From Thermoproteota archaeon (GTDB lineage: Archaea; Korarchaeota; Korarchaeia; Korarchaeales; Korarchaeaceae), in the NCBI GenBank assembly GCA_027491415.1, contig JAOZFH010000007.1, positions 1 to 64,000 on the forward strand: 64,000 nucleotides of DNA. The letters are read 5' to 3'. The translations under genes and the position numbers were made by a program. Shown here one piece after another: positions 1-64,000 of the stretch; the stretch's first letter is position 1, and each line of letters opens with the position of its first letter. The notes beneath the pieces were generated by a model. That model made no database searches, had not been told where the DNA came from, and worked only from the letters and a program-made list of their open reading frames with translations.

Positions 1-266
1 AACTAGTTGACCACGCCACGGGGCTGGAGTGCCGCTTCTTGGGGGAGGTCGGGAAGTCTTCGGCGGGCTTGAGGAGATCAGAGGCCAACGAGATCGTGAA
101 GGAGCTTCTGAAGGAGTACGAGGACAGATTAACCTCGGCTCCCAAAGGGAAGACCTTCCAGGAGCTTTACGACATGGACAAGGTCGAGCCCAAGGAGGAG
201 TGGAGACAGAAGTACGAAGCAGCCTACCGCAGGATTGAGGGGCTGGGAATAAGTATTCGGTTCTGA
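1..266 (+). CDS. mtmB: Monomethylamine:corrinoid methyltransferase (MtmB family), C-terminal fragment; 5' end lies outside the window
   Basis: Frame 3 is open from the window edge: LVDHATGLECRFLGEVGKSSAGL...APKGKTFQELYD...IEGLGI. This resembles the MtmB C-terminus as I recall it (TGxEAR..GEVA...APxGKTFQECYD...LEDLGL). Confidence 0.75.
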   Translation, partial: LVDHATGLECRFLGEVGKSSAGLRRSEANEIVKELLKEYEDRLTSAPKGKTFQELYDMDKVEPKEEWRQKYEAAYRRIEGLGISIRF

Positions 267-274
267 TTAGACAG

Positions 275-295
275 TGGGGGTAACCCCCATTTTTT
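275..295 (+). terminator. Hairpin plus T-run terminator after mtmB
   Basis: tggggg-taa-ccccca followed by ttttttt. Confidence 0.6.
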
Positions 296-433
296 GGCTC
301 TCGCGCGCGTGTTTGTCGTTGACAGGATCAATCAAGTTCCTCGAATCCTACTACGCACCCCACCGGCGGGGCCGTGCGTACGAGAGCGCTCCCACTTCAA
401 GAAAATAGTTTGGGGAGGGGAAAGAAGCGCAAT

Positions 434-1756
434 TCAGAGCCGGTCCCAGAGCGCTTGGGCCAGCTCCTTCGCCTCCTCAAAGATCTGCTCCTCGTCGACC
501 GTGAGTAGTTCTCCATTCCTCACCACGAACTTCCCGTCCACCACCACGTCCGTCACGTGGGAGGCGTCCATGCCGAATATGAAGTGCCACGGGAAGTTCC
601 CCTCGTGCACGGGCGTGTACGGCCTGTAGCTCAGCACCATGAGGTCGGCGAACGCTCCGGGGACGATCTTGCCGAGGGGCTTGGTGAAGTACTTGGCCGC
701 CAGCTCGGAGTTGTTATGGTAGAGCATCTCGAGTACCTTGTCGGCCCCCATGACCCTAGGGTCGGCCATGTGGAGCTTGTGAAGCGTGTAAGCAACCTTT
801 GCCTCCCTGAACATGTCCATCGTGAAGCCGTCCGTGCCCAGGGCGGGCCTGATGCCGAGCTCCATCATCCTGACGACGGGCGCCACTCCGACGGCGTTGT
901 TCATGTTGGACTCGGGGTTGTGGACCACGTTAGTTCCCGTGTCCTTCAGTATCCTGAGCTCCCTCTCGTTGGTGTGCACGCAGTGGGCCGCGATCGTCTT
1001 CTCCCCCAAGATGCCGGCCCCCCAGAGCCTCTCCACGACCCTCCTGCCCGACTTCTTCAGGCTGTCGAAGACGTCCTCGACCCCCTCGGCCACGTGTATG
1101 TGGAACCCGGTGTCAAGCCCCTTGGCCGCCTCGACGACCTTCTCGAGCGTCTCGTCCGAGAGGGTGAGCTGGGCGTGGAGCCCGAAGCTCCCGGTGATGA
1201 ACTCATCTCCCTGGTGCCTCTTGATGAACTCGACGTTCTCCCTGATCCCCTCCTCAGCCCTGTCGAGCCCGTCCCTGTCCGAGACCTCGTAGGCTATGTT
1301 GGCCCTAACGCCGACCTTTCTGAACGCCTCGGCGAGCCTCTCAAGGCTTCCGGTGATGGCGAAGGGGCTGGCGTGGTGGTCGAACATCGTGGTGGTCCCG
1401 TGCCTCACGGCCTCTATCGCCGTGACCAGCCCGCTGTAGTAGACGTCGTCCAAGGTCAGCCTCTTGTCAAGGTGCCACCATATCCTCTCTAGGATCTCCA
1501 CGAACCTCGTCGGGGGTTCAACTTTCAGTGGCATCCCCCTGGCGAAGGCGCCGTAGGCGTGACAGTGGGCGCAAATCAGCCCTGGCATGATTACCGATTT
1601 GGGGAATTCGATGATGTCTTCACCGGGGTTCTCCTTGACTATCCGCTCCTTGGGCCCCACGTCTTTGATCACGTTGCCCTCGACGAGGACGGCCCCATCC
1701 TCTACGAGGCCGACTCCTCTCTGAAAGGTCACAACCCACTTTCCCGACAGTATCAC
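434..1756 (-). CDS. ssnA: SsnA-like metal-dependent aminohydrolase (amidohydrolase superfamily)
   Basis: ICAHCHAY (HxH), FDHHASP, YEVSDRDG, HIHVAEG, HNPESNMNN and GTDG motifs typical of SsnA. Confidence 0.8.
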   Translation of the reverse strand: MILSGKWVVTFQRGVGLVEDGAVLVEGNVIKDVGPKERIVKENPGEDIIEFPKSVIMPGLICAHCHAYGAFARGMPLKVEPPTRFVEILERIWWHLDKRLTLDDVYYSGLVTAIEAVRHGTTTMFDHHASPFAITGSLERLAEAFRKVGVRANIAYEVSDRDGLDRAEEGIRENVEFIKRHQGDEFITGSFGLHAQLTLSDETLEKVVEAAKGLDTGFHIHVAEGVEDVFDSLKKSGRRVVERLWGAGILGEKTIAAHCVHTNERELRILKDTGTNVVHNPESNMNNAVGVAPVVRMMELGIRPALGTDGFTMDMFREAKVAYTLHKLHMADPRVMGADKVLEMLYHNNSELAAKYFTKPLGKIVPGAFADLMVLSYRPYTPVHEGNFPWHFIFGMDASHVTDVVVDGKFVVRNGELLTVDEEQIFEEAKELAQALWDRL

Positions 1757-1956
1757 CGCGCACCCCTCCGGCTGGTGGGACGTCGGGGGACCTTTCTATT
1801 AACAGGCACCCGAACGTTTGGCCCCTGTCCGAAGGTGGCTACGGGGAGCGACTCGTGGGGCAATTGGTTTTGAGATTTAACCTCGTTCTAGGGCTGGCCG
1901 GGTCGCCCCCAGTGTTAGATTAATATGGTTCCCGAAAAAGGCGGTCGGGGGGAAAC

Positions 1957-3525
1957 TTGGCCTCTGAGGCTACCGCCGTGGCGAGCGAGCCCCGAGAAAC
2001 CGACCTCCTCGTTAAGATGGTCAGTATCGTAAAGAGATTCCCCGGAGTGCTGGCCAACGATCACGTCAACTTCGAGCTGAGGCCCGGAGAGGTACACGCC
2101 CTCCTTGGCGAGAACGGCGCCGGGAAGACCACCCTGATGAACATACTCTATGGAATATACCACCCGGACGGCGGCGAGATCTACGTCAGGGGCAGGAGGG
2201 TCGAGATCAGGAGCCCCAGGGACGCGATGAGCCTCGGAATAGGGATGGTCCACCAGCACTTCATGCTCGTGGATCGGCACACGGTGGCGGAGAACATAGC
2301 CCTGGGGTACGCCAAGAGTCTGATGAACCCGTTGAAGGAGATAAAGGAGAAGCTAAGGGAGTTCGCCGAGAAGTACGGGCTCAAGGTCGATCCGGACGCC
2401 TACATCTGGCAGCTCTCCGCGGGCGAGCAGCAGAGAGTCGAGATAATCAAGGCCCTCTACCACGGTGCCGACATACTCATACTCGACGAGCCTACTTCGG
2501 TGCTGACTCCGCAGGAGACGAAGGAGCTGTTCAAGATCGTCGAGAGGATGAGGGATGAGGGCAAGGGCATAATCTTCATCACCCACAAGCTGGACGAGGT
2601 GTTCGAGGTCGCCGACCGGGTCACGGTCATGAGGAGGGGGAAGGTCGTCGGCACTCTGAAGGCCAGCGAGACGACTAAGGAGGAGCTCGCGAGGATGATG
2701 GTGGGCAGGGAAGTCCTGTTCAGGTTGGAGAAAGAGCGCGTCTCGAGGGGTAAGCCCGTCTTGGAGGTTGAGAACCTACACGCCCTGAACGACAGGGGGC
2801 TCCCCGCGGTCAGGGGGGTCAGCTTCAGGGTCCACGAGGGCGAGATCTTCGGCATAGCCGGGGTCGCGGGGAACGGTCAGAGGGAGCTTGCGGAGGTCGT
2901 AGTAGGACTCAGGAAGGCCACCGCGGGCCGAGTGCTCATAGACGGGGTAGATGTCACAAACAAGTCGCCCAGGTTCATCTCCTCCAAGGGGGTAGCCCAC
3001 ATTCCGGAAGAGAGGCTGAGGCACGGCATCGTGCCCAACCTGAGCGTCGCCGAGAACCTCATCCTCAAGGACTACTACAAGGAGCCCTACAGGAGGGGGC
3101 TGCTCCTGGACCACTCTAAGGTGATCGAGGATGCCGAGAGGCTCATCAACAAGTTCGACATAGTGACCCCAAGCCCCCTGACACCGGCGAAGCTCCTGTC
3201 CGGGGGGAACATCCAGAGGCTGATATGCGCCAGGGAACTCCACAAAGAGCCCAGGCTCATCGTGGCCGCCCACCCCACCTACGGGCTGGACGTCGGTGCG
3301 ACCGAGTACATCCGCCGGATTCTGCTCGAACAGAGGAAGAGAGGGGCCGCCGTGCTCCTAATCTCCGAGGACCTCGAGGAGGTGCTCCAGCTCAGCGACA
3401 GGGTGGGGGTGATGTTCAACGGTGAAATCGTCGGCATAGTCAGGCCTGAAGAGGTCTCTATTGAGGAGATAGGGCTAATGATGGCCGGAGCCAGAAGGCT
3501 TGCCAGGGAGGAGATGGCCTCATGA
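1957..3525 (+). CDS. Nucleoside/purine ABC transporter ATP-binding protein (two ABC domains, CUT2/NupA-like)
   Basis: GENGAGKTT, LSAGEQQRVEI, ILDEPT, second domain GVAGNGQ...LSGGNIQR. Confidence 0.9.
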   Translation: MASEATAVASEPRETDLLVKMVSIVKRFPGVLANDHVNFELRPGEVHALLGENGAGKTTLMNILYGIYHPDGGEIYVRGRRVEIRSPRDAMSLGIGMVHQHFMLVDRHTVAENIALGYAKSLMNPLKEIKEKLREFAEKYGLKVDPDAYIWQLSAGEQQRVEIIKALYHGADILILDEPTSVLTPQETKELFKIVERMRDEGKGIIFITHKLDEVFEVADRVTVMRRGKVVGTLKASETTKEELARMMVGREVLFRLEKERVSRGKPVLEVENLHALNDRGLPAVRGVSFRVHEGEIFGIAGVAGNGQRELAEVVVGLRKATAGRVLIDGVDVTNKSPRFISSKGVAHIPEERLRHGIVPNLSVAENLILKDYYKEPYRRGLLLDHSKVIEDAERLINKFDIVTPSPLTPAKLLSGGNIQRLICARELHKEPRLIVAAHPTYGLDVGATEYIRRILLEQRKRGAAVLLISEDLEEVLQLSDRVGVMFNGEIVGIVRPEEVSIEEIGLMMAGARRLAREEMAS

Positions 3526-4598
3526 GGGTGATAGTTCGGAAGCGCGTGGTTGTGCCCCGAAGGTTCGCCCTCGCCGTCAGGATAGGATCCGTCGTGTTGG
3601 CCCTGCTGGCGGTGGCCGTCATATTCCACGCGTACGGGGTGAACCCGTTCGACGTCTACAGGTCCATCTTCTTCAACGCGTTTGGCACAAAGGTCGGCCT
3701 CACCGAGACCATAGTGAGAATGATGCCCCTCCTGCTCGTCAGCGCCGGACTCGCGCTGGTTTTCAAGACGGGCTTCTGGAACATAGGGGCCGAGGGCCAG
3801 CTCTTGGTGGGGGCGATGGCGGCCTACGTGGTGGCCAGGACCTTCCCGGACGCGCCGCCCATCGCGCTCATACCATCCATGTTCTTGGTTGGATTCGCGG
3901 CCGGCGCGGCCTGGGGCATCCCGCCCGCGGTCCTGAAGGCGAAGCTGAACGTGAACGACGTCATATCAACCCTGATGCTCTACTACGTCATCTACTGGGT
4001 CTTCCAGCACCTCATTCACGGGCCTTGGAAGGCCAGGGAGAAGGTCGGTCAGCTCACTTACGGTGGGTTCGCGCACACAGAGATCATATCCAAGAACGCC
4101 TGGCTGCCAGTGATCGGGGAGACCAGGATACACTGGCCCACGCTGGTCCTCTCCGTTCTGGCCGCCGTGGGGGTGTACGTGTTTCTGAACTACACTACAG
4201 CTGGCTACGAGATGAAGGTTGTGGGCGACAACCCCGAGGCCGCCAGGGCGGCCGGGATCAGCTATCTGAGGACCGTGACCCTGGCCATGATCATAAGCGG
4301 CGGCCTCGCCGGGCTGGCGGGCGTCGGGGAGTTCGCGGGCATCCAGCACAGGTTCACGCCCGAGTTCCTCTCGGGGTACGGCTTCACGGGTATAATCACG
4401 GCCTGGCTCGGCGGCGTCAACCCGATCGGCCTGCTGATCGCCAACTTCCTCTTCGGAGGGCTACTAGTGGGCGGGCAGTACATCATGATCGACTACAAAC
4501 TCCCGATCGGCGTGGTCGACATGTTCAACGGCGCCATCCTCTTCTTCGTCCTCGCCGGTGACTTCCTCCTCCGATACAGGATTCAGATCAGGAGGTGA
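3522..4598 (+). CDS. Nucleoside ABC transporter permease 1
   Basis: Hydrophobic; WNIGAEGQ, GYGFTGI; ATGA overlap with the ATPase gene. Confidence 0.9.
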   Translation: MRVIVRKRVVVPRRFALAVRIGSVVLALLAVAVIFHAYGVNPFDVYRSIFFNAFGTKVGLTETIVRMMPLLLVSAGLALVFKTGFWNIGAEGQLLVGAMAAYVVARTFPDAPPIALIPSMFLVGFAAGAAWGIPPAVLKAKLNVNDVISTLMLYYVIYWVFQHLIHGPWKAREKVGQLTYGGFAHTEIISKNAWLPVIGETRIHWPTLVLSVLAAVGVYVFLNYTTAGYEMKVVGDNPEAARAAGISYLRTVTLAMIISGGLAGLAGVGEFAGIQHRFTPEFLSGYGFTGIITAWLGGVNPIGLLIANFLFGGLLVGGQYIMIDYKLPIGVVDMFNGAILFFVLAGDFLLRYRIQIRR

Positions 4599-5539
4599 TG
4601 CGGATGGACCTGTCGGTGGTTGAGAACATCCTGTGGGTCGGTTTCAGATCGGCGACCCCCCTCCTCCTCGCCTCCCTCGGCGAGATCTACGCAGAGAGGT
4701 CGGGAATACTCAACCTGGGCGTCGAGGGCATGATGATAATGGGGGCGGTATCCGCCTTCATCACCGCACTGACCACGGGCAACCCCTGGCTGGGCGTGGC
4801 CGTGGCGACGGCGGTCGGCATACTAATGTCCCTCATACACGGGGTAATCAGCATCCACCTCCGGGGCAACCAGGTCGTCTCCGGCCTGGCCCTCACGATG
4901 TTCGGGCTCGGGCTGAGCAGCGTGATCGGGAGGAAGTACGTCGGCTATCAGCTACCCGTAAAGGCGAGGTTCCTCCCCAAGCCTCTTGCGGAGGGGCTTG
5001 TCAAGCTTCCGGTGATAGGTAAGGCGCTGTTCGACCAAGAGCCGCTGTTCTACCTCAGCATAGTGATCGCCGTCGTTCTCTGGTTCGTCCTCTACAGGAC
5101 CAAGGTGGGGATAGTTATCAGGTCAACGGGCGAAAATCCTGCAGCGGCCGACGCCCTTGGAATTAACGTCTACCTCGTGAGGTACGCCTGCACAGCCCTT
5201 GGAGGGGCCCTGGCTGGCATGGCTGGGGCCTACCTATCGGTGGCCTACAGCCCGGCCTGGATAGAGAACATGACAGCTGGCAGGGGCTGGATAGCGCTGG
5301 CGCTCACGATATTCGCCCTCTGGAACCCGCTGAGGGCAATATTCGGGGCCTACCTGTTTGGAGTCGTCGAGGCCGGGGGGTACACCCTGCAGGCCTACGG
5401 GTACAGCCAGTGGCTCCTGAACGGAGTGCCGTACCTATTAACGGTGATAGTCCTCACCGCCGGCGCCACGGAGACCATGAGGAGGAGGATGGGGGCTCCG
5501 GCAGCGCTCGGAGTGCCCTACGTGAGGGGAGAGAAGTAG
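4598..5539 (+). CDS. Nucleoside ABC transporter permease 2 (start 4598 or 4604)
   Basis: ERSGILNLGVEG, GENPAAAD, TAGRGWIALA, C-terminal APAALGVPY; SD GGAGGTG. Confidence 0.9.
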   Translation: MRMDLSVVENILWVGFRSATPLLLASLGEIYAERSGILNLGVEGMMIMGAVSAFITALTTGNPWLGVAVATAVGILMSLIHGVISIHLRGNQVVSGLALTMFGLGLSSVIGRKYVGYQLPVKARFLPKPLAEGLVKLPVIGKALFDQEPLFYLSIVIAVVLWFVLYRTKVGIVIRSTGENPAAADALGINVYLVRYACTALGGALAGMAGAYLSVAYSPAWIENMTAGRGWIALALTIFALWNPLRAIFGAYLFGVVEAGGYTLQAYGYSQWLLNGVPYLLTVIVLTAGATETMRRRMGAPAALGVPYVRGEK

Positions 5540-5769
5540 CCCCCTCCCCCTCTCCCTCATTTGAGGCCGGGCCGCCGGGCCCCCGCTGGGTCGGGGACTC
5601 ACCCGGTGATCGATCGGCGCCTGCCGAAGTCCCTTCGAAAATATTGACAAAGAACGTCTGTGAATACAATAATTTTAACAATTTGGGGACGATGCCCGCT
5701 TTTCTCGGGTAAGACGCTCGTTTTACCGGGCCGAACGCCCGGGCGGCGGGGTTAGCTTTTCGACTCCCG

Positions 5770-5782
5770 GGAAAAATTTATG
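5770..5782 (+). promoter_or_regulatory. BRE/TATA-like promoter for the BMP substrate-binding gene
   Basis: ggaaaaatttatg about 55 nt upstream of ATG 5834. Confidence 0.5.
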
Positions 5783-5833
5783 GGCATCAAATCGGCAATC
5801 AACTCACCCACGCTCTCCGTGGGAGGGATAGAC

Positions 5834-7138
5834 ATGACCTCATCCCAATGGGCTGCCTTAGTTATAGTTGGCATCATAGTCGGGGCGGCGATCGGGTACC
5901 TTGCGGCGCCGAAGGGCGCGGCGGAGTGCCCCCCGTGTCCGACCGAAACTCCGGCCCCGGCAACCTGCCCTCCGTGCGAGGCACCCCCGGTCAAGAAGAT
6001 CAAGGCGGCATGGATATACGTTGGACCGATCGGGGACATCGGTTGGACTTACGCTCACCACGCCGCTAAGGAGATGGTCGACCAGAAGTACGACTGGCTG
6101 GAGACCACCCACGTGGAGTCGGTCGCCCCGGCCGAGTGCGCCGGAGTGATAGAGCAGCTGATCGGCCAGGGCTACGACGTGATCTTCACCACAAGCTTCG
6201 ACTTCATGGATCCGACCCTCGAGGAGGCCCAGAAGCACCCCGACAAGATCTTCTGGCACTGCTCCGGCTACAAGAGGGCTCCCAACATGGGCACCTACTT
6301 CGCCGACTTCTACCAGGTCTACTACCTGAACGGCCTGATGGCTGGCGCCCTGACCCAGACCAAGAAGATCGGCTACGTCGCCGCGCACCTGATCCCCGAG
6401 GTGGTGAGGCACATCAACGCCTTCGCGCTGGGCGTCAAGGAGGTCTGCCCCGACTGCAAGGTCTACGTCAGGGAGATAGGCGCCTGGTACGATCCGACCA
6501 AGGCTAGGCAGGCCGCCGAGGCCCTGATCTCCGAGGGCGTCGACGTGCTGGCATTCACGGAGGACTCGCCGACCGTCGTCCAGGTCGCCCAGGAGCACTT
6601 CGAGAGGGGCGAGAGGGTCCTCGCCTTCGGCCACTACAGCCCGATGCTTGAATACGGTCCCGACGTCTGCGTCAGCGGTCAGCTGGTGCACTGGGAGGTG
6701 ATCTACGACGACATCCTGAGCAAGATATACTCCGGCTCCTACAACACCCAGAACCTGCAGAACGTGGACTACTGGTGGAAGCTGAAGGAGGGCTCCGTCG
6801 AGCTGGGCTGCGCCTTCAACCAACCGATCAACCCCAAGTTCATCAACGAGCTCAAGTCCGTCAGGGTCCAGGAGACCATCCAGCTGCCCAACGGCACCAT
6901 AATCGAGAACCCGGATGTCTACACCCTCGTGATGGCCAGGCTCATCCAGATGGGCGCGGTCTGGACAGGCAGCGGGTGGGTGTTCGTGAACGACGAGGTC
7001 TTCGATCCCTTCACCGGGCCCATCTACGACGACCAGGGGACGCTGAGGGTCATGGCCGGACAGAGGCTAGGCCACGACGAGCTCTGGTCCATGCAGTGGT
7101 GGGTTGACAACGTAGTCGGGCCGGCCCTGGGCGGCTGA
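5834..7138 (+). CDS. BMP-family (PnrA/Med-like) nucleoside ABC substrate-binding protein with N-terminal membrane anchor
   Basis: N-terminal TM, Pro/Thr/Cys linker, IYVGPIGDIGWTYAH, TTSFDF, EVVRHINAFALG; SD GGAGGG before ATG 5834. Confidence 0.88.
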   Translation: MTSSQWAALVIVGIIVGAAIGYLAAPKGAAECPPCPTETPAPATCPPCEAPPVKKIKAAWIYVGPIGDIGWTYAHHAAKEMVDQKYDWLETTHVESVAPAECAGVIEQLIGQGYDVIFTTSFDFMDPTLEEAQKHPDKIFWHCSGYKRAPNMGTYFADFYQVYYLNGLMAGALTQTKKIGYVAAHLIPEVVRHINAFALGVKEVCPDCKVYVREIGAWYDPTKARQAAEALISEGVDVLAFTEDSPTVVQVAQEHFERGERVLAFGHYSPMLEYGPDVCVSGQLVHWEVIYDDILSKIYSGSYNTQNLQNVDYWWKLKEGSVELGCAFNQPINPKFINELKSVRVQETIQLPNGTIIENPDVYTLVMARLIQMGAVWTGSGWVFVNDEVFDPFTGPIYDDQGTLRVMAGQRLGHDELWSMQWWVDNVVGPALGG

Positions 7139-7164
7139 ACCAAAAATTCCCTCCCCCATTTTTT
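7139..7164 (+). terminator. Pyrimidine/T-rich terminator
   Basis: ttccctcccccattttttc directly after the stop. Confidence 0.5.
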
Positions 7165-7335
7165 CGCGATGACCGCCCTTCCTCAAGCTTCGCTCCATCA
7201 GAAGGTGCCCTTCCTTGCCTCTGACTCGATATATCCAGAGAGGATAACGTTCTGAATTCGGATTCCCAATCCTATGATTTATTTGGTCTCTGTGGAAGGC
7301 CCTTGTTTGGCCCATTCAGGGCTGGCGGTGATCAC

Positions 7336-7830
7336 ATGGTTGAGGGGGTTCAGAACCTCTTGGTAATAGACCCCGACAAGTGCACCGGGTGCAGGATTTG
7401 TGAAGAGGCCTGCTCCTTTCATCACTACGGCGAGTTCAACCCCAGGCGATCTTACATACAGGTCCTGAGGAATGACTTCGAGGGCGTCTTCATCCCCATG
7501 ACCTGCCAGCACTGCGGCAAGCCCCTATGCGTCGAGGCCTGCCCGACCGGCGCCCTATACCAGTTCGGCAACGCCGTCTTCCTCGACAAGTCCAAGTGCA
7601 TAGAGTGCAAGCAGTGCCTCAACGCCTGCCCGTTCGGCGGCATTCAGGTGGACCCGGTGACATTCCAGGTGGTGAAGTGCGACCTCTGCGGCGGAGACCC
7701 GCAGTGCGCCAGGAGGTGCCCCACGGGCGCCATCAAGTGGGTCAGGGCCGACCAGGTTGGCTACCAGAAGAAGGTTGACGGGGCCCAGAGGTCCGCCAGG
7801 CTGATCTCATTGATAGTCCCCCAGGGGTGA
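7336..7830 (+). CDS. 4x[4Fe-4S] ferredoxin-like subunit (DmsB/AorA-type partner of AOR)
   Basis: CTGCRICEEAC, CQHCGKPLCVEAC, CIECKQCLNAC, CDLCGGDPQCARRC; SD GCGGTGA before ATG 7336. Confidence 0.9.
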   Translation: MVEGVQNLLVIDPDKCTGCRICEEACSFHHYGEFNPRRSYIQVLRNDFEGVFIPMTCQHCGKPLCVEACPTGALYQFGNAVFLDKSKCIECKQCLNACPFGGIQVDPVTFQVVKCDLCGGDPQCARRCPTGAIKWVRADQVGYQKKVDGAQRSARLISLIVPQG

Positions 7831-9770
7831 TGCGTGTGGTGGAGTTGGGCGGATACGCGGGGCGGTACCTGAGGGTGGATCTCTCGGCCGGGAAGATCTG
7901 GGTAAGGGAAACCCCGAAGGAGCTCATCAGAAACTACCTGGGCGGTCTGGGGTTCGCGGTCAAGATACTCTGGGACGAGGTGGACGAGCACACGGACCCG
8001 CTCGGGCCGGACAACAGGCTCGTCATCTCCACGGGCCCCCTGACAGGCACCATGTTCCCGGCGGCGGGGAGGTACCAGGTGAACGCCAAGTCGCCCCTCA
8101 CAGGGATCTGGGGTCACGCCAACGCTGGTGGATTCTTCGGCCCCGAGCTCAAGTTCGCCGGATACGACTTCATCGTGATACAGGGCAGGGCGGAGAGGCC
8201 GATCTACCTGGTCATCGACGACGACCTCGTCGAGCTGAGGGACGCTAGCCACCTCTGGGGAGAAGAGAGGAACGGTAGGTTCTACGGCGGGAAGACGACC
8301 TTCGAGACCATCCAAATGATCAGGGAGGAACTCGGAGACGAGACGTTCAAGGTCGCGGCCATCGGCCCGGCCGGAGAGAACACGGTGAGGTTCGCCTCCA
8401 TCATCAACGACCTCGGCAACGCGGCAGGCCGGACGGGCATGGGCGCCGTCATGGGCTCCAAGAGGCTCAAGGCCATAGCCGTCAGGGGGAGCAGGGGGGT
8501 TCGGGTCGCGAAGCCCGAACTCTTCATGGAGGTCGTCGATGACGCATACAGGAAGCTCTTGGTGGACTGGGGCGACGCGCTGAAGGAGACGCTCACCAAG
8601 TACGGCACGCCAAACCTGGTAGAGGCCATAAACGCCATGGGGAGGATGCCAGTCAAGAACCACTGGACCGGCTACTGGGAGAAGGCGCACCTCATAGGGG
8701 GGGAGAGGATCAGGGAGGAGTTCAGGGTCAAGCAGGCAAGCTGCTTCGGCTGCCTGGTGCAGTGCAAGTACCTCGTGAGGTCGAGGAAGGAGCCCTACGC
8801 CGGGATCTACAAGGGACCTGAGTACGAGGCCCTGGTGTCGTTCGGGTCCAGCCTGCTCGTCGAGGATGTTGAGGCGGTCTTCTACGCCAACCACCTGGCC
8901 GACCTCTACGGGATGGACTCGATCTCGCTGGGAATGACGATTGCGTGGGCCATGGAGAGCTGGGAGCACGGCCTGTTGACGAAGGAGGACACGGGAGGAC
9001 TTGACCTGAGCTGGGGCAACGCAGAGGCCATGGTCGAGCTGGTGAAGAAGACGGCCTTCAGAGAGGGGTTCGGGAACGTGATAGCGGAGGGGAGCAAGAG
9101 GGCCTCCGAGATCGTAGGCAGGGGGACCGAGAGATTTGCGATGCACGTTAAGGGCAACGAGATCTCCGCCCAGGACGGCAGGGCCCATCAGTCCTCCGGG
9201 CTGACGCACGCGACGGCCGCCAGGGGGGCCGATCACCTCACCTCGCTCTCCTGCCTCGAGGAGAGGGGATACGAGCAGGTGGCCGCGGAGAGGTACGGTG
9301 CAGACAAGGTGAAGGATCTAGTGGATCCCCAATCTACCAGGTACAAGGGCTGGCTCGTCTGGGACCTTGAGATGCTCTACGCGCTTGGCAACTCCCTGAT
9401 AATATGTTGGTACGAGGTCGGCTGGCCGCCCGTCTTCTACTACCCCGACATGGCTAGGGCCGTCGCCGCGGCCACGGGCATAGCGGAGTTCGGCGACCCC
9501 AACGAGGTCAAGAGGATAGCCAAGAGGATAGCCATCCTGAGGAGGATGTTCAACGTGAGGGAGGGACTCAGGAGGAAGGACGACACGCTCCCCGAGAGGT
9601 TCCTGAAGGAGCCCATGCCCACCGGACCGGCGAAAGGCCACGTCTGCAGGCTCGACGAGATGCTGGACGACTACTACGAGGCCGCCGGCATAGACAAGGA
9701 GACAGGCGTGCCCAAGGACGAGACCCTGAGGGAACTCGGCCTAGGCGAGCTGGCCGGTAGGTGGAGGTGA
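7830..9770 (+). CDS. Aldehyde ferredoxin oxidoreductase (AOR/WOR) family tungstoenzyme, copy 1
   Basis: KSPLTG, AAGRTGMGAVMGSKRLKAI, CFGCLVQC, GPEYE, DLYGMD, RGADH, DDTLPERF. Confidence 0.92.
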   Translation: MRVVELGGYAGRYLRVDLSAGKIWVRETPKELIRNYLGGLGFAVKILWDEVDEHTDPLGPDNRLVISTGPLTGTMFPAAGRYQVNAKSPLTGIWGHANAGGFFGPELKFAGYDFIVIQGRAERPIYLVIDDDLVELRDASHLWGEERNGRFYGGKTTFETIQMIREELGDETFKVAAIGPAGENTVRFASIINDLGNAAGRTGMGAVMGSKRLKAIAVRGSRGVRVAKPELFMEVVDDAYRKLLVDWGDALKETLTKYGTPNLVEAINAMGRMPVKNHWTGYWEKAHLIGGERIREEFRVKQASCFGCLVQCKYLVRSRKEPYAGIYKGPEYEALVSFGSSLLVEDVEAVFYANHLADLYGMDSISLGMTIAWAMESWEHGLLTKEDTGGLDLSWGNAEAMVELVKKTAFREGFGNVIAEGSKRASEIVGRGTERFAMHVKGNEISAQDGRAHQSSGLTHATAARGADHLTSLSCLEERGYEQVAAERYGADKVKDLVDPQSTRYKGWLVWDLEMLYALGNSLIICWYEVGWPPVFYYPDMARAVAAATGIAEFGDPNEVKRIAKRIAILRRMFNVREGLRRKDDTLPERFLKEPMPTGPAKGHVCRLDEMLDDYYEAAGIDKETGVPKDETLRELGLGELAGRWR

Positions 9771-9775
9771 GCCCG

Positions 9776-10963
9776 ATGGTGGACCTGACGGTTGAGGTCG
9801 CCGGAATCAGGTTCAGGAACCCCGTGCTCACGGCCGCCGGACCGCCCAGCCAGAACGCGGCCGCCCTGCTCGCGGCGGCCAGGGCAGGGGTAGGCGGGCT
9901 CGTGGCCAAGACCATCAGCGTTGAGCCCGCCAAGGTTCCCAGGCCCACCATGGTGGTCCTGGACAGGGGGTTCACGGATTTCGACGTGTTCTACGCCGCG
10001 GGAGGGAGGATTGTCAGGAGGACCAGGACTAAGCTCTTCATGCCGAGGGGCCTCCTCAACACCGAGCTCTGGTCGGACCTCCCATACCAGCGCTGGCTCG
10101 ACGTTGAGTACAGGCTGGCCAAGAGCTCCGGCCTGCCCCTTATAGCCAGCATAGGCTACACGGCCGAGGAGGTCAGCTTCCTAGGCAAGAAGGTGCAGGA
10201 GGCGGGCGTGGACGGCATAGAGTTCTCCCTCCACTACGTCGGGATAGACTACAAGCCCATCTTGGAGATCGCAAAGGCGTTGAGGGAGGCGGTTGACATC
10301 CCGATATTTGCGAAGCTGAGCCCGCACATCCTCAATCTGCCTGAGTTCGCCAAGGAGCTGGAGAAGATAGGCGTAGACGGGATCGTGGCGGTAAATTCGC
10401 TGGGACCGACGCTGCACATCGATATAGAGGAGGGCAGGCCGATGCTCGGCGGGAAGTACGGCTACGGCTGGCTCTCCGGCCCGGCGATCAAGCCCTTGGG
10501 CGTGAGAGTGGTTGCAGAGGTCGCGAGGAACACGAACCTGCCGGTGATTGGGGTGGGTGGAGTCACGAAGGGGGAGGACGCCATAGAGTACTTCATGGCC
10601 GGCGCCTCGGCCGTGCAGATCTGCACCGGCGCCATAATCGAGGGTCCGGGGATCTACGGCAGGGTGGCCAGGGAGATAGGGAAGTGGCTAGAGGAGCACG
10701 GCTACGACTCGGTGGAGGACATCAGGGGCATCGCCCTGAAGCACATGAGGGAGGAGCCCAACTACGAGGTCCGGAACCCCGTGGTGGACCCGGAGAAGTG
10801 CACCGCCTGCGGCATCTGCGAGCAGGCCTGCAGGTACAACGCCATCAGGATAGAGGGAGAGAGCGGCAAGAAGACGGCAGTCGTGGATCAGTACGCCTGC
10901 TACGGCTGCGGCGTCTGCGTGAGCATCTGCCCCGTCAGGGCGGTTACCTTCCCGCCCTCCTGA
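9776..10963 (+). CDS. Dihydropyrimidine dehydrogenase PreA / dihydroorotate dehydrogenase-like FMN protein with C-terminal 2x[4Fe-4S]
   Basis: FRNPVLTAAGP, VAKT, AKLSP, LSGPAIKP, IGVGGV, GASAVQICT; CTACGICEQAC and CYGCGVCVSIC; SD GGAGGTGA. Confidence 0.85.
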   Translation: MVDLTVEVAGIRFRNPVLTAAGPPSQNAAALLAAARAGVGGLVAKTISVEPAKVPRPTMVVLDRGFTDFDVFYAAGGRIVRRTRTKLFMPRGLLNTELWSDLPYQRWLDVEYRLAKSSGLPLIASIGYTAEEVSFLGKKVQEAGVDGIEFSLHYVGIDYKPILEIAKALREAVDIPIFAKLSPHILNLPEFAKELEKIGVDGIVAVNSLGPTLHIDIEEGRPMLGGKYGYGWLSGPAIKPLGVRVVAEVARNTNLPVIGVGGVTKGEDAIEYFMAGASAVQICTGAIIEGPGIYGRVAREIGKWLEEHGYDSVEDIRGIALKHMREEPNYEVRNPVVDPEKCTACGICEQACRYNAIRIEGESGKKTAVVDQYACYGCGVCVSICPVRAVTFPPS

Positions 10964-11013
10964 ATTTTTTCCTTGTCCCGCGAGGTAGGCGAAATGGGTT
11001 GGGAGGTGGTTTT

Positions 11014-11517
11014 GTGGCCCAGATGATGTTGCTGATAACGCCCGAGCTGTGCACCGGGTGCAGGCTCTGCGAGGGGGCCTGCTCCTTCCATCACTACCGT
11101 GTGATCCAGCCCTCCAGGTCTAGGATCACGGTGGTGAAGTTCGAAGACCGCGGGCTCGACGTTCCCGTCACGTGCCTCCAGTGCGACGACGCGCCGTGCG
11201 TCGCGGCGTGCCCGACCAGCGCGCTGTGGAAGGACGAGGAGTCCGGGCTCGTGGTATACGAGGCCGAGAGGTGCATTGGATGCAAGTCCTGCATCACCGC
11301 CTGCCCGTTCGGCGGCGTGGGGTGGGACGCCGAGACCAACAGCATACTGAAGTGCGACTGGTGCGGCGGAGACCCGCAGTGCGCCAGGATCTGCCCAACG
11401 GGCGCCATCAAGTGGGTCAGGGCCGACCAGGCCGACGACACCAAGAGGAGGATGGTCGCCCTCAGGATGCAGGAGGTGGCCCAGAACCTGATGGCCCCGA
11501 AGAGGGCAGGGGTGTGA
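11014..11517 (+). CDS. 4x[4Fe-4S] ferredoxin-like subunit, copy 2 (start 11014 or 11023)
   Basis: Four Cys clusters; paralogue of 7336..7830; SD GGAGGTG; T-run after the preA stop precedes it. Confidence 0.9.
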   Translation: MAQMMLLITPELCTGCRLCEGACSFHHYRVIQPSRSRITVVKFEDRGLDVPVTCLQCDDAPCVAACPTSALWKDEESGLVVYEAERCIGCKSCITACPFGGVGWDAETNSILKCDWCGGDPQCARICPTGAIKWVRADQADDTKRRMVALRMQEVAQNLMAPKRAGV

Positions 11518-11520
11518 GAG

Positions 11521-13488
11521 TTGCGGTTCCCGTACAAGGGGTACGCGGGCAAGATACTGCGGGTCGACCTCACCTCAGGCAAGATCAGGGAGGTGAACAC
11601 TCCCAAGGAGTGGGCCCGCAAGTACCTCGGCGGCGACGGCATGGCGGCTAGGCTCCTCTGGGAGGAGGTCGGTCCGGGGGTCAACCCGCTGGGCCCGGAC
11701 AACAAGCTGATCGTAGCCACGGGTCCGGTGACGGGCACCATATGGCACACCTCGGGCAGGGTCGTCGCGGTGTCCAAGTCCCCGCTCACCGGGATATGGG
11801 GAGAGGCCCACTCCGGCGGGCACTTCGGGCCCGAGATTAAGTACGCTGGCTACGACATGATCGTGGTAGAGGGGGCGTCGAGCAAGCCCGTTTACCTCTC
11901 CATCTATGACGGAAAGGTGGAGATCAGGGACGCCAGCCACCTGTGGGGGAAGGACACCTACGAGACCACCGAGATGATCAGGGAGGAGCTCGGGGACCCG
12001 GCGGTGCAGGTGGCCAGCATCGGCCAGGCCGGCGAGAACCTAGTGAAGTACGCCGCCATAATCACCAACTACCACGACGCGTTCGGCAGGACCGGCATGG
12101 GCGCCGTCATGGGCTCCAAGAGGCTCAAGGCCATTGCTGTGAGGGGATTCGGGGCAGTCGAGGTGGCCCACCCTGACGAGTTCTACGAGTTCGCCCTAGA
12201 GGGGCACAGGAGAGTCCTGGAGTCGGACCAGGCCATGGAGCTCAGGAGGTTCGGCACCCCCATGCTCGTGGCGGTTAAGCAGGCCATCGGCGAGCTCCCG
12301 ACGAAGAACCACTGGGTGGGCGTGTTCGACCGATACCACTCCATAGACGCCGAGACGCTCAGAGAGAAGTATTGGGTGGCTACTAAGTCCTGCTTCGGCT
12401 GCAGCACGGCTTGCAAGAAGAAGCACCTCGTGAGGGCGGGCGAGTTCGCTGGCACCTTCACCGGGGGGCCCGAGTACGAGGCCGTCTTCGCCTTCGGCTC
12501 CAGCGCCATGTGCGACAACCTCCCCGCCATCCTCAGGCTAAACCTGCTGTGCAACAAGTACGGAGTCGACGTCATATCCGCTGGAAAGACGATGTCCTTC
12601 GTGATGGAGCTCTTCGAGAAGGGTATCTTAACGAAGGACGACACCGGGGGCTTCGAGCTCAGGTGGGGGGACTACCACGCCATGCTCGAGGCCCTCGACA
12701 TGATCGTGTTCAGGAAGGGCTTCGGGGACCTGATGGCCGAGGGCGTCAGGGCAATGGCCCAGAGGATCGGCAGGGGTGCCGAGAAGTACGCGATGCACGT
12801 CAAGGGCTTGGAAATATCCGGCCAGGACGGCAGGGCCCACAGGTCCGCCGGCCTGACGCACGCGGTGTCGGCCAGGGGCGCGGACCACATGAGGTCCCTC
12901 GTGACCGTGGACCAGCTCGCCTACTGGGACACGGCCAGGGAGAGGTTTGGCGAGGACAAGGTCGAGGGCGTGGTCAACGGGTACTCCGAGGCGTACAAGG
13001 GTCTGGCCGTGAAGATGCACGAGGATGCCTACGCGGTGAGGGACTCGCTCATAGTGTGCTGGTACACGGTAGGCTGGCCGCCAATATTCTGGATGGACGA
13101 CTTCGCCAGGTTGGCCTACCTGGTCACGGGAGAGGAGGCCTTCAAGGACGTCAGGGAGATGTGGGTGATCGGCGAGAGGATAAACAACCTCAAGAGGGCT
13201 TTCAACGTCAGGCTCGGGATAACGAAAAGGGACGACACCCTCCCGGAGAGGTTCACCAAGGAGCCAATGCCGGCCGGACCTGCCAAGGGACAGGTCGTTA
13301 ACCTGGACGTGATGCTCGACGAGTACTACACCCTGAGGGGGTGGGATCTCAAGACAGGGCTGCCTACGAGGGAGAAGCTCGTGGAACTCGGCTTGGAGGA
13401 CGTCGCCGCCGAGCTGGAGCGGCTCGGTAAGCTGCCCAGGAGTGAGCGGCCCCCTGAGGGCGAGGGAGGGGTAGGAGAGGCCGGATGA
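11521..13488 (+). CDS. AOR/WOR family tungstoenzyme, copy 2
   Basis: KSPLTG, GRTGMGAVMGSK, CFGCSTAC, GPEYE, RGADH, DDTLPERF. Confidence 0.92.
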   Translation: MRFPYKGYAGKILRVDLTSGKIREVNTPKEWARKYLGGDGMAARLLWEEVGPGVNPLGPDNKLIVATGPVTGTIWHTSGRVVAVSKSPLTGIWGEAHSGGHFGPEIKYAGYDMIVVEGASSKPVYLSIYDGKVEIRDASHLWGKDTYETTEMIREELGDPAVQVASIGQAGENLVKYAAIITNYHDAFGRTGMGAVMGSKRLKAIAVRGFGAVEVAHPDEFYEFALEGHRRVLESDQAMELRRFGTPMLVAVKQAIGELPTKNHWVGVFDRYHSIDAETLREKYWVATKSCFGCSTACKKKHLVRAGEFAGTFTGGPEYEAVFAFGSSAMCDNLPAILRLNLLCNKYGVDVISAGKTMSFVMELFEKGILTKDDTGGFELRWGDYHAMLEALDMIVFRKGFGDLMAEGVRAMAQRIGRGAEKYAMHVKGLEISGQDGRAHRSAGLTHAVSARGADHMRSLVTVDQLAYWDTARERFGEDKVEGVVNGYSEAYKGLAVKMHEDAYAVRDSLIVCWYTVGWPPIFWMDDFARLAYLVTGEEAFKDVREMWVIGERINNLKRAFNVRLGITKRDDTLPERFTKEPMPAGPAKGQVVNLDVMLDEYYTLRGWDLKTGLPTREKLVELGLEDVAAELERLGKLPRSERPPEGEGGVGEAG

Positions 13489-14843
13489 CGGTTGACCTCG
13501 TGGTCCGGGGCGCCAGGGTCCTGACCTCCCAGTTCATGGTCGAGAGAGCCGGCGTCGCCGTCCAGGACGGGAAGATCGTGGCCCTGGCAAAGGATCCCCA
13601 CCTGCCGGAGGCCTCCCAGGTCGTTGACGCCGACGGGAAGATCCTGATGCCTGGGGCCATAGACGCGCACGCGCACATCTACGATCCGGACTACACGCAC
13701 AGGGAGGACTGGAAGAGCGGGAGCGAGGCCGCCGCTGCCGGTGGCGTTACCCTGCTCATGGACATGCCCCTGGTTCTCACAGTCATGCCGGAGCTGGCCA
13801 GGCAGAAGATAGAGGTGGGCGAGAGGGAGTCCCTCGTAGACTTCAGCCTGCACGCGGGCATGATGACGAGCGAGGAGCACCTGAGGAGGATGCCCGAGCT
13901 TGCGGAGATGGGCATCCTCTCCTTCAAGGCGTTCACCACCAAGCCCTTCCTGGCCAGCTACGACTACATAGAGGAGCTCCTGATCAGGGCGTCCGAGCTT
14001 GGTGGCAGGATTGTCGTCCACTCGGAGGACAATCAGGTGATAGAGAGGGGGGTTCACAGGGTCAGGGACGTTGAGGGGAGGAAGGACCCTCTGGCCCACC
14101 ACGACTCGAGGCCGCCCGAGGCTGAGGCCGTCGCCGTGGCCCGGATAATCGAGTCAGTGGCCAGGGTGGGCGGGCATTATCACGTTGCCCACATAAACAC
14201 GGCCAGGGGGGCCGAGCTGGTGGCCCACGCCAAGGCCAGGGGTCTCAGGGTGACTTCGGAGACGTGCGTCCACTACCTGGTATTCACGAAGGACGATGTG
14301 GGGAAGTGGGGGCCCTACCTCAAGATGACCCCGCCCCTCAGGACCAAGGAGGACGTCAGGGGGCTCTGGGAGGCCTTGCTCACCGGCGGCGTGGACATGA
14401 TCGCCACGGACCACGCCCCCGGCACCAGGGAAGAGAAGGAGGTCGGCTGGGACGACATATGGGAGGCCTGGGGCGGCATCCCCGGGGTGGAGACGCTGCT
14501 TCCGATCTCCATGAGCGAGGGGCTCCACAGGTGGGGGATACCGCCCACCGTGCTCTGCGCGGCCCTCTGCGCAAACCCGGCGAAGGCGTTCGGGATGTAC
14601 CCCAAGAAGGGCGAGCTGGCCCCCGGGTCAGATGCGGACCTCGTCGTCTACGACCAGAGCCTGGAGGTAGAGATCAGGGCCGACAGGCTCCACTACAAGG
14701 TGGGCTGGACGCCCTATGAGGGGATCGTCGTAAGGGGCTGGCCCGTCTTGGTCACCGTACGGGGTGAGGTCGTGGCCCAGGACGGCGAGCCCGTCGGGCG
14801 CCCCGGCCACGGGGAGTTCGTCAGGATGGGGAGGTGGAGGTGA
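13485..14843 (+). CDS. Cyclic amidohydrolase (dihydropyrimidinase/hydantoinase HyuA/allantoinase family)
   Basis: IDAHAH, AAAAGGVT, SFKAF (carboxylated Lys), VHSED, AHIN, TPPLR, TDHAP, NPAK, GSDADL. Confidence 0.9.
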   Translation: MTVDLVVRGARVLTSQFMVERAGVAVQDGKIVALAKDPHLPEASQVVDADGKILMPGAIDAHAHIYDPDYTHREDWKSGSEAAAAGGVTLLMDMPLVLTVMPELARQKIEVGERESLVDFSLHAGMMTSEEHLRRMPELAEMGILSFKAFTTKPFLASYDYIEELLIRASELGGRIVVHSEDNQVIERGVHRVRDVEGRKDPLAHHDSRPPEAEAVAVARIIESVARVGGHYHVAHINTARGAELVAHAKARGLRVTSETCVHYLVFTKDDVGKWGPYLKMTPPLRTKEDVRGLWEALLTGGVDMIATDHAPGTREEKEVGWDDIWEAWGGIPGVETLLPISMSEGLHRWGIPPTVLCAALCANPAKAFGMYPKKGELAPGSDADLVVYDQSLEVEIRADRLHYKVGWTPYEGIVVRGWPVLVTVRGEVVAQDGEPVGRPGHGEFVRMGRWR

Positions 14844-14845
14844 TT

Positions 14846-16783
14846 ATGGATTCGGAGTCGATCGGAGTTGCCGGGAAGTACGGCGGCTGGGCCGGTCAAA
14901 TCCTTTGGGTCGACCTGAGCAGACAGAAGGTCGTGCCAAAGCCGCTGGACGAGGAGCTGGCGCTGAACTACCTCGGGGGAACGGGGTTCGCGGCCAGGTG
15001 GCTCTTCGACCTGGTCGGACCGGAGGTGGACCCGTTCAGCCCGGACAACGTCTTCATACTGGCCACGGGGGTTCTCACCGGGACGATATTCCCCCAGGCC
15101 AGCAGGCACATAGTCGCCGCCAAGTCCCCGCTCACCGACGTCTACGGCGAGGCCCACGCCGCCGGGCACTTCGGCGCCGAACTCAAGTTCGCCGGATTCG
15201 ACGCGGTCGTGGTCACCGGCAGGTCTGACAAGCCGGTCTACATATACATCGAGGACGGGAAGGCCGAGATAAAGGACGCCAGCCACCTGTGGGGGAGGAC
15301 GACCTACGAAGCGGAGGAGATTATCAAGGAGGAGATCGGAGACAGGCAGGTCAAGGCGGCGCTGATAGGGCAGGCCGGCGAGAACCTGGTGAGGTTTGCC
15401 GGCGTCTTCAACGACCACGGCAGGGCCGCGGCTAGGGCCGGCATCGGCGCCGTCATGGGCTCCAAGAGGCTCAAGGCCATCGCGGCCAGGGGTTACAGAC
15501 CCATCAAGGTGGCCAGGCCCGACGAGTTCTACGAGACCATGATCGAATACGGCAAGAGGATGCTCGCCCACCCGTTCACGCCGGACAGGGTGAAGTACGG
15601 CACCAACAGCCTGGTTGAGCTCATGCAGGCCATAGGCAGGCTGCCGGCGTACAACCACAGGGAGGGCGTGTTCGACGAGTGGGAGAAGATCTCCGGGGAG
15701 AGGGTGACGAGGGAGTACCTGCTCAAGCCAAAGGCAGACTTCGCCTGCTATCAGAGGTGCGGCCGGTTCGTCCGAGTGCCCTCCGGCAAGTACGCCATGG
15801 TAGGTAAGGGGCCCGAGTACGAGGGTCTGGACGCGCTGGGGGCCAACGTGGGGAACAGCGACCTGGAGGCCCTGATCTACGCCAACCACCTGTGCAACCT
15901 CTACGGGATGGACGTCATATCCGCCGGAGGGGTCATAGCCTGGGCCATGGAGTGCTGGGAGAACGGCCTCCTCACCAAGGAGGACACTGGCGGTCTGGAG
16001 CTCGAGTGGGGAGACCCTGAGCTGATAGTCCAGCTGATCGAGATGATCGCCCTTAGGAAGGGCTTCGGGGACCTACTGGCCGAGGGCGTCTACCGGGCCG
16101 CCAAGAAGATCGGGAGGGGAACTGAGAAGTACGCGATGCACGTGAAGAAGATGGAGATAGCTGCGCAGGACGGCAGGGCCCAGAAGAGCATGGGGCTGGC
16201 TCACGCTACCTCCAACAGGGGTGCTGACCACCTCTACGCGTTCCCGGTGCTGGACGAGGTGGGTTTCGAGAAGGACATAGTCGAGAGGTTCGGAGAGCAG
16301 TACCTCCCCGAGATGACGGACAGGTTGAACCCCAAGTACAAGGGCATCATGGTGGCGGAGCTGGAGGACTTCGGGGCCGTGGTCGAGGCCGTGGGCGTGT
16401 GCAAGTACGGCACCATAATCCCGCCGGTCTTCTTCTACCCGGACCTGGCGGAGGCCCTGACGCTGGTGACCGGGAAGAAGTACACGGAGGCCGACCTAAG
16501 GCTAATCGGCGCCAGGATCGTGAACCTCCAGAGGCTGTTCAACGTGAGGGAGGGTCTGACTAGGAAGGACGACACGCTGCCGGGCAGGTTCACCAAGGAG
16601 CCAATGCCGAGGGGGCCTGCCAAGGGACAGGTGGTGGAGCTCGACCAGATGCTGGACGAGTACTACCAGTACAGGAACTGGGACGTGAAGACTGGCATCC
16701 CCAGAAAGAGCCTCCTGTCAGAGCTTGGCCTGGAGAAGGAGGCAGAGGAGCTCGAGCGGCGGGGGATAAGGATCCCGCCGTGA
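14846..16783 (+). CDS. AOR/WOR family tungstoenzyme, copy 3
   Basis: KSPLT, AAARAGIGAVMGSK, DFACYQRC, GPEYE, RGADH, DDTLPGRF; SD GGAGGTGA. Confidence 0.92.
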   Translation: MDSESIGVAGKYGGWAGQILWVDLSRQKVVPKPLDEELALNYLGGTGFAARWLFDLVGPEVDPFSPDNVFILATGVLTGTIFPQASRHIVAAKSPLTDVYGEAHAAGHFGAELKFAGFDAVVVTGRSDKPVYIYIEDGKAEIKDASHLWGRTTYEAEEIIKEEIGDRQVKAALIGQAGENLVRFAGVFNDHGRAAARAGIGAVMGSKRLKAIAARGYRPIKVARPDEFYETMIEYGKRMLAHPFTPDRVKYGTNSLVELMQAIGRLPAYNHREGVFDEWEKISGERVTREYLLKPKADFACYQRCGRFVRVPSGKYAMVGKGPEYEGLDALGANVGNSDLEALIYANHLCNLYGMDVISAGGVIAWAMECWENGLLTKEDTGGLELEWGDPELIVQLIEMIALRKGFGDLLAEGVYRAAKKIGRGTEKYAMHVKKMEIAAQDGRAQKSMGLAHATSNRGADHLYAFPVLDEVGFEKDIVERFGEQYLPEMTDRLNPKYKGIMVAELEDFGAVVEAVGVCKYGTIIPPVFFYPDLAEALTLVTGKKYTEADLRLIGARIVNLQRLFNVREGLTRKDDTLPGRFTKEPMPRGPAKGQVVELDQMLDEYYQYRNWDVKTGIPRKSLLSELGLEKEAEELERRGIRIPP

Positions 16784-16829
16784 TTTTTGTGGGGCCGAGG
16801 GGCTCCCCACACCCACTTTTTGGTCTTTC
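16784..16829 (+). terminator. Terminator of the AOR operon
   Basis: T-run, tgtgggg...ccccaca hairpin, then cttttttgg. Confidence 0.55.
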
Positions 16830-16930
16830 CCCTCAATGCGATGAGGCCCCTCACGCAGCCTCCCGGAAGAGCTACCCGCCGACCGAATCCATTTTTATGA
16901 CGAGTACGCGACCCAGGCCGGGGATTCAGC

Positions 16931-18787
16931 CTGACTGAGGGAGAGCGGGAGGTCTCCCTGAAGAGGGACGTCGGCTGGTTTGGCTCCTTCGCCATGGGCT
17001 ACGCCGATGTGGGCGCTGACGTATTCATAGCCCTAGGCCTCGTGGCAGCCTACGCGGCCGGAGGGCTTCCCCTAGCCTTCTCCCTCGCGGCGATAGCCTA
17101 CGTCCTCACGGGACTCGTCTACGCAGAGCTCTCCTCTACCTACCCGTACGCGGGCGGGGCGCAGGTCTATGCTGCGAGGGGGCTGGGGGATCCAGCTGGA
17201 TTCGTCGCCGGATGGGCCCTCCTTCTGAGCTACACGGTGGACATCGCCCTGTTCTCCATGGCCTCAGCTGGCTACCTATCCTACTTCTTCCCTCAAATAG
17301 CCTCCTTCTCTCACCGCGTGCTCGGTGTGGAGCTGAACGGGTTCGCCGCGTGCTCCATAGTCATGATACTGGCTCTGATAGGTCTCAACGTGCTAGGGAT
17401 CAGGGAGTCCTCTCGGCTGAACGAGATAATGGTCTCCCTCGGCTTGGCCGTTCAGGGCGCCCTCCTGCTGATCGGCCTCGCCTACATGAGAGCCGACACG
17501 CTCAGGGAGAACCTCCGGGAGGTCGGCTACCCTGGGGTGAGGGAGGAGGTCGCCTACCTGCCCGGAATCGGCGTGAGGGAGCAGAACTTCATCTACGGCA
17601 CCACGCTGGCCATGAGCTCCTTCATAGGCGTGGAGTCTATCGCCCAGGCAGCTGAAGAGATAAAGAGGCCCTACAAATGGATCCCACTGGCCACCAAGCT
17701 CTCGGTGGTGGCCGTCCTGGTTTTCGCGCTCGGACTCTCTCTGGTGGGAGTTGGGACCGTCGGCTGGCGGCCCCTGGCCGAGAACGCGGAAAGGCCCCTC
17801 ACGGTCTTGGCGGAATCCCTCCCCGTGATCAGGGGAGTTGCCCCGGCGCTGGTGGCCGCCACCGGATTCGTGATCAACCTGGTCTCGGCGAACACCGGGA
17901 TAATCGGCGTCTCAAGAGTGGTCTACTCCATGGGCAGGTTCCAGCTGATGCCCTCCTGGTTCAAGGCCATACATCCTAGGTTCAGGACGCCGATCAGGAC
18001 GATAGTCCTCTTCGGCCTCCTCGGAGGGCTCTTGACGCTGCTCGGCAGCCTTGAGAAGATCGCGGACGTGTACGCCTTCGGGGCCCTTGCTTCTTACGTC
18101 TTGGTAAATGTCTCCATGATCCGGCTCAGGGAGATAGATAGGGATGCCTACCGGCCGTGGAAGGCGCCGGGCTCCATTGAGGTGGGCGGGAGAGAGATCC
18201 CCCTGGTGGGCCTCATGGGCGCCCTGGCCACGGGCATCATGTTCGTCCTAGTGGCGGCCCTCCACCCTGTGGGCCGGTCGCTGGGCACGGCGTGGTTCGT
18301 GGTAGGCCTCGCGGTCTTCGCGGCCTATCGGACGGCAGTGGGCCTGCCGATCACAGGGAGGATAAGTGGAGAGATGTCCAGGCCCGCCAACTACCTCATG
18401 GACGCCCTTGTGCTCTTCAGACCCTACGACGATCCGGAGAAGGTGGCGCGCGCTGTCGCGGAGGGCCTCAGGGGCAGGTTCAGGGTCCACCTGCTCAGCG
18501 TCGTTAACCCCGCGGGCATGTCGCCCGACGAGCTCTCCGACGAGGCTGGCAGAATCCTTACCTCACTTGAGGAAACCGCCAAGAGGCTCAGATCCCGGGG
18601 GATCCTCGTGACGACTTCGGTCATGTACGGCGAGCCAGTGGAAGTGGCCGTCATGGAGGGCTCGAGCGACAGGTACGACCTCGTCGTGGTGCTCACATCG
18701 AGGCGAGCCATGAAGTCTAAAGAGAGGGGCCTGGCCAGGGTAGTGTCGGCGAGGCTTCCCGGGAAGGTGTTGGTCCTCAGGAGGTGA
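16931..18787 (+). CDS. APC-family amino acid permease fused to a C-terminal USP-like domain (probable CTG start at 16931 or 16958; first ATG at 16994)
   Basis: LKRDVGWFGSFAMG lies upstream of the first ATG; YAELSS, AGGAQVY, FIGVESIAQAAEE, IHPRFRTP; C-terminal HLLSVV...GEPVE USP pattern. Confidence 0.85.
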   Translation: MTEGEREVSLKRDVGWFGSFAMGYADVGADVFIALGLVAAYAAGGLPLAFSLAAIAYVLTGLVYAELSSTYPYAGGAQVYAARGLGDPAGFVAGWALLLSYTVDIALFSMASAGYLSYFFPQIASFSHRVLGVELNGFAACSIVMILALIGLNVLGIRESSRLNEIMVSLGLAVQGALLLIGLAYMRADTLRENLREVGYPGVREEVAYLPGIGVREQNFIYGTTLAMSSFIGVESIAQAAEEIKRPYKWIPLATKLSVVAVLVFALGLSLVGVGTVGWRPLAENAERPLTVLAESLPVIRGVAPALVAATGFVINLVSANTGIIGVSRVVYSMGRFQLMPSWFKAIHPRFRTPIRTIVLFGLLGGLLTLLGSLEKIADVYAFGALASYVLVNVSMIRLREIDRDAYRPWKAPGSIEVGGREIPLVGLMGALATGIMFVLVAALHPVGRSLGTAWFVVGLAVFAAYRTAVGLPITGRISGEMSRPANYLMDALVLFRPYDDPEKVARAVAEGLRGRFRVHLLSVVNPAGMSPDELSDEAGRILTSLEETAKRLRSRGILVTTSVMYGEPVEVAVMEGSSDRYDLVVVLTSRRAMKSKERGLARVVSARLPGKVLVLRR

Positions 18788-18792
18788 GTTCC

Positions 18793-19053
18793 ATGCTCGT
18801 GATAATCAACCTCTATGTTGAAGCGAAGTATCTGGAGTCTCTAGTTGACGAGCTCAAGCAGATGCCTGAGGTGGTCGACCTGTTCGAGGTCACGGGAGAC
18901 CAAGACTTGGTCTTGATAGTCGAGGCCGAGTCCATCGAGCACTTCAGGAGCGTACTCGTGAAGAGGATCCTCAAGAAGCAGGGCATCAACGGCTCCAACA
19001 GCCTAGTTGTGCTCCACACCCACAAGAGGATGGGGAGGCTGTTGGAGGAGTGA
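18793..19053 (+). CDS. Stand-alone Lrp/AsnC ligand-binding (RAM) domain protein
   Basis: PEVVDLFEVTGDQDLVLIV motif; no HTH; SD GAGGTGA. Confidence 0.8.
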   Translation: MLVIINLYVEAKYLESLVDELKQMPEVVDLFEVTGDQDLVLIVEAESIEHFRSVLVKRILKKQGINGSNSLVVLHTHKRMGRLLEE

Positions 19054-19496
19054 GCGAAGGAGGCAAGAGGGTCCTAGTCCTCTTAGATGAGCCCGTCAGC
19101 GCGGAGTGCCTCGTGGGCCTCCTGGCCGGGACCCTCGGACTGACCTCGGCGGAGGTGACCCTCCTCCACGTGGTGACGGTGCCCAGGACGAGCCCCCTCG
19201 AGACCTCTGCCCTGAGGGAGCCCTCGCGCGAGGCGCTCGAGTGGCTCGATGCGCTGGCCAGCAGGCTGGCAGAGCACGGCCTGGCGGCCAGGGCCAGGGT
19301 GGCCATATCAAGGGACGTCGAGACCGCCCTGGTCGAGTCGGCGGAGGGGCAGGACCTGATGATCATTCCGACCCGGTCTATGGGGTCGGGCCTGCTGAGG
19401 GCCCTCCGGGGGTGCCCAGCGGAGAAGCTCGCTGATAGCATCAGAATTCCGGTGGTGCTCGTGAGCAGAGACCTCATGACCTGCCCGAACCTTTAG
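19050..19496 (+). CDS. Universal stress protein
   Basis: KRVLVLLD, VTLLHVV, DLMII, IPVVLV. Confidence 0.75.
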   Translation: MSEGGKRVLVLLDEPVSAECLVGLLAGTLGLTSAEVTLLHVVTVPRTSPLETSALREPSREALEWLDALASRLAEHGLAARARVAISRDVETALVESAEGQDLMIIPTRSMGSGLLRALRGCPAEKLADSIRIPVVLVSRDLMTCPNL

Positions 19497-20622
19497 GCAG
19501 GTGGGTCTCTGCCAGCCTCACTATCCTCGCGTAACCCTCTGCGGCCGCCCTTAGGTCGGCCACCCTGACCCTTTCGTTCGGCCTGTGGGCCAGGGTCTCG
19601 TCGCCGGGCCCGTACCCGATTGTCAGGATGCCCGCCTCTCCAGCAGTGTAGGAGCCGTCCGTCCCGAACCTCCACGTTACCAAGTCGCCCCCCAGCTCCC
19701 TGGCCGCCAGGCTGGCGAAGTCGCTGGGCATGTACCACGCCGGGAAGTACGCCCTCACCCGGTTCTCAAGGCCGGTGTAGCACCTTATGGTCTTGGTGAC
19801 GACCGAGGCCTCGACCCCTGGCCTCAGTAACCTCATCCTGGACAGGATCGACTCGAGCGTCTCGTCCGGCACCATCCTGTAGTCCAGCAGGGCCTCGCAG
19901 GCGTCTGGGATGACGGGAATGACCCCGGGCGAGCAGCGTATCGCGACCGGCGCGACGGAGGATCTCCCCAGGACCTCGTGCTCAGGTAGCTCGCACGAAA
20001 TCTCCCTGAGCCTGACCAGCGCCTCCACCAACTTGTAGAGCGCGCTGTCCCCCAGGTCGGGCATGCTGGAATGGGCCGTCCTTCCCCCCGCGGAGAGCCT
20101 GATCTCGACCCTCCCCCTGTGCCCCACCGCTACGTTGAGTCTCGTGGCCTCCCCCAGGACCACGAGATCTGGCCTTATTCCGGCCTCCTCGAGGAACATC
20201 CTGATTCCGAAGCCCTCCTGGTCCTCCTCGTGCACCACGAAGGCCATGTACACGTCGGCGTCCAGCGAGTCCAGCAGGGGCGCGGAGTGCACCATGGCCG
20301 CTATGGCCCCCTTCATGTCAACGGAGCCCCTGCCGAACAGCCAGCCGTCCCGAACCTCCCCAGAGAACGGGTCGACCCTCCACTCTCCCACCCTCCCCGG
20401 GGGGACGGTGTCCATGTGTCCCTCTAGCACTACCACGGGCCCGGCTCCGGACCCCCTGATCAGCCCGCCGACGTTTCCAGCTCCGTCTATCCACGTCCTG
20501 TCGAATCCCAGTGAGTTCATCTCATCTCGGATCAGGCCAGCGACCTCACCCTCATCCCCCGAGAGGCTGGGAGTCTGGACAAGCCTGGAGCAGAACTGTA
20601 TCACCTCCTCTCTGCCGCTCAG
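19474..20622 (-). CDS. YgeY-like M20 metallohydrolase (start GTG 20604 or CTG 20622)
   Basis: GHMDTV, GRGSVDMKG, VHEEDQEG, GHRGRVEI, YFPAW, WRFGTDG, GYGPGDETLAH.PNE follow the YgeY pattern. Confidence 0.8.
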   Translation of the reverse strand: MSGREEVIQFCSRLVQTPSLSGDEGEVAGLIRDEMNSLGFDRTWIDGAGNVGGLIRGSGAGPVVVLEGHMDTVPPGRVGEWRVDPFSGEVRDGWLFGRGSVDMKGAIAAMVHSAPLLDSLDADVYMAFVVHEEDQEGFGIRMFLEEAGIRPDLVVLGEATRLNVAVGHRGRVEIRLSAGGRTAHSSMPDLGDSALYKLVEALVRLREISCELPEHEVLGRSSVAPVAIRCSPGVIPVIPDACEALLDYRMVPDETLESILSRMRLLRPGVEASVVTKTIRCYTGLENRVRAYFPAWYMPSDFASLAARELGGDLVTWRFGTDGSYTAGEAGILTIGYGPGDETLAHRPNERVRVADLRAAAEGYARIVRLAETHLPKGSGRS

Positions 20623-20709
20623 GCCCCCTCCACCCTCCGAGGGCGGATTGGGTGCATGTTTTTAACCCTCCGGAGGGCGGCGCTTCCCGCGTCTCGGAGG
20701 TGAAGGCGC

Positions 20710-21675
20710 TTGACCGACTTGGGGAAGAGGATACTGATCGCCCTGGGCGGAAACGCCATCAAGCAGGCTCACGAGAAGGGCACCTATGAGGAGCAGCTCC
20801 GCAACGTGGAGAAGACCGCCGCCCAGCTGGCCAAGCTCGTGCAGAGGGGGTACCACCTGGCCATAACCCACGGGAACGGCCCTCAGGTGGGCGCCCTCCT
20901 GATTCAGCAAGAGGAGGGGCAGAGGCTCGGGATCCCGCCCCAGCCCATGGACGTGTGCGGCGCCATGACCCAAGGTCAGATAGGGTACATGCTCCAGCAG
21001 GCCCTCATGAACGAGTTCAGGAAGATAGGCTTGGACAAGCTCGCGGCCACCGTGGTGACTAGGGTGCTCGTTCGGAAGGACGATCCCGACTTCCAAGACC
21101 CGTCCAAGCCCGTAGGCCCGTTCTACGACGAGGAGACCGCCAAGAAGCTCGCTGAGGAGAGGGGATGGGTCATCAAGAAGGTGAAGCCCAATGCGGACAA
21201 GCCCTACAGGAGGGTGGTTCCCTCCCCAGATCCCATCAGGCCGCTAGAGGCCGACGCGATCAAGAAGCTCTACGACAGCGGCATCATAGTGATCGCCAGC
21301 GGAGGCGGCGGGATACCGGTCATCGAGGAGGACGGGAAGATCAAGGGCGTCGAGGCGGTCATCGACAAGGACCTCGCCGGCGAGAGGATGGCCGAGGTCC
21401 TTGGCGTCGACATCTTCATGATCCTCACCGACGTGGAGAAGGTCAAGCTGAACTACGGGAAGCCTGACGAGAGGGAAATAGACAGGATGACCGTCTCCGA
21501 GGCGAAGAAGTACTACGAGGAGGGCCACTTCCTGCCCGGCAGCATGGGCCCGAAGGTCAAGGCCTGCATCAGGTTCGTCGAGGAGGCCGGCGGGAAGGCC
21601 GCTATAATCACCCACTTGGAGAAGGCCCTCGACGCTCTGGAGGGGAAGACCGGGACCTGGATAGTCCCGGACTGA
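20710..21675 (+). CDS. arcC: Carbamate kinase
   Basis: [55 protein letters not shown]. Confidence 0.95.
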
Positions 21676-21727
21676 ACCCTCCCGCACCTATTTCTGTGTC
21701 ACCCGCCCTGGCCCCCTCGGTGTTGAT

Positions 21728-22660
21728 TTGAGGGCGGCGGTGATCGGGGGAGGGCGCGTCAGGTTCGTCCCGGATTACAAGGACCCTAGGCCCCGGCCAG
21801 GCGAGGTCCTGGTTAGGATCAAGCTCGCGGGGATATGCGGGACGGACCTGGAACTCCTCAGGGGCTACAAGGGATTCTCCGGGGTCACGGGACACGAGTT
21901 CGTTGGCGTGGCCCAGTCCGGAAAGTACGCCGGGAGGAGGGTGGTCGGAGAGATCAACGTCGGCTGCGGCGAGTGTGAGTTCTGCAGGGCCGGCGTGAGG
22001 GAGCACTGCCTCCGCAGAGAGGTAATAGGCCTCACCAGAGACGGCGCCATGGCCGAGCTCGTAGCAATGCCCGAGGAGAACCTCCATCCAGTCCCAGATG
22101 AGGTTCCAGACGAGGCGGCTGTGTTCACAGAGCCCCTGGCGGCGGCCTTGAGGGTGCTGGAGTCCGCACGGGTGAGGCCCAGAGATCGGGTGGTTGTCCT
22201 GGGGGCGGGCAGGCTGGGCCAGCTGGTGGCGAGGGTCCTGGCCCTCACGGGGTGCAGGCTCACCGTTATCGACAGGAACGATTGGAAGCTCGGCCTCCTC
22301 CGCGGACTGGGAGCGGAGCTCCGGAGCAGCGCGGAGGGGATTGAGAATGCGGCCGACATGGTCGTCGAGTGCACCGGCAGGCCAGAAGGTCTGAAGACGG
22401 CCCTGCGCCTGGTCAAACCGATGGGGACGGTCGTCCTGAAGTCCACCACCGCGGAGGGCGCCGAGGTCGACCCATCCCTGGTGGTGAAGGAGGTGGGGGT
22501 AGTGGGGAGCAGGTGCGGGCCATTTGAGCCGGCGATTTCGCTCCTCAGACGCGGGCTGGTGAGGGTGGACGACCTGATCTCATCGATTTATCCTCTGGAA
22601 AGGGTCGAGGAGGCCTTCGAGGAGGCCAGTAGGTCAATGAAGGTGCTCCTTCGGGTCTGA
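21728..22660 (+). CDS. Zn-dependent medium-chain alcohol dehydrogenase (MDR) family
   Basis: GICGTD, GHEFVG, CGECEFC...C, EPLAAA, GAGRLG, GSRCGPF. Confidence 0.9.
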   Translation: MRAAVIGGGRVRFVPDYKDPRPRPGEVLVRIKLAGICGTDLELLRGYKGFSGVTGHEFVGVAQSGKYAGRRVVGEINVGCGECEFCRAGVREHCLRREVIGLTRDGAMAELVAMPEENLHPVPDEVPDEAAVFTEPLAAALRVLESARVRPRDRVVVLGAGRLGQLVARVLALTGCRLTVIDRNDWKLGLLRGLGAELRSSAEGIENAADMVVECTGRPEGLKTALRLVKPMGTVVLKSTTAEGAEVDPSLVVKEVGVVGSRCGPFEPAISLLRRGLVRVDDLISSIYPLERVEEAFEEASRSMKVLLRV

Positions 22661-22692
22661 CCGGTCGACTACTCGACGGGGACCTCGGCAGA

Positions 22693-23547
22693 TCAGTCCT
22701 CCAGCGATCTGAACACTTTCGAGTAGTCGAGATCTCCCAGGCCGAGCCTCTTCGCGCGAAGGAAGGTCTGCTGGACCTCCGCCATGATTGGAAGCTCCCT
22801 GACGAGATCCGCCGCCGTCCGGAGCACGTACCTCATGTCCTTCTCGGCCAGCCTGAGGGCGAACCTCACTGGGGCGGAGTCGTCCAACATCCTCCTCCAG
22901 TAGTACCCGGCCGCCTTGCCCACGGGGTGCTCCCCCATCACCTCGAGCGCCGACTCCGGGTCCACGCCCATCGCCTCGGCGAGGGCGAGCCCCTCTGCCA
23001 TGACACCGACCATGGAGATCAGGATGGCGTTTATCACGAGCTTGTAGGCGGTCCCCATCCCGACTGGCCCGACCAGCCTGTGTGAGCCGAGCGCGTCCAG
23101 AACGGGGCGAGCCCTCTCGTAGACATCCTCGTCGCCGCCTACCATGATGGACAGCCTACCCTCTCTGGCCTGCGTCGTGCTGCCCAGCACGGGGGCGTCT
23201 AGCAGACCTATATCCCTCTCCCTCGCCGCCTCCTCCAGCTCTCTGACGAACTGCGGGTAGAGGGTGCTCATCTCTACCACCACCGCCCCGGGCCTGGCCC
23301 CGGTGATGGCTCCATCCTCGGACAAGAGCGTATTCCTGACCGCCGCCTCGTCGCTGACCATGTCTATGATTACGTCCGCCCGATAGGCCAGTTCTCTGGG
23401 ACTTGAGGCCACCTCTGCTCCCCTCTCAGCCAGTGGGAGTGCCCTCTCCCTCGTTCGGTTGTACACGATCAGCTGAAAGCCCTCATCCAGAAGGCGCTCG
23501 GCCATGCGGTACCCCATGTTTCCCAAGCCGATCAGCCCAACCCTCAT
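22693..23547 (-). CDS. NAD(P)-dependent beta-hydroxyacid dehydrogenase (3-hydroxyisobutyrate / tartronate or malonate semialdehyde reductase family)
   Basis: IGLGNMG, YNRT, EMST, DAPVLGS, MVGG, catalytic K in YKLVIN, KD. Confidence 0.9.
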   Translation of the reverse strand: MRVGLIGLGNMGYRMAERLLDEGFQLIVYNRTRERALPLAERGAEVASSPRELAYRADVIIDMVSDEAAVRNTLLSEDGAITGARPGAVVVEMSTLYPQFVRELEEAARERDIGLLDAPVLGSTTQAREGRLSIMVGGDEDVYERARPVLDALGSHRLVGPVGMGTAYKLVINAILISMVGVMAEGLALAEAMGVDPESALEVMGEHPVGKAAGYYWRRMLDDSAPVRFALRLAEKDMRYVLRTAADLVRELPIMAEVQQTFLRAKRLGLGDLDYSKVFRSLED

Positions 23548-23767
23548 GGTTACCACATGCGGCGGGTGAGAGCGGGCCGATTTAACTTGGTGACATCTGC
23601 GAGAAGGGATCAGAGAACCATTTTCGTGCGATTACCAATTACAACTATCAGATTTTGGCCTACACTTGATTGGTATCCAGTATTTCTTCTGAACAGCCAC
23701 TCGGCGGGACGCCCGATTAATATTGGATAATCTTTTAACCCCTTGTCGCTATGAGATTTAGGGTGTC

Positions 23768-24832
23768 TTGTTGGGAAAAGTAGACTGGCTGAGGCACTCA
23801 AAGGCGCTGGATGAAATCACCCAGGCCGTTGGCTTAACCCCGATGGTCAGACTGAGGAGGATTCCAAAGGAAGAGGGAGTTTCCGCCGACATCTACGTGA
23901 AGCTCGAGTACTTCAGTCCGACTGGGAGCCTGAAGGACCGCATCTACCTGGAGATGTTCAGGCAGGCCATTGAGAGGGGCGAGCTCAGGCCGGGCATGGA
24001 GGTGATCGAGGCCTCGACTGGAAACGCGGGCATAGCCTGCGCGTGGGTGGGTTCGCTCCTTGGGTACCCGGTGACCATAGTCATGCCCGAGGGGATGAGC
24101 GAGGAGAGGAAGATGCTGATGCGGGCGTACGGCGCCAAGCTCGTCTTCGTGCCCGGCGCAGAGAGCGACGTCGACCTGGCGCTCGAGAAGGTCGGGGAGC
24201 TCAAGGAAAAGAACCCCGGCAAGTACTGGGAGCCCAGCCAATTCTCCAACCCGGCCAATCCGGAGGCGCACTACACGACTACGGGCCCAGAGATCTGGGA
24301 GCAGATGGACGGGAAGGTGGACGCCTTCCTGGCGGCGGCCGGGACGGCCGGCACCATCACTGGAGTCGGCAGGTACCTCAAGGAGAGAGATCCCCAGGTC
24401 AGGATCTACGTGGTGGAGCCGACTGAGGCCCCCGTGCTGGCACAAGGGGAGTGGGGATCCCACCGCATAGAGGGCATAGGAGACGGCTTCGTCCCTGACA
24501 ACCTTGACCTCGGCGTTGTCGACGGTGTTATACTGGTCTCGTCGGACGAAGCGATCGAGATGGCCAGGAGGATGGCCCGGGAGGAGGGCATACTGTGTGG
24601 CATATCCTCAGGGGCAAACGTGGCGGCCGCCATCAAGCTGGCCAGGAGGAGGCCCGACCTACGCAGGATAGCCACGATGGTCAACGACGATGGGCGAAGG
24701 TACTTCTCGACGCCCCTCTTTGGTGTTGAGAAGAAGCTTAGGATACCCGAGAGGGCTCACGAGGTGGTGCGCGACCCCCAGAGGGCAAGGGAGCTGGCGG
24801 ATGCGAGAAGGCGCTGGGAGATCGTGCGCTGA
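23768..24832 (+). CDS. Cysteine synthase (CysK/CysM)-family PLP enzyme
   Basis: TPMVRL, KLEYFSPTGSLKDR, EASTGNAG, QFSNPAN, GTAGT, IEGIG, GISSGA. Confidence 0.88.
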   Translation: MLGKVDWLRHSKALDEITQAVGLTPMVRLRRIPKEEGVSADIYVKLEYFSPTGSLKDRIYLEMFRQAIERGELRPGMEVIEASTGNAGIACAWVGSLLGYPVTIVMPEGMSEERKMLMRAYGAKLVFVPGAESDVDLALEKVGELKEKNPGKYWEPSQFSNPANPEAHYTTTGPEIWEQMDGKVDAFLAAAGTAGTITGVGRYLKERDPQVRIYVVEPTEAPVLAQGEWGSHRIEGIGDGFVPDNLDLGVVDGVILVSSDEAIEMARRMAREEGILCGISSGANVAAAIKLARRRPDLRRIATMVNDDGRRYFSTPLFGVEKKLRIPERAHEVVRDPQRARELADARRRWEIVR

Positions 24833-24847
24833 GACCCTCCTCTGAAG

Positions 24848-24869
24848 CAAAAAACTCCCCGCGGGGAGC
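24848..24869 (-). terminator. Hairpin plus T-run terminator of the aminotransferase gene
   Basis: ctcccc-gc-ggggag next to an A-run on + (T-run on -). Confidence 0.6.
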
Positions 24870-26210
24870 TCAACTCCCCGCAACCTCCTTTATCGTTTCC
24901 TCCAGGATGTCGAGACCTACGTCCGCCTCTTCCTCCGTGATTACCAGCGGAGGGGCCAACCTGAGGCTGGACTTGCCAGCCCCCAGCAGTAGCAGGCCCT
25001 TCTTGAAGGCCTCCTGCACGATCTTCCCTCTCTCTTTCGTTGCGGGCTCCTTGGTGCGCCTGTCCTTCACGAACTCCACGCCTACCATTAGTCCTATGCC
25101 CCTGACGTCGCCTATGATCTCGTGCCTCTCCTGCATCTCCTTCAGCCTCTTGATCATGTGCTCCCCTACCTTCCTGGCGTTCTCGAGCAGCCCCTCTTTC
25201 TCGATGATGTCTATGACGGTGAGGGCCACGCTGGCCAGCACCGGGTTCCCGCCGAGCGTGTTCTCGTGGGCCCCTGGTCCCCACTCCAGTATCTCGGCCT
25301 TCGCAACGCAGGCGCCGAAGGGGAAGCCGGCGGCTATGGCCTTGGAGATCAACACGACGTCCGGCTCAACTCCGAAGTGCTCGATGGCCCACCACCTTCC
25401 GGTCCTGCCCATGCCAGCCTGGACCTCGTCGTCCATGAGGACTATGCCGTGCTCATCCGCTATCTTCCGGAGACCCCTGACCCACTCCGCGGGCGGCACG
25501 ATGTAGCCTCCCGCCCCCTGGACGGGCTCAAACAGTATTCCGGCGACCTCGTCCGGCGGGGCCACGTGCCCGAGGATCTCGTTCTCCAGGTAGTCGAGGC
25601 AAGCGAGTCCGCACTCCGGGTAGCCCTCCTTATGGCCGAGCGGGCACCTGTAGCAGTACGGGTACGGGGCGTGCACCACGCCGGGCATCATGGGCTGGAA
25701 CCTCCTCCTGGCGGCGGGTGAGGTTGTGGTGAAGGCAAGGGAGCCCATGGTCCTGCCGTGGAACCCGTTGATGAACCCGACGAAGTAGTACCTTTGGGTG
25801 TAGTACCTCGTGGCCTTGATCCCGCACTCCACCGCCTCCGTCCCGCTGTTCACGAAGAAGACCCTCTTCTTGAAGCTGCCGGGCGTAATCTCCGTCAGCT
25901 TCTTGGCCAGGTGCACCTGGGGGATCGTGTAGAAGTCGCAGCTGTTGACGAAGATGAGCCTGTCGACCTCCCTCTTGACGGTCTCGACGACCCTGGGGTG
26001 CCTGTGCCCCACGTTGGTGACGGCTATGCCGGATCCAAAGTCCAAATACTCGTTCCCGTCCGGGTCTCTCACCCACACCCCCTCGGCTTCGTACCCCACG
26101 AGGGGGGCGGTCCTGGTGAGGGCTGGCGAGAGGTACTGACGATCGATCTCGATGAGTTCCCTCGCCTTGGGTCCCGGGGGCTCAACCACGATCTTCGGCC
26201 TGCGAACCAT
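24870..26210 (-). CDS. Class III PLP aminotransferase (4-aminobutyrate / beta-alanine / ornithine type)
   Basis: YLDFGSGIAV, NSGTEAVE, FHGRT, EPVQGAGG, DEVQAGMGRTG, SKAIA, HENTLGGNP; SD GGGGTGA before ATG 26210. Confidence 0.92.
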   Translation of the reverse strand: MVRRPKIVVEPPGPKARELIEIDRQYLSPALTRTAPLVGYEAEGVWVRDPDGNEYLDFGSGIAVTNVGHRHPRVVETVKREVDRLIFVNSCDFYTIPQVHLAKKLTEITPGSFKKRVFFVNSGTEAVECGIKATRYYTQRYYFVGFINGFHGRTMGSLAFTTTSPAARRRFQPMMPGVVHAPYPYCYRCPLGHKEGYPECGLACLDYLENEILGHVAPPDEVAGILFEPVQGAGGYIVPPAEWVRGLRKIADEHGIVLMDDEVQAGMGRTGRWWAIEHFGVEPDVVLISKAIAAGFPFGACVAKAEILEWGPGAHENTLGGNPVLASVALTVIDIIEKEGLLENARKVGEHMIKRLKEMQERHEIIGDVRGIGLMVGVEFVKDRRTKEPATKERGKIVQEAFKKGLLLLGAGKSSLRLAPPLVITEEEADVGLDILEETIKEVAGS

Positions 26211-26263
26211 GCGATCACCCCTAATGTGGGGTCCAGGTTGCCCGGTCCGGGTGCTCAATAACT

Positions 26264-26977
26264 TTACCTCGGGGAGAGGCCGCTGTCTGGACCGTCTCTC
26301 CCTTCGGAGGATTCCCCAGGCGGCTTAACGGCCGCAAGGCAGTGAAAGCCCTTCTCCAAGTCCAAACCGGGTGTTGGCTCCTCAAACACGTAGGGACCAT
26401 CGCCAGGCGGCCTGGAGATCGTGGAGCTCCACCCAACGGGTTTCAGGCCTGATTCCCTGACGAGGCGAATCAGCTCATCTGACGAGAAGAATCTAGCGGC
26501 CCTGTAGAAGGGATGGCCTTCCTCCTTCTTGCTCAGGTAGAACCTGCCCCAGGGACTCTCTCTGAGGACCAGGCCCAGCACGAGTCCCCCTCCAGGCTTG
26601 AGAACCCTGCTCGCCTCCCTGAGGGCTCTCTTGGGGTCGTCGAGGAAGCACATGGTGACCACCATCACCACAGCCCCGACGCTCGAGCCCCCGAGCGGCA
26701 GGCTCTCGGCCCTCGCCCTGATCACTTCTACCCCCCTGCGCCTGGCCAGCCTAAGGGGGGCGAGGGCCGGGTCGATCCCCAGGTCGATCTCCAGTCCCTC
26801 GGCGAACCTACCGGATCCCACCCCTACCTCGATCCAGGGTCGGGGGAACCCTCTCAACATCCTCTGAACGCAGGCGAGTTCTGACTCAAAGAGCGGCACG
26901 TTCTCCGGTCTGTCATACCAAGAGTCGTACCTCTCGGCCAGCCGCTCAAATACTCGGAAGGACCCCGGGTCGAACAA
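26264..26977 (-). CDS. Class I SAM-dependent methyltransferase
   Basis: YDSWY, IEVGVGSGRFA, GIDP, AESLP, CFLDDP, RVLKPGG. Confidence 0.9.
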   Translation of the reverse strand: MFDPGSFRVFERLAERYDSWYDRPENVPLFESELACVQRMLRGFPRPWIEVGVGSGRFAEGLEIDLGIDPALAPLRLARRRGVEVIRARAESLPLGGSSVGAVVMVVTMCFLDDPKRALREASRVLKPGGGLVLGLVLRESPWGRFYLSKKEEGHPFYRAARFFSSDELIRLVRESGLKPVGWSSTISRPPGDGPYVFEEPTPGLDLEKGFHCLAAVKPPGESSEGRDGPDSGLSPR

Positions 26978-27271
26978 CCCACCCTCCCCTCACATCGACG
27001 ACCTTTAAGGCTCTCTCCTTCTGATCGCCGCCCACAAAACGTCCCTCTGTACTAAAGAGGCTCTCGATGTAAGCAATCATCACAAACTGAGAGAGAAAAG
27101 GAAAGGGGAGAAGGGGGAGGGTTCCCCGCCGACGGGGGCCACCACCAAGATCCGATCAGGGGCCCCCTCGAGGTCCGCTCGCCGATTACCGGGAGGGACT
27201 GGGGTCCGCCCCTCCGAGGTGAGGGGAGGGGTTATCCACTTTTAACCAGCCAAACCGCGAGGAGGCCCGAG

Positions 27272-28615
27272 ATGGGGGAGCTGGACTCGATATTCAATCC
27301 GGGCTCTGTGGCGGTGGTAGGTGCATCCAGGACGCCCGGAAAGCTCGGGTACGAGATCCTGAAGAACATAATCGACGCGGGCTTTCGGGGCAAGATATAC
27401 CCGGTGAACCCGAAGGCGGACGAGATCATGGGGCTGAAGTGCTACCACTCCATCTTCGAGATCCCCGAACCCGTTGACCTGGCCGTGATAGTCATCCCCG
27501 CCCGGTTCGTGCCCGACACGGTGAAGGAGGCTGTCCGGAAGGGGGTCAAGGGATTCGTCGTGATCTCGGGCGGGTTCAGGGAGGTAGGCGGCGAGGGAGT
27601 CGAGCTGGAGAGGAGGCTCGTCCGGGCGGTGAGGGAGGGCGGGGCCAGGCTCATCGGGCCGAACTGCCAAGGCATCAACAATCCGCACGTCGGCCTATGC
27701 GCCACCTGGCCGCTCTCCACAAGGAGGGGACCCGTGGCCGTCGTGTCCCAGAGCGGGACGGTCGCCGCGTTCATGGCCACCGGCCTGGAGGGGGAGGGCA
27801 TAGGCATGAGCAAGTTCGCCGCCCTCGGCAACAAGGCCGATGTGGACGAGGTGGACATGCTGAACTACCTCGCCGACGACCCCGACACGGAGGTCGTTGC
27901 TCTCTACCTGGAGGGCACGTCGAGGGGCAGGGAGCTCATGGAGGCCCTCAGGAGGTGCGCCTCCAGGAAGCCCGTGGTGGTGATCAAGGCCGGTAGGACG
28001 GAGACCGGGGCGGAGGCGGTGGCGTCGCACACGGGAACGCTAGCCGGCTCGGCGGAGGTCTACGAGGCGGTGTTCAGGCAGACAGGCGCCGTATCCGTCG
28101 ATACTCTGGAGGAGTTCTTCGACGCGGCCAAGGCCCTCGCGGCCTTCAAGCCTCCTAAGGGCCCGAGGGTCATGGTGATTACGAGTTCCGGCGGCTCCGG
28201 CATACTGGCCGCCGACGCAATAGAGTCGAGAGGGATGGAGCTAGCTAAGCTGTCTGAAGATGTGCTCAGCAGGCTCAGAGAAGAGCTCCCACACTTCTGC
28301 GTGATCAGGAACCCTCTGGACCTCACTGGGAGCGCATACGCAGAGCTCTACGACAAGGCACTAGAGATCACGAAGGATCACGATGGAATAGACTCTTACA
28401 TACTAATATTCGGTGACCCAATAGCGGGCGCCTTTGAGGTGATCGAGAAGCACCTCAGGGAGACCGAGAAGCCAATCCTCGTCGCCTACTTGGGCGGGGG
28501 AGACGTCGAGGTCGAGGAGAGGAGGAAGTTCTACGAAGCTGGGATACCGGTTTATCCCACGCCGGAGAGGGCTGTGGTCGCGCTCTATAACCTGTGGAGG
28601 TCCAGAAAGGAATAG
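27272..28615 (+). CDS. acdA: ADP-forming acetate/acyl-CoA ligase, alpha subunit
   Basis: SVAVVGAS, YPVNP, GPNCQG, SQSG, LGNKAD, ASHTG (phospho-His), NPLDLTG. Confidence 0.9.
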   Translation: MGELDSIFNPGSVAVVGASRTPGKLGYEILKNIIDAGFRGKIYPVNPKADEIMGLKCYHSIFEIPEPVDLAVIVIPARFVPDTVKEAVRKGVKGFVVISGGFREVGGEGVELERRLVRAVREGGARLIGPNCQGINNPHVGLCATWPLSTRRGPVAVVSQSGTVAAFMATGLEGEGIGMSKFAALGNKADVDEVDMLNYLADDPDTEVVALYLEGTSRGRELMEALRRCASRKPVVVIKAGRTETGAEAVASHTGTLAGSAEVYEAVFRQTGAVSVDTLEEFFDAAKALAAFKPPKGPRVMVITSSGGSGILAADAIESRGMELAKLSEDVLSRLREELPHFCVIRNPLDLTGSAYAELYDKALEITKDHDGIDSYILIFGDPIAGAFEVIEKHLRETEKPILVAYLGGGDVEVEERRKFYEAGIPVYPTPERAVVALYNLWRSRKE

Positions 28616-28712
28616 AGAACGACCTCTCAGAGCAGTTCTTCGATAGCCTCCGTGCTCCTCAAGTAGGGCCACCGTTTTTTACAGTCCGGACTCGGCGGTC
28701 GGGGGGTCGACT

Positions 28713-30677
28713 TTGAGGATCGATGAGGATGCCCCTGGAAAGAGAGTGCTCCTGATGGGAAACCACGCAGTGGCCAGGGGGGCCATAGAGGCAGGCGTTC
28801 AGCTGGTCTCCGGCTACCCCGGCACTCCCTCTTCCGAGGTCATAGAGGCGCTCAGCGAGGCCGACATAGACGCCCATGTCGAGTGGGCGACGAACGAGAA
28901 GGTTGCCTTCGACGTCGCCGTCGGCGGGGCTATAGTAGGCGCGAGATCCATGGCCACCATGAAGAACGCGGGCCTGAACTGGATCATGGACATGCTGATG
29001 ACCGTCGTGTACGGGGGAGTGAGGGGAGGGCTCGTCGTCTACGTGGCCGACGACCCCGGCGCCCACTACTCGTCCAACGAGCAGGACACCAGGATGGTCG
29101 CCATGTACGCCAAGATACCCTGCCTGGAGCCGGCGAATCAGCAGGAGGCCAAGGACCTCACCAAGATGGCCTTCGACCTCTCTGAGAGGCTCGAGCTCCC
29201 GGTGATGGTCCGCTCGCTGACCAGGATCAGCCACTCCAGCGGGGACGTCACGCTAGGCGAGATGAGGAGGGAGAGGAACAGGCTGGCCTTCGACAGGCAC
29301 TGGAAGATGCCCTACCGGTGGAACGTCTACGGTCCCCCAGGGCCCGTCGCCAAGCACAAGTGGCTATTCGAGCAGCTCCCCAAGGTGAAGGGGACCGTCG
29401 AAGAGATTGGAGAGCCGTTCAACGTCCTAGAGATCAACGACTCCGACGTGGGAGTGGTGGCCTGCGGCATTGCCTACGGCTACGTCAGGGAGGCCGTCGA
29501 GCGCCTGGGAATCGAGGTCAACCTCCTGAAGCTCGCCACCCCGTTCCCGCTGCCGGAGTCCAAGGTCAGGAGGCTGATCGAGAGCTCCAAGAAGATCCTC
29601 GTCGTCGAGGAGAACGAGCCCGTGGTCGAGCTACAGCTGAGGGACCTCGCGCAGAGGATGCACGCGGACGTCGAGATCTACGGGAGGCACGAGAACTCCC
29701 TGATAGAGCCATACGACGAGCTCTCGCACAACAGGGTCACGGCGGCGCTGGCCAGGCTGGCGGGGGTGGAGTTCAAGCCGCTTAGGCCGGCGGGGGAGGC
29801 CCTGAAGGACCTCGTGGCCCCCAGATCCTCGATGCTGTGCGCCGGATGTCCGCACCTCGGGACCTACTGGGGCCTCAAGCTGGCTCTGGCCAGGAAGGGA
29901 GGCAAGGTTCCCATCGTGAACGGCGACATAGGGTGCTACGAGCAGGGAGGGTACGGCATAGTGGCCAAGAAGGTGGAGCCCAGCTTCTCCGAGGAGTCCA
30001 GGAAGTACGTCGCCGAGGCCCCGTACGAGATGATAGACACCAACTACATCATGGGCGGCGGGTTCGGCACCTCGATAGGCGAGTTCCACGCCGGGTACAG
30101 GGACGGAAAGATAGTGGGCCTCGCGGGAGACTCCACGTTCTTCCACGCCGACCTTCCGGCGGTGGTCGAGGCCGTGGTGAACAAGGCCAAGGTGCTCCTC
30201 TTGGTGATGGACAACAGGTGGACGGCCATGACCGGCCACCAGCCCAGCCCCACCACGGGCATCACGGCCAGGCGTCAGCCCACGAACAGGCTGGACATAG
30301 AGGAGGTCGCCAGGTCCATGGGCGTCCGCTTCATCAGGAGGGCAGACCCGTGGGATCTCAAGGCCATCCAGCAGGCCATAGAGGAGGCCCTCGACTACCT
30401 GTCCAGTCCCGAGGCCGACGGCCCCGCGCTGGTGATCGCGGACAAGGTGTGCACCCTGCAGGCCATGAGGCTGAGGGAGTACAGGCCCACGAGGACCTAC
30501 GTCGTCATCCCGGACAAGTGCATAGGCTGCAGGCTCTGCGTGCAGTTCGGCTGTCCGGCGAACGCGTTCGACGTGGACACGAACAAGGCCTTCATCGACC
30601 AAGTCCTGTGCGTGGGATGCGGCATGTGCGCGCAGGTGTGTCCGACCGACGCGATAGTCCCGAAGGAGGGCTCCTGA
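28713..30677 (+). CDS. iorA: Indolepyruvate:ferredoxin oxidoreductase alpha subunit
   Basis: MGNHAVARG, GYPGTPSSE, NEKVA, SSNEQDTR, LCAGCPH, DIGCY, GDSTFFH, TAMTGHQ, C-terminal 2x[4Fe-4S]. Confidence 0.92.
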   Translation: MRIDEDAPGKRVLLMGNHAVARGAIEAGVQLVSGYPGTPSSEVIEALSEADIDAHVEWATNEKVAFDVAVGGAIVGARSMATMKNAGLNWIMDMLMTVVYGGVRGGLVVYVADDPGAHYSSNEQDTRMVAMYAKIPCLEPANQQEAKDLTKMAFDLSERLELPVMVRSLTRISHSSGDVTLGEMRRERNRLAFDRHWKMPYRWNVYGPPGPVAKHKWLFEQLPKVKGTVEEIGEPFNVLEINDSDVGVVACGIAYGYVREAVERLGIEVNLLKLATPFPLPESKVRRLIESSKKILVVEENEPVVELQLRDLAQRMHADVEIYGRHENSLIEPYDELSHNRVTAALARLAGVEFKPLRPAGEALKDLVAPRSSMLCAGCPHLGTYWGLKLALARKGGKVPIVNGDIGCYEQGGYGIVAKKVEPSFSEESRKYVAEAPYEMIDTNYIMGGGFGTSIGEFHAGYRDGKIVGLAGDSTFFHADLPAVVEAVVNKAKVLLLVMDNRWTAMTGHQPSPTTGITARRQPTNRLDIEEVARSMGVRFIRRADPWDLKAIQQAIEEALDYLSSPEADGPALVIADKVCTLQAMRLREYRPTRTYVVIPDKCIGCRLCVQFGCPANAFDVDTNKAFIDQVLCVGCGMCAQVCPTDAIVPKEGS

Positions 30678-30689
30678 GGGGGTGGTCAC

Positions 30690-31310
30690 ATGGGAGAGAG
30701 AGTGGGAGCGGGAAGGGCCGTCTTCCAGATGCTGGTCGCAGGAGTTGGCGGCCAGGGTTCCGTTCTGATATCTCACGTTATAGCCGACGCGGCCATCAGG
30801 TCGGGTTACAGGGTCAGGGTCGGGGAGAAGTTCGGCGCGGCCATGAGGGGAGGCGCCGTCTCCAGCCACATCAGGATGTTCAGGGAGGGCGACCTCGCCC
30901 CCCTGATACCGGAGGGGGAGGCGGACGCCGTCATGGCGCTGGAGCCGCTGGAGGGGCTGAGGATATCCTCGACGTACCTCAGGCCCGGCGGGGTCGTAGT
31001 CATGAACGTGGTTCCGGTGTATCCCATGGACGTCAACGCCGGGTGGGCCAGGTACCCAGACGTGGATGCCATCGTCGAGGGCCTCAAGGGGATGGGGGCC
31101 AGGGTCTACACTCTCAACGCCACAGACCTGGCCATTCAGGCGGGAACCGCGAAGGCGATGAACTCCGTGGTTCTCGGCGCCTTTTACGCGACCGGCGTTC
31201 TCCCAATCGACCGAGGCGTGCTGCTCGAGGCCCTGATGGAGGGCGTCCCTGAAGGAACTCAGGAAGTCAACAGGAGGGCCTTTGAGCTTGGGGAGCGTTC
31301 AGTCAGGTGA
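30690..31310 (+). CDS. iorB: Indolepyruvate:ferredoxin oxidoreductase beta subunit
   Basis: GVGGQG, RGGAVSSHIR, ALEPLE, NSVVLG, NRRAFELG. Confidence 0.92.
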   Translation: MGERVGAGRAVFQMLVAGVGGQGSVLISHVIADAAIRSGYRVRVGEKFGAAMRGGAVSSHIRMFREGDLAPLIPEGEADAVMALEPLEGLRISSTYLRPGGVVVMNVVPVYPMDVNAGWARYPDVDAIVEGLKGMGARVYTLNATDLAIQAGTAKAMNSVVLGAFYATGVLPIDRGVLLEALMEGVPEGTQEVNRRAFELGERSVR

Positions 31311-31427
31311 TGCCCCCAGCGGGGCGTCCTCCCCCCTTTCTGAACTTTAACTACGCCAATCTAAACTTAGGTCGGGTGGGGAAGTGCTGAAGACAGCGGC
31401 AGAGGCGTTTGATCAGATACGTCGGCT

Positions 31428-31901
31428 TTAGGCGCTCACCAACGTTCTCCTCAGCTCCTCTATGCCCTCTCCGGTGTTGGCACTCACCAGAATCACTTCG
31501 TCTGCCCCCAGCTCGGCGGCGACGCGCCGGACTTCCTCCAAGTCCACTCTCATGCCGAGGTCGACCTTGTTCCCGACCAGCAGGATCCTCGCGTCGCTGG
31601 CGCCAGACACGGTGGCCCACTCGCGCAGGGAGTACAGCGTGCTCGGACGGCTCACGTCAAACACAAGGAGGACCATGCTGGCGCCCCTCCCCATCCCCTC
31701 GATGACCGGCCTGAACCTGTCCTGCCCCGCGAAGTCAAACACCACTAGCTTCACGTTCCCTTCCCTCACCGTGAAGAACTCGACCCCGACCGTCATCCTA
31801 GTGTCCTCGGTGTACCTGCCTGTGAGCCTCTTGGCCAGGGTCGTCTTCCCAACCCCGCTGTTTCCGGCGAGGACGACCTTCTTTTTGACTATCCCGGACA
31901 T
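31428..31901 (-). CDS. Rab/Ras-like small GTPase
   Basis: G1 GNSGVGKT, G2 TVGVEF, G3 DFAGQDRF, G4 GNKVD, G5 SAN; ATG at 31901 directly after the upstream stop. Confidence 0.9.
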   Translation of the reverse strand: MSGIVKKKVVLAGNSGVGKTTLAKRLTGRYTEDTRMTVGVEFFTVREGNVKLVVFDFAGQDRFRPVIEGMGRGASMVLLVFDVSRPSTLYSLREWATVSGASDARILLVGNKVDLGMRVDLEEVRRVAAELGADEVILVSANTGEGIEELRRTLVSA

Positions 31902-31902
31902 G

Positions 31903-32955
31903 TTATTCCCTCCTGCTGGCTCTGAGAAGCACAACCCCCCTCCCCTTGATCAGCTCCCGCGAGCGATAGCCGGATAGCTTTAGAGCGTACTCGAGCTCAC
32001 CCCTCGTGGGTGGGAGCGAGCCCCCGAGGAGGGCATAGGGGATACCTATAACCTGTGAGTCCCCTTCCCGCAGGGCCTGGAGGAGAAACAGGGGAGCCTC
32101 TTCGGCTAGAACTCCATCGAGCGACTTTAAGAGGGCCTCAAAGCCGGCCCCAGCCCACTGAACCGCGTCTATGAGAACGGCAGCGTCGGCCTGTCCCTCC
32201 ACCAGACCCGGGCTCGATCGTACCTTCTGCCCAAAAGATTCTAGGTCGGACTCTACCAGCCGGAGCCTGCCGGCCTCTGGCGCCCTCAGCGTTGACACTA
32301 CGAGCCGCGCCGCCCGCAGGTCTCCGGGGGGAACACCCGCGACGATCTTGGCTCCGATGAGCCTCAGGGCGTCGACCGCCACCATCCCGATACCGGACCA
32401 GGGGAGGAGCACGGTCGCCGGTATGAGCCCCACGTCGGCCCATCTCCTTATGAGCTGAGCGTCCGTCATCCCCATCCCGAGGAGCGCGAGCGCGGACTGG
32501 AATCTAGCTACGGGGTTGTCGTACATCGCCAGCGTGGCCAACCTCCTCGTCTCGCGATCCAGCTTCGGTTGGGCTCCGGATATGAGGAGATCGGGAAGGG
32601 CCTCGAATGCAGACCTAAGGGAGCGCATGATCCGGTCCACCCAGGGAACCGTCTCTGGCGGCGGAGTGAGATCTAGAAACCTGCTAACTCTCCCGCCGAC
32701 AAGTCGGACGTATCCTCCCCTTGCCATGGCCTCTACCACGGCCTCCATTAGCTCGGGATAGGCCGAGACCTCCTTGAGCTTGGAGAGGCTAACCCCCTCC
32801 ATTCGCCTAGCGAGGCCGGACGCATAGAGGGCACGATAGCACTCGTATCCCAGGGACTTCACCAGGCTGTCGTGCCCGACCGCCAGCTCCGTCGGCTCAA
32901 TCCCCGCGTACTCGAAGGCCCTCGCCTCAACGAGCTCAGGGGCGGCCCCCGTCAT
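31903..32955 (-). CDS. Uncharacterised protein, degenerate class I methyltransferase-like fold (paralogue A)
   Basis: LAMYDNP, VLLPWSGIG, DAVQW, LLGGSLPPT shared with the upstream paralogue. Confidence 0.65.
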   Translation of the reverse strand: MTGAAPELVEARAFEYAGIEPTELAVGHDSLVKSLGYECYRALYASGLARRMEGVSLSKLKEVSAYPELMEAVVEAMARGGYVRLVGGRVSRFLDLTPPPETVPWVDRIMRSLRSAFEALPDLLISGAQPKLDRETRRLATLAMYDNPVARFQSALALLGMGMTDAQLIRRWADVGLIPATVLLPWSGIGMVAVDALRLIGAKIVAGVPPGDLRAARLVVSTLRAPEAGRLRLVESDLESFGQKVRSSPGLVEGQADAAVLIDAVQWAGAGFEALLKSLDGVLAEEAPLFLLQALREGDSQVIGIPYALLGGSLPPTRGELEYALKLSGYRSRELIKGRGVVLLRASRRE

Positions 32956-32971
32956 CAGGGACCCATACAGG

Positions 32972-33994
32972 CTACCTCACCCCCGTGGTCACCTCCAGTG
33001 CCACCGCGCTGCCCGTCCTCGATATGACCCTCCACCCCACGCCCGCCCCCCTGAGGGACCTCTCCAGTTCCTCCCAAGTGGGAAGCAGGTTACCCCCGAG
33101 CAGCCGACCCAATATAACCATTGGGAGGCTCTCACTCGATCTCAGCGTCTGAAGAATGTAGACCCGCCCCCCTGACCTCACTCCGGTCACGGCCGATCGC
33201 ACCGCGGCCTCTGGAGATGAAGACCACTGAATCGCGTTCAGGAGCAGGGCTGCTTCTGGAGGGGTCCCAGTTCCCTCCACCTGCTTCAGGCACTCCAGTC
33301 CGGCCACCTCCGGCCCGGCCGAGAAGACTGTGATCGTGCCGCCCTCGTAGACCCCCCTCGTCCTGAGCGCCAGCCTGACCACCCTCTCCAGCCCGGGTGG
33401 AGCCGCGGCCATGATCCTTACGTCGCCCAGGATGGATCTGAGTGAGAAGACGTACTCTCCGAGTCCAGACCAGGGGAGCAGGAGGGCACCGATGTCGGCC
33501 CCCAACCCGAAACCTTCCACGGCGAGCCCCGTCTCTAGGAGCGTGAGTGGGTTGTCGTACATCGCCAGCGTGTGCGCGGGGTCTTGGGAAGGTTTCATCC
33601 CCGACCTGACATCTTCCGCGAGCTGGCTGAACCTATCCTCCAGTCCGGTGAGGGCTCTCTTCAGCCACCAAATTGACAGAGTGGGCCTGTCAGGCTCAGC
33701 CTCAAAGGAGAATATATCTTCGTACGACCTCAGCACGTCAGCGTCGAGGAGTAGATCGAGGATGGCGTCCAGAAGGGCTGGGTTCCTAACCGATCGGCGT
33801 ATCCTTCGCCTGTAGCTTCCCTCTATCTCCTTAAGGAGCCCGGAGTCGGATAGAGCCGCGTAGATCCAGTATACAACGTAGCTCCTGAGTTCCCTGGAGG
33901 CCGCCCTCACCTCCCTCTTGTCCAGCCCGGCGTGTCGGAGCGCGGAGGAGTAAGTCCCCCTCCCGAACAGTCCCTGCGTGTAGAGGGCGAACAA
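32972..33994 (-). CDS. Uncharacterised protein, degenerate class I methyltransferase-like fold (paralogue B)
   Basis: LAMYDNP, LLLPWSGLG, NAIQW, VRSGGRVYILQ (LKPGG-like), LLGGNLLPT. Confidence 0.65.
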   Translation of the reverse strand: MFALYTQGLFGRGTYSSALRHAGLDKREVRAASRELRSYVVYWIYAALSDSGLLKEIEGSYRRRIRRSVRNPALLDAILDLLLDADVLRSYEDIFSFEAEPDRPTLSIWWLKRALTGLEDRFSQLAEDVRSGMKPSQDPAHTLAMYDNPLTLLETGLAVEGFGLGADIGALLLPWSGLGEYVFSLRSILGDVRIMAAAPPGLERVVRLALRTRGVYEGGTITVFSAGPEVAGLECLKQVEGTGTPPEAALLLNAIQWSSSPEAAVRSAVTGVRSGGRVYILQTLRSSESLPMVILGRLLGGNLLPTWEELERSLRGAGVGWRVISRTGSAVALEVTTGVR

Positions 33995-34009
33995 CGGGAC
34001 TCCCTCTGG

Positions 34010-34348
34010 TCAGGTCGCGGCGCGCGCCTTCCTCCTCACCACGCCGAGCTCCTCCAAGAGCATTAGGACGTCTATGTCCTCAGAGCTAGGCCTGACCCTT
34101 CCGGAGAGGAGCGCCCTCACCCTGTCCATGTCGACCCAAGAGGGCGCCAGCGGAGCCCTCTCCTGAATCAGCTCGAAACCCACCTTGGAGAAGACAGACT
34201 CAGCCACGTCCACCTCTCTCACCATGCCGCCGCTCACCCAGATGACGAGGTCGTGATCCTCCCCACACGGCAAGAAGAACCTCCCGTCTGGGTGATCAGG
34301 GGGAATCTCGTGGACCCTCCCGCACTTGGGGCACCGGACCCTGCGCAA
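34010..34348 (-). CDS. Small putative Zn-ribbon protein
   Basis: CPKC...CGEDH metal-ligand pattern; first gene of a tightly spaced operon. Confidence 0.65.
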   Translation of the reverse strand: MRRVRCPKCGRVHEIPPDHPDGRFFLPCGEDHDLVIWVSGGMVREVDVAESVFSKVGFELIQERAPLAPSWVDMDRVRALLSGRVRPSSEDIDVLMLLEELGVVRRKARAAT

Positions 34349-34420
34349 ACCGACCCCCCCGGGGCTCTTGGGGATCTCAAGAGGTCTACATAATAACGTC
34401 TCAGGGTTGCGAGTCAGCCG

Positions 34421-34966
34421 ATGAGAGGGGTCGTGGTGGCCGTCGGTTCTGAGAACCCGGTTAAGGTCGAAGCTGTGAGGAGGGCCTTCACCAGGGCATA
34501 TGGGTCAGTTGAGGTTGTCCCAGTGGCGGTGAGTTCGGGAGTCCCCCCTCAGCCGGTCAACGATGAGGGGCCTATGGGGGCCCTCAATAGGGCGCAAGGG
34601 AGCCTGCGCGAAGTCTCCAGGGCAGAATTCGGAGTCGGAATAGAGGGTGCGCTGGTCGAACTATACGGGCAGACCTTCTGCACGGGCTTCGTGGCGATCG
34701 TCCGCAGGGACGGGCTGACTGGGCTCGGCACCAGTGGGTGGTTTCAGTGCCCTGACTACGTCGTCGAGAAGATGCTCGAGGGCGTCGAGTTGGGGAAGCT
34801 GATAGACGAGAGGGTGGGTCGGATCGGAGTAAAGAGGGCCGAGGGGGCAATAGGCATATTCACGAGGGGGCTCGTCTCACGGACGGACCTCTATGAGCAC
34901 GGGGTATACATGGCATTAGCTCCTTTCTTGGCCGAGGGCCTGTGGAGCAGATCGAAGGGGCTGTGA
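34421..34966 (+). CDS. yjjX: Non-canonical purine NTP phosphatase (ITP/XTPase, YjjX family)
   Basis: VGSENPVK, SGVPPQP, GALNRA, GVGIEG, GAIGIFT, SRTDLY. Confidence 0.9.
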   Translation: MRGVVVAVGSENPVKVEAVRRAFTRAYGSVEVVPVAVSSGVPPQPVNDEGPMGALNRAQGSLREVSRAEFGVGIEGALVELYGQTFCTGFVAIVRRDGLTGLGTSGWFQCPDYVVEKMLEGVELGKLIDERVGRIGVKRAEGAIGIFTRGLVSRTDLYEHGVYMALAPFLAEGLWSRSKGL

Positions 34967-34969
34967 GCT

Positions 34970-35482
34970 TCATGGATGGGTCAGCGTCTCACGCGCCCGG
35001 AGGTGCCTCAAGGTTGCCCCCCTCCTAACATCCACCTCCAGCTCGATTGACACCTGGTCGGGCCGGATCAGCAGAAAGTCGACTGTCAGGCCGTCGGCCC
35101 CCGAGGCTCCTATCCCCTCCAGGGCGAAATTGTAGACTCCCTGAGACTCATTGACGTAGAGCCTACCGTCTAGGGGTCTCATAGTCGATAACCCGAGCCA
35201 GCTGAAACTCCCGGTGAGGTTTGTGCGGACGGCCTCAACGAGCGAGCCCTTGTGCGCCCTCACTGCGATGGTGAGTCGACCGACTCCATCCTCTTCCCCC
35301 CTAAGCCGCAGCTCGACGATCTCCTCAGTTTCGTAAGTCAGTCTGACGGCATCGCCCCCGCTGACGGGGAGGCGGTCCTCGCTGACCACCGAAGGAAATT
35401 CTTCCTTGGTTCTCGTCGAGTATAGGACGGAGACGGCCAATCCCAGTACTAGCAGCAGGTAGGCCAGCTGGTAGCGATCCAT
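34970..35482 (-). CDS. Hypothetical membrane-anchored protein
   Basis: N-terminal hydrophobic helix; beta-rich remainder; AT-rich box upstream. Confidence 0.6.
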   Translation of the reverse strand: MDRYQLAYLLLVLGLAVSVLYSTRTKEEFPSVVSEDRLPVSGGDAVRLTYETEEIVELRLRGEEDGVGRLTIAVRAHKGSLVEAVRTNLTGSFSWLGLSTMRPLDGRLYVNESQGVYNFALEGIGASGADGLTVDFLLIRPDQVSIELEVDVRRGATLRHLRARETLTHP

Positions 35483-35645
35483 GCCCGAGCGAACTGACTC
35501 CGCTGCGTTATTAACCCAACTTGGGGGGCACCCGGCCTGCTCTCAGCACCCCCCGACCCGTCCGTTTCAACAAAAGTCTTAATTAGGATCGACAGATTGC
35601 CCGTGGGGGGCAAAGACCCCTAAGACCCCCCGGCGGGGGATAGTA

Positions 35646-37484
35646 ATGGAGACGAAGACCTTAGTCGGCGTTTTCATCGTCCTCCTGATAGTGGTCGGAG
35701 GACTGGCCTACATCGCCGGCAAGAAGGCGGCGCCACCCGCGACGACGGCCCCACCCGCGACGACCGCTCCGCCAGCGACCACGGCGCCGCCCGAGACCAC
35801 GCCGCCGCCGATGGAGGTGAAGAACCCGGACAAGCTCATAGTGGCCACCATCGGTGAGCCCGAGACCCTCGACCCGGCGTGGGCGTATGACACCGCGAGC
35901 GGAGAGGTGATCTTCAACATCTACGAGACCCTCATCTTCTTCGACAGGGATAAGGTGGACCAGTTCATACCCATAATTGCCGAGCAGGTTCCGTCCGTCG
36001 AGAACGGCCTGATCAGGGACAACGGCACGACCATAGTTTTCCCGATCAGGTCGGGCATCAAGTTCCACTCCGGCAGGGAGCTCACCCCGGAGGACGTCGA
36101 GTACTCCCTCGAGCGCGTGCTCGTCATGGACAGGGACGGCGGTCCGTCCTGGATGCTCCTCGACCCGCTCCTCGGGGTCGAGACCACCAGGGACAGCGAT
36201 GGCAACCTGATCGTCACTTGGGAACAGATCGACCAGGCCGTCGAGGTCGAGGGCAACAACGTCGTGCTCCACCTGGCCAAGCCGTACCCGATCACCGTGC
36301 TCTTCCAGATCCTGTCCCAGACCTGGAGCAGCATAGTGGACAAGCAGTGCGCCATCGAGCACGGCGCCTGGCCGGGGACCCCGGAGACCTGGCAGGACTA
36401 CAACAACCCCGAGGTGCCTCCGCTCCAGGAGGCCGACTGCGGCTCCGGTCCGTTCATGCTCGACAGGTGGGAGCACGGCAAGCAGGTCGTCCTGAAGAGG
36501 TTCGACGACTACTGGAGGGGACCGGCCAACTTCAGCGAGTTCATCATCATGAAGGTCGACGAGTGGGCCACCAGGAAGCTCATGTTCCTCAAGGGCGACG
36601 TTGACATGGCCTACGTGCCCGCGCAGCACATGAAGGAGATCGAGGGCGCCGAGGGCATCAGGGTCTACAAGAACCTGCCCACGGTGTCCAACGCCGCGGT
36701 GTTCTTCACCTTCGAGGTCGATCCGAACAGCCCCTACATAGGCAGCGGCAAGCTCGACGGCAACGGCATCCCGCCCGACTTCTTCTCCGACATCAACCTC
36801 AGGAAGGCGTTCGCCTACTCCTTCGACTTCGACAGGTACATAGAGGAGGCTTGGTTCGGCGAGGCCGCGAGGACGCCTGGTCCAATCCCGCAGGGCCTGC
36901 CTGGCTACGACCCCAACCTGCCGATGTACGAGTTCAACCTGACCAAGGCCGAGGAGTACTTCAAGAAGGCCTGGGACGGCCAGGTCTGGGAGAAGGGCTT
37001 CTACTTCGAGCTGCTCTACAACGTGGGCAACGTCCAGAGGAAGACCGCCGCTGAGATGATCAAGGAGAATGTGGAGAGCCTCAACCCGAAGTTCAAGATC
37101 TACGTAAGGGGCGTCGAGTGGCCCGAATACCTCAAGGCCATGGTCAGGCGCCAGCTGCCGATGTTCATCATCGGCTGGCTCGCCGACTACCCCGACCCGT
37201 ACAACTTCGTCTTCCCGTACATGCACTCCTCCGGAACCTTCGCCGCCTGGCAGGGCTACAGCAACCCGCACGTTGACGAACTCGTCGAGGAGCTGATCAC
37301 GACCTCGGACCAGAACAGGAGGATCGAGATCTGCAGGGAACTCACCCAGATCTACTACGAGGAGGTACCCAGCTTCATCATCTACCAGCCGCTCGGCAGG
37401 CACTACGAGAGGACCTGGGTCCACGGCTGGTACTACAACCCGATCTACCCAGGAGTCTACGCCTATCCGCTCTGGAAGGGCTGA
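35646..37484 (+). CDS. Peptide ABC transporter substrate-binding protein (family 5, DppA/OppA) with N-terminal anchor
   Basis: PETLDPAWAYD, IYETL, FHSG, GSGPF, LRKAF, GWLADYPDP. Confidence 0.92.
   Translation: METKTLVGVFIVLLIVVGGLAYIAGKKAAPPATTAPPATTAPPATTAPPETTPPPMEVKNPDKLIVATIGEPETLDPAWAYDTASGEVIFNIYETLIFFDRDKVDQFIPIIAEQVPSVENGLIRDNGTTIVFPIRSGIKFHSGRELTPEDVEYSLERVLVMDRDGGPSWMLLDPLLGVETTRDSDGNLIVTWEQIDQAVEVEGNNVVLHLAKPYPITVLFQILSQTWSSIVDKQCAIEHGAWPGTPETWQDYNNPEVPPLQEADCGSGPFMLDRWEHGKQVVLKRFDDYWRGPANFSEFIIMKVDEWATRKLMFLKGDVDMAYVPAQHMKEIEGAEGIRVYKNLPTVSNAAVFFTFEVDPNSPYIGSGKLDGNGIPPDFFSDINLRKAFAYSFDFDRYIEEAWFGEAARTPGPIPQGLPGYDPNLPMYEFNLTKAEEYFKKAWDGQVWEKGFYFELLYNVGNVQRKTAAEMIKENVESLNPKFKIYVRGVEWPEYLKAMVRRQLPMFIIGWLADYPDPYNFVFPYMHSSGTFAAWQGYSNPHVDELVEELITTSDQNRRIEICRELTQIYYEEVPSFIIYQPLGRHYERTWVHGWYYNPIYPGVYAYPLWKG
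35733..35804 (+). repeat. Four imperfect 18-bp repeats encoding the PPATTA linker
   Basis: ccacccgcgacgacggcc / ccacccgcgacgaccgct / ccgccagcgaccacggcg / ccgcccgagaccacgccg. Confidence 0.85.
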
Positions 37485-37659
37485 GTCAACCCTTCCACCC
37501 TCTTTTTTGAAGCTTGGTAAAGAATCTCCGAGTTTACCAGACCTCCTGGCGTTCAAGGGACCTTCCGCCAGCCGGCTGGCCGAAAGCACCTTTTGGGAAC
37601 ACTTTTTTACCATAGCGGGGAAAGATCCCCGCCCTCGGAGATCCGTCGGGTGAACCCGA

Positions 37660-38700
37660 ATGGGAGGTATGAGAACTTACATAATCAGGCGGCTCCTCCT
37701 AATAATACCCACGCTGCTCGGCGTTTCAATACTCGTGTTCTCCGTATCAATGGTGTTCTCCCCCGAGGAGAGGGCCGCGCTGTACGTCGGCGAGGGAGGG
37801 TTCAAGGCGGCCGCAAGGATTCAGGCGATAATCAAGAAGTACGGCCTGGACCAGCCAGTCTACGTTCAGTACTATAACTGGCTGAAGAACGTTCTTCAAG
37901 GCAACCTCGGGTGGTCGAAGTCGCTGAACATCCCAGTCGCCAGGGCCTTCACCGAACTCTGGCCCGCGTCGGTAGAGATAGCGATCTACGCGGCCCCCCT
38001 CATAGTAATAACCGGAATCATGCTCGGGAGGATATCGGCCGTCCACAGGGACAGGTGGCCCGACCACATCTCGAGGATATTCGCTATAGTTGGTTGGTCC
38101 CTCCCCACCTTCTGGTCCGCGATCGTACTTCTCGCCATATTCTACGGGGCGCTGGGATGGTTCCCGCCGGGGAGATTGAGCCCCGAGGCGCAGAGCATTG
38201 TCCACTCTGCAGAGTGGGTGAGCTACACGGGGCTCTACACAATAGACGCCTTACTCAACAGGAACCTGTTCGTGTTCGCTGACGCGCTCAGGCACCTCTT
38301 CCTCCCCGTCCTCAACCTCGTCATCGTCGGAAACGCCGGCATAATGAGGGTGATGAGGTCCAGCCTGCTCGAGGAGCTCCACAAGGAGTACGTGATGGCC
38401 GCCAGAACCAGGGGGGTGCCCGAGAAGGCGGTGATAAACAAGCACGCTATGAGAAACGCCATGATACCGGTCGTCACGATGGCCGGGGTGCTGGTGGCCG
38501 GCTTCCTGACGGGGCTTGTCATCACGGAGACGGTCTTCGAGTTCAAGGGCCTCGGGTACTGGGCCGCCCACGCCGCCACGCAGCTGGACTTCCCGGCCGT
38601 GCTGGCGTTCGCCCTGTTCTCCGGGATAGTGTTCGTTGTCTCTAACCTCTTGGTGGACATACTCTACGCTTATCTGGATCCGAGGATAAGGCTGGGGTGA
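37660..38700 (+). CDS. dppB: Peptide ABC permease (DppB/OppB)
   Basis: YIIRRLL, GLDQP, EYVMAARTRG, HAMRNA, ETVF, YAYLDPRI. Confidence 0.9.
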   Translation: MGGMRTYIIRRLLLIIPTLLGVSILVFSVSMVFSPEERAALYVGEGGFKAAARIQAIIKKYGLDQPVYVQYYNWLKNVLQGNLGWSKSLNIPVARAFTELWPASVEIAIYAAPLIVITGIMLGRISAVHRDRWPDHISRIFAIVGWSLPTFWSAIVLLAIFYGALGWFPPGRLSPEAQSIVHSAEWVSYTGLYTIDALLNRNLFVFADALRHLFLPVLNLVIVGNAGIMRVMRSSLLEELHKEYVMAARTRGVPEKAVINKHAMRNAMIPVVTMAGVLVAGFLTGLVITETVFEFKGLGYWAAHAATQLDFPAVLAFALFSGIVFVVSNLLVDILYAYLDPRIRLG

Positions 38701-38707
38701 TGTTGAG

Positions 38708-39649
38708 GTGGCAGGGAGTAAGGAGAAGGAGCTCGGCAGGGTGCCTTTGCGAGAGAGGGCGTGGTTCAAGGAGCTGGTTTTCACCCTCAAGAGAATAAGG
38801 GAGAGTCCGCTCTCTCTGGCGGGCCTGACGATCGTCGCTTTCTTCGCGATCATAGCCATATTCGCGCCGCTGATAGCCCCGCCCCAACCCGGCAGGGATC
38901 CATACGTCATGCCCAGGCATGGTTACTTGGCGACTCCAAAGCCTCCGAGCGACGAGTTCCCATTCGGGACCACCGAGGGCCAGTACGACATGTTCTACGG
39001 CTGCATTTGGGGGACTAGGACGGCCTTCAGGGTTGGCCTCCTGGTCGTTGGCGGGGCCCTGGCCATAGGGGTGACCCTCGGGGCCCTGTCCGGGTACTTC
39101 GGCGGAATCCTGGATGAGATAATCATGAGGATCACCGACATTATGTACGCATTCCCGGGGCTGATCCTGGCCATGGCGTTCGTGACGGCCTTTGGGGTCG
39201 GCCTGGACAACGTGATCAAGGCGCTCATCCTGGTGGGCTGGCCCACCTACGCTCGACTCACCAGGGCCGGAGTGCTTCAGGTCAGGCAGGAGGACTACGT
39301 CGAGGCGGCTAGGGCGATAGGCGCGTCAAACGCTAGGATACTGCTGAAGCACGTCCTGCCGAACAGCATCTACCCAGTCGTAATAGTCTCAACCCTCGAC
39401 ATCGGATCCATGGTGCTCACGGCGGCCGCGCTGAGCTTCCTCGGCCTGGGCGCGCCCATAGGCTACGCGGACTGGGGCCAGCTCATATCCATGTCCCGAA
39501 ACTGGATACTGGGAGAGGCTGGCAACCCGTTCGCCTACTGGCACACCTACACGATCCCCGGCATCTTCATCTTCACGTTCGTCCTAGGCTGGAACCTGCT
39601 CGGCGACGCGTTCCGAGACATACTGGATCCGACCCTCAGGAGGAGGTGA
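38708..39649 (+). CDS. dppC: Peptide ABC permease (DppC/OppC)
   Basis: PFGT, DYVEAARAIGAS, HVLPN, LSFLGLG, NLLGDAFRDILDP. Confidence 0.9.
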   Translation: MAGSKEKELGRVPLRERAWFKELVFTLKRIRESPLSLAGLTIVAFFAIIAIFAPLIAPPQPGRDPYVMPRHGYLATPKPPSDEFPFGTTEGQYDMFYGCIWGTRTAFRVGLLVVGGALAIGVTLGALSGYFGGILDEIIMRITDIMYAFPGLILAMAFVTAFGVGLDNVIKALILVGWPTYARLTRAGVLQVRQEDYVEAARAIGASNARILLKHVLPNSIYPVVIVSTLDIGSMVLTAAALSFLGLGAPIGYADWGQLISMSRNWILGEAGNPFAYWHTYTIPGIFIFTFVLGWNLLGDAFRDILDPTLRRR

Positions 39650-39651
39650 GA

Positions 39652-40902
39652 ATGCCCAACCCCGATTCCGATCCCGGCGCGCTTGAGGCGGTTGAGGAGA
39701 GGCCCGAGGTCAAAGCCTCGGCCCAGGAGAGGAACGTGCTGATGGAGGTCAGGGACCTGAAGGTCCGATTCTACACCTACGAGGGGGTCGTGAAGGCCAT
39801 TGACGGCGTCGACTTGGACATCCTGGACGGGGAGACCCTGGGGATCGTCGGCGAGACCGGCAGCGGGAAGTCCGTCACTACCTACGCTATGATGAACCTC
39901 ATCCCGCCCCCCGGGAAGATCGTCGCCGGCAGAGTCGTCTACTACATGGATGGGAAACCCCTGGTCCTCACGGAGATGGATGAGGAGGACCTCAGGAAGC
40001 TGAGGGGGGCCGAGATCTCGAGGATCTTTCAAGAGCCGAAGGCCGCCCTGAACCCAGTCTTCAAGGTCGGTGACCAGGTGGCCGAGGCCATCCTGATACA
40101 CAGGATGGACGAGATGATCGGGAGGGCGATAGCGACCCTCGAGGAGGAGTCCAAGGCAGGCGGCCTGAGGGGGGCGCTGGCCAGGGCCAAGCTCGCAGTC
40201 ATGAGGATGGCCAAGGAAAACCCCAGCGGCCTCGCCCTGAAGCTCCTCCTAAGGGTCCCAATCCTCAGGAGACTCTACTGGTCTCCGGTGAGCGCAGAGG
40301 CCAGGAGGGATGTTGTTAGACTCCTCGGCCTCATGGGGATCCCGGATCCGGACCGGGTTTACGACATGTACCCGCACGAGCTGAGCGGGGGGATGCAGCA
40401 GAGGATAGTGATAGCGACAGCCCTCTCCTGCAACCCCAGGATGCTCATAGCCGACGAGCCAACCACCAATTTGGATGTCACGGTTGAGGCCCAGATAATT
40501 GAGCTCATGAAGGAGCTGAAGAAGCAGTTCGGCTCCACGCTCGTATACATAACCCACGACATGGGGGTCATAGCGGAGGTCTCCGACAGGGTCGCTGTTA
40601 TGTACGCCGGCAACATATGCGAGGTCGCCGACGTCTTCACGCTGTTCAAGGAGCCCCTCCACCCCTACACAAAGGGACTGCTTGAGGCCATTCCGATGCC
40701 CGGCAGGGAGCTGAAGGCCATCCCGGGCACCGTCCCCAACCTGATCAACCCGCCGACGGGATGCAGATTCCATCCCAGGTGCGCCCACGCGATGCCGAAG
40801 TGTAAGGAGCACAAGCCGAGGCTCATCGAGGTGAGGCCGGGTCACAAGGTTGCCTGCTTCCTCTACCACGATCAAGTGGCCGACGAGGGGGGCGAGGAGT
40901 GA
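39652..40902 (+). CDS. dppD: Peptide ABC ATPase (DppD) with a helical insertion
   Basis: GETGSGKS, YPHELSGG, ADEPTT, HPYT, GCRFHPRC. Confidence 0.9.
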   Translation: MPNPDSDPGALEAVEERPEVKASAQERNVLMEVRDLKVRFYTYEGVVKAIDGVDLDILDGETLGIVGETGSGKSVTTYAMMNLIPPPGKIVAGRVVYYMDGKPLVLTEMDEEDLRKLRGAEISRIFQEPKAALNPVFKVGDQVAEAILIHRMDEMIGRAIATLEEESKAGGLRGALARAKLAVMRMAKENPSGLALKLLLRVPILRRLYWSPVSAEARRDVVRLLGLMGIPDPDRVYDMYPHELSGGMQQRIVIATALSCNPRMLIADEPTTNLDVTVEAQIIELMKELKKQFGSTLVYITHDMGVIAEVSDRVAVMYAGNICEVADVFTLFKEPLHPYTKGLLEAIPMPGRELKAIPGTVPNLINPPTGCRFHPRCAHAMPKCKEHKPRLIEVRPGHKVACFLYHDQVADEGGEE

Positions 40903-41999
40903 TGATCGCGAGGGAATACGCGGAGAGCTGGCTGGAGAAGACTCAGGGTGCCCTGCTCCGAACGATGGGACTCAAGAAGCACTTCCCAGTCTTAGGGGGA
41001 GTGCTCAAGCGTCCCGTGGCCTGGGTCAGGGCCGTCGACGGCGTGGACATCTGGATTCAGAGGGGGGAGACGCTCGGGCTGGTGGGCGAGTCGGGCTGCG
41101 GAAAGACCACCCTGGGGAGGACCATAATCAGGCTGCTCGATCCGACCGAGGGTCACATATTCTACGACCTGCCCGAGGAGACGATAAAGCGTATAATCGA
41201 AGCAGAGGAGCGCGGCGACAAGCAGGAGCTGAAGAGGCTGAGGGAACAGTTCGACCTGGCCGCAATGAAGGGCAAGAAGCTGAAGGAATATAGGAGAAGA
41301 ATGCAGATTGTGTTCCAGAACCCGCTCACGGCCCTCAACCCTAGGATGATGGTGAAGGACATCGTCGCAGAGCCACTCGTCGTCCAGAGAATCGCGAAGG
41401 GCGAGGCGGCGATGGAGCGCGTGCTCGAGGCGCTCCAGGCGGTGGGCCTGGGCAGGGAGCACCTCAGGAGGTACCCCCACGAGTTCAGCGGGGGGCAGAG
41501 GCAGAGGATCGCCATCGCCAGGGCGCTGGTCCTAAGGCCGGAGTTCCTCGTCCTCGACGAGCCCACCTCAGCGGTTGACGTATCGGTCAGGGCCAGGCTG
41601 CTGAAGCTCCTCGGGGAACTCCAGGAGAAGTACGGCCTTACCTACCTGTTCATAAGCCACGACCTCTCTCAGGTGCAGGTGATCAGCGACAGAGTCGCCG
41701 TGATGTACCTCGGCAAGATCGTCGAGCTTGCGGACACGCAGACCATCTTCGAGAAGCCCCTGCACCCATACACCCAGGCCCTCTTCTCCGCGAAGCCTGT
41801 GCCCGACCCCGTGCTCGCAAGGAAGAAGAAGAGGATCGTGCTGAAGGGCGACGTTCCCAGCCCAGTGAATCCGCCGTCAGGCTGCAGGTTCCACCCACGC
41901 TGCCTCAAGAGGTTCGAGCCCTGCGACAAGGAGGAGCCGCACCTCATTGAGGTCGAGCCGGGCCACTGGGTGGCCTGCCACCTCTACCCGCCTGGGTAG
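40902..41999 (+). CDS. dppF: Peptide ABC ATPase (DppF)
   Basis: GESGCGKTT, YPHEFSGGQRQR, LDEPTS, HPYT, GCRFHPRC. Confidence 0.9.
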   Translation: MIAREYAESWLEKTQGALLRTMGLKKHFPVLGGVLKRPVAWVRAVDGVDIWIQRGETLGLVGESGCGKTTLGRTIIRLLDPTEGHIFYDLPEETIKRIIEAEERGDKQELKRLREQFDLAAMKGKKLKEYRRRMQIVFQNPLTALNPRMMVKDIVAEPLVVQRIAKGEAAMERVLEALQAVGLGREHLRRYPHEFSGGQRQRIAIARALVLRPEFLVLDEPTSAVDVSVRARLLKLLGELQEKYGLTYLFISHDLSQVQVISDRVAVMYLGKIVELADTQTIFEKPLHPYTQALFSAKPVPDPVLARKKKRIVLKGDVPSPVNPPSGCRFHPRCLKRFEPCDKEEPHLIEVEPGHWVACHLYPPG

Positions 42000-42058
42000 G
42001 GGCGGCCCAAATTCTTTATTGACGCGAGAACAACCAGGGGCGTTGAGAGGAGGTTCAG

Positions 42059-42628
42059 ATGCCTCGGAAGAAGAGAGCCAAGTCTAGACGCTTGATGGCC
42101 CTGGCGTTCATAGGGATCATGGCTTTCGGCTCCCTGGCCTACGGGCTCACGCTGTTGACGAGGGAGAACTACCCAGTCCCCCCCAAGGACGTAACAATCG
42201 AGCAGATAAGGTACACGTTCGACTGCCCCGGTAGGGCCATAATCAACAGCGCCATGATGCTCTCGACGACCCCCGAGGGCTTCCTGCTTGAGGGCGGGGA
42301 GGGCGTGCAGTTCTTGGCCGAGTACAGGTACCCGAGGGTCATGGTCATGATAGCGTTCATGAAGTTCGACAACAGCACGTCGGCCAGGCGGATAGGGGAG
42401 AAGATCGCGGACTACGCCGCCAACTTCACTGCGAACTACACGAGCTGGGAGTGCGACGTCGGGGGTGACGAGGGCCATGCGAGGTTCGAGTACCCCGGCC
42501 TAACTTGGGAGATGTGGTACTCCGGTGACTGGGTCATTGAGCTGATAGTTGGGGAGTCCGGCGGGATAGGAAGGCGGATAGCAGACGACGTAAAGGCCTG
42601 CATAGCCCAGCTACCTGCTAGGGCCTGA
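42059..42628 (+). CDS. Hypothetical secreted or membrane-anchored protein
   Basis: Basic N-terminus plus TM helix; NxS/T sequons; SD GGAGG. Confidence 0.7.
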   Translation: MPRKKRAKSRRLMALAFIGIMAFGSLAYGLTLLTRENYPVPPKDVTIEQIRYTFDCPGRAIINSAMMLSTTPEGFLLEGGEGVQFLAEYRYPRVMVMIAFMKFDNSTSARRIGEKIADYAANFTANYTSWECDVGGDEGHARFEYPGLTWEMWYSGDWVIELIVGESGGIGRRIADDVKACIAQLPARA

Positions 42629-42932
42629 GCGCGGTTCCTTTAGTACAGAACCCCGCGACTGGAGTGTTAAGACTGGTACCACAGCGCCCCTCAGGTCCGC
42701 CCGGATCCGCGGGGGTCGTTGACTTTGAGTGGGCGGCAGACACAGGGGCTCTGGCCTACTGGGTTCTCGGCGCCCCCTCGCCACAGGGACCTGAAAGATT
42801 AGGTCTGTCAAACCGCTTGAATCTTGGGATTTCGGAGTTGGCCTCATGAAATAGCCTTTTTATTTGTGATCTTCAGCAGTCTTCAACAGCCCAGCCCTAA
42901 GGGCGGGGTGATATCCCCGGCCTAGAGGGGGT

Positions 42933-45650
42933 ATGCAGATGTGGGGTAGAAAGAGAATAGGTGTAGCCGCACTGGCCTTCGTCCTCACTGTGCTCCTGCT
43001 TCCGCTCGGGACCATCTCTGCTCAGCCGAGGAAGGGACCGGCAGTCGACGAGGTCATAGTAGAGACCAGGGCCACTGGAGAGGTGGCGGTTGGCGACGTA
43101 GCCACGGGCAGACTCGACTTCTACGCTAAGTCTCTGGCCCCAACGGTCTACGAGGGCCTCCCGGAGTACCTCAAGGAGAACCTGAGGCTCATACCCAACG
43201 CGGGAGGTACCTGGGAGATAACTCTGAACCCGTACTATGAGGAGGGCACCCCCTACCTCGTCAACGTCGAGGGCAAGACGTACTTCAACCCCTTCGCCAT
43301 CAGGAAGGTCAGGTTCGCGATGAACTACCTGATCAACAGGAAGTACTTGGTGGACGAGGTCCTCAAGGGAGGCGGCGAGGTTGCCTACTCGCCGATATCG
43401 CCCTCTCACCCAGCCTACAAGTACTTCGAGGACATCTTCAAGAACTTTGGATTCACTCCGGAGGGCAACGAAGAACTTGGACTTCAGATGATCGACGAGG
43501 CGCTCACCCAGGCCGCTGAGCAGCTCGGCGGTAGGCTCAGGAAGGTACCAGATCCAAGGGCCCCAGCTGGCTATTGGTGGACCTTCGACGGCGAGCCTGT
43601 CACCGTGAAGTTCTTCATAAGGATAGAGGACGAGAGGCACGAGGAGGGCCTCTACGTCGCCAGCCAGATAGAGAAGGCTGGCATCAAGGTTGAGAGGATA
43701 GAGGCCAACTTCCTCAAGTGCATCTACACGGTCTACTTCAGCAACCCTGCGGACTACGAGTGGAACCTCTACACCGCCGGGTGGGGCGCTACCGCCGCTT
43801 CTCCGTTCGTTGAAGGCGACCTGGCTTGGTACTACTCGCCTGAGTTTGGGTGGATGCCAGCCTACCAGATGGCCGGTTGGTGGGAGTGGCAGAACGAGAC
43901 GATCGACAAGTTGACGGAGGACTTGGTGTTCATGAACGTCGCTAGTGCCGACGAGTACTGGGAGAAGGCTAGGAAGGTAATGGAGATGGGAGTGAGCGAG
44001 AGTATCAGGGTCTTCACGGCGACAACCATAGACTACTTCCCGGTCAACAAGGAGAGGGTGACTAGGATAGGCTACGATGCGGTGACTGGTCTGTGGTCCT
44101 TCTGGCCCTGGAGAACCGTAGAGACCGTTGACGGGAAGCTTAGGGTGGCGGTCGAGGCCCAGCAGGCGCAGATGTACACGAGCGCCTGGAACCCGCTCGG
44201 GGGTCTCGACGATGTCTACTCCCACCTGATTGCTAGGGCCACCTACGACCAGGGCGCTGCCAGACATCCCACAAACGCTGAGTACATGCCGGTGAGGGCG
44301 TCTTGGGAACTTCAGATCGACTACACCGTCGATGAGGAGGGCAACAAGGTCGGCAACATCGATGTGCCCTCCGACGCCGTCGTGTACGACTCCGTGAAGA
44401 ACGAGTGGGTCACCGTGGGCTCCGGCCAGAAGGCCGTAGTCAAGGCCGTCATCAAGTACAAGCTCGGTAACTGGCATCACGGCATCCCGATGACACTCGA
44501 CGACATCAAGTACGCCATTGCCTTCGCCTACGAGTGGTCTCACGAGGACGAGGAGGGCGACCCCTACTACCACCCAGAGTACGCCTCTGGCATGGCTCCT
44601 CAGCTTGAATACTACAAGGGCTTCCAGTTCGTGGAGCCCGACACCATCATCGTCTACGGCGACTACCTGCACATTGTGTCTGAGAACGAGACCGCCAGCT
44701 TCTACGTCTGGTGGCCCGTGCTCCCATGGGAGGTCTACGAGGCTGCCTCTTACATCATAGCCAATGGCGGCCCAGTCAGCGGAAACGAGTACAGCTGGTA
44801 CAAGGAGGAGGGCAAGGAGTACCTCGACTTAATCTCCCCGGCCCACCTCGTCGACCTGAGGGCGGCCGTAGAGGAGCTGAGGCTCGAGGGCCACATACCC
44901 GACGCGCTGAAGGGAGGCATCACCCCGACTCAGGCTGTCGAGAGGTACAACGCACTGCTCAGGTTCATGGACCAGTATGGCACTGCATGGGTCTCCAACG
45001 GTCCCTTCATGCTCGTGAAGTACGATCCTCAGAAGATGTACATGAGGCTCGTCGCCTTCAGGGACCCGACCTACCCGTTCACAGAGGACTACTGGGTGAA
45101 CAAGTTCTTCGTAGTCAGGGAGCGCGTTGAGGCTATCAACGCCCCAACGAGCATAACCGCCGGTGACTCAATTGACGTGACCGCGAGCGTGATAGAGTCT
45201 CAGGAGTATCCTGAGGTCAAGGAGTACCCAGCTGAGGAGGCGTACGTTGCTGTCAGGCTCAAGGACTCCGCTGGCAACATAGTCTACGAGACCGAGATGT
45301 CCATGGTGTCACCCGGCCAGTTCAAGGCAACAATACCGGGAAGCGCCACCGAGGGCAAGGAGGGGGCATTCACCATTGAGGTGCTTGCTGGCAAGACCTC
45401 CACTCTCGTGACCGGGACTTCCAGCGTTGACATAATCATAACAGCCCCCGCCCCGCCGCCGACCACCGAGGCTCCGACCACCACCGCCCCGCCCGCCACG
45501 ACCACCGCCCCGCCCGCCACGACCACCGCCCCGCCGCCGACCACTGCTCCGCCAGCAGGGCCAAACTGGACCCTCATCGGCGGCGTCATAGTGCTGATAG
45601 TGATCGTAGCCGCCGCCTTCCTGCTGACCAGGAAGAAGTCCACTGAGTGA
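42933..45650 (+). CDS. Large archaeal family-5 ABC substrate-binding protein with C-terminal beta domain, Pro/Thr linker and TM anchor
   Basis: Signal peptide; FNPFAIRKVRFAMN, WHHG, SNGPF; C-terminal TM plus RKK. Confidence 0.9.
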   Translation: MQMWGRKRIGVAALAFVLTVLLLPLGTISAQPRKGPAVDEVIVETRATGEVAVGDVATGRLDFYAKSLAPTVYEGLPEYLKENLRLIPNAGGTWEITLNPYYEEGTPYLVNVEGKTYFNPFAIRKVRFAMNYLINRKYLVDEVLKGGGEVAYSPISPSHPAYKYFEDIFKNFGFTPEGNEELGLQMIDEALTQAAEQLGGRLRKVPDPRAPAGYWWTFDGEPVTVKFFIRIEDERHEEGLYVASQIEKAGIKVERIEANFLKCIYTVYFSNPADYEWNLYTAGWGATAASPFVEGDLAWYYSPEFGWMPAYQMAGWWEWQNETIDKLTEDLVFMNVASADEYWEKARKVMEMGVSESIRVFTATTIDYFPVNKERVTRIGYDAVTGLWSFWPWRTVETVDGKLRVAVEAQQAQMYTSAWNPLGGLDDVYSHLIARATYDQGAARHPTNAEYMPVRASWELQIDYTVDEEGNKVGNIDVPSDAVVYDSVKNEWVTVGSGQKAVVKAVIKYKLGNWHHGIPMTLDDIKYAIAFAYEWSHEDEEGDPYYHPEYASGMAPQLEYYKGFQFVEPDTIIVYGDYLHIVSENETASFYVWWPVLPWEVYEAASYIIANGGPVSGNEYSWYKEEGKEYLDLISPAHLVDLRAAVEELRLEGHIPDALKGGITPTQAVERYNALLRFMDQYGTAWVSNGPFMLVKYDPQKMYMRLVAFRDPTYPFTEDYWVNKFFVVRERVEAINAPTSITAGDSIDVTASVIESQEYPEVKEYPAEEAYVAVRLKDSAGNIVYETEMSMVSPGQFKATIPGSATEGKEGAFTIEVLAGKTSTLVTGTSSVDIIITAPAPPPTTEAPTTTAPPATTTAPPATTTAPPPTTAPPAGPNWTLIGGVIVLIVIVAAAFLLTRKKSTE
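45447..45555 (+). repeat. Pro/Thr linker containing three 21-bp repeats (TTTAPPA)
   Basis: acc/acg-accaccgccccgcccgcc units at 45477-45539. Confidence 0.85.
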
Positions 45651-45685
45651 GGTGGACTTCCCCCCTCCTCTTTTCTTTAAATTTT
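45651..45685 (+). terminator. Pyrimidine-rich terminator after the substrate-binding gene
   Basis: cttcccccctcctcttttcttt. Confidence 0.5.
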
Positions 45686-45788
45686 GGGGGACAATAACAA
45701 AAATACCTGTCCTTCCCAAACAATGTTTTTGATCTGCTTGGCTAACCATTTTATATGCTGGTAGAACGCCGCACATCGGTGCTGGCTA

Positions 45789-46856
45789 TTGGGGTACGGC
45801 CGGTACATCGTAGTTAGAGTGCTAAACGCTTTACTAGTGCTGGTTATAGCGGTCTTCCTAGTCTCCCTCATCTTCTCCAGCGTTGCAGACAGGGAACTCC
45901 GTGCGCAGATAGAGGAGCAAATTGCCGCCCAGATGAAGAACCCCGAGTTGCTGAAGATCTTCTCCGTGAACAAGACTGCGAGGGACATATGGTATCAGAC
46001 GCAGAAGGAGATCCTCTACAAGAGGTACGGCCTCGACAGGCCCCTGCTCCAACGGGTCATGTCACGGGCCATTGATCAGCTCAAGCTAGACATGGGGAAG
46101 TCTCACACCCTCAGGTCCGCCACTGGATCCAGCGACGTGTCTAGGATAATACTGGAGGCCCTGCCGAGGACGATCCTCCTCTTCACCACTGCGACCATAA
46201 TAGTCACGATAATCGGCCTGATCCTCGGCCTCAAGGCGGCCCAGAGAGCCGGCAGCATGCTCGACAAGTCCCTGTCCATATTCGCCCTGATCACCTACAG
46301 CTTCCCGATGTGGTGGGTCGGGATGCTCGCCATCATCTTGTTCTCCTACTACCTCGATCTGCTTCCCTCCGGCGGCATGACCTCCATACCCCCGCCGGAG
46401 GGCACGCTGGAGAGGATCGCAGACATAATCTACCACATGATCCTACCAGTGTCGACCGCCGTCTTGGTGAGCTTCGGAGGGTGGGCGTATACCGCGAGGA
46501 GCGTAGTTCTCAGCCAGTTCCAGGAGGACTACGTAATGGCCGCTCGGGCCAAGGGCGTGCCAGAGAGGAAGGTCCTCTACAAGCACGTGCTGAGGGCCGC
46601 GGCCCCGCCGATCGTAACGATGATGGTCTTCGGCCTCCTGGGCTCGCTGGGCGGCGCGATGATATCCGAGATAGTGTTCAACTGGCCCGGCATGGGGAGG
46701 CTGTACTGGATCGCGCTGCAGGAGCACGACGTCCCGGTGCTCCTCGGAAACACCACATTCAGCATAATCCTTTACCTCGCGTCGCTTGTCATAATGGACC
46801 TGATCTATGGCCTGCTCGATCCGAGGGTGAAAGTCGGGGCCCAGGTGGCGGTCTGA
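45789..46856 (+). CDS. oppB: Oligopeptide ABC permease (OppB)
   Basis: YGLDRP, LPRT, DYVMAARAKG, EIVFNWPGMG, LLDPRV. Confidence 0.9.
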   Translation: MGYGRYIVVRVLNALLVLVIAVFLVSLIFSSVADRELRAQIEEQIAAQMKNPELLKIFSVNKTARDIWYQTQKEILYKRYGLDRPLLQRVMSRAIDQLKLDMGKSHTLRSATGSSDVSRIILEALPRTILLFTTATIIVTIIGLILGLKAAQRAGSMLDKSLSIFALITYSFPMWWVGMLAIILFSYYLDLLPSGGMTSIPPPEGTLERIADIIYHMILPVSTAVLVSFGGWAYTARSVVLSQFQEDYVMAARAKGVPERKVLYKHVLRAAAPPIVTMMVFGLLGSLGGAMISEIVFNWPGMGRLYWIALQEHDVPVLLGNTTFSIILYLASLVIMDLIYGLLDPRVKVGAQVAV

Positions 46857-46865
46857 GATAAGGAG

Positions 46866-48302
46866 GTGTCTGGCGTGCGCTGGGAGGATTTCAAGGCCAG
46901 CCTATCGGACTTCTGGTTTGAGTTCAGGAGGGAGAAGAGCGGGATAGTGGGGATGGTCATCCTGATATTCTTCATAGTTCTGGCGGTCTTCGCGCCGTAC
47001 ATAGCTCCCGCCGACGCAAGCGCCCATTGGCGAGACGTTCCCTACTGGCAGAACCTCCCCAGGGCCGTGCCACCAGCCTGGACAAACGTGTTCTCCACCA
47101 AGAAGAAGCCACCCCACCTGATCCTGCAGCCTGCCTCCACCGATGTCCGCCAGATGGGGCAGATAACGGAGAACACATTCGTGTTCGAGTACGACTTCAC
47201 CTACGACGACTATCCGACGGACCTAATGCTCCTGATATCCGCCAACATAACAGACCCTGCGAAGCCGCCCACACTCGTCCTCACAGCGACTAGGCCCGAT
47301 GGGACCACGGTAGACCTGGTGTCCACCAAGCTCGCCGGGAGCGGGGTAGGAGAACAGAGGCTCTTGATCTCATCGCTGAAGGACTTCAAAGCCCGACTAG
47401 TGGGCTTTGCGAGGGAGTACGAGAACCCGGAGGTCGCCTCCACGCTGGAGTACCAGCTCATAGATCCCATGAGGATACTCTTCTCAGAGGCCAAGGAGGG
47501 CATTATGACTGCCAAGGGCGCAGCCCCCCTCAAGGGCAAGTACGTCTTCACCGCGAAGGTGTACACATTCAATCCGGCCGACGAGATTTCTGAGCCTAAG
47601 CTCGTCATGGCAGGCAAGGTCTACGGACTCTTGGGCACCGACACCCTGCGGAGGGATCTCTTCTCCGGCCTGGTCTGGGGAACGAGGGTCTCGCTTGCGG
47701 TGGGGATCGTGAGCTCCGTCCTGACCACGCTAATTGGAGTGATCTACGGGGTGGCGAGCGCCTACTTCGGGGGCTGGACCGACGAGGCGATGCAGAGGGT
47801 GGCGGAGATCGTCGCCTCGATCCCCGTTCTGCCCCTCCTGATCATCATCTTCGAGTTCTACAAGCCCACGATCTGGCCTGTGATCATTCTGATGACCCTC
47901 TTCTCCTGGCCTGGCACGAACAAGGTCGTGAGGAGCATGGGGTTCCAGCTCAAGGAGATGCAGTACGTCGAGGCGGCTAGGGCCCTGGGCGCCGGCGGCA
48001 GGTGGATAATACTGAGGCACATGATGCCCCAGATCTTGCCGTACGTCTTCGCCTCCATAGCTCTGGGCGTTCCCGGCTACGTGCTTCTAGAGGCGGGGTT
48101 GTCGTTCCTGGGATTGGGCGACGTCAGCAGGGTGACCTGGGGGCAGATACTCCACGACGCGCAGGGATCCGCCGCCGCCCTCAACGGGATGTGGTGGTGG
48201 GTCGTGCCCCCTGGGCTCGCCATAGCGATGCTAGGCCTCTCCTTCGCGCTCCTCGGCTCGGCGCTGAACAAGATCCTGAGTCCGAAGATGAGGACCCTGT
48301 GA
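46866..48302 (+). CDS. oppC: Oligopeptide ABC permease (OppC) with a large extracytoplasmic loop
   Basis: LLGTD, YVEAARALGA, EAGLSFLGLG, WWWVVPPG. Confidence 0.9.
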   Translation: MSGVRWEDFKASLSDFWFEFRREKSGIVGMVILIFFIVLAVFAPYIAPADASAHWRDVPYWQNLPRAVPPAWTNVFSTKKKPPHLILQPASTDVRQMGQITENTFVFEYDFTYDDYPTDLMLLISANITDPAKPPTLVLTATRPDGTTVDLVSTKLAGSGVGEQRLLISSLKDFKARLVGFAREYENPEVASTLEYQLIDPMRILFSEAKEGIMTAKGAAPLKGKYVFTAKVYTFNPADEISEPKLVMAGKVYGLLGTDTLRRDLFSGLVWGTRVSLAVGIVSSVLTTLIGVIYGVASAYFGGWTDEAMQRVAEIVASIPVLPLLIIIFEFYKPTIWPVIILMTLFSWPGTNKVVRSMGFQLKEMQYVEAARALGAGGRWIILRHMMPQILPYVFASIALGVPGYVLLEAGLSFLGLGDVSRVTWGQILHDAQGSAAALNGMWWWVVPPGLAIAMLGLSFALLGSALNKILSPKMRTL

Positions 48303-48312
48303 GGTGTTTGCG

Positions 48313-49275
48313 ATGCCCCTGCTAGAGGTAAGGAACCTGAAGGCCTATTACCTGACCAGTAGGGGGCCCGTCAAGGCCGTGGACAACGTCTCCTTTGATC
48401 TTGAGAGGGGGGAGTCCCTGGGTCTGGCGGGCGAGTCCGGCTGCGGGAAGAGCACCCTCGGCTTTTCCCTCATCAACCTGCTTCCGCCGCCGGGGAAGAT
48501 CGTTGACGGGAGCATAAAGATAGACGGGATAGAGGTTGTGGGCAAGCCGGACGAGGAGCTTAGGAGGGAGGTCCGGTGGAAGAAGATCTCGATGATATTC
48601 CAGGGAGCCATGAACGCCCTCAACCCTGTCCTGACGATCGGCGACCAGCTCTCTGAGCCTCTAATATATCACCAGGGCGTGTCAAAGGTGGAGGCCACAG
48701 AGAGGGTGAAGGAACACCTCGAGCTGGTGGGACTCGACCCAGACATCTACAAGAGGTACCCGCACGAGCTAAGCGGCGGGATGAAGCAGAGGGCCGTCAT
48801 CGCCATGGCCCTGCTGGAGCACCCGGACGTCATCATAGCGGACGAGCCGACAACGGCTCTCGACGTCATCGTTCAGGCTCAGATCCTCAATCTTCTAAAG
48901 TCCCTGAAAAAGAAGCTTAACCTCTCCATAATCTTCATCTCCCACGACCTGGCGGTCATATCGGAGATAGCCGACAGGCTCGCGATAATGTACGCTGGCG
49001 AGATAGTTGAGATAGGACCCTCCGAAAACCTCTACCTCAACCCGCGACACCCATACACTCAGAAGCTGCTGGGCGCGATTCCGAGGCTGAAGAAGAAGGT
49101 GGAGAGACTGGAGTTCATTCCGGGAGCCCCGCCCAACCTGATACACCCGCCATCGGGCTGCAGGTTCCACCCGCGCTGCCCGTACAGGTTCGAGCCCTGC
49201 GACAAGGAGGAGCCGCCGTTCATAGAGGTCGAGCCGGGCCACTACGTGAGGTGTCACCTGTTTGCCAAGAGGTGA
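48313..49275 (+). CDS. oppD: Oligopeptide ABC ATPase (OppD)
   Basis: GESGCGKS, YPHELSGG, ADEPTTALD, HPYT. Confidence 0.92.
   Translation: MPLLEVRNLKAYYLTSRGPVKAVDNVSFDLERGESLGLAGESGCGKSTLGFSLINLLPPPGKIVDGSIKIDGIEVVGKPDEELRREVRWKKISMIFQGAMNALNPVLTIGDQLSEPLIYHQGVSKVEATERVKEHLELVGLDPDIYKRYPHELSGGMKQRAVIAMALLEHPDVIIADEPTTALDVIVQAQILNLLKSLKKKLNLSIIFISHDLAVISEIADRLAIMYAGEIVEIGPSENLYLNPRHPYTQKLLGAIPRLKKKVERLEFIPGAPPNLIHPPSGCRFHPRCPYRFEPCDKEEPPFIEVEPGHYVRCHLFAKR
49156..49243 (+). repeat. 88-bp perfect direct repeat, copy 1 (3' end of oppD)
   Basis: Identical to 50163-50250. Confidence 0.9.
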
Positions 49276-49280
49276 GGAGC

Positions 49281-50282
49281 GTGGCGGAAGTGGTGGTTAA
49301 GGTAGAAAACCTGAAGAAGTACTTCCCGCTCAGGAGATCCGTCGTTGAGTTCCTTAGGGGATCTCCACCGCGGAGCGTGAAGGCAGTGGACGATATTTCC
49401 TTTGAGATCCACAGGGGCGAGGTCTTCGCGCTGGCGGGCGAGTCCGGCTGCGGGAAGACGACCACGGGGAGGTTGATCGTGAAGCTCCTCGAGCCCACGT
49501 CTGGGAAGATCTACTTCAACGGGACCGACGTAACGACCCTCAGCAGGGAAGAGGAGAAGGAGTACAGGAAGAAGGCCCAGATAATCTTCCAAGATCCCTA
49601 CGGCTCGCTCAACCCGAGGTTCAGGGTCTACAACGTTCTGGAAGAGCCGCTTATCCTGCAGGGCATCGGAGAGACGAAGTCAGAGAGGGAGGAGCTGATC
49701 ATAAGGGCCCTAGAGAGCGTGCGCATGGTTCCCCCAGAGGAGTTCTTGGGGAGGTTCCCGCACCAGCTCTCCGGAGGTCAGAGGCAGAGGGTTGCAATAG
49801 CCAGGGCGCTCATCCTAAACCCCGAGTTCATAGTGGCCGACGAGCCGGTGTCCATGCTAGACCTGTCGATCAGGGCGGAGATACTCAACCTGATGGAGGA
49901 CGTGAAGAAGAGGTTCGGCCTGACCTACCTCTACATCACCCACGACCTTTCCACGGCTCGGTACTTCTCAGATAGGATCGCCATAATGTACCTCGGCAAG
50001 ATCGTCGAGCTCGCAGATTCGGACACCCTAGTTGAGAACCCGCTGCACCCCTACACAAAGGCGCTCATAGCCGCCGTCCCTGAGCCCGAGCCCAGCATGA
50101 AAGACGTGATCAAGGAGATCCCCATCAAGGGAGAGGTCCCGAGCGCCGCCAACGTCCCGCCCGGCTGCAGGTTCCACCCGCGCTGCCCGTACAGGTTCGA
50201 GCCCTGCGACAAGGAGGAGCCGCCGTTCATAGAGGTCGAGCCGGGCCACTGGGTGGCCTGCCACCTGTACTCCAAGAGGTGA
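49281..50282 (+). CDS. oppF: Oligopeptide ABC ATPase (OppF)
   Basis: GESGCGKTT, FPHQLSGGQRQR, ADEPVSMLD, HPYT; SD GAGGAG before GTG 49281. Confidence 0.92.
   Translation: MAEVVVKVENLKKYFPLRRSVVEFLRGSPPRSVKAVDDISFEIHRGEVFALAGESGCGKTTTGRLIVKLLEPTSGKIYFNGTDVTTLSREEEKEYRKKAQIIFQDPYGSLNPRFRVYNVLEEPLILQGIGETKSEREELIIRALESVRMVPPEEFLGRFPHQLSGGQRQRVAIARALILNPEFIVADEPVSMLDLSIRAEILNLMEDVKKRFGLTYLYITHDLSTARYFSDRIAIMYLGKIVELADSDTLVENPLHPYTKALIAAVPEPEPSMKDVIKEIPIKGEVPSAANVPPGCRFHPRCPYRFEPCDKEEPPFIEVEPGHWVACHLYSKR
50163..50250 (+). repeat. 88-bp perfect direct repeat, copy 2 (3' end of oppF)
   Basis: Identical to 49156-49243. Confidence 0.9.
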
Positions 50283-50345
50283 GGGGGCAATTTGAGACAC
50301 CGCGGCCCCCCACCCACCATTTTCGCGCTCTCTGAGCCTCCTCCA

Positions 50346-50555
50346 ATGGAGTCGATCGTTCCCCGGGCAGTCAGGCTGACTGTGCTGGGTCTGACCCTCC
50401 TTTTGATCGCTCTTGTGCTCTCCTTCGCCATGGTAATGGATTGGAAGACCCCGGATTTCCCAAGCGTCATGGTGGCGTTTATGTCGGCTGTGGCGGGGAC
50501 CGTCCTGAGCTACTTGGGCCTGTATGGTCTCTTGGCGAGGCCTAGACGTGTTTAA
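50346..50555 (+). CDS. Small two-TM hypothetical membrane protein
   Basis: Two hydrophobic helices, basic C-terminus; fills an intergenic gap. Confidence 0.45.
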   Translation: MESIVPRAVRLTVLGLTLLLIALVLSFAMVMDWKTPDFPSVMVAFMSAVAGTVLSYLGLYGLLARPRRV

Positions 50556-50580
50556 GAACACTGGACTCAGCTAAACTCGG

Positions 50581-51372
50581 TCAGAGGGCCTCTTCCTCTC
50601 TCCTCTTGGCCTTCACCATTCTCTCAACCACTTTGGGGGGGAGGGCAACGTCTTCTGCCCTCATGTCCCCCGGCCGGAGGACGACCAACCCGCGCCCATC
50701 CTCGATGGAGATCTCGTACATCCTGAGGTCGTGGGGGGTCTGCCTCATCTTCTCGACCATCACGTACCTGCGCAGAACCCCGCTCCGCACGAACCTCCGA
50801 AAGCGGATGATGCCGTCGGCGACGTGCTCTATCCCCCAGCCAAAGGCCTCTGAAGTCGTTATGGCGTACTGGCTGACGGCTAGGACCGTGAAGTCCCACC
50901 TGGACAGGACCTTCTTCACGTAGTAGCTGTACTTCCTGGCCATAGCCGGCTTGTCGAGCCAGAAGGCGCTCATGCTGTCGATCACCAGCCTCGCCCTCCC
51001 GTAGCCTAGGTACCTCTTGGCCTTCAGGACGATCTCCACCAGGTCCTCCGGGTTGAGGGAGCGGAGGGACCACTGGTCGCTGGCCCTGCCCATGAGGGCG
51101 TCGATCACCACGGCCTTGCCCTCGGCGACGGCGCCCCTGAGATCCATGTTGAACTGCTCGGCCTGGCTCAGTATCGACTCTCTGCTCTCCTCCGTGGTCA
51201 CGTAGACGACCTTGTCTCCCTCCTTAACCCCCTGCCACGAGAAGTGCAGGCAGAAGATGGTCTTTCCAGTCCCGGGCTCTCCCGTCACGGCTACGAGGAA
51301 CCCCCTGGGTATGCCGCTGCCCAGCATGCCGTCAATTCCCGGGACGCCGGTGCTCAGCCTCTCTACGGGCAC
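50581..51372 (-). CDS. Single-domain KaiC/RAD55-family ATPase
   Basis: RLSTGVPGID, GEPGTGKT, YVTTEE, LVIDS, EHVADGII, EKMR.T.H. Confidence 0.9.
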   Translation of the reverse strand: MPVERLSTGVPGIDGMLGSGIPRGFLVAVTGEPGTGKTIFCLHFSWQGVKEGDKVVYVTTEESRESILSQAEQFNMDLRGAVAEGKAVVIDALMGRASDQWSLRSLNPEDLVEIVLKAKRYLGYGRARLVIDSMSAFWLDKPAMARKYSYYVKKVLSRWDFTVLAVSQYAITTSEAFGWGIEHVADGIIRFRRFVRSGVLRRYVMVEKMRQTPHDLRMYEISIEDGRGLVVLRPGDMRAEDVALPPKVVERMVKAKRREEEAL

Positions 51373-51450
51373 CTTGTAAGGAGGCCCCCTTCGGGCTCAT
51401 AAATGGCGCGCTTAAGTGGTCCCTCTGCCGATGGGCGAGGTCGACCGAAG

Positions 51451-51885
51451 ATGCGTCGTCTGAGTCTTGAGGAAGCGGGTGTGTTCCACGGGCACCTGGG
51501 GCCCTACCTGACCCTGGGGTACCTTGCGGGGGAGCTGGCCGTCTCTCAGCTCGATCCCCAGTCGGAGTTCGACCTCACGGTCAGGGTCGAGCTCCCCCTG
51601 AGGAGGCCGGAGACCTGCTTCTTGGATGGCGTCCAGTGCTCGTCGCGCTGCACGCTGGGCAAGCTCAGCATCGAGGTTGCCGAGTCCCCCTCCGGCAAGG
51701 GGATTTTCGCCACCTTTATGAACGTCAAGTCGGGCGAGAGGCTAGAGGTCGCCGTGAGAGAGGAGGTCCTAGCGAAGCTCCGGTCGATGGAGGGAAGCCT
51801 GAGCGAAGCGGTAGACTGGGTCCTCTCTCAGCCGGTGGATTCACTCTTCAGGGTGCGCCGCTCGAGGGGCCCGAGCCTGGGCTGA
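51451..51885 (+). CDS. FmdE/FwdE-family protein
   Basis: FHGHLGP.L.LG, CFLDGVQ...CTLGK. Confidence 0.85.
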   Translation: MRRLSLEEAGVFHGHLGPYLTLGYLAGELAVSQLDPQSEFDLTVRVELPLRRPETCFLDGVQCSSRCTLGKLSIEVAESPSGKGIFATFMNVKSGERLEVAVREEVLAKLRSMEGSLSEAVDWVLSQPVDSLFRVRRSRGPSLG

Positions 51886-52423
51886 CTTCCCCCAATTGAA
51901 TCGCCTGCCAAGCCAAGAGGATTCCGAGCGCAGTCTTCAGGTCGCGAATGAGCCCCGTTCGGACCATGCGGACGGCCTCTCGAAGCGGCATTCTCACGAC
52001 CTCCAAGAACTCGTCCTCCTCTAAGTCGCGTTCAACGTGCTCCAGGTCCAGCCCCAGGAAAATCGCCAACCTCTCGCTCCCGTATCCAGGGGTGGGGTAC
52101 CCTTCGAAGAGCCTGACCAACCTCCCCGCCCGCAGGCCCGCCTCCTCCACCAGCTCCCTGGACGCGCACTCCTCTAGGGTCTCCCCCTCCTCCCTGGTAC
52201 CCGCGGGGATCTCCAGGAGGTCCTCGCCCACCGCGTACCTCCACTGCCTCACGAGATATACGGCCCCCGCCTCCACCGGGACGACGGCCGCGGCTCCCGG
52301 GTGTTCGACGAGCGGCCTCTCCCTCTCTCCAGACCTCGTCCGGATTCGGATCGCCCTGACTCTTATCGGCCAGAGGACGAACTCGCCCCCAGGGCGCACC
52401 TCACCGCCTCTCTCCCCATCCAT
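51848..52423 (-). CDS. NUDIX hydrolase (ADP-ribose pyrophosphatase-like)
   Basis: VEHPGAA, VRQWRY, EIPAG, Nudix box G...E...ASRELVEEAG, PTPG. Confidence 0.9.
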   Translation of the reverse strand: MDGERGGEVRPGGEFVLWPIRVRAIRIRTRSGERERPLVEHPGAAAVVPVEAGAVYLVRQWRYAVGEDLLEIPAGTREEGETLEECASRELVEEAGLRAGRLVRLFEGYPTPGYGSERLAIFLGLDLEHVERDLEEDEFLEVVRMPLREAVRMVRTGLIRDLKTALGILLAWQAIQLGEVSPGSGPSSGAP

Positions 52424-53783
52424 TGAGCCTCACCCCCCGTAACGCCCTCAGGACCTCGTTAACGAGCTTCTCCGCCTCCCCTCTCAACTTGGACTCGGCG
52501 GTCACGCGTATCAGGGGTTGCGTGTTCGACGCACGTATCAGCACCCACGATTCGCCGAACCAGGCCTTCACCCCGTCCAGCCGATCGACCCTGTCTGCCG
52601 CCCCGGCAATCTTCTCGGCGACGGCCTCCACCACGGTCCTCTTCAGCTCGTCTGGACACTCGACCGAGGCCGAGGTCATGTGGTACCTGGGGAGAGAATC
52701 GACCAGGGCGGATAAGGGGCCCAGGCGATCGACGACCTCGACCATCTTCAGCGCAGCGAACGTGGCGTCGTCTGTCCCGCCGAGTTCGATGAAGTACAGG
52801 TGCCCGCTCCGCTCCCCACCCAGGACCGCGCCAACCTCCAGCATCTTCTCCTTGACGAACGCGCTGCCCACCCTCACCTCAACGGGTACCCCGCCGAGCC
52901 CCTTCACGACATCCCTCACGACCGACGAGGAGGAGACGTCGAAGACGACGGCCCCCCCCGGGTGATCCTCCAGGTACATCATGCTCAGGATCGCGAGGGC
53001 TTGGTCTCCCGTCAGCACCCTACCGCGATCGTCAACGTAGGCGGACCTGTCGCCGTCTCCGTCGAACGCCACGCCCAGATCGTACCCTCCCCTCCGAACC
53101 TCACCCCTCAGCTCACCCAAGTGCTCGGGTAGGGGCTCCGGTGGGTGGGATGGGAACCTCCCATCTATCTCTCCATTCAGAACCCTCACCTCGCATCCAA
53201 TTTGACTCAAAGCCTGTGGGGCGGTGAGAGCGGCCACCCCGCTCGACGTATCCACCGCGACTCTGTGCGAGCCGCCGACGGACGCCAGGTCGGAGATCTC
53301 CGTGACGTATTCATCCAGGATCTCGAGCCCTCTTCTGGTGCCCCTCTCCCCGGACACGAGCATACTGAGATCGGAAAGAGCCAGCTCCTCGACTACCTCC
53401 AGTCCGAACCCGCGAGCGAGCGGCTTAGCATCTTCTTTGACAAGCTTGAAGCCGTTCCACTCGGGGGGGTTGTGACTGGCTGTCACCATCGCTCCCCCTC
53501 TGGCCCCGAGTCTCCTGACGGCCCAGTAGAACGCGGGCGTGGGCACCATCCCGATGTCCAGCACGGAGCACCCGCGATCCAAGAGGCCCTCAATCACTCC
53601 GGAGGCCAATTGCGGGGAGGACAGCCGGCCGTCCCTGCCGACCACCACGTCGCCGCACCTGAGGTACTCTCCCAGAGCGAGTCCAACCCTGTACGCCCCC
53701 CCCGCATCTAGGTCTCTACCGTAGACCCCCCTGATGTCGTACTCACGGAAACAGGTGCGCGACAGCAGGCCGTCACTTCCCAT
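52401..53783 (-). CDS. Phosphomannomutase/phosphoglucomutase
   Basis: FREYDIRG, TASHNP, FDGDGDR, GERSGH, IRASNTQP. Confidence 0.93.
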   Translation of the reverse strand: MGSDGLLSRTCFREYDIRGVYGRDLDAGGAYRVGLALGEYLRCGDVVVGRDGRLSSPQLASGVIEGLLDRGCSVLDIGMVPTPAFYWAVRRLGARGGAMVTASHNPPEWNGFKLVKEDAKPLARGFGLEVVEELALSDLSMLVSGERGTRRGLEILDEYVTEISDLASVGGSHRVAVDTSSGVAALTAPQALSQIGCEVRVLNGEIDGRFPSHPPEPLPEHLGELRGEVRRGGYDLGVAFDGDGDRSAYVDDRGRVLTGDQALAILSMMYLEDHPGGAVVFDVSSSSVVRDVVKGLGGVPVEVRVGSAFVKEKMLEVGAVLGGERSGHLYFIELGGTDDATFAALKMVEVVDRLGPLSALVDSLPRYHMTSASVECPDELKRTVVEAVAEKIAGAADRVDRLDGVKAWFGESWVLIRASNTQPLIRVTAESKLRGEAEKLVNEVLRALRGVRLNGWGERR

Positions 53784-54594
53784 AGCGCCTCTGCCTCCTC
53801 TGAAAGTCTCTGATGGCCCTGAGGAAGTCCACCTTCCTTAGAGCTGGCAGATAGGCCTCCATGAAGTAGAACTCGGAGTAGGCGGAGTGCCACAGGAGAA
53901 AGTTGCTTATGCGCTCCTCCCCCGAGGTCCTTATGATCAGGTCCGGATCGGGAACGTCCGGAAGGTAGAGGAACTTCTTGAACGTCCCCTCGTCTATCTC
54001 ATCGGGGCTGAGCTCCCCAGCTTTTACCTTCCTGGCGATTTCCCTCACCGCGTCGATTATCTCAGCCCTCCCTCCGTAGGCGAGCGCCACGTTGACCGTC
54101 CGCTCCCCAAAGTCCCTCGTGGCTGACTCCAGCCGTCGGGTCGCTTCCTTGAGGTCCTCTGGGAGGAGATCGAGCCTGCCAATGAACCTAACCCTGACCC
54201 CCCTCCTCCTGAGGTCGTCGAGCTCGCTCCTGAGCCGGTCAATCTCCTCTCGGATGACTGACAGAACGGCTCTGACCTGTTCCGGAGGTCTCGAGAAGTT
54301 TTCAGTCGAGAAGGCGAAAAGGGTAACGTGCTTGACGCCGATCTCGTCGCACCACTCAAGTATCTCCCTGACCTTCGCGGCCCCGAGCCTGTAGCCCTCA
54401 GCGATGTCGAGCCCCATCGATCTGGCGAACCTCCTGTTTCCGTCGAGGATTATCCCGATGTGCTCAGGAATCGCGCCCTCACGGACTTTGCGGGACAGGT
54501 ACCTCTCGTATACGGGGATCTGTATCCTTCCCAGAAGGGAGTAGACGAGGTCCCCCAGCCTGACCGTGAGAGACCTTCCTCGGATCTCGGCGAT
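53773..54594 (-). CDS. uppS: cis-prenyltransferase (UppS family); inferred non-canonical ATC start at 54594
   Basis: HIGIILDGNRRFA lies in frame upstream of the first ATG (54417); FAFSTENF.RP, AYGGR.EI, PDLIIRTSGE.RISNFLLW. Confidence 0.9.
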   Translation of the reverse strand: MAEIRGRSLTVRLGDLVYSLLGRIQIPVYERYLSRKVREGAIPEHIGIILDGNRRFARSMGLDIAEGYRLGAAKVREILEWCDEIGVKHVTLFAFSTENFSRPPEQVRAVLSVIREEIDRLRSELDDLRRRGVRVRFIGRLDLLPEDLKEATRRLESATRDFGERTVNVALAYGGRAEIIDAVREIARKVKAGELSPDEIDEGTFKKFLYLPDVPDPDLIIRTSGEERISNFLLWHSAYSEFYFMEAYLPALRKVDFLRAIRDFQRRQRRYGK

Positions 54595-54615
54595 GGGACC
54601 TCACCCCAGGCGCTA

Positions 54616-55545
54616 TCAGAGCTTGGTTAGCGCGACCTCCAGCTGCTCCCTCGGGATCTCGAACTCGACCACAACGACGCCGTCGCCGGAGTAGGATTCT
54701 GTGGGAGAGAGGCTCACGCCCTGCAGGGAGGAGAGGTTGGATACGGCGCGCTCGAGGACCTCTGGGCTCAGCTCACCCGTCCCCCCCGTCGCCGCAGCGG
54801 CCCGCAGCCTCACACCCCCCTCCTCGTCTATGCCGAGCGTGAGGACAACCCTCCTGGCCTGGACGCCTATGAGGTCTCCGCCGCCCGCCCTGAGCTTCAG
54901 TTGTCTGAGGCCGGAAGACGTGATTGCGAAGGCCTTCCTCATCCCCTCGTCGTCAAACAGCTTCTCACCCTCGGACAGCGTCAGGAGCTGCTCCAGGGCG
55001 GCCTTGGCCTCTTTGGGGGAGCCCCACACCAGGACCATCAGGTCATCTCTGAAGGCCGCCAGGGAGGCGTAGTCCCTGTCCCTCTTTCCATCCGGCATTC
55101 GGCCTACGGCGAAGAAGACGGTGAAGCCCGAGTGCCTGTATCTCAGAGTCCCACTCACGGCCATCGCCTTGTAGAGCCGCCTCGCACTCTCGTTCTTCAG
55201 TAGGTAAATCGTGGCTCTGGTGGGGACGGGAGAGTCGCAATCGGCCAGGCAGCCGCCCGGCGGGAGGACAAGCACCTCCACATCTTTTGGTGCGAAGGTC
55301 GCCCCCCTTACACCGAGAAGCTGTATGCTCGGCCCGGTGAGGTGCTTCTCCAGCTCGGGATCCCCCGACCAACGCCCAAGGAAGAGGGCGGTCACCTGAT
55401 CCCAGCCCGTGGGCACCACATCCATCCATGGCTCGTGTTGGAACGTATACTCTCGCAGGGGGTTGTTACGAAGTCGCGGGTAAAGGAGCGCCACTGAGGC
55501 TACAGCTACTGCAACCAGCGCCAGGGCCGCGACTCTCCTCATCAT
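54616..55545 (-). CDS. Hypothetical membrane-anchored protein
   Basis: N-terminal signal/TM; co-oriented upstream of uppS; TATA-like cttaaata upstream. Confidence 0.6.
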   Translation of the reverse strand: MMRRVAALALVAVAVASVALLYPRLRNNPLREYTFQHEPWMDVVPTGWDQVTALFLGRWSGDPELEKHLTGPSIQLLGVRGATFAPKDVEVLVLPPGGCLADCDSPVPTRATIYLLKNESARRLYKAMAVSGTLRYRHSGFTVFFAVGRMPDGKRDRDYASLAAFRDDLMVLVWGSPKEAKAALEQLLTLSEGEKLFDDEGMRKAFAITSSGLRQLKLRAGGGDLIGVQARRVVLTLGIDEEGGVRLRAAAATGGTGELSPEVLERAVSNLSSLQGVSLSPTESYSGDGVVVVEFEIPREQLEVALTKL

Positions 55546-55667
55546 GCTCGAGCGAGAACCGTCTTGGGATTATTTAAGGAAGATTTTGCGTTCTCCGTGC
55601 GGCGCTTCCGCCGCATCTACACCCTTACAAAGTATTTATCCCGCATGGGGGTGGTCCCGCGACGGAG

Positions 55668-58325
55668 ATGGGACGCCCCTGGCACGCGATGACCGTCGAA
55701 GAGATCCTAAACGAGTTAAAGACGTCTCTCAATGGTCTATCCTCCCGAGAGGCGTCTGTTAGGCTTCGAGAATTCGGCCCTAACGAGCTTGAAGAGACCA
55801 AGAAGAGGGGAGTGTCGGAGATATTCGTCGACCAATTCAAGAGCGTCCTAGTGGCGCTCCTGATCTTCGCCGCCCTCTTCAGCGTCCTAATCAGGGAGTA
55901 CGTGGACGCCGCTGCGATAGGAGCAATCTTGGTTGTGAACTCTATCCTGGGGACGGTTCAGGAGTACAGGGCAGAGCAGGCCCTCGAGGCCCTGAAACGG
56001 CTCGCCGCCCCGAGGGCAACCGTGATCAGGGACGGCGTGCAGGTGAAGATCGCCTCTCCCGAGGTCGTGCCCGGGGACATAATCGTCCTCCAGGCGGGCG
56101 ACAGGGTCCCGGCAGACGCCAGACTCATCGAGAGCGCGCACCTGAAGGTGGACGAGTCGGTTCTCACCGGAGAGTCGGTTCCCGTCGAGAAGTTCGCGGA
56201 CCTGGTGCTGGACGAGGACACCCCCCTGCCGGAGCGGAGGAACATGGTCTACTCCTCAACTGTCGTGGCCTACGGGCGCGGCAAGGCCGTGGTGGTCGAG
56301 ACGGGAATGAACACGGAGATAGGCAGGATCGCGGCCATGGTGCAGCTGGAGGAGAAGGAGGAAACGCCCCTGCAGAGGAGGCTGGACAGCTTCGGAAAGA
56401 AGCTGGGGGGCTTCATACTCCTCCTGACCGCCCTCGTGACCGTCGAGGGAATCTACGAGCTTGGAGGGCTCGAGAGCCTGTCCGTCCTCGAGGAGGTCGT
56501 GCTGACCGGAATAAGCTTGGCAGTCTCCGCCGTTCCGGAGGGGCTTCCGGCCGTCGTCACGGTGGCCCTCGCCATAGGCGTTCAGAGGATGGCCTCGAGG
56601 AATGCCATTGTCAGGAGGCTGGCCGCCGTCGAGACCTTGGGGAGCGCCACGGTCATCGCCACCGACAAGACCGGCACGATAACCATGAACGAGATGACCG
56701 TCCGGCAGGTCTGGGTGTCGGGGAGGCTGCTGGACGTTGGCTCTCTAGAGCTCTCTTTGGCCCCTGAGATAAGCTTACACTCCCCGGTCGACGCCCTAGT
56801 AAAGGGGTCAGTCCTCTGCAACGACTCAGACGTTGAGGAGCGCGGTGGGAAGTTGGTGAGGGTTGGGGACCCGACGGAGCTGGCTCTTCTCTCAATGGCC
56901 CGGAACCTGAGAGTAGACCACAGGGAACTCAGAAGGCTCTATCCCCGCGTGGCTGAGGTTCCGTTTGACTCGTCGAGGAAGAGGATGACGACCTTCCACT
57001 CCATGGGAGGGGAGATGCTCGCCTTCACGAAGGGCGCGCCGGAGGTCGTACTCTCGCTCTGCGACAGAGTGCTCTGGGATGGGGGCGAGCTCAGGGAGCT
57101 TGACGAAGAGCTGCGGGCGAAGATAAATGGGGTCACGAGGGACATGGCGGCCAGGGCCTTGAGGGTCCTCGCGGTCGCTTACAGGAGGATCCCCGAGGGG
57201 GAGGAGCTGGGGGCCCACCAGGAGTCAGGCATGGTGCTGGTTGGCCTGGTGGGCATGATGGACCCTCCGAGGCCGGAGGTTCCAGACGCGGTGCGGAAGG
57301 CTAAGAGGGCTGGGATCAGGATCGTGATGGTCACGGGAGACCACGCGCTCACGGCCGCCGCCGTGGCGAAGGAGGTGGGAATCGACGACTCCGGCAGGGT
57401 CGTAACCGGGTGGGAGCTCGACTCAATGAGCGACGAGGAGCTCCAGGAGGTCGTCAGAGAGGTATCCGTGTTCGCCAGGGTGAGCCCCGAGCACAAGCTC
57501 CGGATACTGAAGGCCCTGAAGGCCGGCGGAGACATCGTGGCCATGACCGGAGACGGCGTGAATGACGCCCCCGCCGTCAAGAAGGCTGACATAGGCATAG
57601 CCATGGGCGTCAGGGGATCTGACGTGACTAGAGAGGCCTCGGACATGGTCCTGACGGACGACAACTTCGCAACAATCGTAAACGCCATAGAGGAGGGACG
57701 TCGAATCTACGAGAATATTCGGAAGTTCGTCAGGCTCCTCCTGTCCGCGAACTGGGACGAGATAATGGTGGTCTCCGCCGCGGCATTTCTGGATCTCCCC
57801 CTGCCCTTCCTCCCGCTCCAGATCCTGTGGCTCAACCTGCTGACGGACGGTTTGCCCGCCATGGCGCTCGGCCTTGACCCGCCAGACGAGGACGTTATGG
57901 AGAGGCCCCCAAGGGACCCGAATGAGGAGATATATCACGGCATGCTGTGGTACATCGTAGTGGCCGCCTTGGTCGCGGCCGCCGCTTCCCTCGTGCCATT
58001 CTGGCTCGAGCTGAAGGTGACCGGAGATGTTGCGCGTGCGAGGACGCTCGCCTTCACCATAGCCGTCGTCTTTGAGCTGTTCTTGTCCTTGAACTGCAGG
58101 TCTCCCAGGAAGTACGTCTACACATCTTGGTCCGCCATCACCGCCAACAAGGCCCTGTTGCTGGCGGTCGCATCCTCCTTCGCGCTTCAACTGGCCGCGA
58201 TATACCTCCCCCCACTTCAGCTCGTGTTCAAGACCGCTCCGCTCAACTTCAGGGACTGGGTACTGGTGCTGATCGGCGCGTCGGGCGGGATAATCTTGTA
58301 CCCTGGGCTGCTGGAGAGGGAGTGA
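55668..58325 (+). CDS. P-type cation-transporting ATPase (P2A, Ca2+-type)
   Basis: TGES, PEGL, DKTGT, KGAPE, TGDH, TGDGVND, NLLTDGLPA. Confidence 0.95.
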   Translation: MGRPWHAMTVEEILNELKTSLNGLSSREASVRLREFGPNELEETKKRGVSEIFVDQFKSVLVALLIFAALFSVLIREYVDAAAIGAILVVNSILGTVQEYRAEQALEALKRLAAPRATVIRDGVQVKIASPEVVPGDIIVLQAGDRVPADARLIESAHLKVDESVLTGESVPVEKFADLVLDEDTPLPERRNMVYSSTVVAYGRGKAVVVETGMNTEIGRIAAMVQLEEKEETPLQRRLDSFGKKLGGFILLLTALVTVEGIYELGGLESLSVLEEVVLTGISLAVSAVPEGLPAVVTVALAIGVQRMASRNAIVRRLAAVETLGSATVIATDKTGTITMNEMTVRQVWVSGRLLDVGSLELSLAPEISLHSPVDALVKGSVLCNDSDVEERGGKLVRVGDPTELALLSMARNLRVDHRELRRLYPRVAEVPFDSSRKRMTTFHSMGGEMLAFTKGAPEVVLSLCDRVLWDGGELRELDEELRAKINGVTRDMAARALRVLAVAYRRIPEGEELGAHQESGMVLVGLVGMMDPPRPEVPDAVRKAKRAGIRIVMVTGDHALTAAAVAKEVGIDDSGRVVTGWELDSMSDEELQEVVREVSVFARVSPEHKLRILKALKAGGDIVAMTGDGVNDAPAVKKADIGIAMGVRGSDVTREASDMVLTDDNFATIVNAIEEGRRIYENIRKFVRLLLSANWDEIMVVSAAAFLDLPLPFLPLQILWLNLLTDGLPAMALGLDPPDEDVMERPPRDPNEEIYHGMLWYIVVAALVAAAASLVPFWLELKVTGDVARARTLAFTIAVVFELFLSLNCRSPRKYVYTSWSAITANKALLLAVASSFALQLAAIYLPPLQLVFKTAPLNFRDWVLVLIGASGGIILYPGLLERE

Positions 58326-58332
58326 GGGTTCG

Positions 58333-59220
58333 GTGACCAGGGAGTACGACTACCTCGCGGTTGGCCACCTCACGCTGGACGAGCTAGGGCGTGGAAGGTT
58401 GAGGATTGGCGGGGCAGCGGCGTACGGCTCCGTCTTCGCTGCCGGCTTGGGTCTGTCCGCCGGGGTGGTGTCCGTTGTCGGAGAGGACTTCCCGCGCGAT
58501 AAGTTGGACTGGCTTAGACGACAGGGAGTGGATCTCTCTGGCGTCAGGGTTGGAGAGGGCCCCAGTACAAGATTCAGGATCGTTCTCGGGCCCAATAGAG
58601 TGGTTTCCTCCCTCTCTTCAAGGGCACGGCCACTACAAGTTGCCGACGTGGCGTCGTTTCGTGGGAAGGTCACCCATCTGGGCTCAGTGGCCGGTGAAAT
58701 CTCGAAGCAGGTGGCGCTCCAGTGCGCGTCGTCGTGTGAAGTGCTTGTGATCGACCTCCAAGGATTCCTGAGAAGGTTTGATCCTTCGGGTCACGTGTCT
58801 CTTGCCCCCGAGGGGATCAGCTCCCTGGAGGGGATTCAGGCGGTTGTACACGCCAACGAGTTAGAGGCAAAAGAGGCCACCGGTTTGACTGATCCGCTAC
58901 TGGCGGCCCAGGCTCTCTCTAGAAGGTTTGGGGTGGCTGCCGTCACGCTAGGCGGGAGGGGCGCTGTCGTGTCGGGTCCAGACGGTACCCTCGTCGCCAG
59001 GCCTCCGGCAGTTAACGCCGAGGATGACGTCGGCGCCGGAGATGTCTTCTCTGCCGCGCTAGGAGCGGCCCTGATTAACAGTGAGCGAATCGATGGTGCG
59101 GCAAGATTTGCCGTCGCCGCAGCCGCCGCGTCAACGAAATTCGCAGGCCCGGAGCCAATCCCGTCGGATCTCATAAGGAGGCTCGAGAGGGGGGTTCGAA
59201 TAACCTACCTCAGCCGCTAG
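58333..59220 (+). CDS. PfkB-family carbohydrate/nucleoside kinase
   Basis: VGHLTLD, GGAAAY, VVGED, VTLG..GA, DDVGAGDVF. Confidence 0.85.
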   Translation: MTREYDYLAVGHLTLDELGRGRLRIGGAAAYGSVFAAGLGLSAGVVSVVGEDFPRDKLDWLRRQGVDLSGVRVGEGPSTRFRIVLGPNRVVSSLSSRARPLQVADVASFRGKVTHLGSVAGEISKQVALQCASSCEVLVIDLQGFLRRFDPSGHVSLAPEGISSLEGIQAVVHANELEAKEATGLTDPLLAAQALSRRFGVAAVTLGGRGAVVSGPDGTLVARPPAVNAEDDVGAGDVFSAALGAALINSERIDGAARFAVAAAAASTKFAGPEPIPSDLIRRLERGVRITYLSR

Positions 59221-59828
59221 GTGGACACTGAATCCACCTTCACGGCCAATAGGTCGATCTGGCCCGCCCACCTTTCCCTCACCCCCACCACGCGCATGCC
59301 GAGCGACGTCAACCCCTCAACCAGGTGATCCAACGGGAGGAATGTCGAGTGGAGCCCCATCATTCTCTCAACCCCTCTCAAGATGCGAGTGGGGAATCTA
59401 GAATCGTCGAAATCGTAGACACCAAGCACGCCGCCGATTTTCAGGATCCTTACAGCCTCCCTGAGGGCCCTCATCGGCCCACGGATGTGGTGCAGGGAGT
59501 CAAAGAATATGACGAAATCGGCCACCTCGTCCCTTAGGGGCAGCATCCTGGCGTCCGCCCTCAGCACGGAGACGTTGGGCATGTCCTCCAGGCGCCTCCT
59601 CGCCGACGAGGCCATCTCCCTGTCTACCTCGACCAGGATGAGGTGTCCAACCCTGTCGGCTATCAGCTCAGCGGAGAGACCGTAACCGGCCCCCACGTCG
59701 ACGCCGATCGCCCCGGGGCCGACCACGCTTAAGAGCTCGGAGACCGGGCGGTATACGCTCCTGAGCCCAAGGGAGTAGACGACGCGGTAGGCGAGCGGGG
59801 TCTTCTCCTTCTCTTCCTCCTTTCCCAT
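59217..59828 (-). CDS. Class I SAM-dependent methyltransferase (UbiE-like)
   Basis: VDVGAGYG, VEVD, DARMLP, SLHH, RILKIGG. Confidence 0.88.
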   Translation of the reverse strand: MGKEEEKEKTPLAYRVVYSLGLRSVYRPVSELLSVVGPGAIGVDVGAGYGLSAELIADRVGHLILVEVDREMASSARRRLEDMPNVSVLRADARMLPLRDEVADFVIFFDSLHHIRGPMRALREAVRILKIGGVLGVYDFDDSRFPTRILRGVERMMGLHSTFLPLDHLVEGLTSLGMRVVGVRERWAGQIDLLAVKVDSVST

Positions 59829-59886
59829 CCGACCTCCGGCCGATGGAGGTGCAAATCACTTTAACCGTGCCCTGCCCGACCGGTCC

Positions 59887-60576
59887 GTGCGGGATCTCAA
59901 GAGCCTGATGCTGCGCAAGGTGATACACGCCGTCATGGCCCTGAGCCTCGCCGCACCGGCCGTGATCCTCCCCAAGCTGCCGGAGTCTCTGTTTCTCCTC
60001 CATCGGCCGTCTCCTGCCGAGGTTTATGGCCTCCTGATGATCGCCGCCGCCTGGGTCAACGCGCTGAGGGTCAAGGGGCCCGCCGTAGAGGTCACCCCGG
60101 AGGAGCTGGAGAGGGTACTGCAGAGGACTCCGGTGGGCCAGAGCGTGGACGCGGTGGTCAGGTGGCTGGACTCCAAGATACGCCAGCTGGAGAGGGAGTA
60201 CGAGAGGAGGGCCGGTTGGGTCGGCCTCATGTACGGGGTCATAGGCGTTGGGGTCTCCTACTTCCTCTTCGGCTGGAACTTCCTCTGGGGGGTCGTGGCG
60301 CTCGCCACTACCGACGTCGCCTCGGCCGTCGTGGGGGCGTACGCGGGGAGGCTGAGAATGCCCTTTGCGTCCACCTCAACGGTGGAGGGCACGGTCGCCG
60401 GGTTCCTAGCCATCCTCCCGGTGGCCCTCCTGTTCAGGGATCCCGCGAGCGCCGTTCTTCTGTCTGCGGCCGCCGCGTTGTCTGAGGCCTACGGAGTGGA
60501 GGACAACCTCGAGGTACCCTTCGTCGTCTCGGGGCTCGCCTGGCTCATGCCCCGCCTGGGACTAGGAGTTCCGTGA
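59887..60576 (+). CDS. Dolichol/phytol kinase-like (CTP-dependent polyprenol kinase) membrane protein
   Basis: LRKVIH, DVASAVVG, STVEGT, EDNL; multiple TMs. Confidence 0.75.
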   Translation: MRDLKSLMLRKVIHAVMALSLAAPAVILPKLPESLFLLHRPSPAEVYGLLMIAAAWVNALRVKGPAVEVTPEELERVLQRTPVGQSVDAVVRWLDSKIRQLEREYERRAGWVGLMYGVIGVGVSYFLFGWNFLWGVVALATTDVASAVVGAYAGRLRMPFASTSTVEGTVAGFLAILPVALLFRDPASAVLLSAAAALSEAYGVEDNLEVPFVVSGLAWLMPRLGLGVP

Positions 60577-61732
60577 TGAACCTCTCGAGCGCGGCAACGT
60601 CCTCTAGGTAGACGAACTCTAGGGGGGCGTGTATGTTGTTGTCCACCCTGATGGCGCCTATGGCGACCGTGGGAACCCCCCTCGACGCGAAGAGGTAGCC
60701 GTCGTTCCCTCCCAGCTCTGCGGCCATCTTTCTCGTGCCCAAGGCCCTCTCCATGGCGTCAAGCGCCTCCCTCACGAAGGGGTGGTCGGGCGGGGTCATC
60801 CAACCGGTGTTCACCTCCCCCACGAGCTTCATCGACACCTCGAGGCTCAGCCTGGCCGCGGCGTCCGCGAGGAAGGACCTCAGCTCCTCGAGCGCCCGCT
60901 CTGGATCCTCTCCGGGCACGATCCTCATGTCGAACCCTAGCCTGGCCTCGCTCGGCACGGCGTTGTGCTTCTCCCCGGCGCGCAGCATCGTGACCGTGAA
61001 CCTTCCCCACACCCTCTCCACGGGGGAGTCCGGCGGGCTCGGGAGGTCGGAGAGCCTCGTGGCCCTGTGCCTCGAGAAGCTCTCCAGCTCGCAGATGAGC
61101 CTGACCAGACCGTAGATGGGGTTTCTCGTCTTGTGCGGGTATCCGGCGTGCCCTCCCTTCCCCCTGACGGTTATCCAGCCGTCGGCCACCCCGCTCGCGC
61201 CCACGCTGAGGTGCTCTATGGCGGCGTCCAGTATGACCGCGGCGTCCCCCGTGATCCCGGCCCCCTCGACGACCTCCCTTATCCCCGCGCCGCCGACCTC
61301 CTCGTCCCCGACCACGATGGCCAGGGGGTTGTACCTCAGCTCACCCTCCCGCCCGCTCTCGACTATCCGCCTGAGGGCACCCAGCGTGGCCGCGATGGCA
61401 GACTTGTCGTCGGCCGCACCCCTCCCGTAGAGGCGGCCGTTAACCAGGAGGGGCTCGAAGGGGTCGATCTCCCTGCCGTCCAGGACCCACGGTCCCCCGG
61501 CCGGGACGACGTCGTAGTGGCTCACGAGCGCGAGATCCCTCTCGGCACCGGCGTCGAGCCTCGCCACGACGTTGGGTACCTCCTCCCCCACGATCTCGAC
61601 GCTCAGGCCGATCTCCCTGAAGTACCCGGCCACCAGCTCGGCGGCCTCACTGTAGTTCTTCCTCTCGGTGGCGTCGGTGTCGAGAGCGACCAGGCGCTTG
61701 AGGACCTCAACCTCCCACTCCACGAGGCCCAC
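60545..61732 (-). CDS. M20/DapE-ArgE family metallopeptidase
   Basis: SHYDVVP, GRGAADDK, DEEVGG, GGHAGYP, NAVP, IHAP.E. Confidence 0.9.
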   Translation of the reverse strand: MGLVEWEVEVLKRLVALDTDATERKNYSEAAELVAGYFREIGLSVEIVGEEVPNVVARLDAGAERDLALVSHYDVVPAGGPWVLDGREIDPFEPLLVNGRLYGRGAADDKSAIAATLGALRRIVESGREGELRYNPLAIVVGDEEVGGAGIREVVEGAGITGDAAVILDAAIEHLSVGASGVADGWITVRGKGGHAGYPHKTRNPIYGLVRLICELESFSRHRATRLSDLPSPPDSPVERVWGRFTVTMLRAGEKHNAVPSEARLGFDMRIVPGEDPERALEELRSFLADAAARLSLEVSMKLVGEVNTGWMTPPDHPFVREALDAMERALGTRKMAAELGGNDGYLFASRGVPTVAIGAIRVDNNIHAPLEFVYLEDVAALERFITELLVPGGA

Positions 61733-61783
61733 CCGAACGTGCTCAGAGGTTCAGGTTAATAGACTGACGAGGGAGTAGGCGGG

Positions 61784-63004
61784 ATGTCCGCGCGGGTGGC
61801 GCTCATCGGGACCGGGGTGACATCGAGGGTAGTGGCGATCTCGCTAGCCAGGGACGATCTCGCCACCTGGGTGGGCGAGCTGCTGATAGCGGATAAGGAC
61901 CCAGAGGCCGCCAAGAGAGCCGCAGAGGAGTCCCAGGCCCTTACGAGGTCGAAGCAGGTCTCGTGGACCCAGCTCGACGCGCGAGACGTGGACGCGGTCG
62001 CCCGCCTGGTCAGGGGGTACGACGTCCTGATCAACGGGGCAATCTTCAAGGTGATCCCGCCCCTCACGAAGGCGGCCTTAGAGGCGCGAGTCCCCTACAT
62101 TGACTTCGGCTCAGACAGGGAGACGCTCCAATGGCAGCTCTCCTTGAGCGAGGACTTCCGGCGAGTCGGGGTACCGGCCCTCCCCGCGATGGGCGGTTCG
62201 CCCGGCCTGATCAACGTCCTCGCGAGGCTGGCCGTTGACCAGCTAGATGAGGTCCGTGAAATCCGCATGAGAGAGGGCTGGATCGACCGGGTGGACTACG
62301 AGGCCCTGGGGATTCCACTCCCGGTGCCCTACTCCTTCGAGACGATTCTGGACGAGTTCGTCTACGGGGGTGAAGTGTGGACCGCCGAGGGGCCGAGGCC
62401 CACGCCGCCCCTGGGTGGCAGGGAGGAGTTTGAGTTCCCCGAGCCAGTGGGGAGGCAGCCTTGCTACTACGTCGATCACCCTGAGACGTGGAGCCTCGGG
62501 GAGACCTTCAGAGACCGCGGGCTCCAACTGGTCGACTACAAACTCTCGTTTCCGGATGACCTCCTCGAGAAGTACGATCTCTTGGTAAGGCTGGGGTTCG
62601 CCTCCGAGGATCCTCTTGATCTCCCGGGGTGCGGAAGGTCTCCTATGGAGATCTTGGAGTACCTAGTCAACAGGACCATCCAGGGGAAATCCTGGACCCC
62701 CGACGACGTAGACGTGATGGTCGTCACGGCCGTGGGGTCAATCTCAGTTCGGCCAGCTACGGTCGTTGTCACCGCATCGGCCGAGTCTTGGACGAGACCT
62801 CCAGCGTCGGCCCACGGCATCTTGGTGGCCGCTCCAGCGATAACGGCCGCCAGGATGTTGGTAGAGGGAGAACTGAAGCCTGGAGTTCACCTCCCCGAGC
62901 GCGCCATAGACCCGGAGCCCTTCCTCCGAGAGGTGGCCAGGTTCGGAGTCTCGGTGGACCTCACCGTGACCACGAAGAGACTCTCCCTCCAGCGCGAGGA
63001 GTAG
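61784..63004 (+). CDS. Saccharopine / carboxynorspermidine dehydrogenase family protein
   Basis: Rossmann start IGTG, DVLIN, YID, GGSPGLIN, FPEPVG, HPE. Confidence 0.8.
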   Translation: MSARVALIGTGVTSRVVAISLARDDLATWVGELLIADKDPEAAKRAAEESQALTRSKQVSWTQLDARDVDAVARLVRGYDVLINGAIFKVIPPLTKAALEARVPYIDFGSDRETLQWQLSLSEDFRRVGVPALPAMGGSPGLINVLARLAVDQLDEVREIRMREGWIDRVDYEALGIPLPVPYSFETILDEFVYGGEVWTAEGPRPTPPLGGREEFEFPEPVGRQPCYYVDHPETWSLGETFRDRGLQLVDYKLSFPDDLLEKYDLLVRLGFASEDPLDLPGCGRSPMEILEYLVNRTIQGKSWTPDDVDVMVVTAVGSISVRPATVVVTASAESWTRPPASAHGILVAAPAITAARMLVEGELKPGVHLPERAIDPEPFLREVARFGVSVDLTVTTKRLSLQREE

Positions 63005-63044
63005 GGTCGTCCCGATCCGAAAAATCATTTTACTTTAGGAGCCG

Positions 63045-63794
63045 TTGGAGAGTCCTGTGCCGACGGAGAGGCTGTACTACCAAGATCAGTACTTGAAGGA
63101 GTTCACCGCAATAGTCGCCTCGGTGGAGGAGCTCCCGGACGGCAAGGTAGGAGCGGTGCTGGACAGGACCGCTTTCTACCCCGAGGGCGGCGGACAGCCA
63201 GCTGACACGGGGGTTCTGGAGGGCCCCTCCGGAAAGCTCAAGGTTGTCTGGGCGGAGAATAGGGGAGAGGACGTGCTTCACATCGGCGAGCTCGAGGGGT
63301 CCCTCTCCCCGGGTGATGAGGTTAGGGGAGTGCTGGACTGGGATAGGCGGTACGCCATAATGAGGACGCACACGGCGGCACACGTGCTAATGCACGCGGT
63401 CGATCGACTTTTCGGCCGAACGGCGCTGGCCGGCAGCGGCCTGAGTGTGGGCTCTGGCCGGCTCGACTTCGCTGCGAAGATAACACGAGATCAGCTCCCC
63501 TCGATAGAGGAGGAGGCCAATAGAATAGTCCAGATGGACGCGGAGGTCAGGGCCAACGTGCTGCCGAGGGACAAGGCAGAGGAACTCCTAGCGAGGTACG
63601 GCGCGGGCCTGGGACCCGCTCAGGAGGGGATGGAAGAGGTAAGAATCGTGGAGATCGTGGGCGTGGGCGCGGACCCCTGCGGCGGGACTCACGTCGCGAG
63701 GACCGGGGAGATAGGAGGCATCAAGATCCTCAAGAGGAAGAGCAAGGGCAAGGGTGTGGTGAGGCTGGAGTACGCGGTCTCCGGGTTCTATTGA
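63045..63794 (+). CDS. alaXM: Free-standing alanyl-tRNA editing protein (AlaX-M type)
   Basis: TERLYY, LDRTAFYPEGGGQPAD, HTAAH, CGGTH. Confidence 0.9.
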   Translation: MESPVPTERLYYQDQYLKEFTAIVASVEELPDGKVGAVLDRTAFYPEGGGQPADTGVLEGPSGKLKVVWAENRGEDVLHIGELEGSLSPGDEVRGVLDWDRRYAIMRTHTAAHVLMHAVDRLFGRTALAGSGLSVGSGRLDFAAKITRDQLPSIEEEANRIVQMDAEVRANVLPRDKAEELLARYGAGLGPAQEGMEEVRIVEIVGVGADPCGGTHVARTGEIGGIKILKRKSKGKGVVRLEYAVSGFY

Positions 63795-63812
63795 GGCCCC
63801 GGGGTGTATCCA

Positions 63813-64000
63813 TTGCGTCCGCGGCGGGGTGTCGCGCTGGCAATCGCGCTGATGGCTCTGGTTCCGCTGATTGTGGCCGAGGCTCAGGCCGAGCCGACCC
63901 CCTGCAGGGTCACCCTGTACGAGGACGGGTGGGCCCTCGTCTCTGTGAATTGGAGTTCCGAGGGGTTCGTGAGCGCGATACCCCTGCTACCCGGGGCCGA
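63813..64000 (+). CDS. Partial secreted or membrane protein; runs off the window
   Basis: TTG start with SD GGGGTG; MRPRRGVALAIALMALVPLIVAEAQA signal peptide; open to the window end. Confidence 0.6.
   Translation, partial: MRPRRGVALAIALMALVPLIVAEAQAEPTPCRVTLYEDGWALVSVNWSSEGFVSAIPLLPGA

Follow-up and report, generated by a model that had tools for sequence, protein, structure and literature searches.

A Korarchaeia-like archaeon has the core genes of the bacterial route for oxygen-free urate/purine breakdown. Its UacX-type ring reductase shares one operon with three AOR-type enzymes and two iron-sulfur wire proteins, a combination that has so far not been described. With a probability of roughly 0.4, the region represents an archaeal nucleoside/purine island with a UacX-variant core, in which the AORs, the polyferredoxins and UacX would constitute a wired complex, with AOR2 as an aldehyde-oxidising electron donor and AOR3 and AOR1 as candidates for ring chemistry.

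Gene content and organization of the island

The window, i.e., the whole stretch of DNA analysed, comprises 64,000 nucleotides of a Thermoproteota archaeon (GCA_027491415.1). An SsnA-family amidohydrolase is encoded on the minus strand (434..1756) and exceeds the cut-offs of NF005540 (553 bits, cut-off 444) and TIGR03314 (524, cut-off 455.5). Except for this gene and that of the YgeY-type hydrolase, all genes of the island are located on the plus strand. An importer is encoded by the genes of an ABC transporter ATPase with two ABC domains (1957..3525; PF00005, 170 bits in two stretches), two permeases (3522..4598 and 4595..5539; PF02653, 142 and 147 bits, respectively) and a Bmp/PnrA-type substrate-binding protein of the nucleoside type (5780..7138; PF02608, 139.5 bits), which passes no NCBIfam model.

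The tight operon that follows has the gene order FeS1-AOR1-reductase-FeS2-AOR2-amidohydrolase-AOR3. FeS1 (7303..7830; several Fer4 families) and FeS2 (11014..11517) are WorS/AorA-type polyferredoxins with 16 Cys each, 50% identity and a matching Cys pattern; in case of FeS2, which has a C-terminal tail, the 16 Cys are invariant (four clusters), and the start was refined to a GTG downstream of a GGAGGTG-like site. AOR1 (7827..9770; AFOR_N 279, AFOR_C 418 bits) is an AOR-family (WorL) pterin subunit of the AOR1 clade, AOR2 (11521..13488; 289 and 409 bits) a further subunit of the family, and AOR3 (14834..16783; AFOR_C 462 bits) the most diverged paralogue. Interleaved with them are the UacX-type reductase with FMN and two [4Fe-4S] clusters (9761..10963; PF01180 and Fer4) and a cyclic amidohydrolase (13485..14843), assigned to the L-hydantoinase/allantoinase/dihydroorotase type by family-model scores and by 1GKR. 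Stops and starts overlap by 4 bp at FeS1/AOR1 and AOR2/amidohydrolase and by 10 bp at AOR1/reductase and amidohydrolase/AOR3; the two remaining gene pairs are separated by 50 bp and 3 bp.

Downstream of the operon, genes were found for an APC-family permease that is possibly a member of the island (16994..18787; PF13520, 142 bits), a small Lrp/AsnC ligand-binding-domain protein (18784..19053; PF01037, 58.5 bits) and a member of the universal stress protein family (19050..19496; PF00582, 33 bits). The YgeY-type M20 hydrolase (19474..20604, minus strand) passes NF009555 (328, cut-off 321) but fails TIGR03526 (256, cut-off 321.5), and divergent from it lies a carbamate kinase gene (20710..21675; TIGR00746, 433, cut-off 358). 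Every gene named in the initial annotation was found at or near its reported position, the overlapping stops and starts described there hold at four junctions, and its statement that neither an Xdh-family gene nor YgfK is present is borne out for the window.

Microsynteny and co-occurrence

Synteny of the operon extends to at least 12 loci of several archaeal lineages, and the gene arrangement is therefore not due to chance. A UacX-FeS-AOR2 kernel was observed in Korarchaeia-like, Bathyarchaeia and other archaeal MAGs as well as on two bacterial MAG contigs. FeS2 is situated directly between UacX and AOR2 in L017-L019, L021-L023, L025, L027, L029 and L033, and the bacterial loci L068 and L080 show a more distant form of this adjacency. 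Every operon-bearing lineage has interleaved AORs, with two to three per module. The ABC ATPase gene is syntenic in L017, L019, L021 and L023; in L019, the operon is also followed by an APC-family permease and then by a conserved Lrp/AsnC-domain gene, and L029 additionally contains two carbamoyltransferase and two SsnA-like genes.

In case of the Bathyarchaeial locus L024, an adenine deaminase gene (TIGR01178, 600, cut-off 472) is located between an AOR gene and UacX, and adenine deaminase is also encoded elsewhere in the genome under study. Considering the conserved kernel together with this Bathyarchaeial adenine deaminase, purine catabolism is the likely role of the operon. The proposed kinship of the island with the bacterial reductive urate (2,8-dioxopurine) cluster thus stands, on the grounds of the SsnA equivalog, the loop-less reductase (see below) and the adenine deaminase of L024.

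Orthologues of AOR3 were found in 9 of the 10 UacX-bearing genomes of the class and in none of the other 30. A second, paralogous module (UacX-like, AOR, FeS, M20, SsnA-like, amidohydrolase, AOR) is present in G010, and pairs of a UacX paralogue and an AOR occur in G009, G041 and G044. Four metagenome loci (L162-L165) combine loop-less UacX with SsnA and an amidohydrolase and contain neither AOR nor Xdh within the fetched flanks; among 80 SsnA-seeded loci, only two have an AOR within ±10 kb.

That AOR-FeS and nucleobase genes merely lie side by side, without a common pathway, is extremely improbable. FeS-AOR pairs of this subfamily do stand alone in many Asgard and Hadarchaeal loci, but the start/stop overlaps extend across AOR, reductase and amidohydrolase genes, the same interleaving recurs in distant archaeal lineages and in the paralogous module, and AOR3 strictly co-occurs with UacX.

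The ring reductase and the ring-opening enzymes

The UacX-type reductase corresponds to domains IV-V of dihydropyrimidine dehydrogenase (DPD), without the FAD/NAD domain. Residues 530-820 and 912-998 of pig DPD align, with a 12-residue loop deleted, and the catalytic Ser-Cys-Pro (Cys) loop is missing from the reductase. The label “PreA-like” was corrected, since this DPD/PreA-like flavoprotein scores below the PreA cut-off (199 versus 335). Ten loop-less homologues located beside SsnA in metagenome loci are 43-51% identical to the reductase; their loci include the operons YgeY-carbamoyltransferase-UacX-Xdh-SsnA (L177) and YgeY-amidohydrolase-SsnA-UacX-Xdh (L176, GC 31%), whose reductases are 43-45% identical to it. 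According to 10.1101/2025.05.19.654654, the place of YgfK in the C. difficile-type cluster is taken by such a PF01180 protein, UacX, for which a donor of the ferredoxin type has been proposed.

The amidohydrolase remains below the cut-offs of the allantoinase model TIGR03178 (336 versus 358) and of the D-hydantoinase model TIGR02033 (301 versus 393), and passes pyrC_multi (300 versus 279). The earlier label “hydantoinase” was corrected accordingly; the best solved relative is the L-hydantoinase 1GKR (276 bits).

The reductive pyrimidine pathway (PydA/PreA, dihydropyrimidinase, beta-ureidopropionase) likewise comprises a DPD-like reductase, a cyclic amidohydrolase and a hydrolase of the M20 type. 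If the three enzymes of the island acted as PydA, PydB and PydC on pyrimidines or monocyclic ureides (uracil/thymine, orotate, hydantoins), an AOR would oxidise malonate or methylmalonate semialdehyde and close the redox balance, and SsnA would be an add-on. The equivalents of DPD Asn609 and Asn736 are retained in the reductase, the amidohydrolase scores near the dihydropyrimidinase, dihydroorotase and allantoinase models, and a class-III aminotransferase and a HIBADH-type reductase are encoded near the operon. Furthermore, the whole operon is present in G014 (91% complete), with a YgeY-like gene located 12 kb downstream of it, and no SsnA was found in this genome (best match 242 bits). We nevertheless consider this pathway very unlikely, since the reductase lacks the catalytic loop retained in DPD-type and loop-bearing homologues and groups with the SsnA-linked subgroup, the amidohydrolase falls below the dihydropyrimidinase cut-off, the aminotransferase gene sits among genes of amino-acid fermentation, SsnA is adjacent in two genera, and adenine deaminase is attached in L024.

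In the bacterial pathway, ring opening of reduced 2,8-dioxopurine is catalysed by SsnA, and YgeY cleaves the ureido group. SsnA scores above cut-off in 11 of 40 class genomes and is located at most about 10 kb from UacX on one contig in G010, G012, G013, G042 and G044. YgeY-like genes (E<=1e-60) are present in 25 of the 40 genomes, including 13 of 21 of genus g3, which is without UacX and SsnA. Carbamate kinase is a housekeeping enzyme, encoded in 39 of the 40 class genomes irrespective of the operon. Due to this near-universal occurrence and the fact that no carB/CPSase was found in the genome, the kinase says little about ATP gain via carbamoyl phosphate, and that part of the initial annotation is weakened.

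With the bacterial reductive uric acid/2,8-dioxopurine pathway in its UacX variant (the C. difficile-type variant of the E. coli ygeW-xdhD cluster), the island shares the SsnA equivalog, a PF01180 reductase with two [4Fe-4S] clusters and no FAD domain, a cyclic amidohydrolase, a YgeY-type M20 hydrolase and a nearby carbamate kinase. An AOTC-like carbamoyltransferase encoded on contig C22 is, in addition, 82-83% identical to the SsnA-adjacent ones of L112 and L118. Unlike in the bacterial cluster, orthologues of XdhD/DOPDH, YgfK, YgeW and YgeX as well as the YqeB selenium-cofactor trait are absent here; for YgeW, noted before as missing from the window, and for YgeX this was the outcome of a search of the genome. 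Further differences are the three AOR-family genes and two polyferredoxin genes interleaved with the reductase, the attached nucleoside-type ABC importer and the archaeal host; the SsnA network published in 10.1101/2025.05.19.654654 comprises bacteria only.

The AOR paralogues and the proposed supply of electrons

The three operon AORs are different paralogues with about 50% identity to one another. AOR1 reaches 454 bits to 1AOR and AOR2 476 bits to 9MQX; the three score about 430-475 bits against these two structures, versus 651 for the canonical AOR of the genome, and the characterised enzymes are nearer to this other AOR (contig C9; 545-651 bits) than to the operon AORs (401-476). By sequence, AOR1-3 are thus assigned to a subfamily apart from the canonical enzyme. 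AOR1 and AOR2 were placed as clades in a FastTree tree of AOR2-seeded loci that includes no characterised sequences.

With regard to the active-site residues, whose roles are given in PMC12096430, Gln occupies the position of second-shell Tyr427 in 97 of 97 subfamily sequences, and the three other second-shell residues (Thr243, Glu313 and His448) are retained. Since the Gln is common to Asgard enzymes without nearby nucleobase genes, it is not a purine signature. In all nine members of the AOR3 clade, the first [4Fe-4S] Cys ligand, Cys288, is changed to Asp (alignment to 1AOR) and K450 to Tyr, and 64 conserved positions differ between AOR3 and the Asgard clade. For AOR2, 206 of 212 positions jointly conserved with the Asgard homologues are the same and 6 are different; in 33 of 42 loci examined, genes for a class IV aminotransferase and for an ELFV (Glu/Leu) dehydrogenase precede the Asgard clade member. 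Due to this near-identity with homologues from amino-acid operons, aldehydes are the probable substrates of AOR2.

BamB (tungsten subunit of class II benzoyl-CoA reductase) is an AOR-family member acting on a ring instead of an aldehyde and was put forward as an analogue, but the analogy is weak: it is the weakest of nine solved AOR-family relatives (234-252 bits), with an alignment restricted to roughly the first 430 residues. According to PMC12318220 and PMC12096430, aldehyde oxidation is the activity of all AOR-type WorL enzymes that have been characterised.

All three AORs could consequently be ordinary aldehyde oxidoreductases that feed UacX via FeS1 and FeS2, and in this genus perhaps also Xdh enzymes, with aldehydes from peptide fermentation or deoxyribose and with ring hydroxylation either carried out by Xdh-family enzymes or unnecessary. 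This possibility, although somewhat unlikely, agrees with the retained second-shell residues, the Asgard likeness of AOR2 and the genome's own Xdh enzymes (see below). It is also in line with the aminotransferase, indolepyruvate-oxidoreductase-like, ACS-like and peptide transporter genes of the window, with the DeoC-family aldolase gene heading the paralogous cluster of G010, and with ring reduction being thermodynamically unfavourable, as reported in 10.1101/2025.05.19.654654. It leaves unexplained, however, that distant lineages retain three separate AOR clades, that AOR3 is restricted to UacX genomes, that paralogous clusters have their own AORs, and where a substrate of the 2,8-dioxopurine type would come from in Xdh-free genomes with SsnA and UacX, such as G044 (93% complete).

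Occurrence of Xdh-family enzymes

Elsewhere in the genome, two three-subunit Xdh-family enzymes are encoded adjoining an allantoinase-type gene, and one of them is 39% identical to the Xdh of the L177 operon; because of these enzymes, ring hydroxylation does not require an AOR in this genome. The module-bearing genomes G014, G040, G042, G044, G003, G046 and G047 yielded no Xdh-family gene; such a gene is missing in 4 of the 10 UacX-bearing genomes of the class and in 3 of 5 further genomes checked. Xdh is dispensable for module-bearing genomes. The non-orthologous replacement of Xdh suggested by the initial annotation is therefore supported by the Xdh-free genomes, but weakened by the two Xdh-family enzymes of this one.

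In its full form, the suggestion holds that all three AORs are purine (de)hydroxylases (e.g., C2-OH, C8-OH, C6-deOH), which would convert hypoxanthine to reduced 2,8-dioxopurine in a redox-neutral manner within one complex. By our electron count, three tungsten sites and one FMN site would match three (de)hydroxylations and one reduction; bacterial operons have Xdh beside UacX where AORs stand here, adenine deaminase is available, and second-shell substitutions set the AOR subfamily apart. We regard this version as unlikely, since AOR2 is not distinguishable from Asgard enzymes lacking nucleobase context, the genome has its own Xdh-family enzymes, the number of AORs per module varies, and a literature search revealed no AOR-family enzyme acting on N-heterocycles.

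Proposed function of the island

A WorS-type wire that terminates in a redox “plug” is an established feature of AorABC and WorABCSL (PMC12318220). Like AorABC of Aromatoleum aromaticum and WorABCSL of Acetomicrobium mobile, the operon encodes a WorL-type catalytic subunit, a WorS/AorA-type subunit with four [4Fe-4S] clusters and a C-terminal tail, and a further redox subunit, with several tungsten subunits per terminal module. Unlike in these enzymes, a DPD-like ring reductase of the FMN/FeS type takes the place of the FAD/NAD subunit or BfuABC as third subunit, the WorL subunits are three paralogues that differ from one another, Tyr427 is exchanged for Gln, and one cluster ligand of AOR3 is Asp.

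From the genes we infer that the AORs, the polyferredoxins and UacX assemble into one such “nanowire plus plug” complex, with tungsten as the metal. The tungsten sites would serve as electron input and the FMN of UacX as output, reducing a purine ring that may subsequently be opened by SsnA and the second cyclic amidohydrolase; together with the YgeY-type hydrolase and the Bmp-type importer, these would form the core of the island. AOR2/FeS2, always adjoining UacX, most likely still carries out aldehyde oxidation and would provide electrons of very low potential for the difficult ring reduction. AOR3 is a candidate for ring chemistry because it is found only with UacX and is the most diverged paralogue; thus it is tempting to speculate that AOR3, and possibly AOR1, may hydroxylate or dehydroxylate purines where bacteria use an Xdh-type enzyme.

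Gene Content and Layout of the Island

The source MAG of the window comprises 1.78 Mb and is 96% complete. Genes were called by ORF listing combined with Pfam and NCBIfam scans, and every gene named in the initial annotation was recovered in this way. The SsnA gene (434-1756, minus strand; NF005540 553 versus a cut-off of 444, TIGR03314 524 versus 455.5) and the genes of a Bmp-type ABC transporter (1957-7138) precede a compact operon of 9.5 kb that extends from FeS1 to AOR3. Herein, the polyferredoxin gene FeS1 (7303-7830) overlaps AOR1 (7827-9770), which is followed by the gene of a UacX-type, DPD-like flavoprotein (9761-10963; 400 aa, PF01180 plus two [4Fe-4S] motifs). The second polyferredoxin gene, FeS2 (11014-11517 with refined start), stops 3 bp before AOR2 (11521-13488), and a cyclic amidohydrolase gene (13485-14843) and AOR3 (14834-16783) complete the operon. 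All three AORs contain AFOR_N and AFOR_C domains, and 4- or 10-bp gene overlaps occur at four operon junctions. Between AOR3 and the gene of a YgeY-like M20 hydrolase (19474-20604, minus strand; NF009555 328 versus 321) lie, in this order, genes for a permease, a small ACT protein, and Usp; the hydrolase gene is divergent from a carbamate kinase gene (20710-21675, plus strand; TIGR00746 433 versus 358).

The contig begins within an MtmB-family gene (monomethylamine methyltransferase-like; PF05369, 82 bits), of which the part for the 87 C-terminal residues is included (3-266, plus strand). The island is adjoined by amino-acid fermentation genes (24870-31310 and 37660-45650), namely those of a class-III aminotransferase, an ACS-like CoA ligase, and an indolepyruvate:ferredoxin-oxidoreductase-like (IOR-like) protein, followed by oligopeptide ABC transporter genes; they possibly represent a local source of aldehydes. 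Assignment of the aminotransferase (24870-26258) as a beta-alanine transaminase is disfavoured, as its gene adjoins the IOR-like and ACS-like genes.

SsnA and the UacX-Type Ring Reductase

SsnA exceeds the cut-offs of both curated equivalog models, and the PF01180 reductase is encoded seven genes away from it, i.e., inside the 15-gene neighbourhood that serves as criterion in 10.1101/2025.05.19.654654. This reductase consists of an FMN domain and two [4Fe-4S] motifs and is devoid of an FAD/NAD domain. A profile of 11 orthologues aligns solely to DPD residues 530-820 and 912-998 (domains IV and V of the pig enzyme); the equivalents of Asn609 and Asn736 are retained, and a 12-residue loop of pig DPD carrying the catalytic Cys671 (Ser-Cys-Pro) is deleted. 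The earlier designation as PreA-like is corrected: with the Cys loop deleted and a score of 199 versus 335 for NF006183, the protein is not classed as PreA/PydA dihydropyrimidine dehydrogenase but as UacX-type.

A search seeded with SsnA yielded 80 metagenome loci, and the DPD-like neighbours (ORFs of at least 250 aa) from 18 chosen loci fall into two kinds. Loop-less reductases (n = 10) have the 12-residue deletion in common with the window protein and are 43-51% identical to it, versus only 22-31% for loop-bearing ones (n = 7). The window UacX thereby groups with reductases that are encoded beside SsnA and Xdh. Compact operons with a loop-less reductase comprise YgeY, a carbamoyltransferase, UacX, three Xdh subunits, and SsnA in locus L177, and YgeY, an amidohydrolase, SsnA, UacX, and Xdh in locus L176 (GC 31%). 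Operons of this kind agree with the published layout of the C. difficile-type cluster, for which 10.1101/2025.05.19.654654 describes the PF01180 protein UacX in the place of YgfK and proposes a ferredoxin-type donor. According to 10.1101/2025.04.24.650524, an Xdh-type enzyme first dehydroxylates urate to 2,8-dioxopurine, and the ring is reduced thereafter.

Two further kinds of SsnA neighbourhood were observed. In four loci (L162-L165), loop-less and loop-bearing DPD-like genes are accompanied by a pair of SsnA paralogues and by an amidohydrolase that shares 47-48% identity with that of the window; neither AOR nor Xdh was found in the fetched flanks. A recurring arrangement (L128-L130, L133, L137, L139, L140, L142-L144, L146, L150, L153, and L166) combines SsnA with an adenine-deaminase-like protein (37-40%), an allantoinase-like protein, and a Bmp ABC transporter, in a subset of these loci also with one or more carbamoyltransferases and carbamate kinase; often neither UacX nor Xdh was detected within range.

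The window amidohydrolase, previously termed HyuA/hydantoinase, stays below the cut-off of the D-hydantoinase-dihydropyrimidinase model (TIGR02033, 301 versus 393), and only its membership in the wider cyclic amidohydrolase group is retained (pyrC_multi 300 versus 279; 276 bits to 1GKR). The YgeY-like protein exceeds NF009555 (328 versus 321) and falls short of TIGR03526 (256 versus 321.5); similar genes are present in 25 of the 40 genomes of the class, including genomes without SsnA or UacX.

AOR Paralogues and Polyferredoxins

Nine AOR-family genes are present in the source genome. With 651 bits to 1AOR, the AOR on contig C9 is the canonical one and is closer to the characterised AORs than AOR1-3, which score 432-472 (430-475 bits to 1AOR and 9MQX). 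The three window AORs are mutually about 50% identical and, in a FastTree phylogeny of 105 sequences, belong to three clades that are jointly set apart from the other paralogues; this sample was seeded with AOR2 and contains no characterised sequences, so that placement relative to those is given by PDB bit scores only. BamB, which the initial annotation had invoked as precedent for ring chemistry, receives the lowest scores from AOR1-3 and was dismissed as a model because it is their most distant solved relative.

Active-site residues were read off the 1AOR alignment, with second-shell positions taken from the list in PMC12096430. All 97 subfamily members conserve Thr243, Glu313, and His448. 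In a departure from AOR sensu stricto, Gln replaces Tyr427 in all 97, AOR1-3 included; Cys447 is replaced by Asp in 95 of the 97. In the AOR3 clade, the first Cys ligand of the [4Fe-4S] cluster (Cys288 of PfAOR) is Asp in all nine members, i.e., in the window protein (14834-16783) and in those of L018, L019, L023, L025, L027, L029, L033, and L068. For WOR4, PMC12096430 describes a Cys-to-Gly change that accompanies a [3Fe-4S] cluster.

The AOR2 clade includes a large Asgard branch, in which only FeS and AOR are present. Just upstream, 33 of 42 Asgard loci (42 of 54 were counted, shorter ones being omitted; Pfam assignments refer to L032 representatives only) encode an aminotransferase of class IV together with an ELFV dehydrogenase. 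Of 212 jointly conserved positions, 6 distinguish cluster-linked AOR2 proteins from the Asgard clade; for AOR3, the figure is 64 of 237. AOR2 appears to represent the ancestral unit for aldehyde oxidation, and among the paralogues AOR3 is the likeliest candidate for a new substrate.

A fourth AOR of the same subfamily is encoded together with its own polyferredoxin on contig C22 (5361-9615), with a divergently encoded FAD/NAD oxidoreductase that shows PadH-like matches; this set resembles the NAD-linked AorABC type.

The window polyferredoxins, with 16 invariant Cys residues, share with the WorS/AorA type four [4Fe-4S] motifs and a gene position directly upstream of WorL. In WorS/AorA proteins, a C-terminal helix mediates oligomer or plug contacts; the FeS sequences carry a tail about 30 residues long, which may or may not correspond to it. 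Known AOR architectures, as presented in PMC12318220, are WorSL wires with an FAD or Bfu “plug” at the end. They provide a ready model for the window, in which UacX would serve the AOR-FeS units as a novel type of plug in a predicted complex. A full-text literature search returned no link of AORs to purines, DPD, SsnA, or Korarchaea; the supplements (WOR phylotype tables of PMC12318220, its reference 24) may list the clade.

Conservation and Distribution of the Module

For 79 loci, fetched with an AOR2 alignment as seed and screened with the window proteins, the gene order UacX-FeS2-AOR2 was found to be repeated in Korarchaeia-like MAGs (L017-L023 and L027) as well as in MAGs that bear the title Nitrososphaeria/Thaumarchaeota (L025, L029, and L033). 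In case of the bathyarchaeial L024, UacX lies directly before AOR2, the FeS gene is displaced, and an adenine deaminase gene (600 versus 472) is situated between an AOR and UacX. The order UacX-FeS2-AOR2 is kept on the bacterial MAG contigs L068 and L080 with a distant DPD-like protein. In L029, the amidohydrolase gene is flanked by two genes for OTC-type carbamoyltransferases and accompanied by two SsnA-like genes and one for a ThrC-like PLP enzyme.

A paralogous module occurs in the congener G010 (contig C5, 789-11314) with genes for a DeoC-like aldolase and for UacX-like, AOR, FeS, M20, SsnA-like, amidohydrolase, and AOR proteins, in this order; its UacX-like protein is loop-less and 38%, its AOR 51% identical. 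A single TGA separates the in-frame UacX-like and AOR genes of this module. No such module was found in the source genome, and pairs of a UacX paralogue and an AOR exist in three further genomes.

Among the 40 genomes of the class, which are related to one another and hence give non-independent counts, UacX orthologues (at least 60% identity) occur in 10, SsnA over cut-off in 11, and both in 8. AOR3 orthologues are present in 9 of the 10 UacX-bearing genomes and in none of the other 30. In a scan of 401 genomes from the same phylum as G045, an AOR3 orthologue was found in G045 only, a result uninformative on co-occurrence with three candidates scored per genome.

Xdh-Family and Carbamoyl-Transfer Enzymes

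The initial annotation started from the absence of an Xdh-family gene. This premise fails at genome level: two PF02738 proteins, each with FAD and 2Fe-2S subunits, are encoded on contigs C11 (2260-4665) and C25 (1677-4070), scoring 563 and 505 bits with the XdhA model (cut-off 780). The C11 enzyme adjoins pyrB; that of C25 is divergent from an allantoinase-type gene (TIGR03178, 404 versus 358) and a Urt-like ABC transporter. On the fetched regions (C25, 1-9800; C11, 1-4700), the two enzymes flank pyrB, and in the congener G010 a distance of 6 kb separates the two Xdh genes. This region may constitute a second, molybdenum-based heterocycle locus. Xdh-family genes are restricted to 6 of the 40 class genomes, comprising this genus and G009, and none was detected in the module-bearing G014, G040, G042, and G044 (91, 71, 75, and 93% complete); outside the class, Xdh occurs in two of five module-bearing genomes checked.

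The YqeA-type assignment of the carbamate kinase stands at family level, but as 39 of the 40 class genomes carry such a gene and carB is missing from the source genome, the enzyme was discarded as a pathway marker and is probably a general source of carbamoyl phosphate. YgeW, already reported missing from the window, was not found over cut-off in the whole genome either (TIGR03316/NF005538, best 182-190 versus 453-500 bits). The genome-wide search for YgeX was equally negative (TIGR03528, best 37 versus 532 bits), and YqeB was not found in the genome. An AOTC-like carbamoyltransferase on C22 (NF003384, 315 versus 288), 82-83% identical to the product of the gene directly after SsnA in L112 and L118, is a plausible YgeW analogue. 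As a substitute for YgeX, the PLP enzyme at 23768-24832 was rejected, since it is a cysteine synthase (CysK; TIGR01136, 373 versus 344). An adenine deaminase is encoded on C18.

Contig C4 (44174-46660; 14174-16660 of L010) encodes a further carbamoyltransferase of the OTC type, which reaches none of the cut-offs, adjacent to a TrpB-like PLP enzyme (694 versus 366); this carbamoyltransferase is of the type flanking the amidohydrolase in L029.

Conclusions

The most fitting interpretation of the island is an archaeal form of the reductive purine pathway of UacX type; the metal, complex formation, and all substrates of its enzymes are predicted from sequence. The stronger claim of the initial annotation, replacement of Xdh by all three AORs, is possible and is weakened because AOR2 resembles the Asgard enzymes and the genome encodes Xdh enzymes. 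It is tempting to speculate on a redox-neutral, Xdh-independent tungsten “nanowire” machine, in which three different AOR sites would hydroxylate and dehydroxylate the purine (hypoxanthine to xanthine, urate, and 2,8-dioxopurine) before its reduction by the wired UacX flavin; we give this reading roughly one chance in seven.

To our knowledge, elucidation of the reductive urate pathway dates only from 2025 and is confined to bacteria, in which the pathway needs molybdenum Xdh enzymes, selenium-dependent ones in clostridia. The window locus presents an archaeal version, whose ring reductase shares an operon with AORs of the tungsten type and with polyferredoxin wires, and several carrier genomes are Xdh-free. 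Even the conservative reading would be new: aldehyde oxidation would be linked to heterocycle reduction, and a DPD-like ring reductase would be a fourth kind of terminal module in AOR nanowire architectures. If the bold reading is true, AOR-family chemistry would extend to purines, and the window enzymes would be the first of this family to act on N-heterocycles, a tungsten-based counterpart of xanthine dehydrogenase.

Follow-up and report, generated by a model that had tools for sequence, protein, structure and literature searches.

What might a Rab-like small GTPase respond to in an archaeal cell? No other prokaryotic proteins resemble eukaryotic Rabs as closely as the Rab-like GTPases of archaea, whose regulators have been hard to assign. 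According to PMC10933270, Asgard GTPases are rarely encoded in one operon with their regulators, and a survey of complete crenarchaeal and korarchaeal genomes found no two-component systems (PMC5847659). Here, we analyze a korarchaeal locus, located in a 64,000-nucleotide stretch of DNA (hereafter, the window), where a Rab-like GTPase gene closes a compact array of four genes that belong to a module recurring in two archaeal lineages and likely serving as a sensor-adaptor-switch signalling unit. The features of the array are as follows:

34390..34404, minus strand: TATA-like element, candidate operon promoter, upstream of the zinc protein gene
34010-34348, minus strand: zinc protein gene, 112 aa, TTG start
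32972-33994, minus strand: pseudo-methyltransferase 1 gene, 340 aa, TTG start
31903-32955, minus strand: pseudo-methyltransferase 2 gene, 350 aa, ATG start
31428-31901, minus strand: Rab-like GTPase gene, 157 aa, ATG start

The description in an earlier note on this DNA of four minus-strand genes with gaps of 15, 16, and 1 nt was reproduced from the ORF coordinates, the GTPase start codon lying 1 nt past the stop of the pseudo-methyltransferase 2 gene. The TATA-like element (GAGACGTTATTATG) is identical in two congeners (G005 and G007) and similar in a third (G008), and its flanks diverge in G007 and G008; we infer that it is a candidate promoter of the four-gene operon. No terminator-like site was found at the operon, and a sigma-70 promoter scan is unsuited to an archaeal host. 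The flanking genes, which encode an indolepyruvate oxidoreductase, a DUF84 NTPase, and an ABC transporter, were left out of the module because they are in the opposite orientation or differ between module types. Against the PADLOC models of anti-phage defence, the GTPase gave only a pair of short P-loop hits, and its three partners gave none.

The GTPase retains all five G motifs (G1 GNSGVGKT, G2 Thr37, G3 DFAGQ, G4 NKVD, and G5 SAN), in agreement with the earlier reading, and contains no Cys; the catalytic Gln60 is present, and the chain stops after the last helix, with no C-terminal tail. The protein matches Pfam Ras (E=6e-25, 88 bits), and the PDB matches listed for it are all of the Rab/Ypt/Sec4 type (60 of 60, a few titled only 'GTP-binding protein'), with Rab14 at the top (E=1.4e-19). 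Among the segments that we take to define RabF1-F5, VGVEF and LVFDVS align well with Rab14, and KLVVF, RFRPVI, and MGRGA align in part. Two hallmarks of eukaryotic Rabs, the prenylated C-terminal Cys and the hypervariable tail, are both missing. Among congeners, dN/dS of the GTPase is 0-0.13. Judged by its sequence against published criteria (single domain, eukaryote-like G motifs, and Asp in G3; PMC4316618), this is a Rup/Rab-like GTPase, with a single Ras-superfamily domain and eukaryote-like G1-G5, including the Asp in G3. The MglA-type GTPases with which it had been compared were the wrong yardstick: the window G3 keeps its Asp, whereas MglA-type neighbours read GTPGQ or STPGQ, and MglA family membership was rejected on this Asp and on the lack of an adjacent MglB/roadblock gene. 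In the GTPase tree, MglA-type rows split off at 89/80 support, although their forced grouping with the window clade was not rejected (p-AU 0.151). Because the GTPase belongs to the Rup/Rab-like class, a roadblock neighbour is not expected; as had been noted, there is none at the four-gene locus, the three roadblock genes of this genome being located on other contigs.

The two middle genes were previously described as degenerate methyltransferase-fold paralogues, and this description stands: aligned over 323 columns, their products are 29% identical (E=1e-24). Neither scores over a curated cut-off in Pfam or NCBIfam, and both can be aligned from end to end with relatives whose identity as class I methyltransferases is clear. 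Compared to intact relatives, pseudo-methyltransferase 1 has a motif I that reads LLPWSGLG, no acid after beta2, and IQW in place of LHW; pseudo-methyltransferase 2 shows the same losses, with LLPWSGIG and VQW. In both paralogues, the D/E-x-G-x-G motif of SAM binding reads L/W/G/G, and the His of LHW is replaced by Gln. Sensing of SAM by this pair is doubtful because both SAM-anchoring acids are lost and a Trp occupies the position of the first Gly. The family points to an O-methyltransferase-type fold, judging from a predicted structure of the relative L015 and from Atlas structure rows for L035. The L015 model combines a helical N-terminal part carrying a wing with a class I Rossmann domain, and Foldseek searches with it retrieved small-molecule O/N/C-methyltransferases (E about 1e-12, TM about 0.5). 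Given that this fold is dimeric, a heterodimer of the two paralogues is plausible.

In a quick methyltransferase tree, the two paralogues form sister clades (support 100), and, on the sequence comparison, the degenerate pair arose by duplication at the level of the genus; the usual module carries a single methyltransferase gene, whose motifs are intact in some cases. Could the two copies be decaying duplicates in an accidental arrangement? Their divergence outpaces that of the neighbouring genes: in G008, identity is 46-52% for the two copies, compared with 73% and 86% for the neighbours. However, the frames are open, and dN/dS stays within 0.12-0.24 in all three comparisons (0.18-0.24 for pseudo-methyltransferase 1 and 0.12-0.23 for pseudo-methyltransferase 2, with dS near saturation for G007 and G008), which indicates purifying selection; moreover, both copies are retained in 4 of 4 congeners. 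These selection and synteny results largely refute decay, an explanation to which we give hardly any credence.

Of 31 aligned rows across the family, only 8 retain intact SAM motifs and may represent real enzymes; the manner of degeneration varies from clade to clade, a pattern anticipated for a family that can do without catalysis. The family offers a natural series from intact enzyme to conserved pseudo-enzyme. In window-type sequences, PWS, YDNP, and QW are invariant (14 of 14 rows), so the region is still constrained, which, together with the occurrence of intact members beside the GTPase, would fit a methyltransferase that acts on the GTPase or on the zinc protein and so controls the switch by methylation, the window pair using an unusual active site. 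Against protein methylation stand the best fold matches, small-molecule methyltransferases whose acceptor pocket is buried, the absence of both SAM-anchoring acids from the window pair, and the GTPase itself, which offers no C-terminal Cys or tail for modification; this role appears very unlikely.

The fourth component, the likely adaptor, has an N-terminal CxxC...C-x3-H beta domain (residues ~1-50) and a small HTH-like C-terminal domain (~57-107). Cys6, Cys9, Cys28, and His32 are likely zinc ligands, and Cys6, Cys9, and His32 are unchanged in all 15 relatives that were aligned. The protein is 94% identical in G007 and 86% in G008, with dN/dS of 0.035-0.049. No Pfam family was found for it at E<=0.001, and fold searches returned nothing at this threshold, the weak best matches being LysW (Z 4.1) and Ebp1 (Z 4.2); this outcome neither names a fold nor shows a new one. 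The AF2 model has a pLDDT of 85 and a pTM of 0.52. DUF742 is matched by just 2 of 28 zinc proteins, below the cut-off and not including the window protein. Homology between the DUF742-like winged helix of these cousins and the window-type C-terminus was considered and not established (profile comparison probability, 1.8%), and the putative DUF742/GEF link of the zinc protein is weak. For the zinc relative P0021, the Atlas feature search found nothing at 0.9, and the structure rows listed Promethearchaeota clusters at TM 0.46-0.51, which is a lead only; Atlas searches with the window's own proteins or with P0005 yielded no result. Locus scans with single zinc proteins as the query retrieved 1 and 2 loci.

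The case for a functional unit comes from gene linkage. The four-gene order is retained in three congeners (G005, G007, and G008), and a fourth (G006) has methyltransferase-methyltransferase-GTPase up to the contig end. The genome that carries the window operon holds a second, zinc-methyltransferase-GTPase copy; this second operon type is present in G000, G005, G007, and G008, and each of the three gene trees sets the two types apart. The same triplet is found in two other korarchaeal genera and in a Thermoproteales genome, arranged as GTPase-zinc-methyltransferase in G117, G119, and G120, and as zinc-methyltransferase-roadblock-GTPase in G079 and G080. A GTPase flanks 16 of the 23 readable pairs of short zinc and methyltransferase genes from Korarchaeia and the class containing Thermoproteales. 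In the reverse direction, within the class of G043, a zinc-domain neighbour is present at 24 of 30 Rab-like GTPase loci (14 of 20 excluding seeds), against an expectation of about 0.008 per 3.5 kb. As a control, 21 other small-GTPase loci of Korarchaeia were inspected, and zinc or methyltransferase partners were present at none of them. In all these comparisons, the genomes are related and the profiles were partly built from module loci. The proposed linkage of the three partners to the GTPase is borne out across genomes and gene orders; a structure prediction of all four chains, in which the GTPase was the partner, scored 0.00 and counts neither for nor against a complex.

Linkage also brings up the possibility that the zinc protein and the methyltransferase are self-contained, comparable to EarA and its adjacent fam methyltransferase, with the GTPase merely co-regulated. 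The zinc-methyltransferase adjacency is tighter than the link to the GTPase, which is absent near 7 of the 23 readable pairs. The methyltransferase family also lives outside the module, given these pairs and the at least 8 close and 9 distant members that are not adjacent to a zinc gene. Furthermore, with an intact relative as the query, the best Atlas feature match is a cluster of archaeal methyltransferases of 365 aa, seen most often in Methanobacteriota, and 365 aa is the size of the methanococcal arCOG05058 beside EarA-family regulators (PMC4858521, PMC10117864). Nevertheless, the linkage survives three gene orders and divergent GTPase clades, and G089-G092, with short pairs lacking a GTPase, each have a roadblock-GTPase-long zinc-short methyltransferase operon elsewhere. 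The EarA-like gene of the window's genome has no methyltransferase neighbour. We consider a self-contained pair quite unlikely.

In two sister modules, a V4R-like gene (E=2.5e-4, below the Pfam cut-off) fills the methyltransferase slot, giving zinc-V4R-GTPase in G009 and G075; zinc-V4R pairs are found without a GTPase as well. V4R/TRAPPC3 folds have been proposed as ligand binders (PMC10933270). Some sister modules carry roadblock and V4R-like genes and an MglA-type GTPase. Hence, the earlier idea of a stand-alone, roadblock-free module applies to the window locus and fails for these sisters.

Our preferred reading, with a chance just short of even, is a conserved soluble GTPase module in which a zinc adaptor couples a predicted, catalytically dead methyltransferase-fold heterodimer to a Rab-like switch. 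The paralogues would dimerise via their N-terminal helical/winged-helix parts, like other members of the fold class, and the dimer would bind a small metabolite and change shape. The ligand might be SAM or SAH in intact relatives; the window pair would more likely hold something else, in the acceptor pocket. The zinc protein, which is common to all module types, would relay the change to the GTPase. Because the catalytic Gln of the GTPase is retained, this relay would most likely consist in stimulating nucleotide exchange. The operon encodes neither a lipid anchor nor a membrane protein, so the output is probably cytoplasmic.

The signal could also run in reverse, with the GTP-bound GTPase acting through the zinc protein to switch a small-molecule methyltransferase, or here a dead scaffold derived from one, on or off. 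SAM motifs and LHW are intact in GTPase-linked members (G020, G043, G079, and G080), the fold is that of small-molecule O/N/C-methyltransferases, and the operon holds no other candidate output gene. Yet both GTPase-linked operons of the genus have degenerate copies under purifying selection, and the same slot is taken by the V4R-like gene; we therefore see the reversed direction as a possible but somewhat unlikely reading. The preferred sensor-to-switch direction has a broader, rather speculative extension that we hold to be unlikely: archaea without two-component systems would control Rab-like GTPases by a modular G-protein pathway of the cytoplasm, built from a swappable metabolite sensor (a pseudo-methyltransferase dimer or V4R) and a new family of zinc-domain exchange factors, the zinc domain also serving Asgard Rab-like GTPases. 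If true, the zinc domain would be an archaeal GEF that is ancient and has escaped description, and the sensor would parallel SAMTOR in a prokaryote.

The literature searched contained no description of the module, in line with the earlier designation of the partners as undescribed. The suggested relevance to the origin of eukaryote-like GTPases is indirect: in the genomes searched, close relatives were confined to Korarchaeia and a single class of Thermoproteota. The module names testable partners for archaeal Rab-like proteins and provides small soluble proteins that go together as a set and can be assayed for exchange, hydrolysis, and ligands.

Among known systems, the actinobacterial conservon (CvnA-D/MfpE-B; PMC4316618, PMC11343762) is likewise a compact operon combining a small GTPase, a small HTH-like partner, and a sensor; its DUF742 protein MfpC is a reported GEF (PMC4316618, PMC11343762), and it resembles some sister modules in having a roadblock protein. 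However, the conservon GTPase is of the MglA family whereas that of the window is Rab-like, and the window locus lacks the histidine kinase, membrane protein, roadblock, and DUF742 match. Conservon membership was rejected, the histidine-kinase-like sensor, roadblock, and DUF742 being unmatched there. The dimeric O/N/C-methyltransferases (DtpM 8rdn, PhzM 2ip2, ASMT 4a6d, and MppJ-type) share with the window pair a length of ~340 aa and with the L015 model a helical winged N-terminal part joined to a Rossmann domain; the window pair differs in lacking DxGxG, the beta2 acid, and the LHW His, and in belonging to a GTPase operon rather than a biosynthetic cluster. The arCOG05058/fam proteins beside EarA (PMC4858521, PMC10117864, PMC10665913) are archaeal SAM-dependent methyltransferases of similar size with an N-terminal dimerisation domain and a small regulator gene. 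Their partner is a transcription activator in Thermococci and Methanococci, and no GTPase accompanies it; no EarA-family neighbour occurs at the window locus, and homology to the window pair is an Atlas lead. SAMTOR of mTORC1 signalling (PMC10883374), in which a helical N-terminal domain accompanies a methyltransferase fold with an altered GxGxG, is a sensor upstream of small GTPases and thereby a precedent for the role proposed here. The likeness is one of functional analogy only: SAMTOR works via GATOR1-KICSTOR, and it binds SAM, a property that is doubtful for the window pair. The closest counterparts of the GTPase are the Rup/archaeal Rab-like GTPases (PMC4316618; PMC4915359), which have a single Ras-superfamily domain, Asp and Gln in G3, and Rab-like segments, and lack the C-terminal Cys and hypervariable tail. 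No conserved neighbours were found for archaeal Group 2 Rup (PMC4316618), and Tpen_0080 and Kcr_0908 are listed as unclassified Rup with no partner shown (PMC4316618 supplement). For the window-type GTPase, in contrast, conserved partners are now defined.

The earlier note described four co-oriented minus-strand genes separated by gaps of 15, 16 and 1 nt, and the ORF coordinates agree with this layout:

34010-34348, minus strand, zinc protein, 112 aa (ORF)
32972-33994, minus strand, methyltransferase (MT)-fold paralogue 1, 340 aa (ORF)
31903-32955, minus strand, MT-fold paralogue 2, 350 aa (ORF)
31428-31901, minus strand, small GTPase, 157 aa (ORF)

A TATA-like element precedes the first gene and is conserved across three congeners, and none of the four proteins contains a clear transmembrane segment (top 19-residue hydropathy, 1.67). 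A protein 99% identical to the 350-aa paralogue carries the source label Candidatus Korarchaeota.

As had been proposed, the GTPase is Rab-like, with intact G1-G5 motifs (Asp56 and Gln60 in G3), 88 bits against Pfam Ras and Rabs as its best solved relatives; not only the C-terminal Cys but any Cys is missing from the chain, and there is no tail. Tail-less archaeal Rab-like proteins of this kind are described in the available text of PMC4915359. By the G3 criterion, as stated in the accessible part of PMC4316618, the protein is predicted to be of the Rup type and not MglA. The tree by itself leaves this placement unsettled: MglA-type rows split off at 89/80, and a constraint joining them to the window's clade is not rejected (p-AU 0.151).

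Neither paralogue has a family match over the cut-off. Their reading as degenerate MT-fold proteins holds at the family level: relatives encoded at the corresponding position are unambiguous class I methyltransferases, and the AF2 model of a relative, L015 (pLDDT 84), rather than of the window's own pair, matches dimeric small-molecule O/N/C-methyltransferases (E ~1e-12). Of 31 aligned rows, 8 keep intact SAM motifs; other clades are degenerate in differing ways, and the window's pair represents the extreme: the beta1 Asp is replaced by Leu, the first Gly by Trp and the LHW His by Gln, and the acid after beta2 is gone. We take the lost residues to be SAM anchors and the catalytic base. That the MT methylates the GTPase or the zinc protein appears quite improbable when the intact rows are set against these losses. 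PWS, YDNP and QW are fixed in all 14 window-type rows, and paralogue dN/dS is 0.12-0.24 against three congeners, with dS near saturation in two of them; mere decay of the MT copies is very hard to credit beside such values. The two paralogues are sister clades in a quick tree of 33 rows, and the pair appears to have arisen by tandem duplication, observed in the window's genus only.

The zinc-protein model has two domains, a five-stranded one at the N-terminus that bears Cys6, Cys9, Cys28 and His32 and a small helical one at the C-terminus; its fold matches are weak. Relatives come in three forms: short, winged-helix and long (~265 aa). DUF742 matches, below cut-off, were obtained for 2 of 28 aligned members, and none for the window's protein. 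With identities of 94% and 86% in the congeners G007 and G008, versus 81% and 73% for the GTPase, the zinc gene is the most constrained of the operon at depth.

Linkage of the partner homologues to small GTPases in other genomes was found both in Korarchaeia and in the Thermoproteota class containing Thermoproteales. With the 350-aa protein as query, matches were obtained in 6 of the 40 genomes of the window's class, among them 4/4 congeners; three (G005, G007, G008) retain all four genes, and in G006 the contig ends within the first paralogue. The window's genome and the same three congeners each encode a second zinc-MT-GTPase operon, each of the three gene trees (zinc, GTPase, MT) setting the two operon types apart, and the triplet also occurs in two other genera (G009, G020). 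The window genome's second operon (C6:54553-56544) has an MT in which GxGxG and LHW persist but both acids are gone; close by, on the opposite strand, is a dual-specificity-phosphatase-like gene (HCLAGRGRSG), present likewise in G006 and G008.

In the Thermoproteales class, zinc and MT profiles matched 44/120 and 19/120 genomes, and in a phylum sample of 401 genomes 29 matched, every one with a handle coming from this class. The cluster of a Thermoproteales genome runs V4R-like (a putative ligand-binding fold), MglA-type, roadblock, V4R-like, zinc, intact MT, Rab-like GTPase. The proposed stand-alone module without roadblock thus stands at the window's locus and fails for some sister modules, which carry roadblock, V4R-like and MglA-type genes. 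Contig ends truncate 2 of the 25 short-zinc/MT pairs. In 16 of the 23 readable pairs, a Rab-like GTPase gene is the immediate neighbor or is separated by a single roadblock gene, in three gene orders; the copies in G117 and G119 are apparently frameshifted. Seven lack the GTPase, five of these in G089-G092, each of which also has elsewhere a roadblock-GTPase-long zinc-short MT operon whose MT is homologous to the MT family (hhalign 98.4%). That the GTPase is merely co-regulated with the zinc-MT pair, as the seven might suggest, is unlikely when set against linkage that persists across the three gene orders and divergent GTPase clades. Operons of this roadblock-containing type meet an MglA-type GTPase gene head-on in six genomes (L098, L101, L206-L209).

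Conversely, 40 Rab-like GTPase matches in the same class gave 30 loci, with zinc in 24/30 and MT in 23/30 within 1.5 kb (14/20 and 13/20 after removing the 10 seeds of the GTPase alignment). As background, the zinc profiles matched 4 ORFs in the whole of the window's genome. Lower-scoring GTPase matches in Korarchaeia, which include Arf-like and longin-linked ones, numbered 35, and none of the 21 examined has a zinc or MT neighbor. All these counts are only descriptive, because relatedness makes the genomes non-independent and some module loci had gone into building the partner profiles.

The middle gene is exchangeable. G009 and G075 carry zinc/winged-helix, V4R-like (below the Pfam cut-off) and GTPase genes in that order, and zinc-V4R pairs also occur without a GTPase. 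G3 is mostly DxGGE in GTPases adjoining long-zinc or V4R genes and DxxGQ beside short-zinc/MT pairs, a difference that suggests different catalytic help for each of the two kinds of module. In G009 (C4, ~328300-331200; L032/L117), a geranylgeranyl-reductase-like FAD oxidoreductase gene, named by eye, lies co-oriented and directly 5' of the three genes; the same set minus the GTPase occurs in G008 (L033) and the window's genome (C6:29116-31620, where the zinc gene apparently lacks an in-frame CxxC start). The available text of PMC4915359 proposes archaeal lipid-biosynthesis enzymes as REP/GDI relatives.

Several other loci were noticed. In the window's genome, C6:40416-45091 (named by eye) holds genes for a membrane protein, a longin-like ORF and an N-terminally extended Rab-like GTPase, and after these come a transporter and a KaiC-like double ATPase; C55:7041-8754 is a single run of roadblock, V4R-like and MglA-type GTPase genes; and C1:46557-46901 is an EarA-family gene that exceeds the Pfam cut-off, preceded by an HTH-like gene and with no MT neighbor at the locus. 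Many korarchaeal genomes encode a ~300-aa GTPase whose N-terminal domain is Arf-like, frequently just 3' of a roadblock-like gene (L176-L189, L202). In several genomes (L049, L050, L053, L057-L059, L066), the zinc domain also occurs in a ~101-aa protein encoded directly 5' of a conserved >440-aa gene, without a GTPase. Genes that by eye resemble those for type IV pilins and accessory proteins adjoin zinc-domain modules in three Thermoproteales-class genomes (L034:7438-12032, L042, L054), hinting at a possible link to pili.

The operon is a genuine and conserved variant of the prokaryotic small-GTPase operon that appears not to have been published and that brings in two uncharacterized partner families; the literature searched, with most subscription journals outside its scope, yielded no paper describing the module. 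Through it, regulators of archaeal Rab-like GTPases become testable. We tentatively favor a zinc adaptor that couples an MT-fold sensor/scaffold pair to the GTPase, all biochemical steps of which we infer. The zinc protein would be the likeliest direct GTPase partner because it is common to the module types and most conserved. Sensing or scaffolding would fit the middle-slot protein better than catalysis because the slot accommodates either of two dimeric folds that have pockets but are unrelated to each other, and because loss of catalytic residues is frequent. The MT-fold protein could instead be the GTPase's effector, a reading that we regard as less likely. The gene pair in print that comes closest to the module is arCOG05058 next to EarA; homology of arCOG05058 to the MT family is only a lead. 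According to the available texts, SAMTOR, a methyltransferase fold with altered GxGxG, still binds SAM and signals to small GTPases (PMC10883374), and MfpC, a small DUF742 protein, can act as a GEF (PMC11343762); to the present module, both are analogies only.
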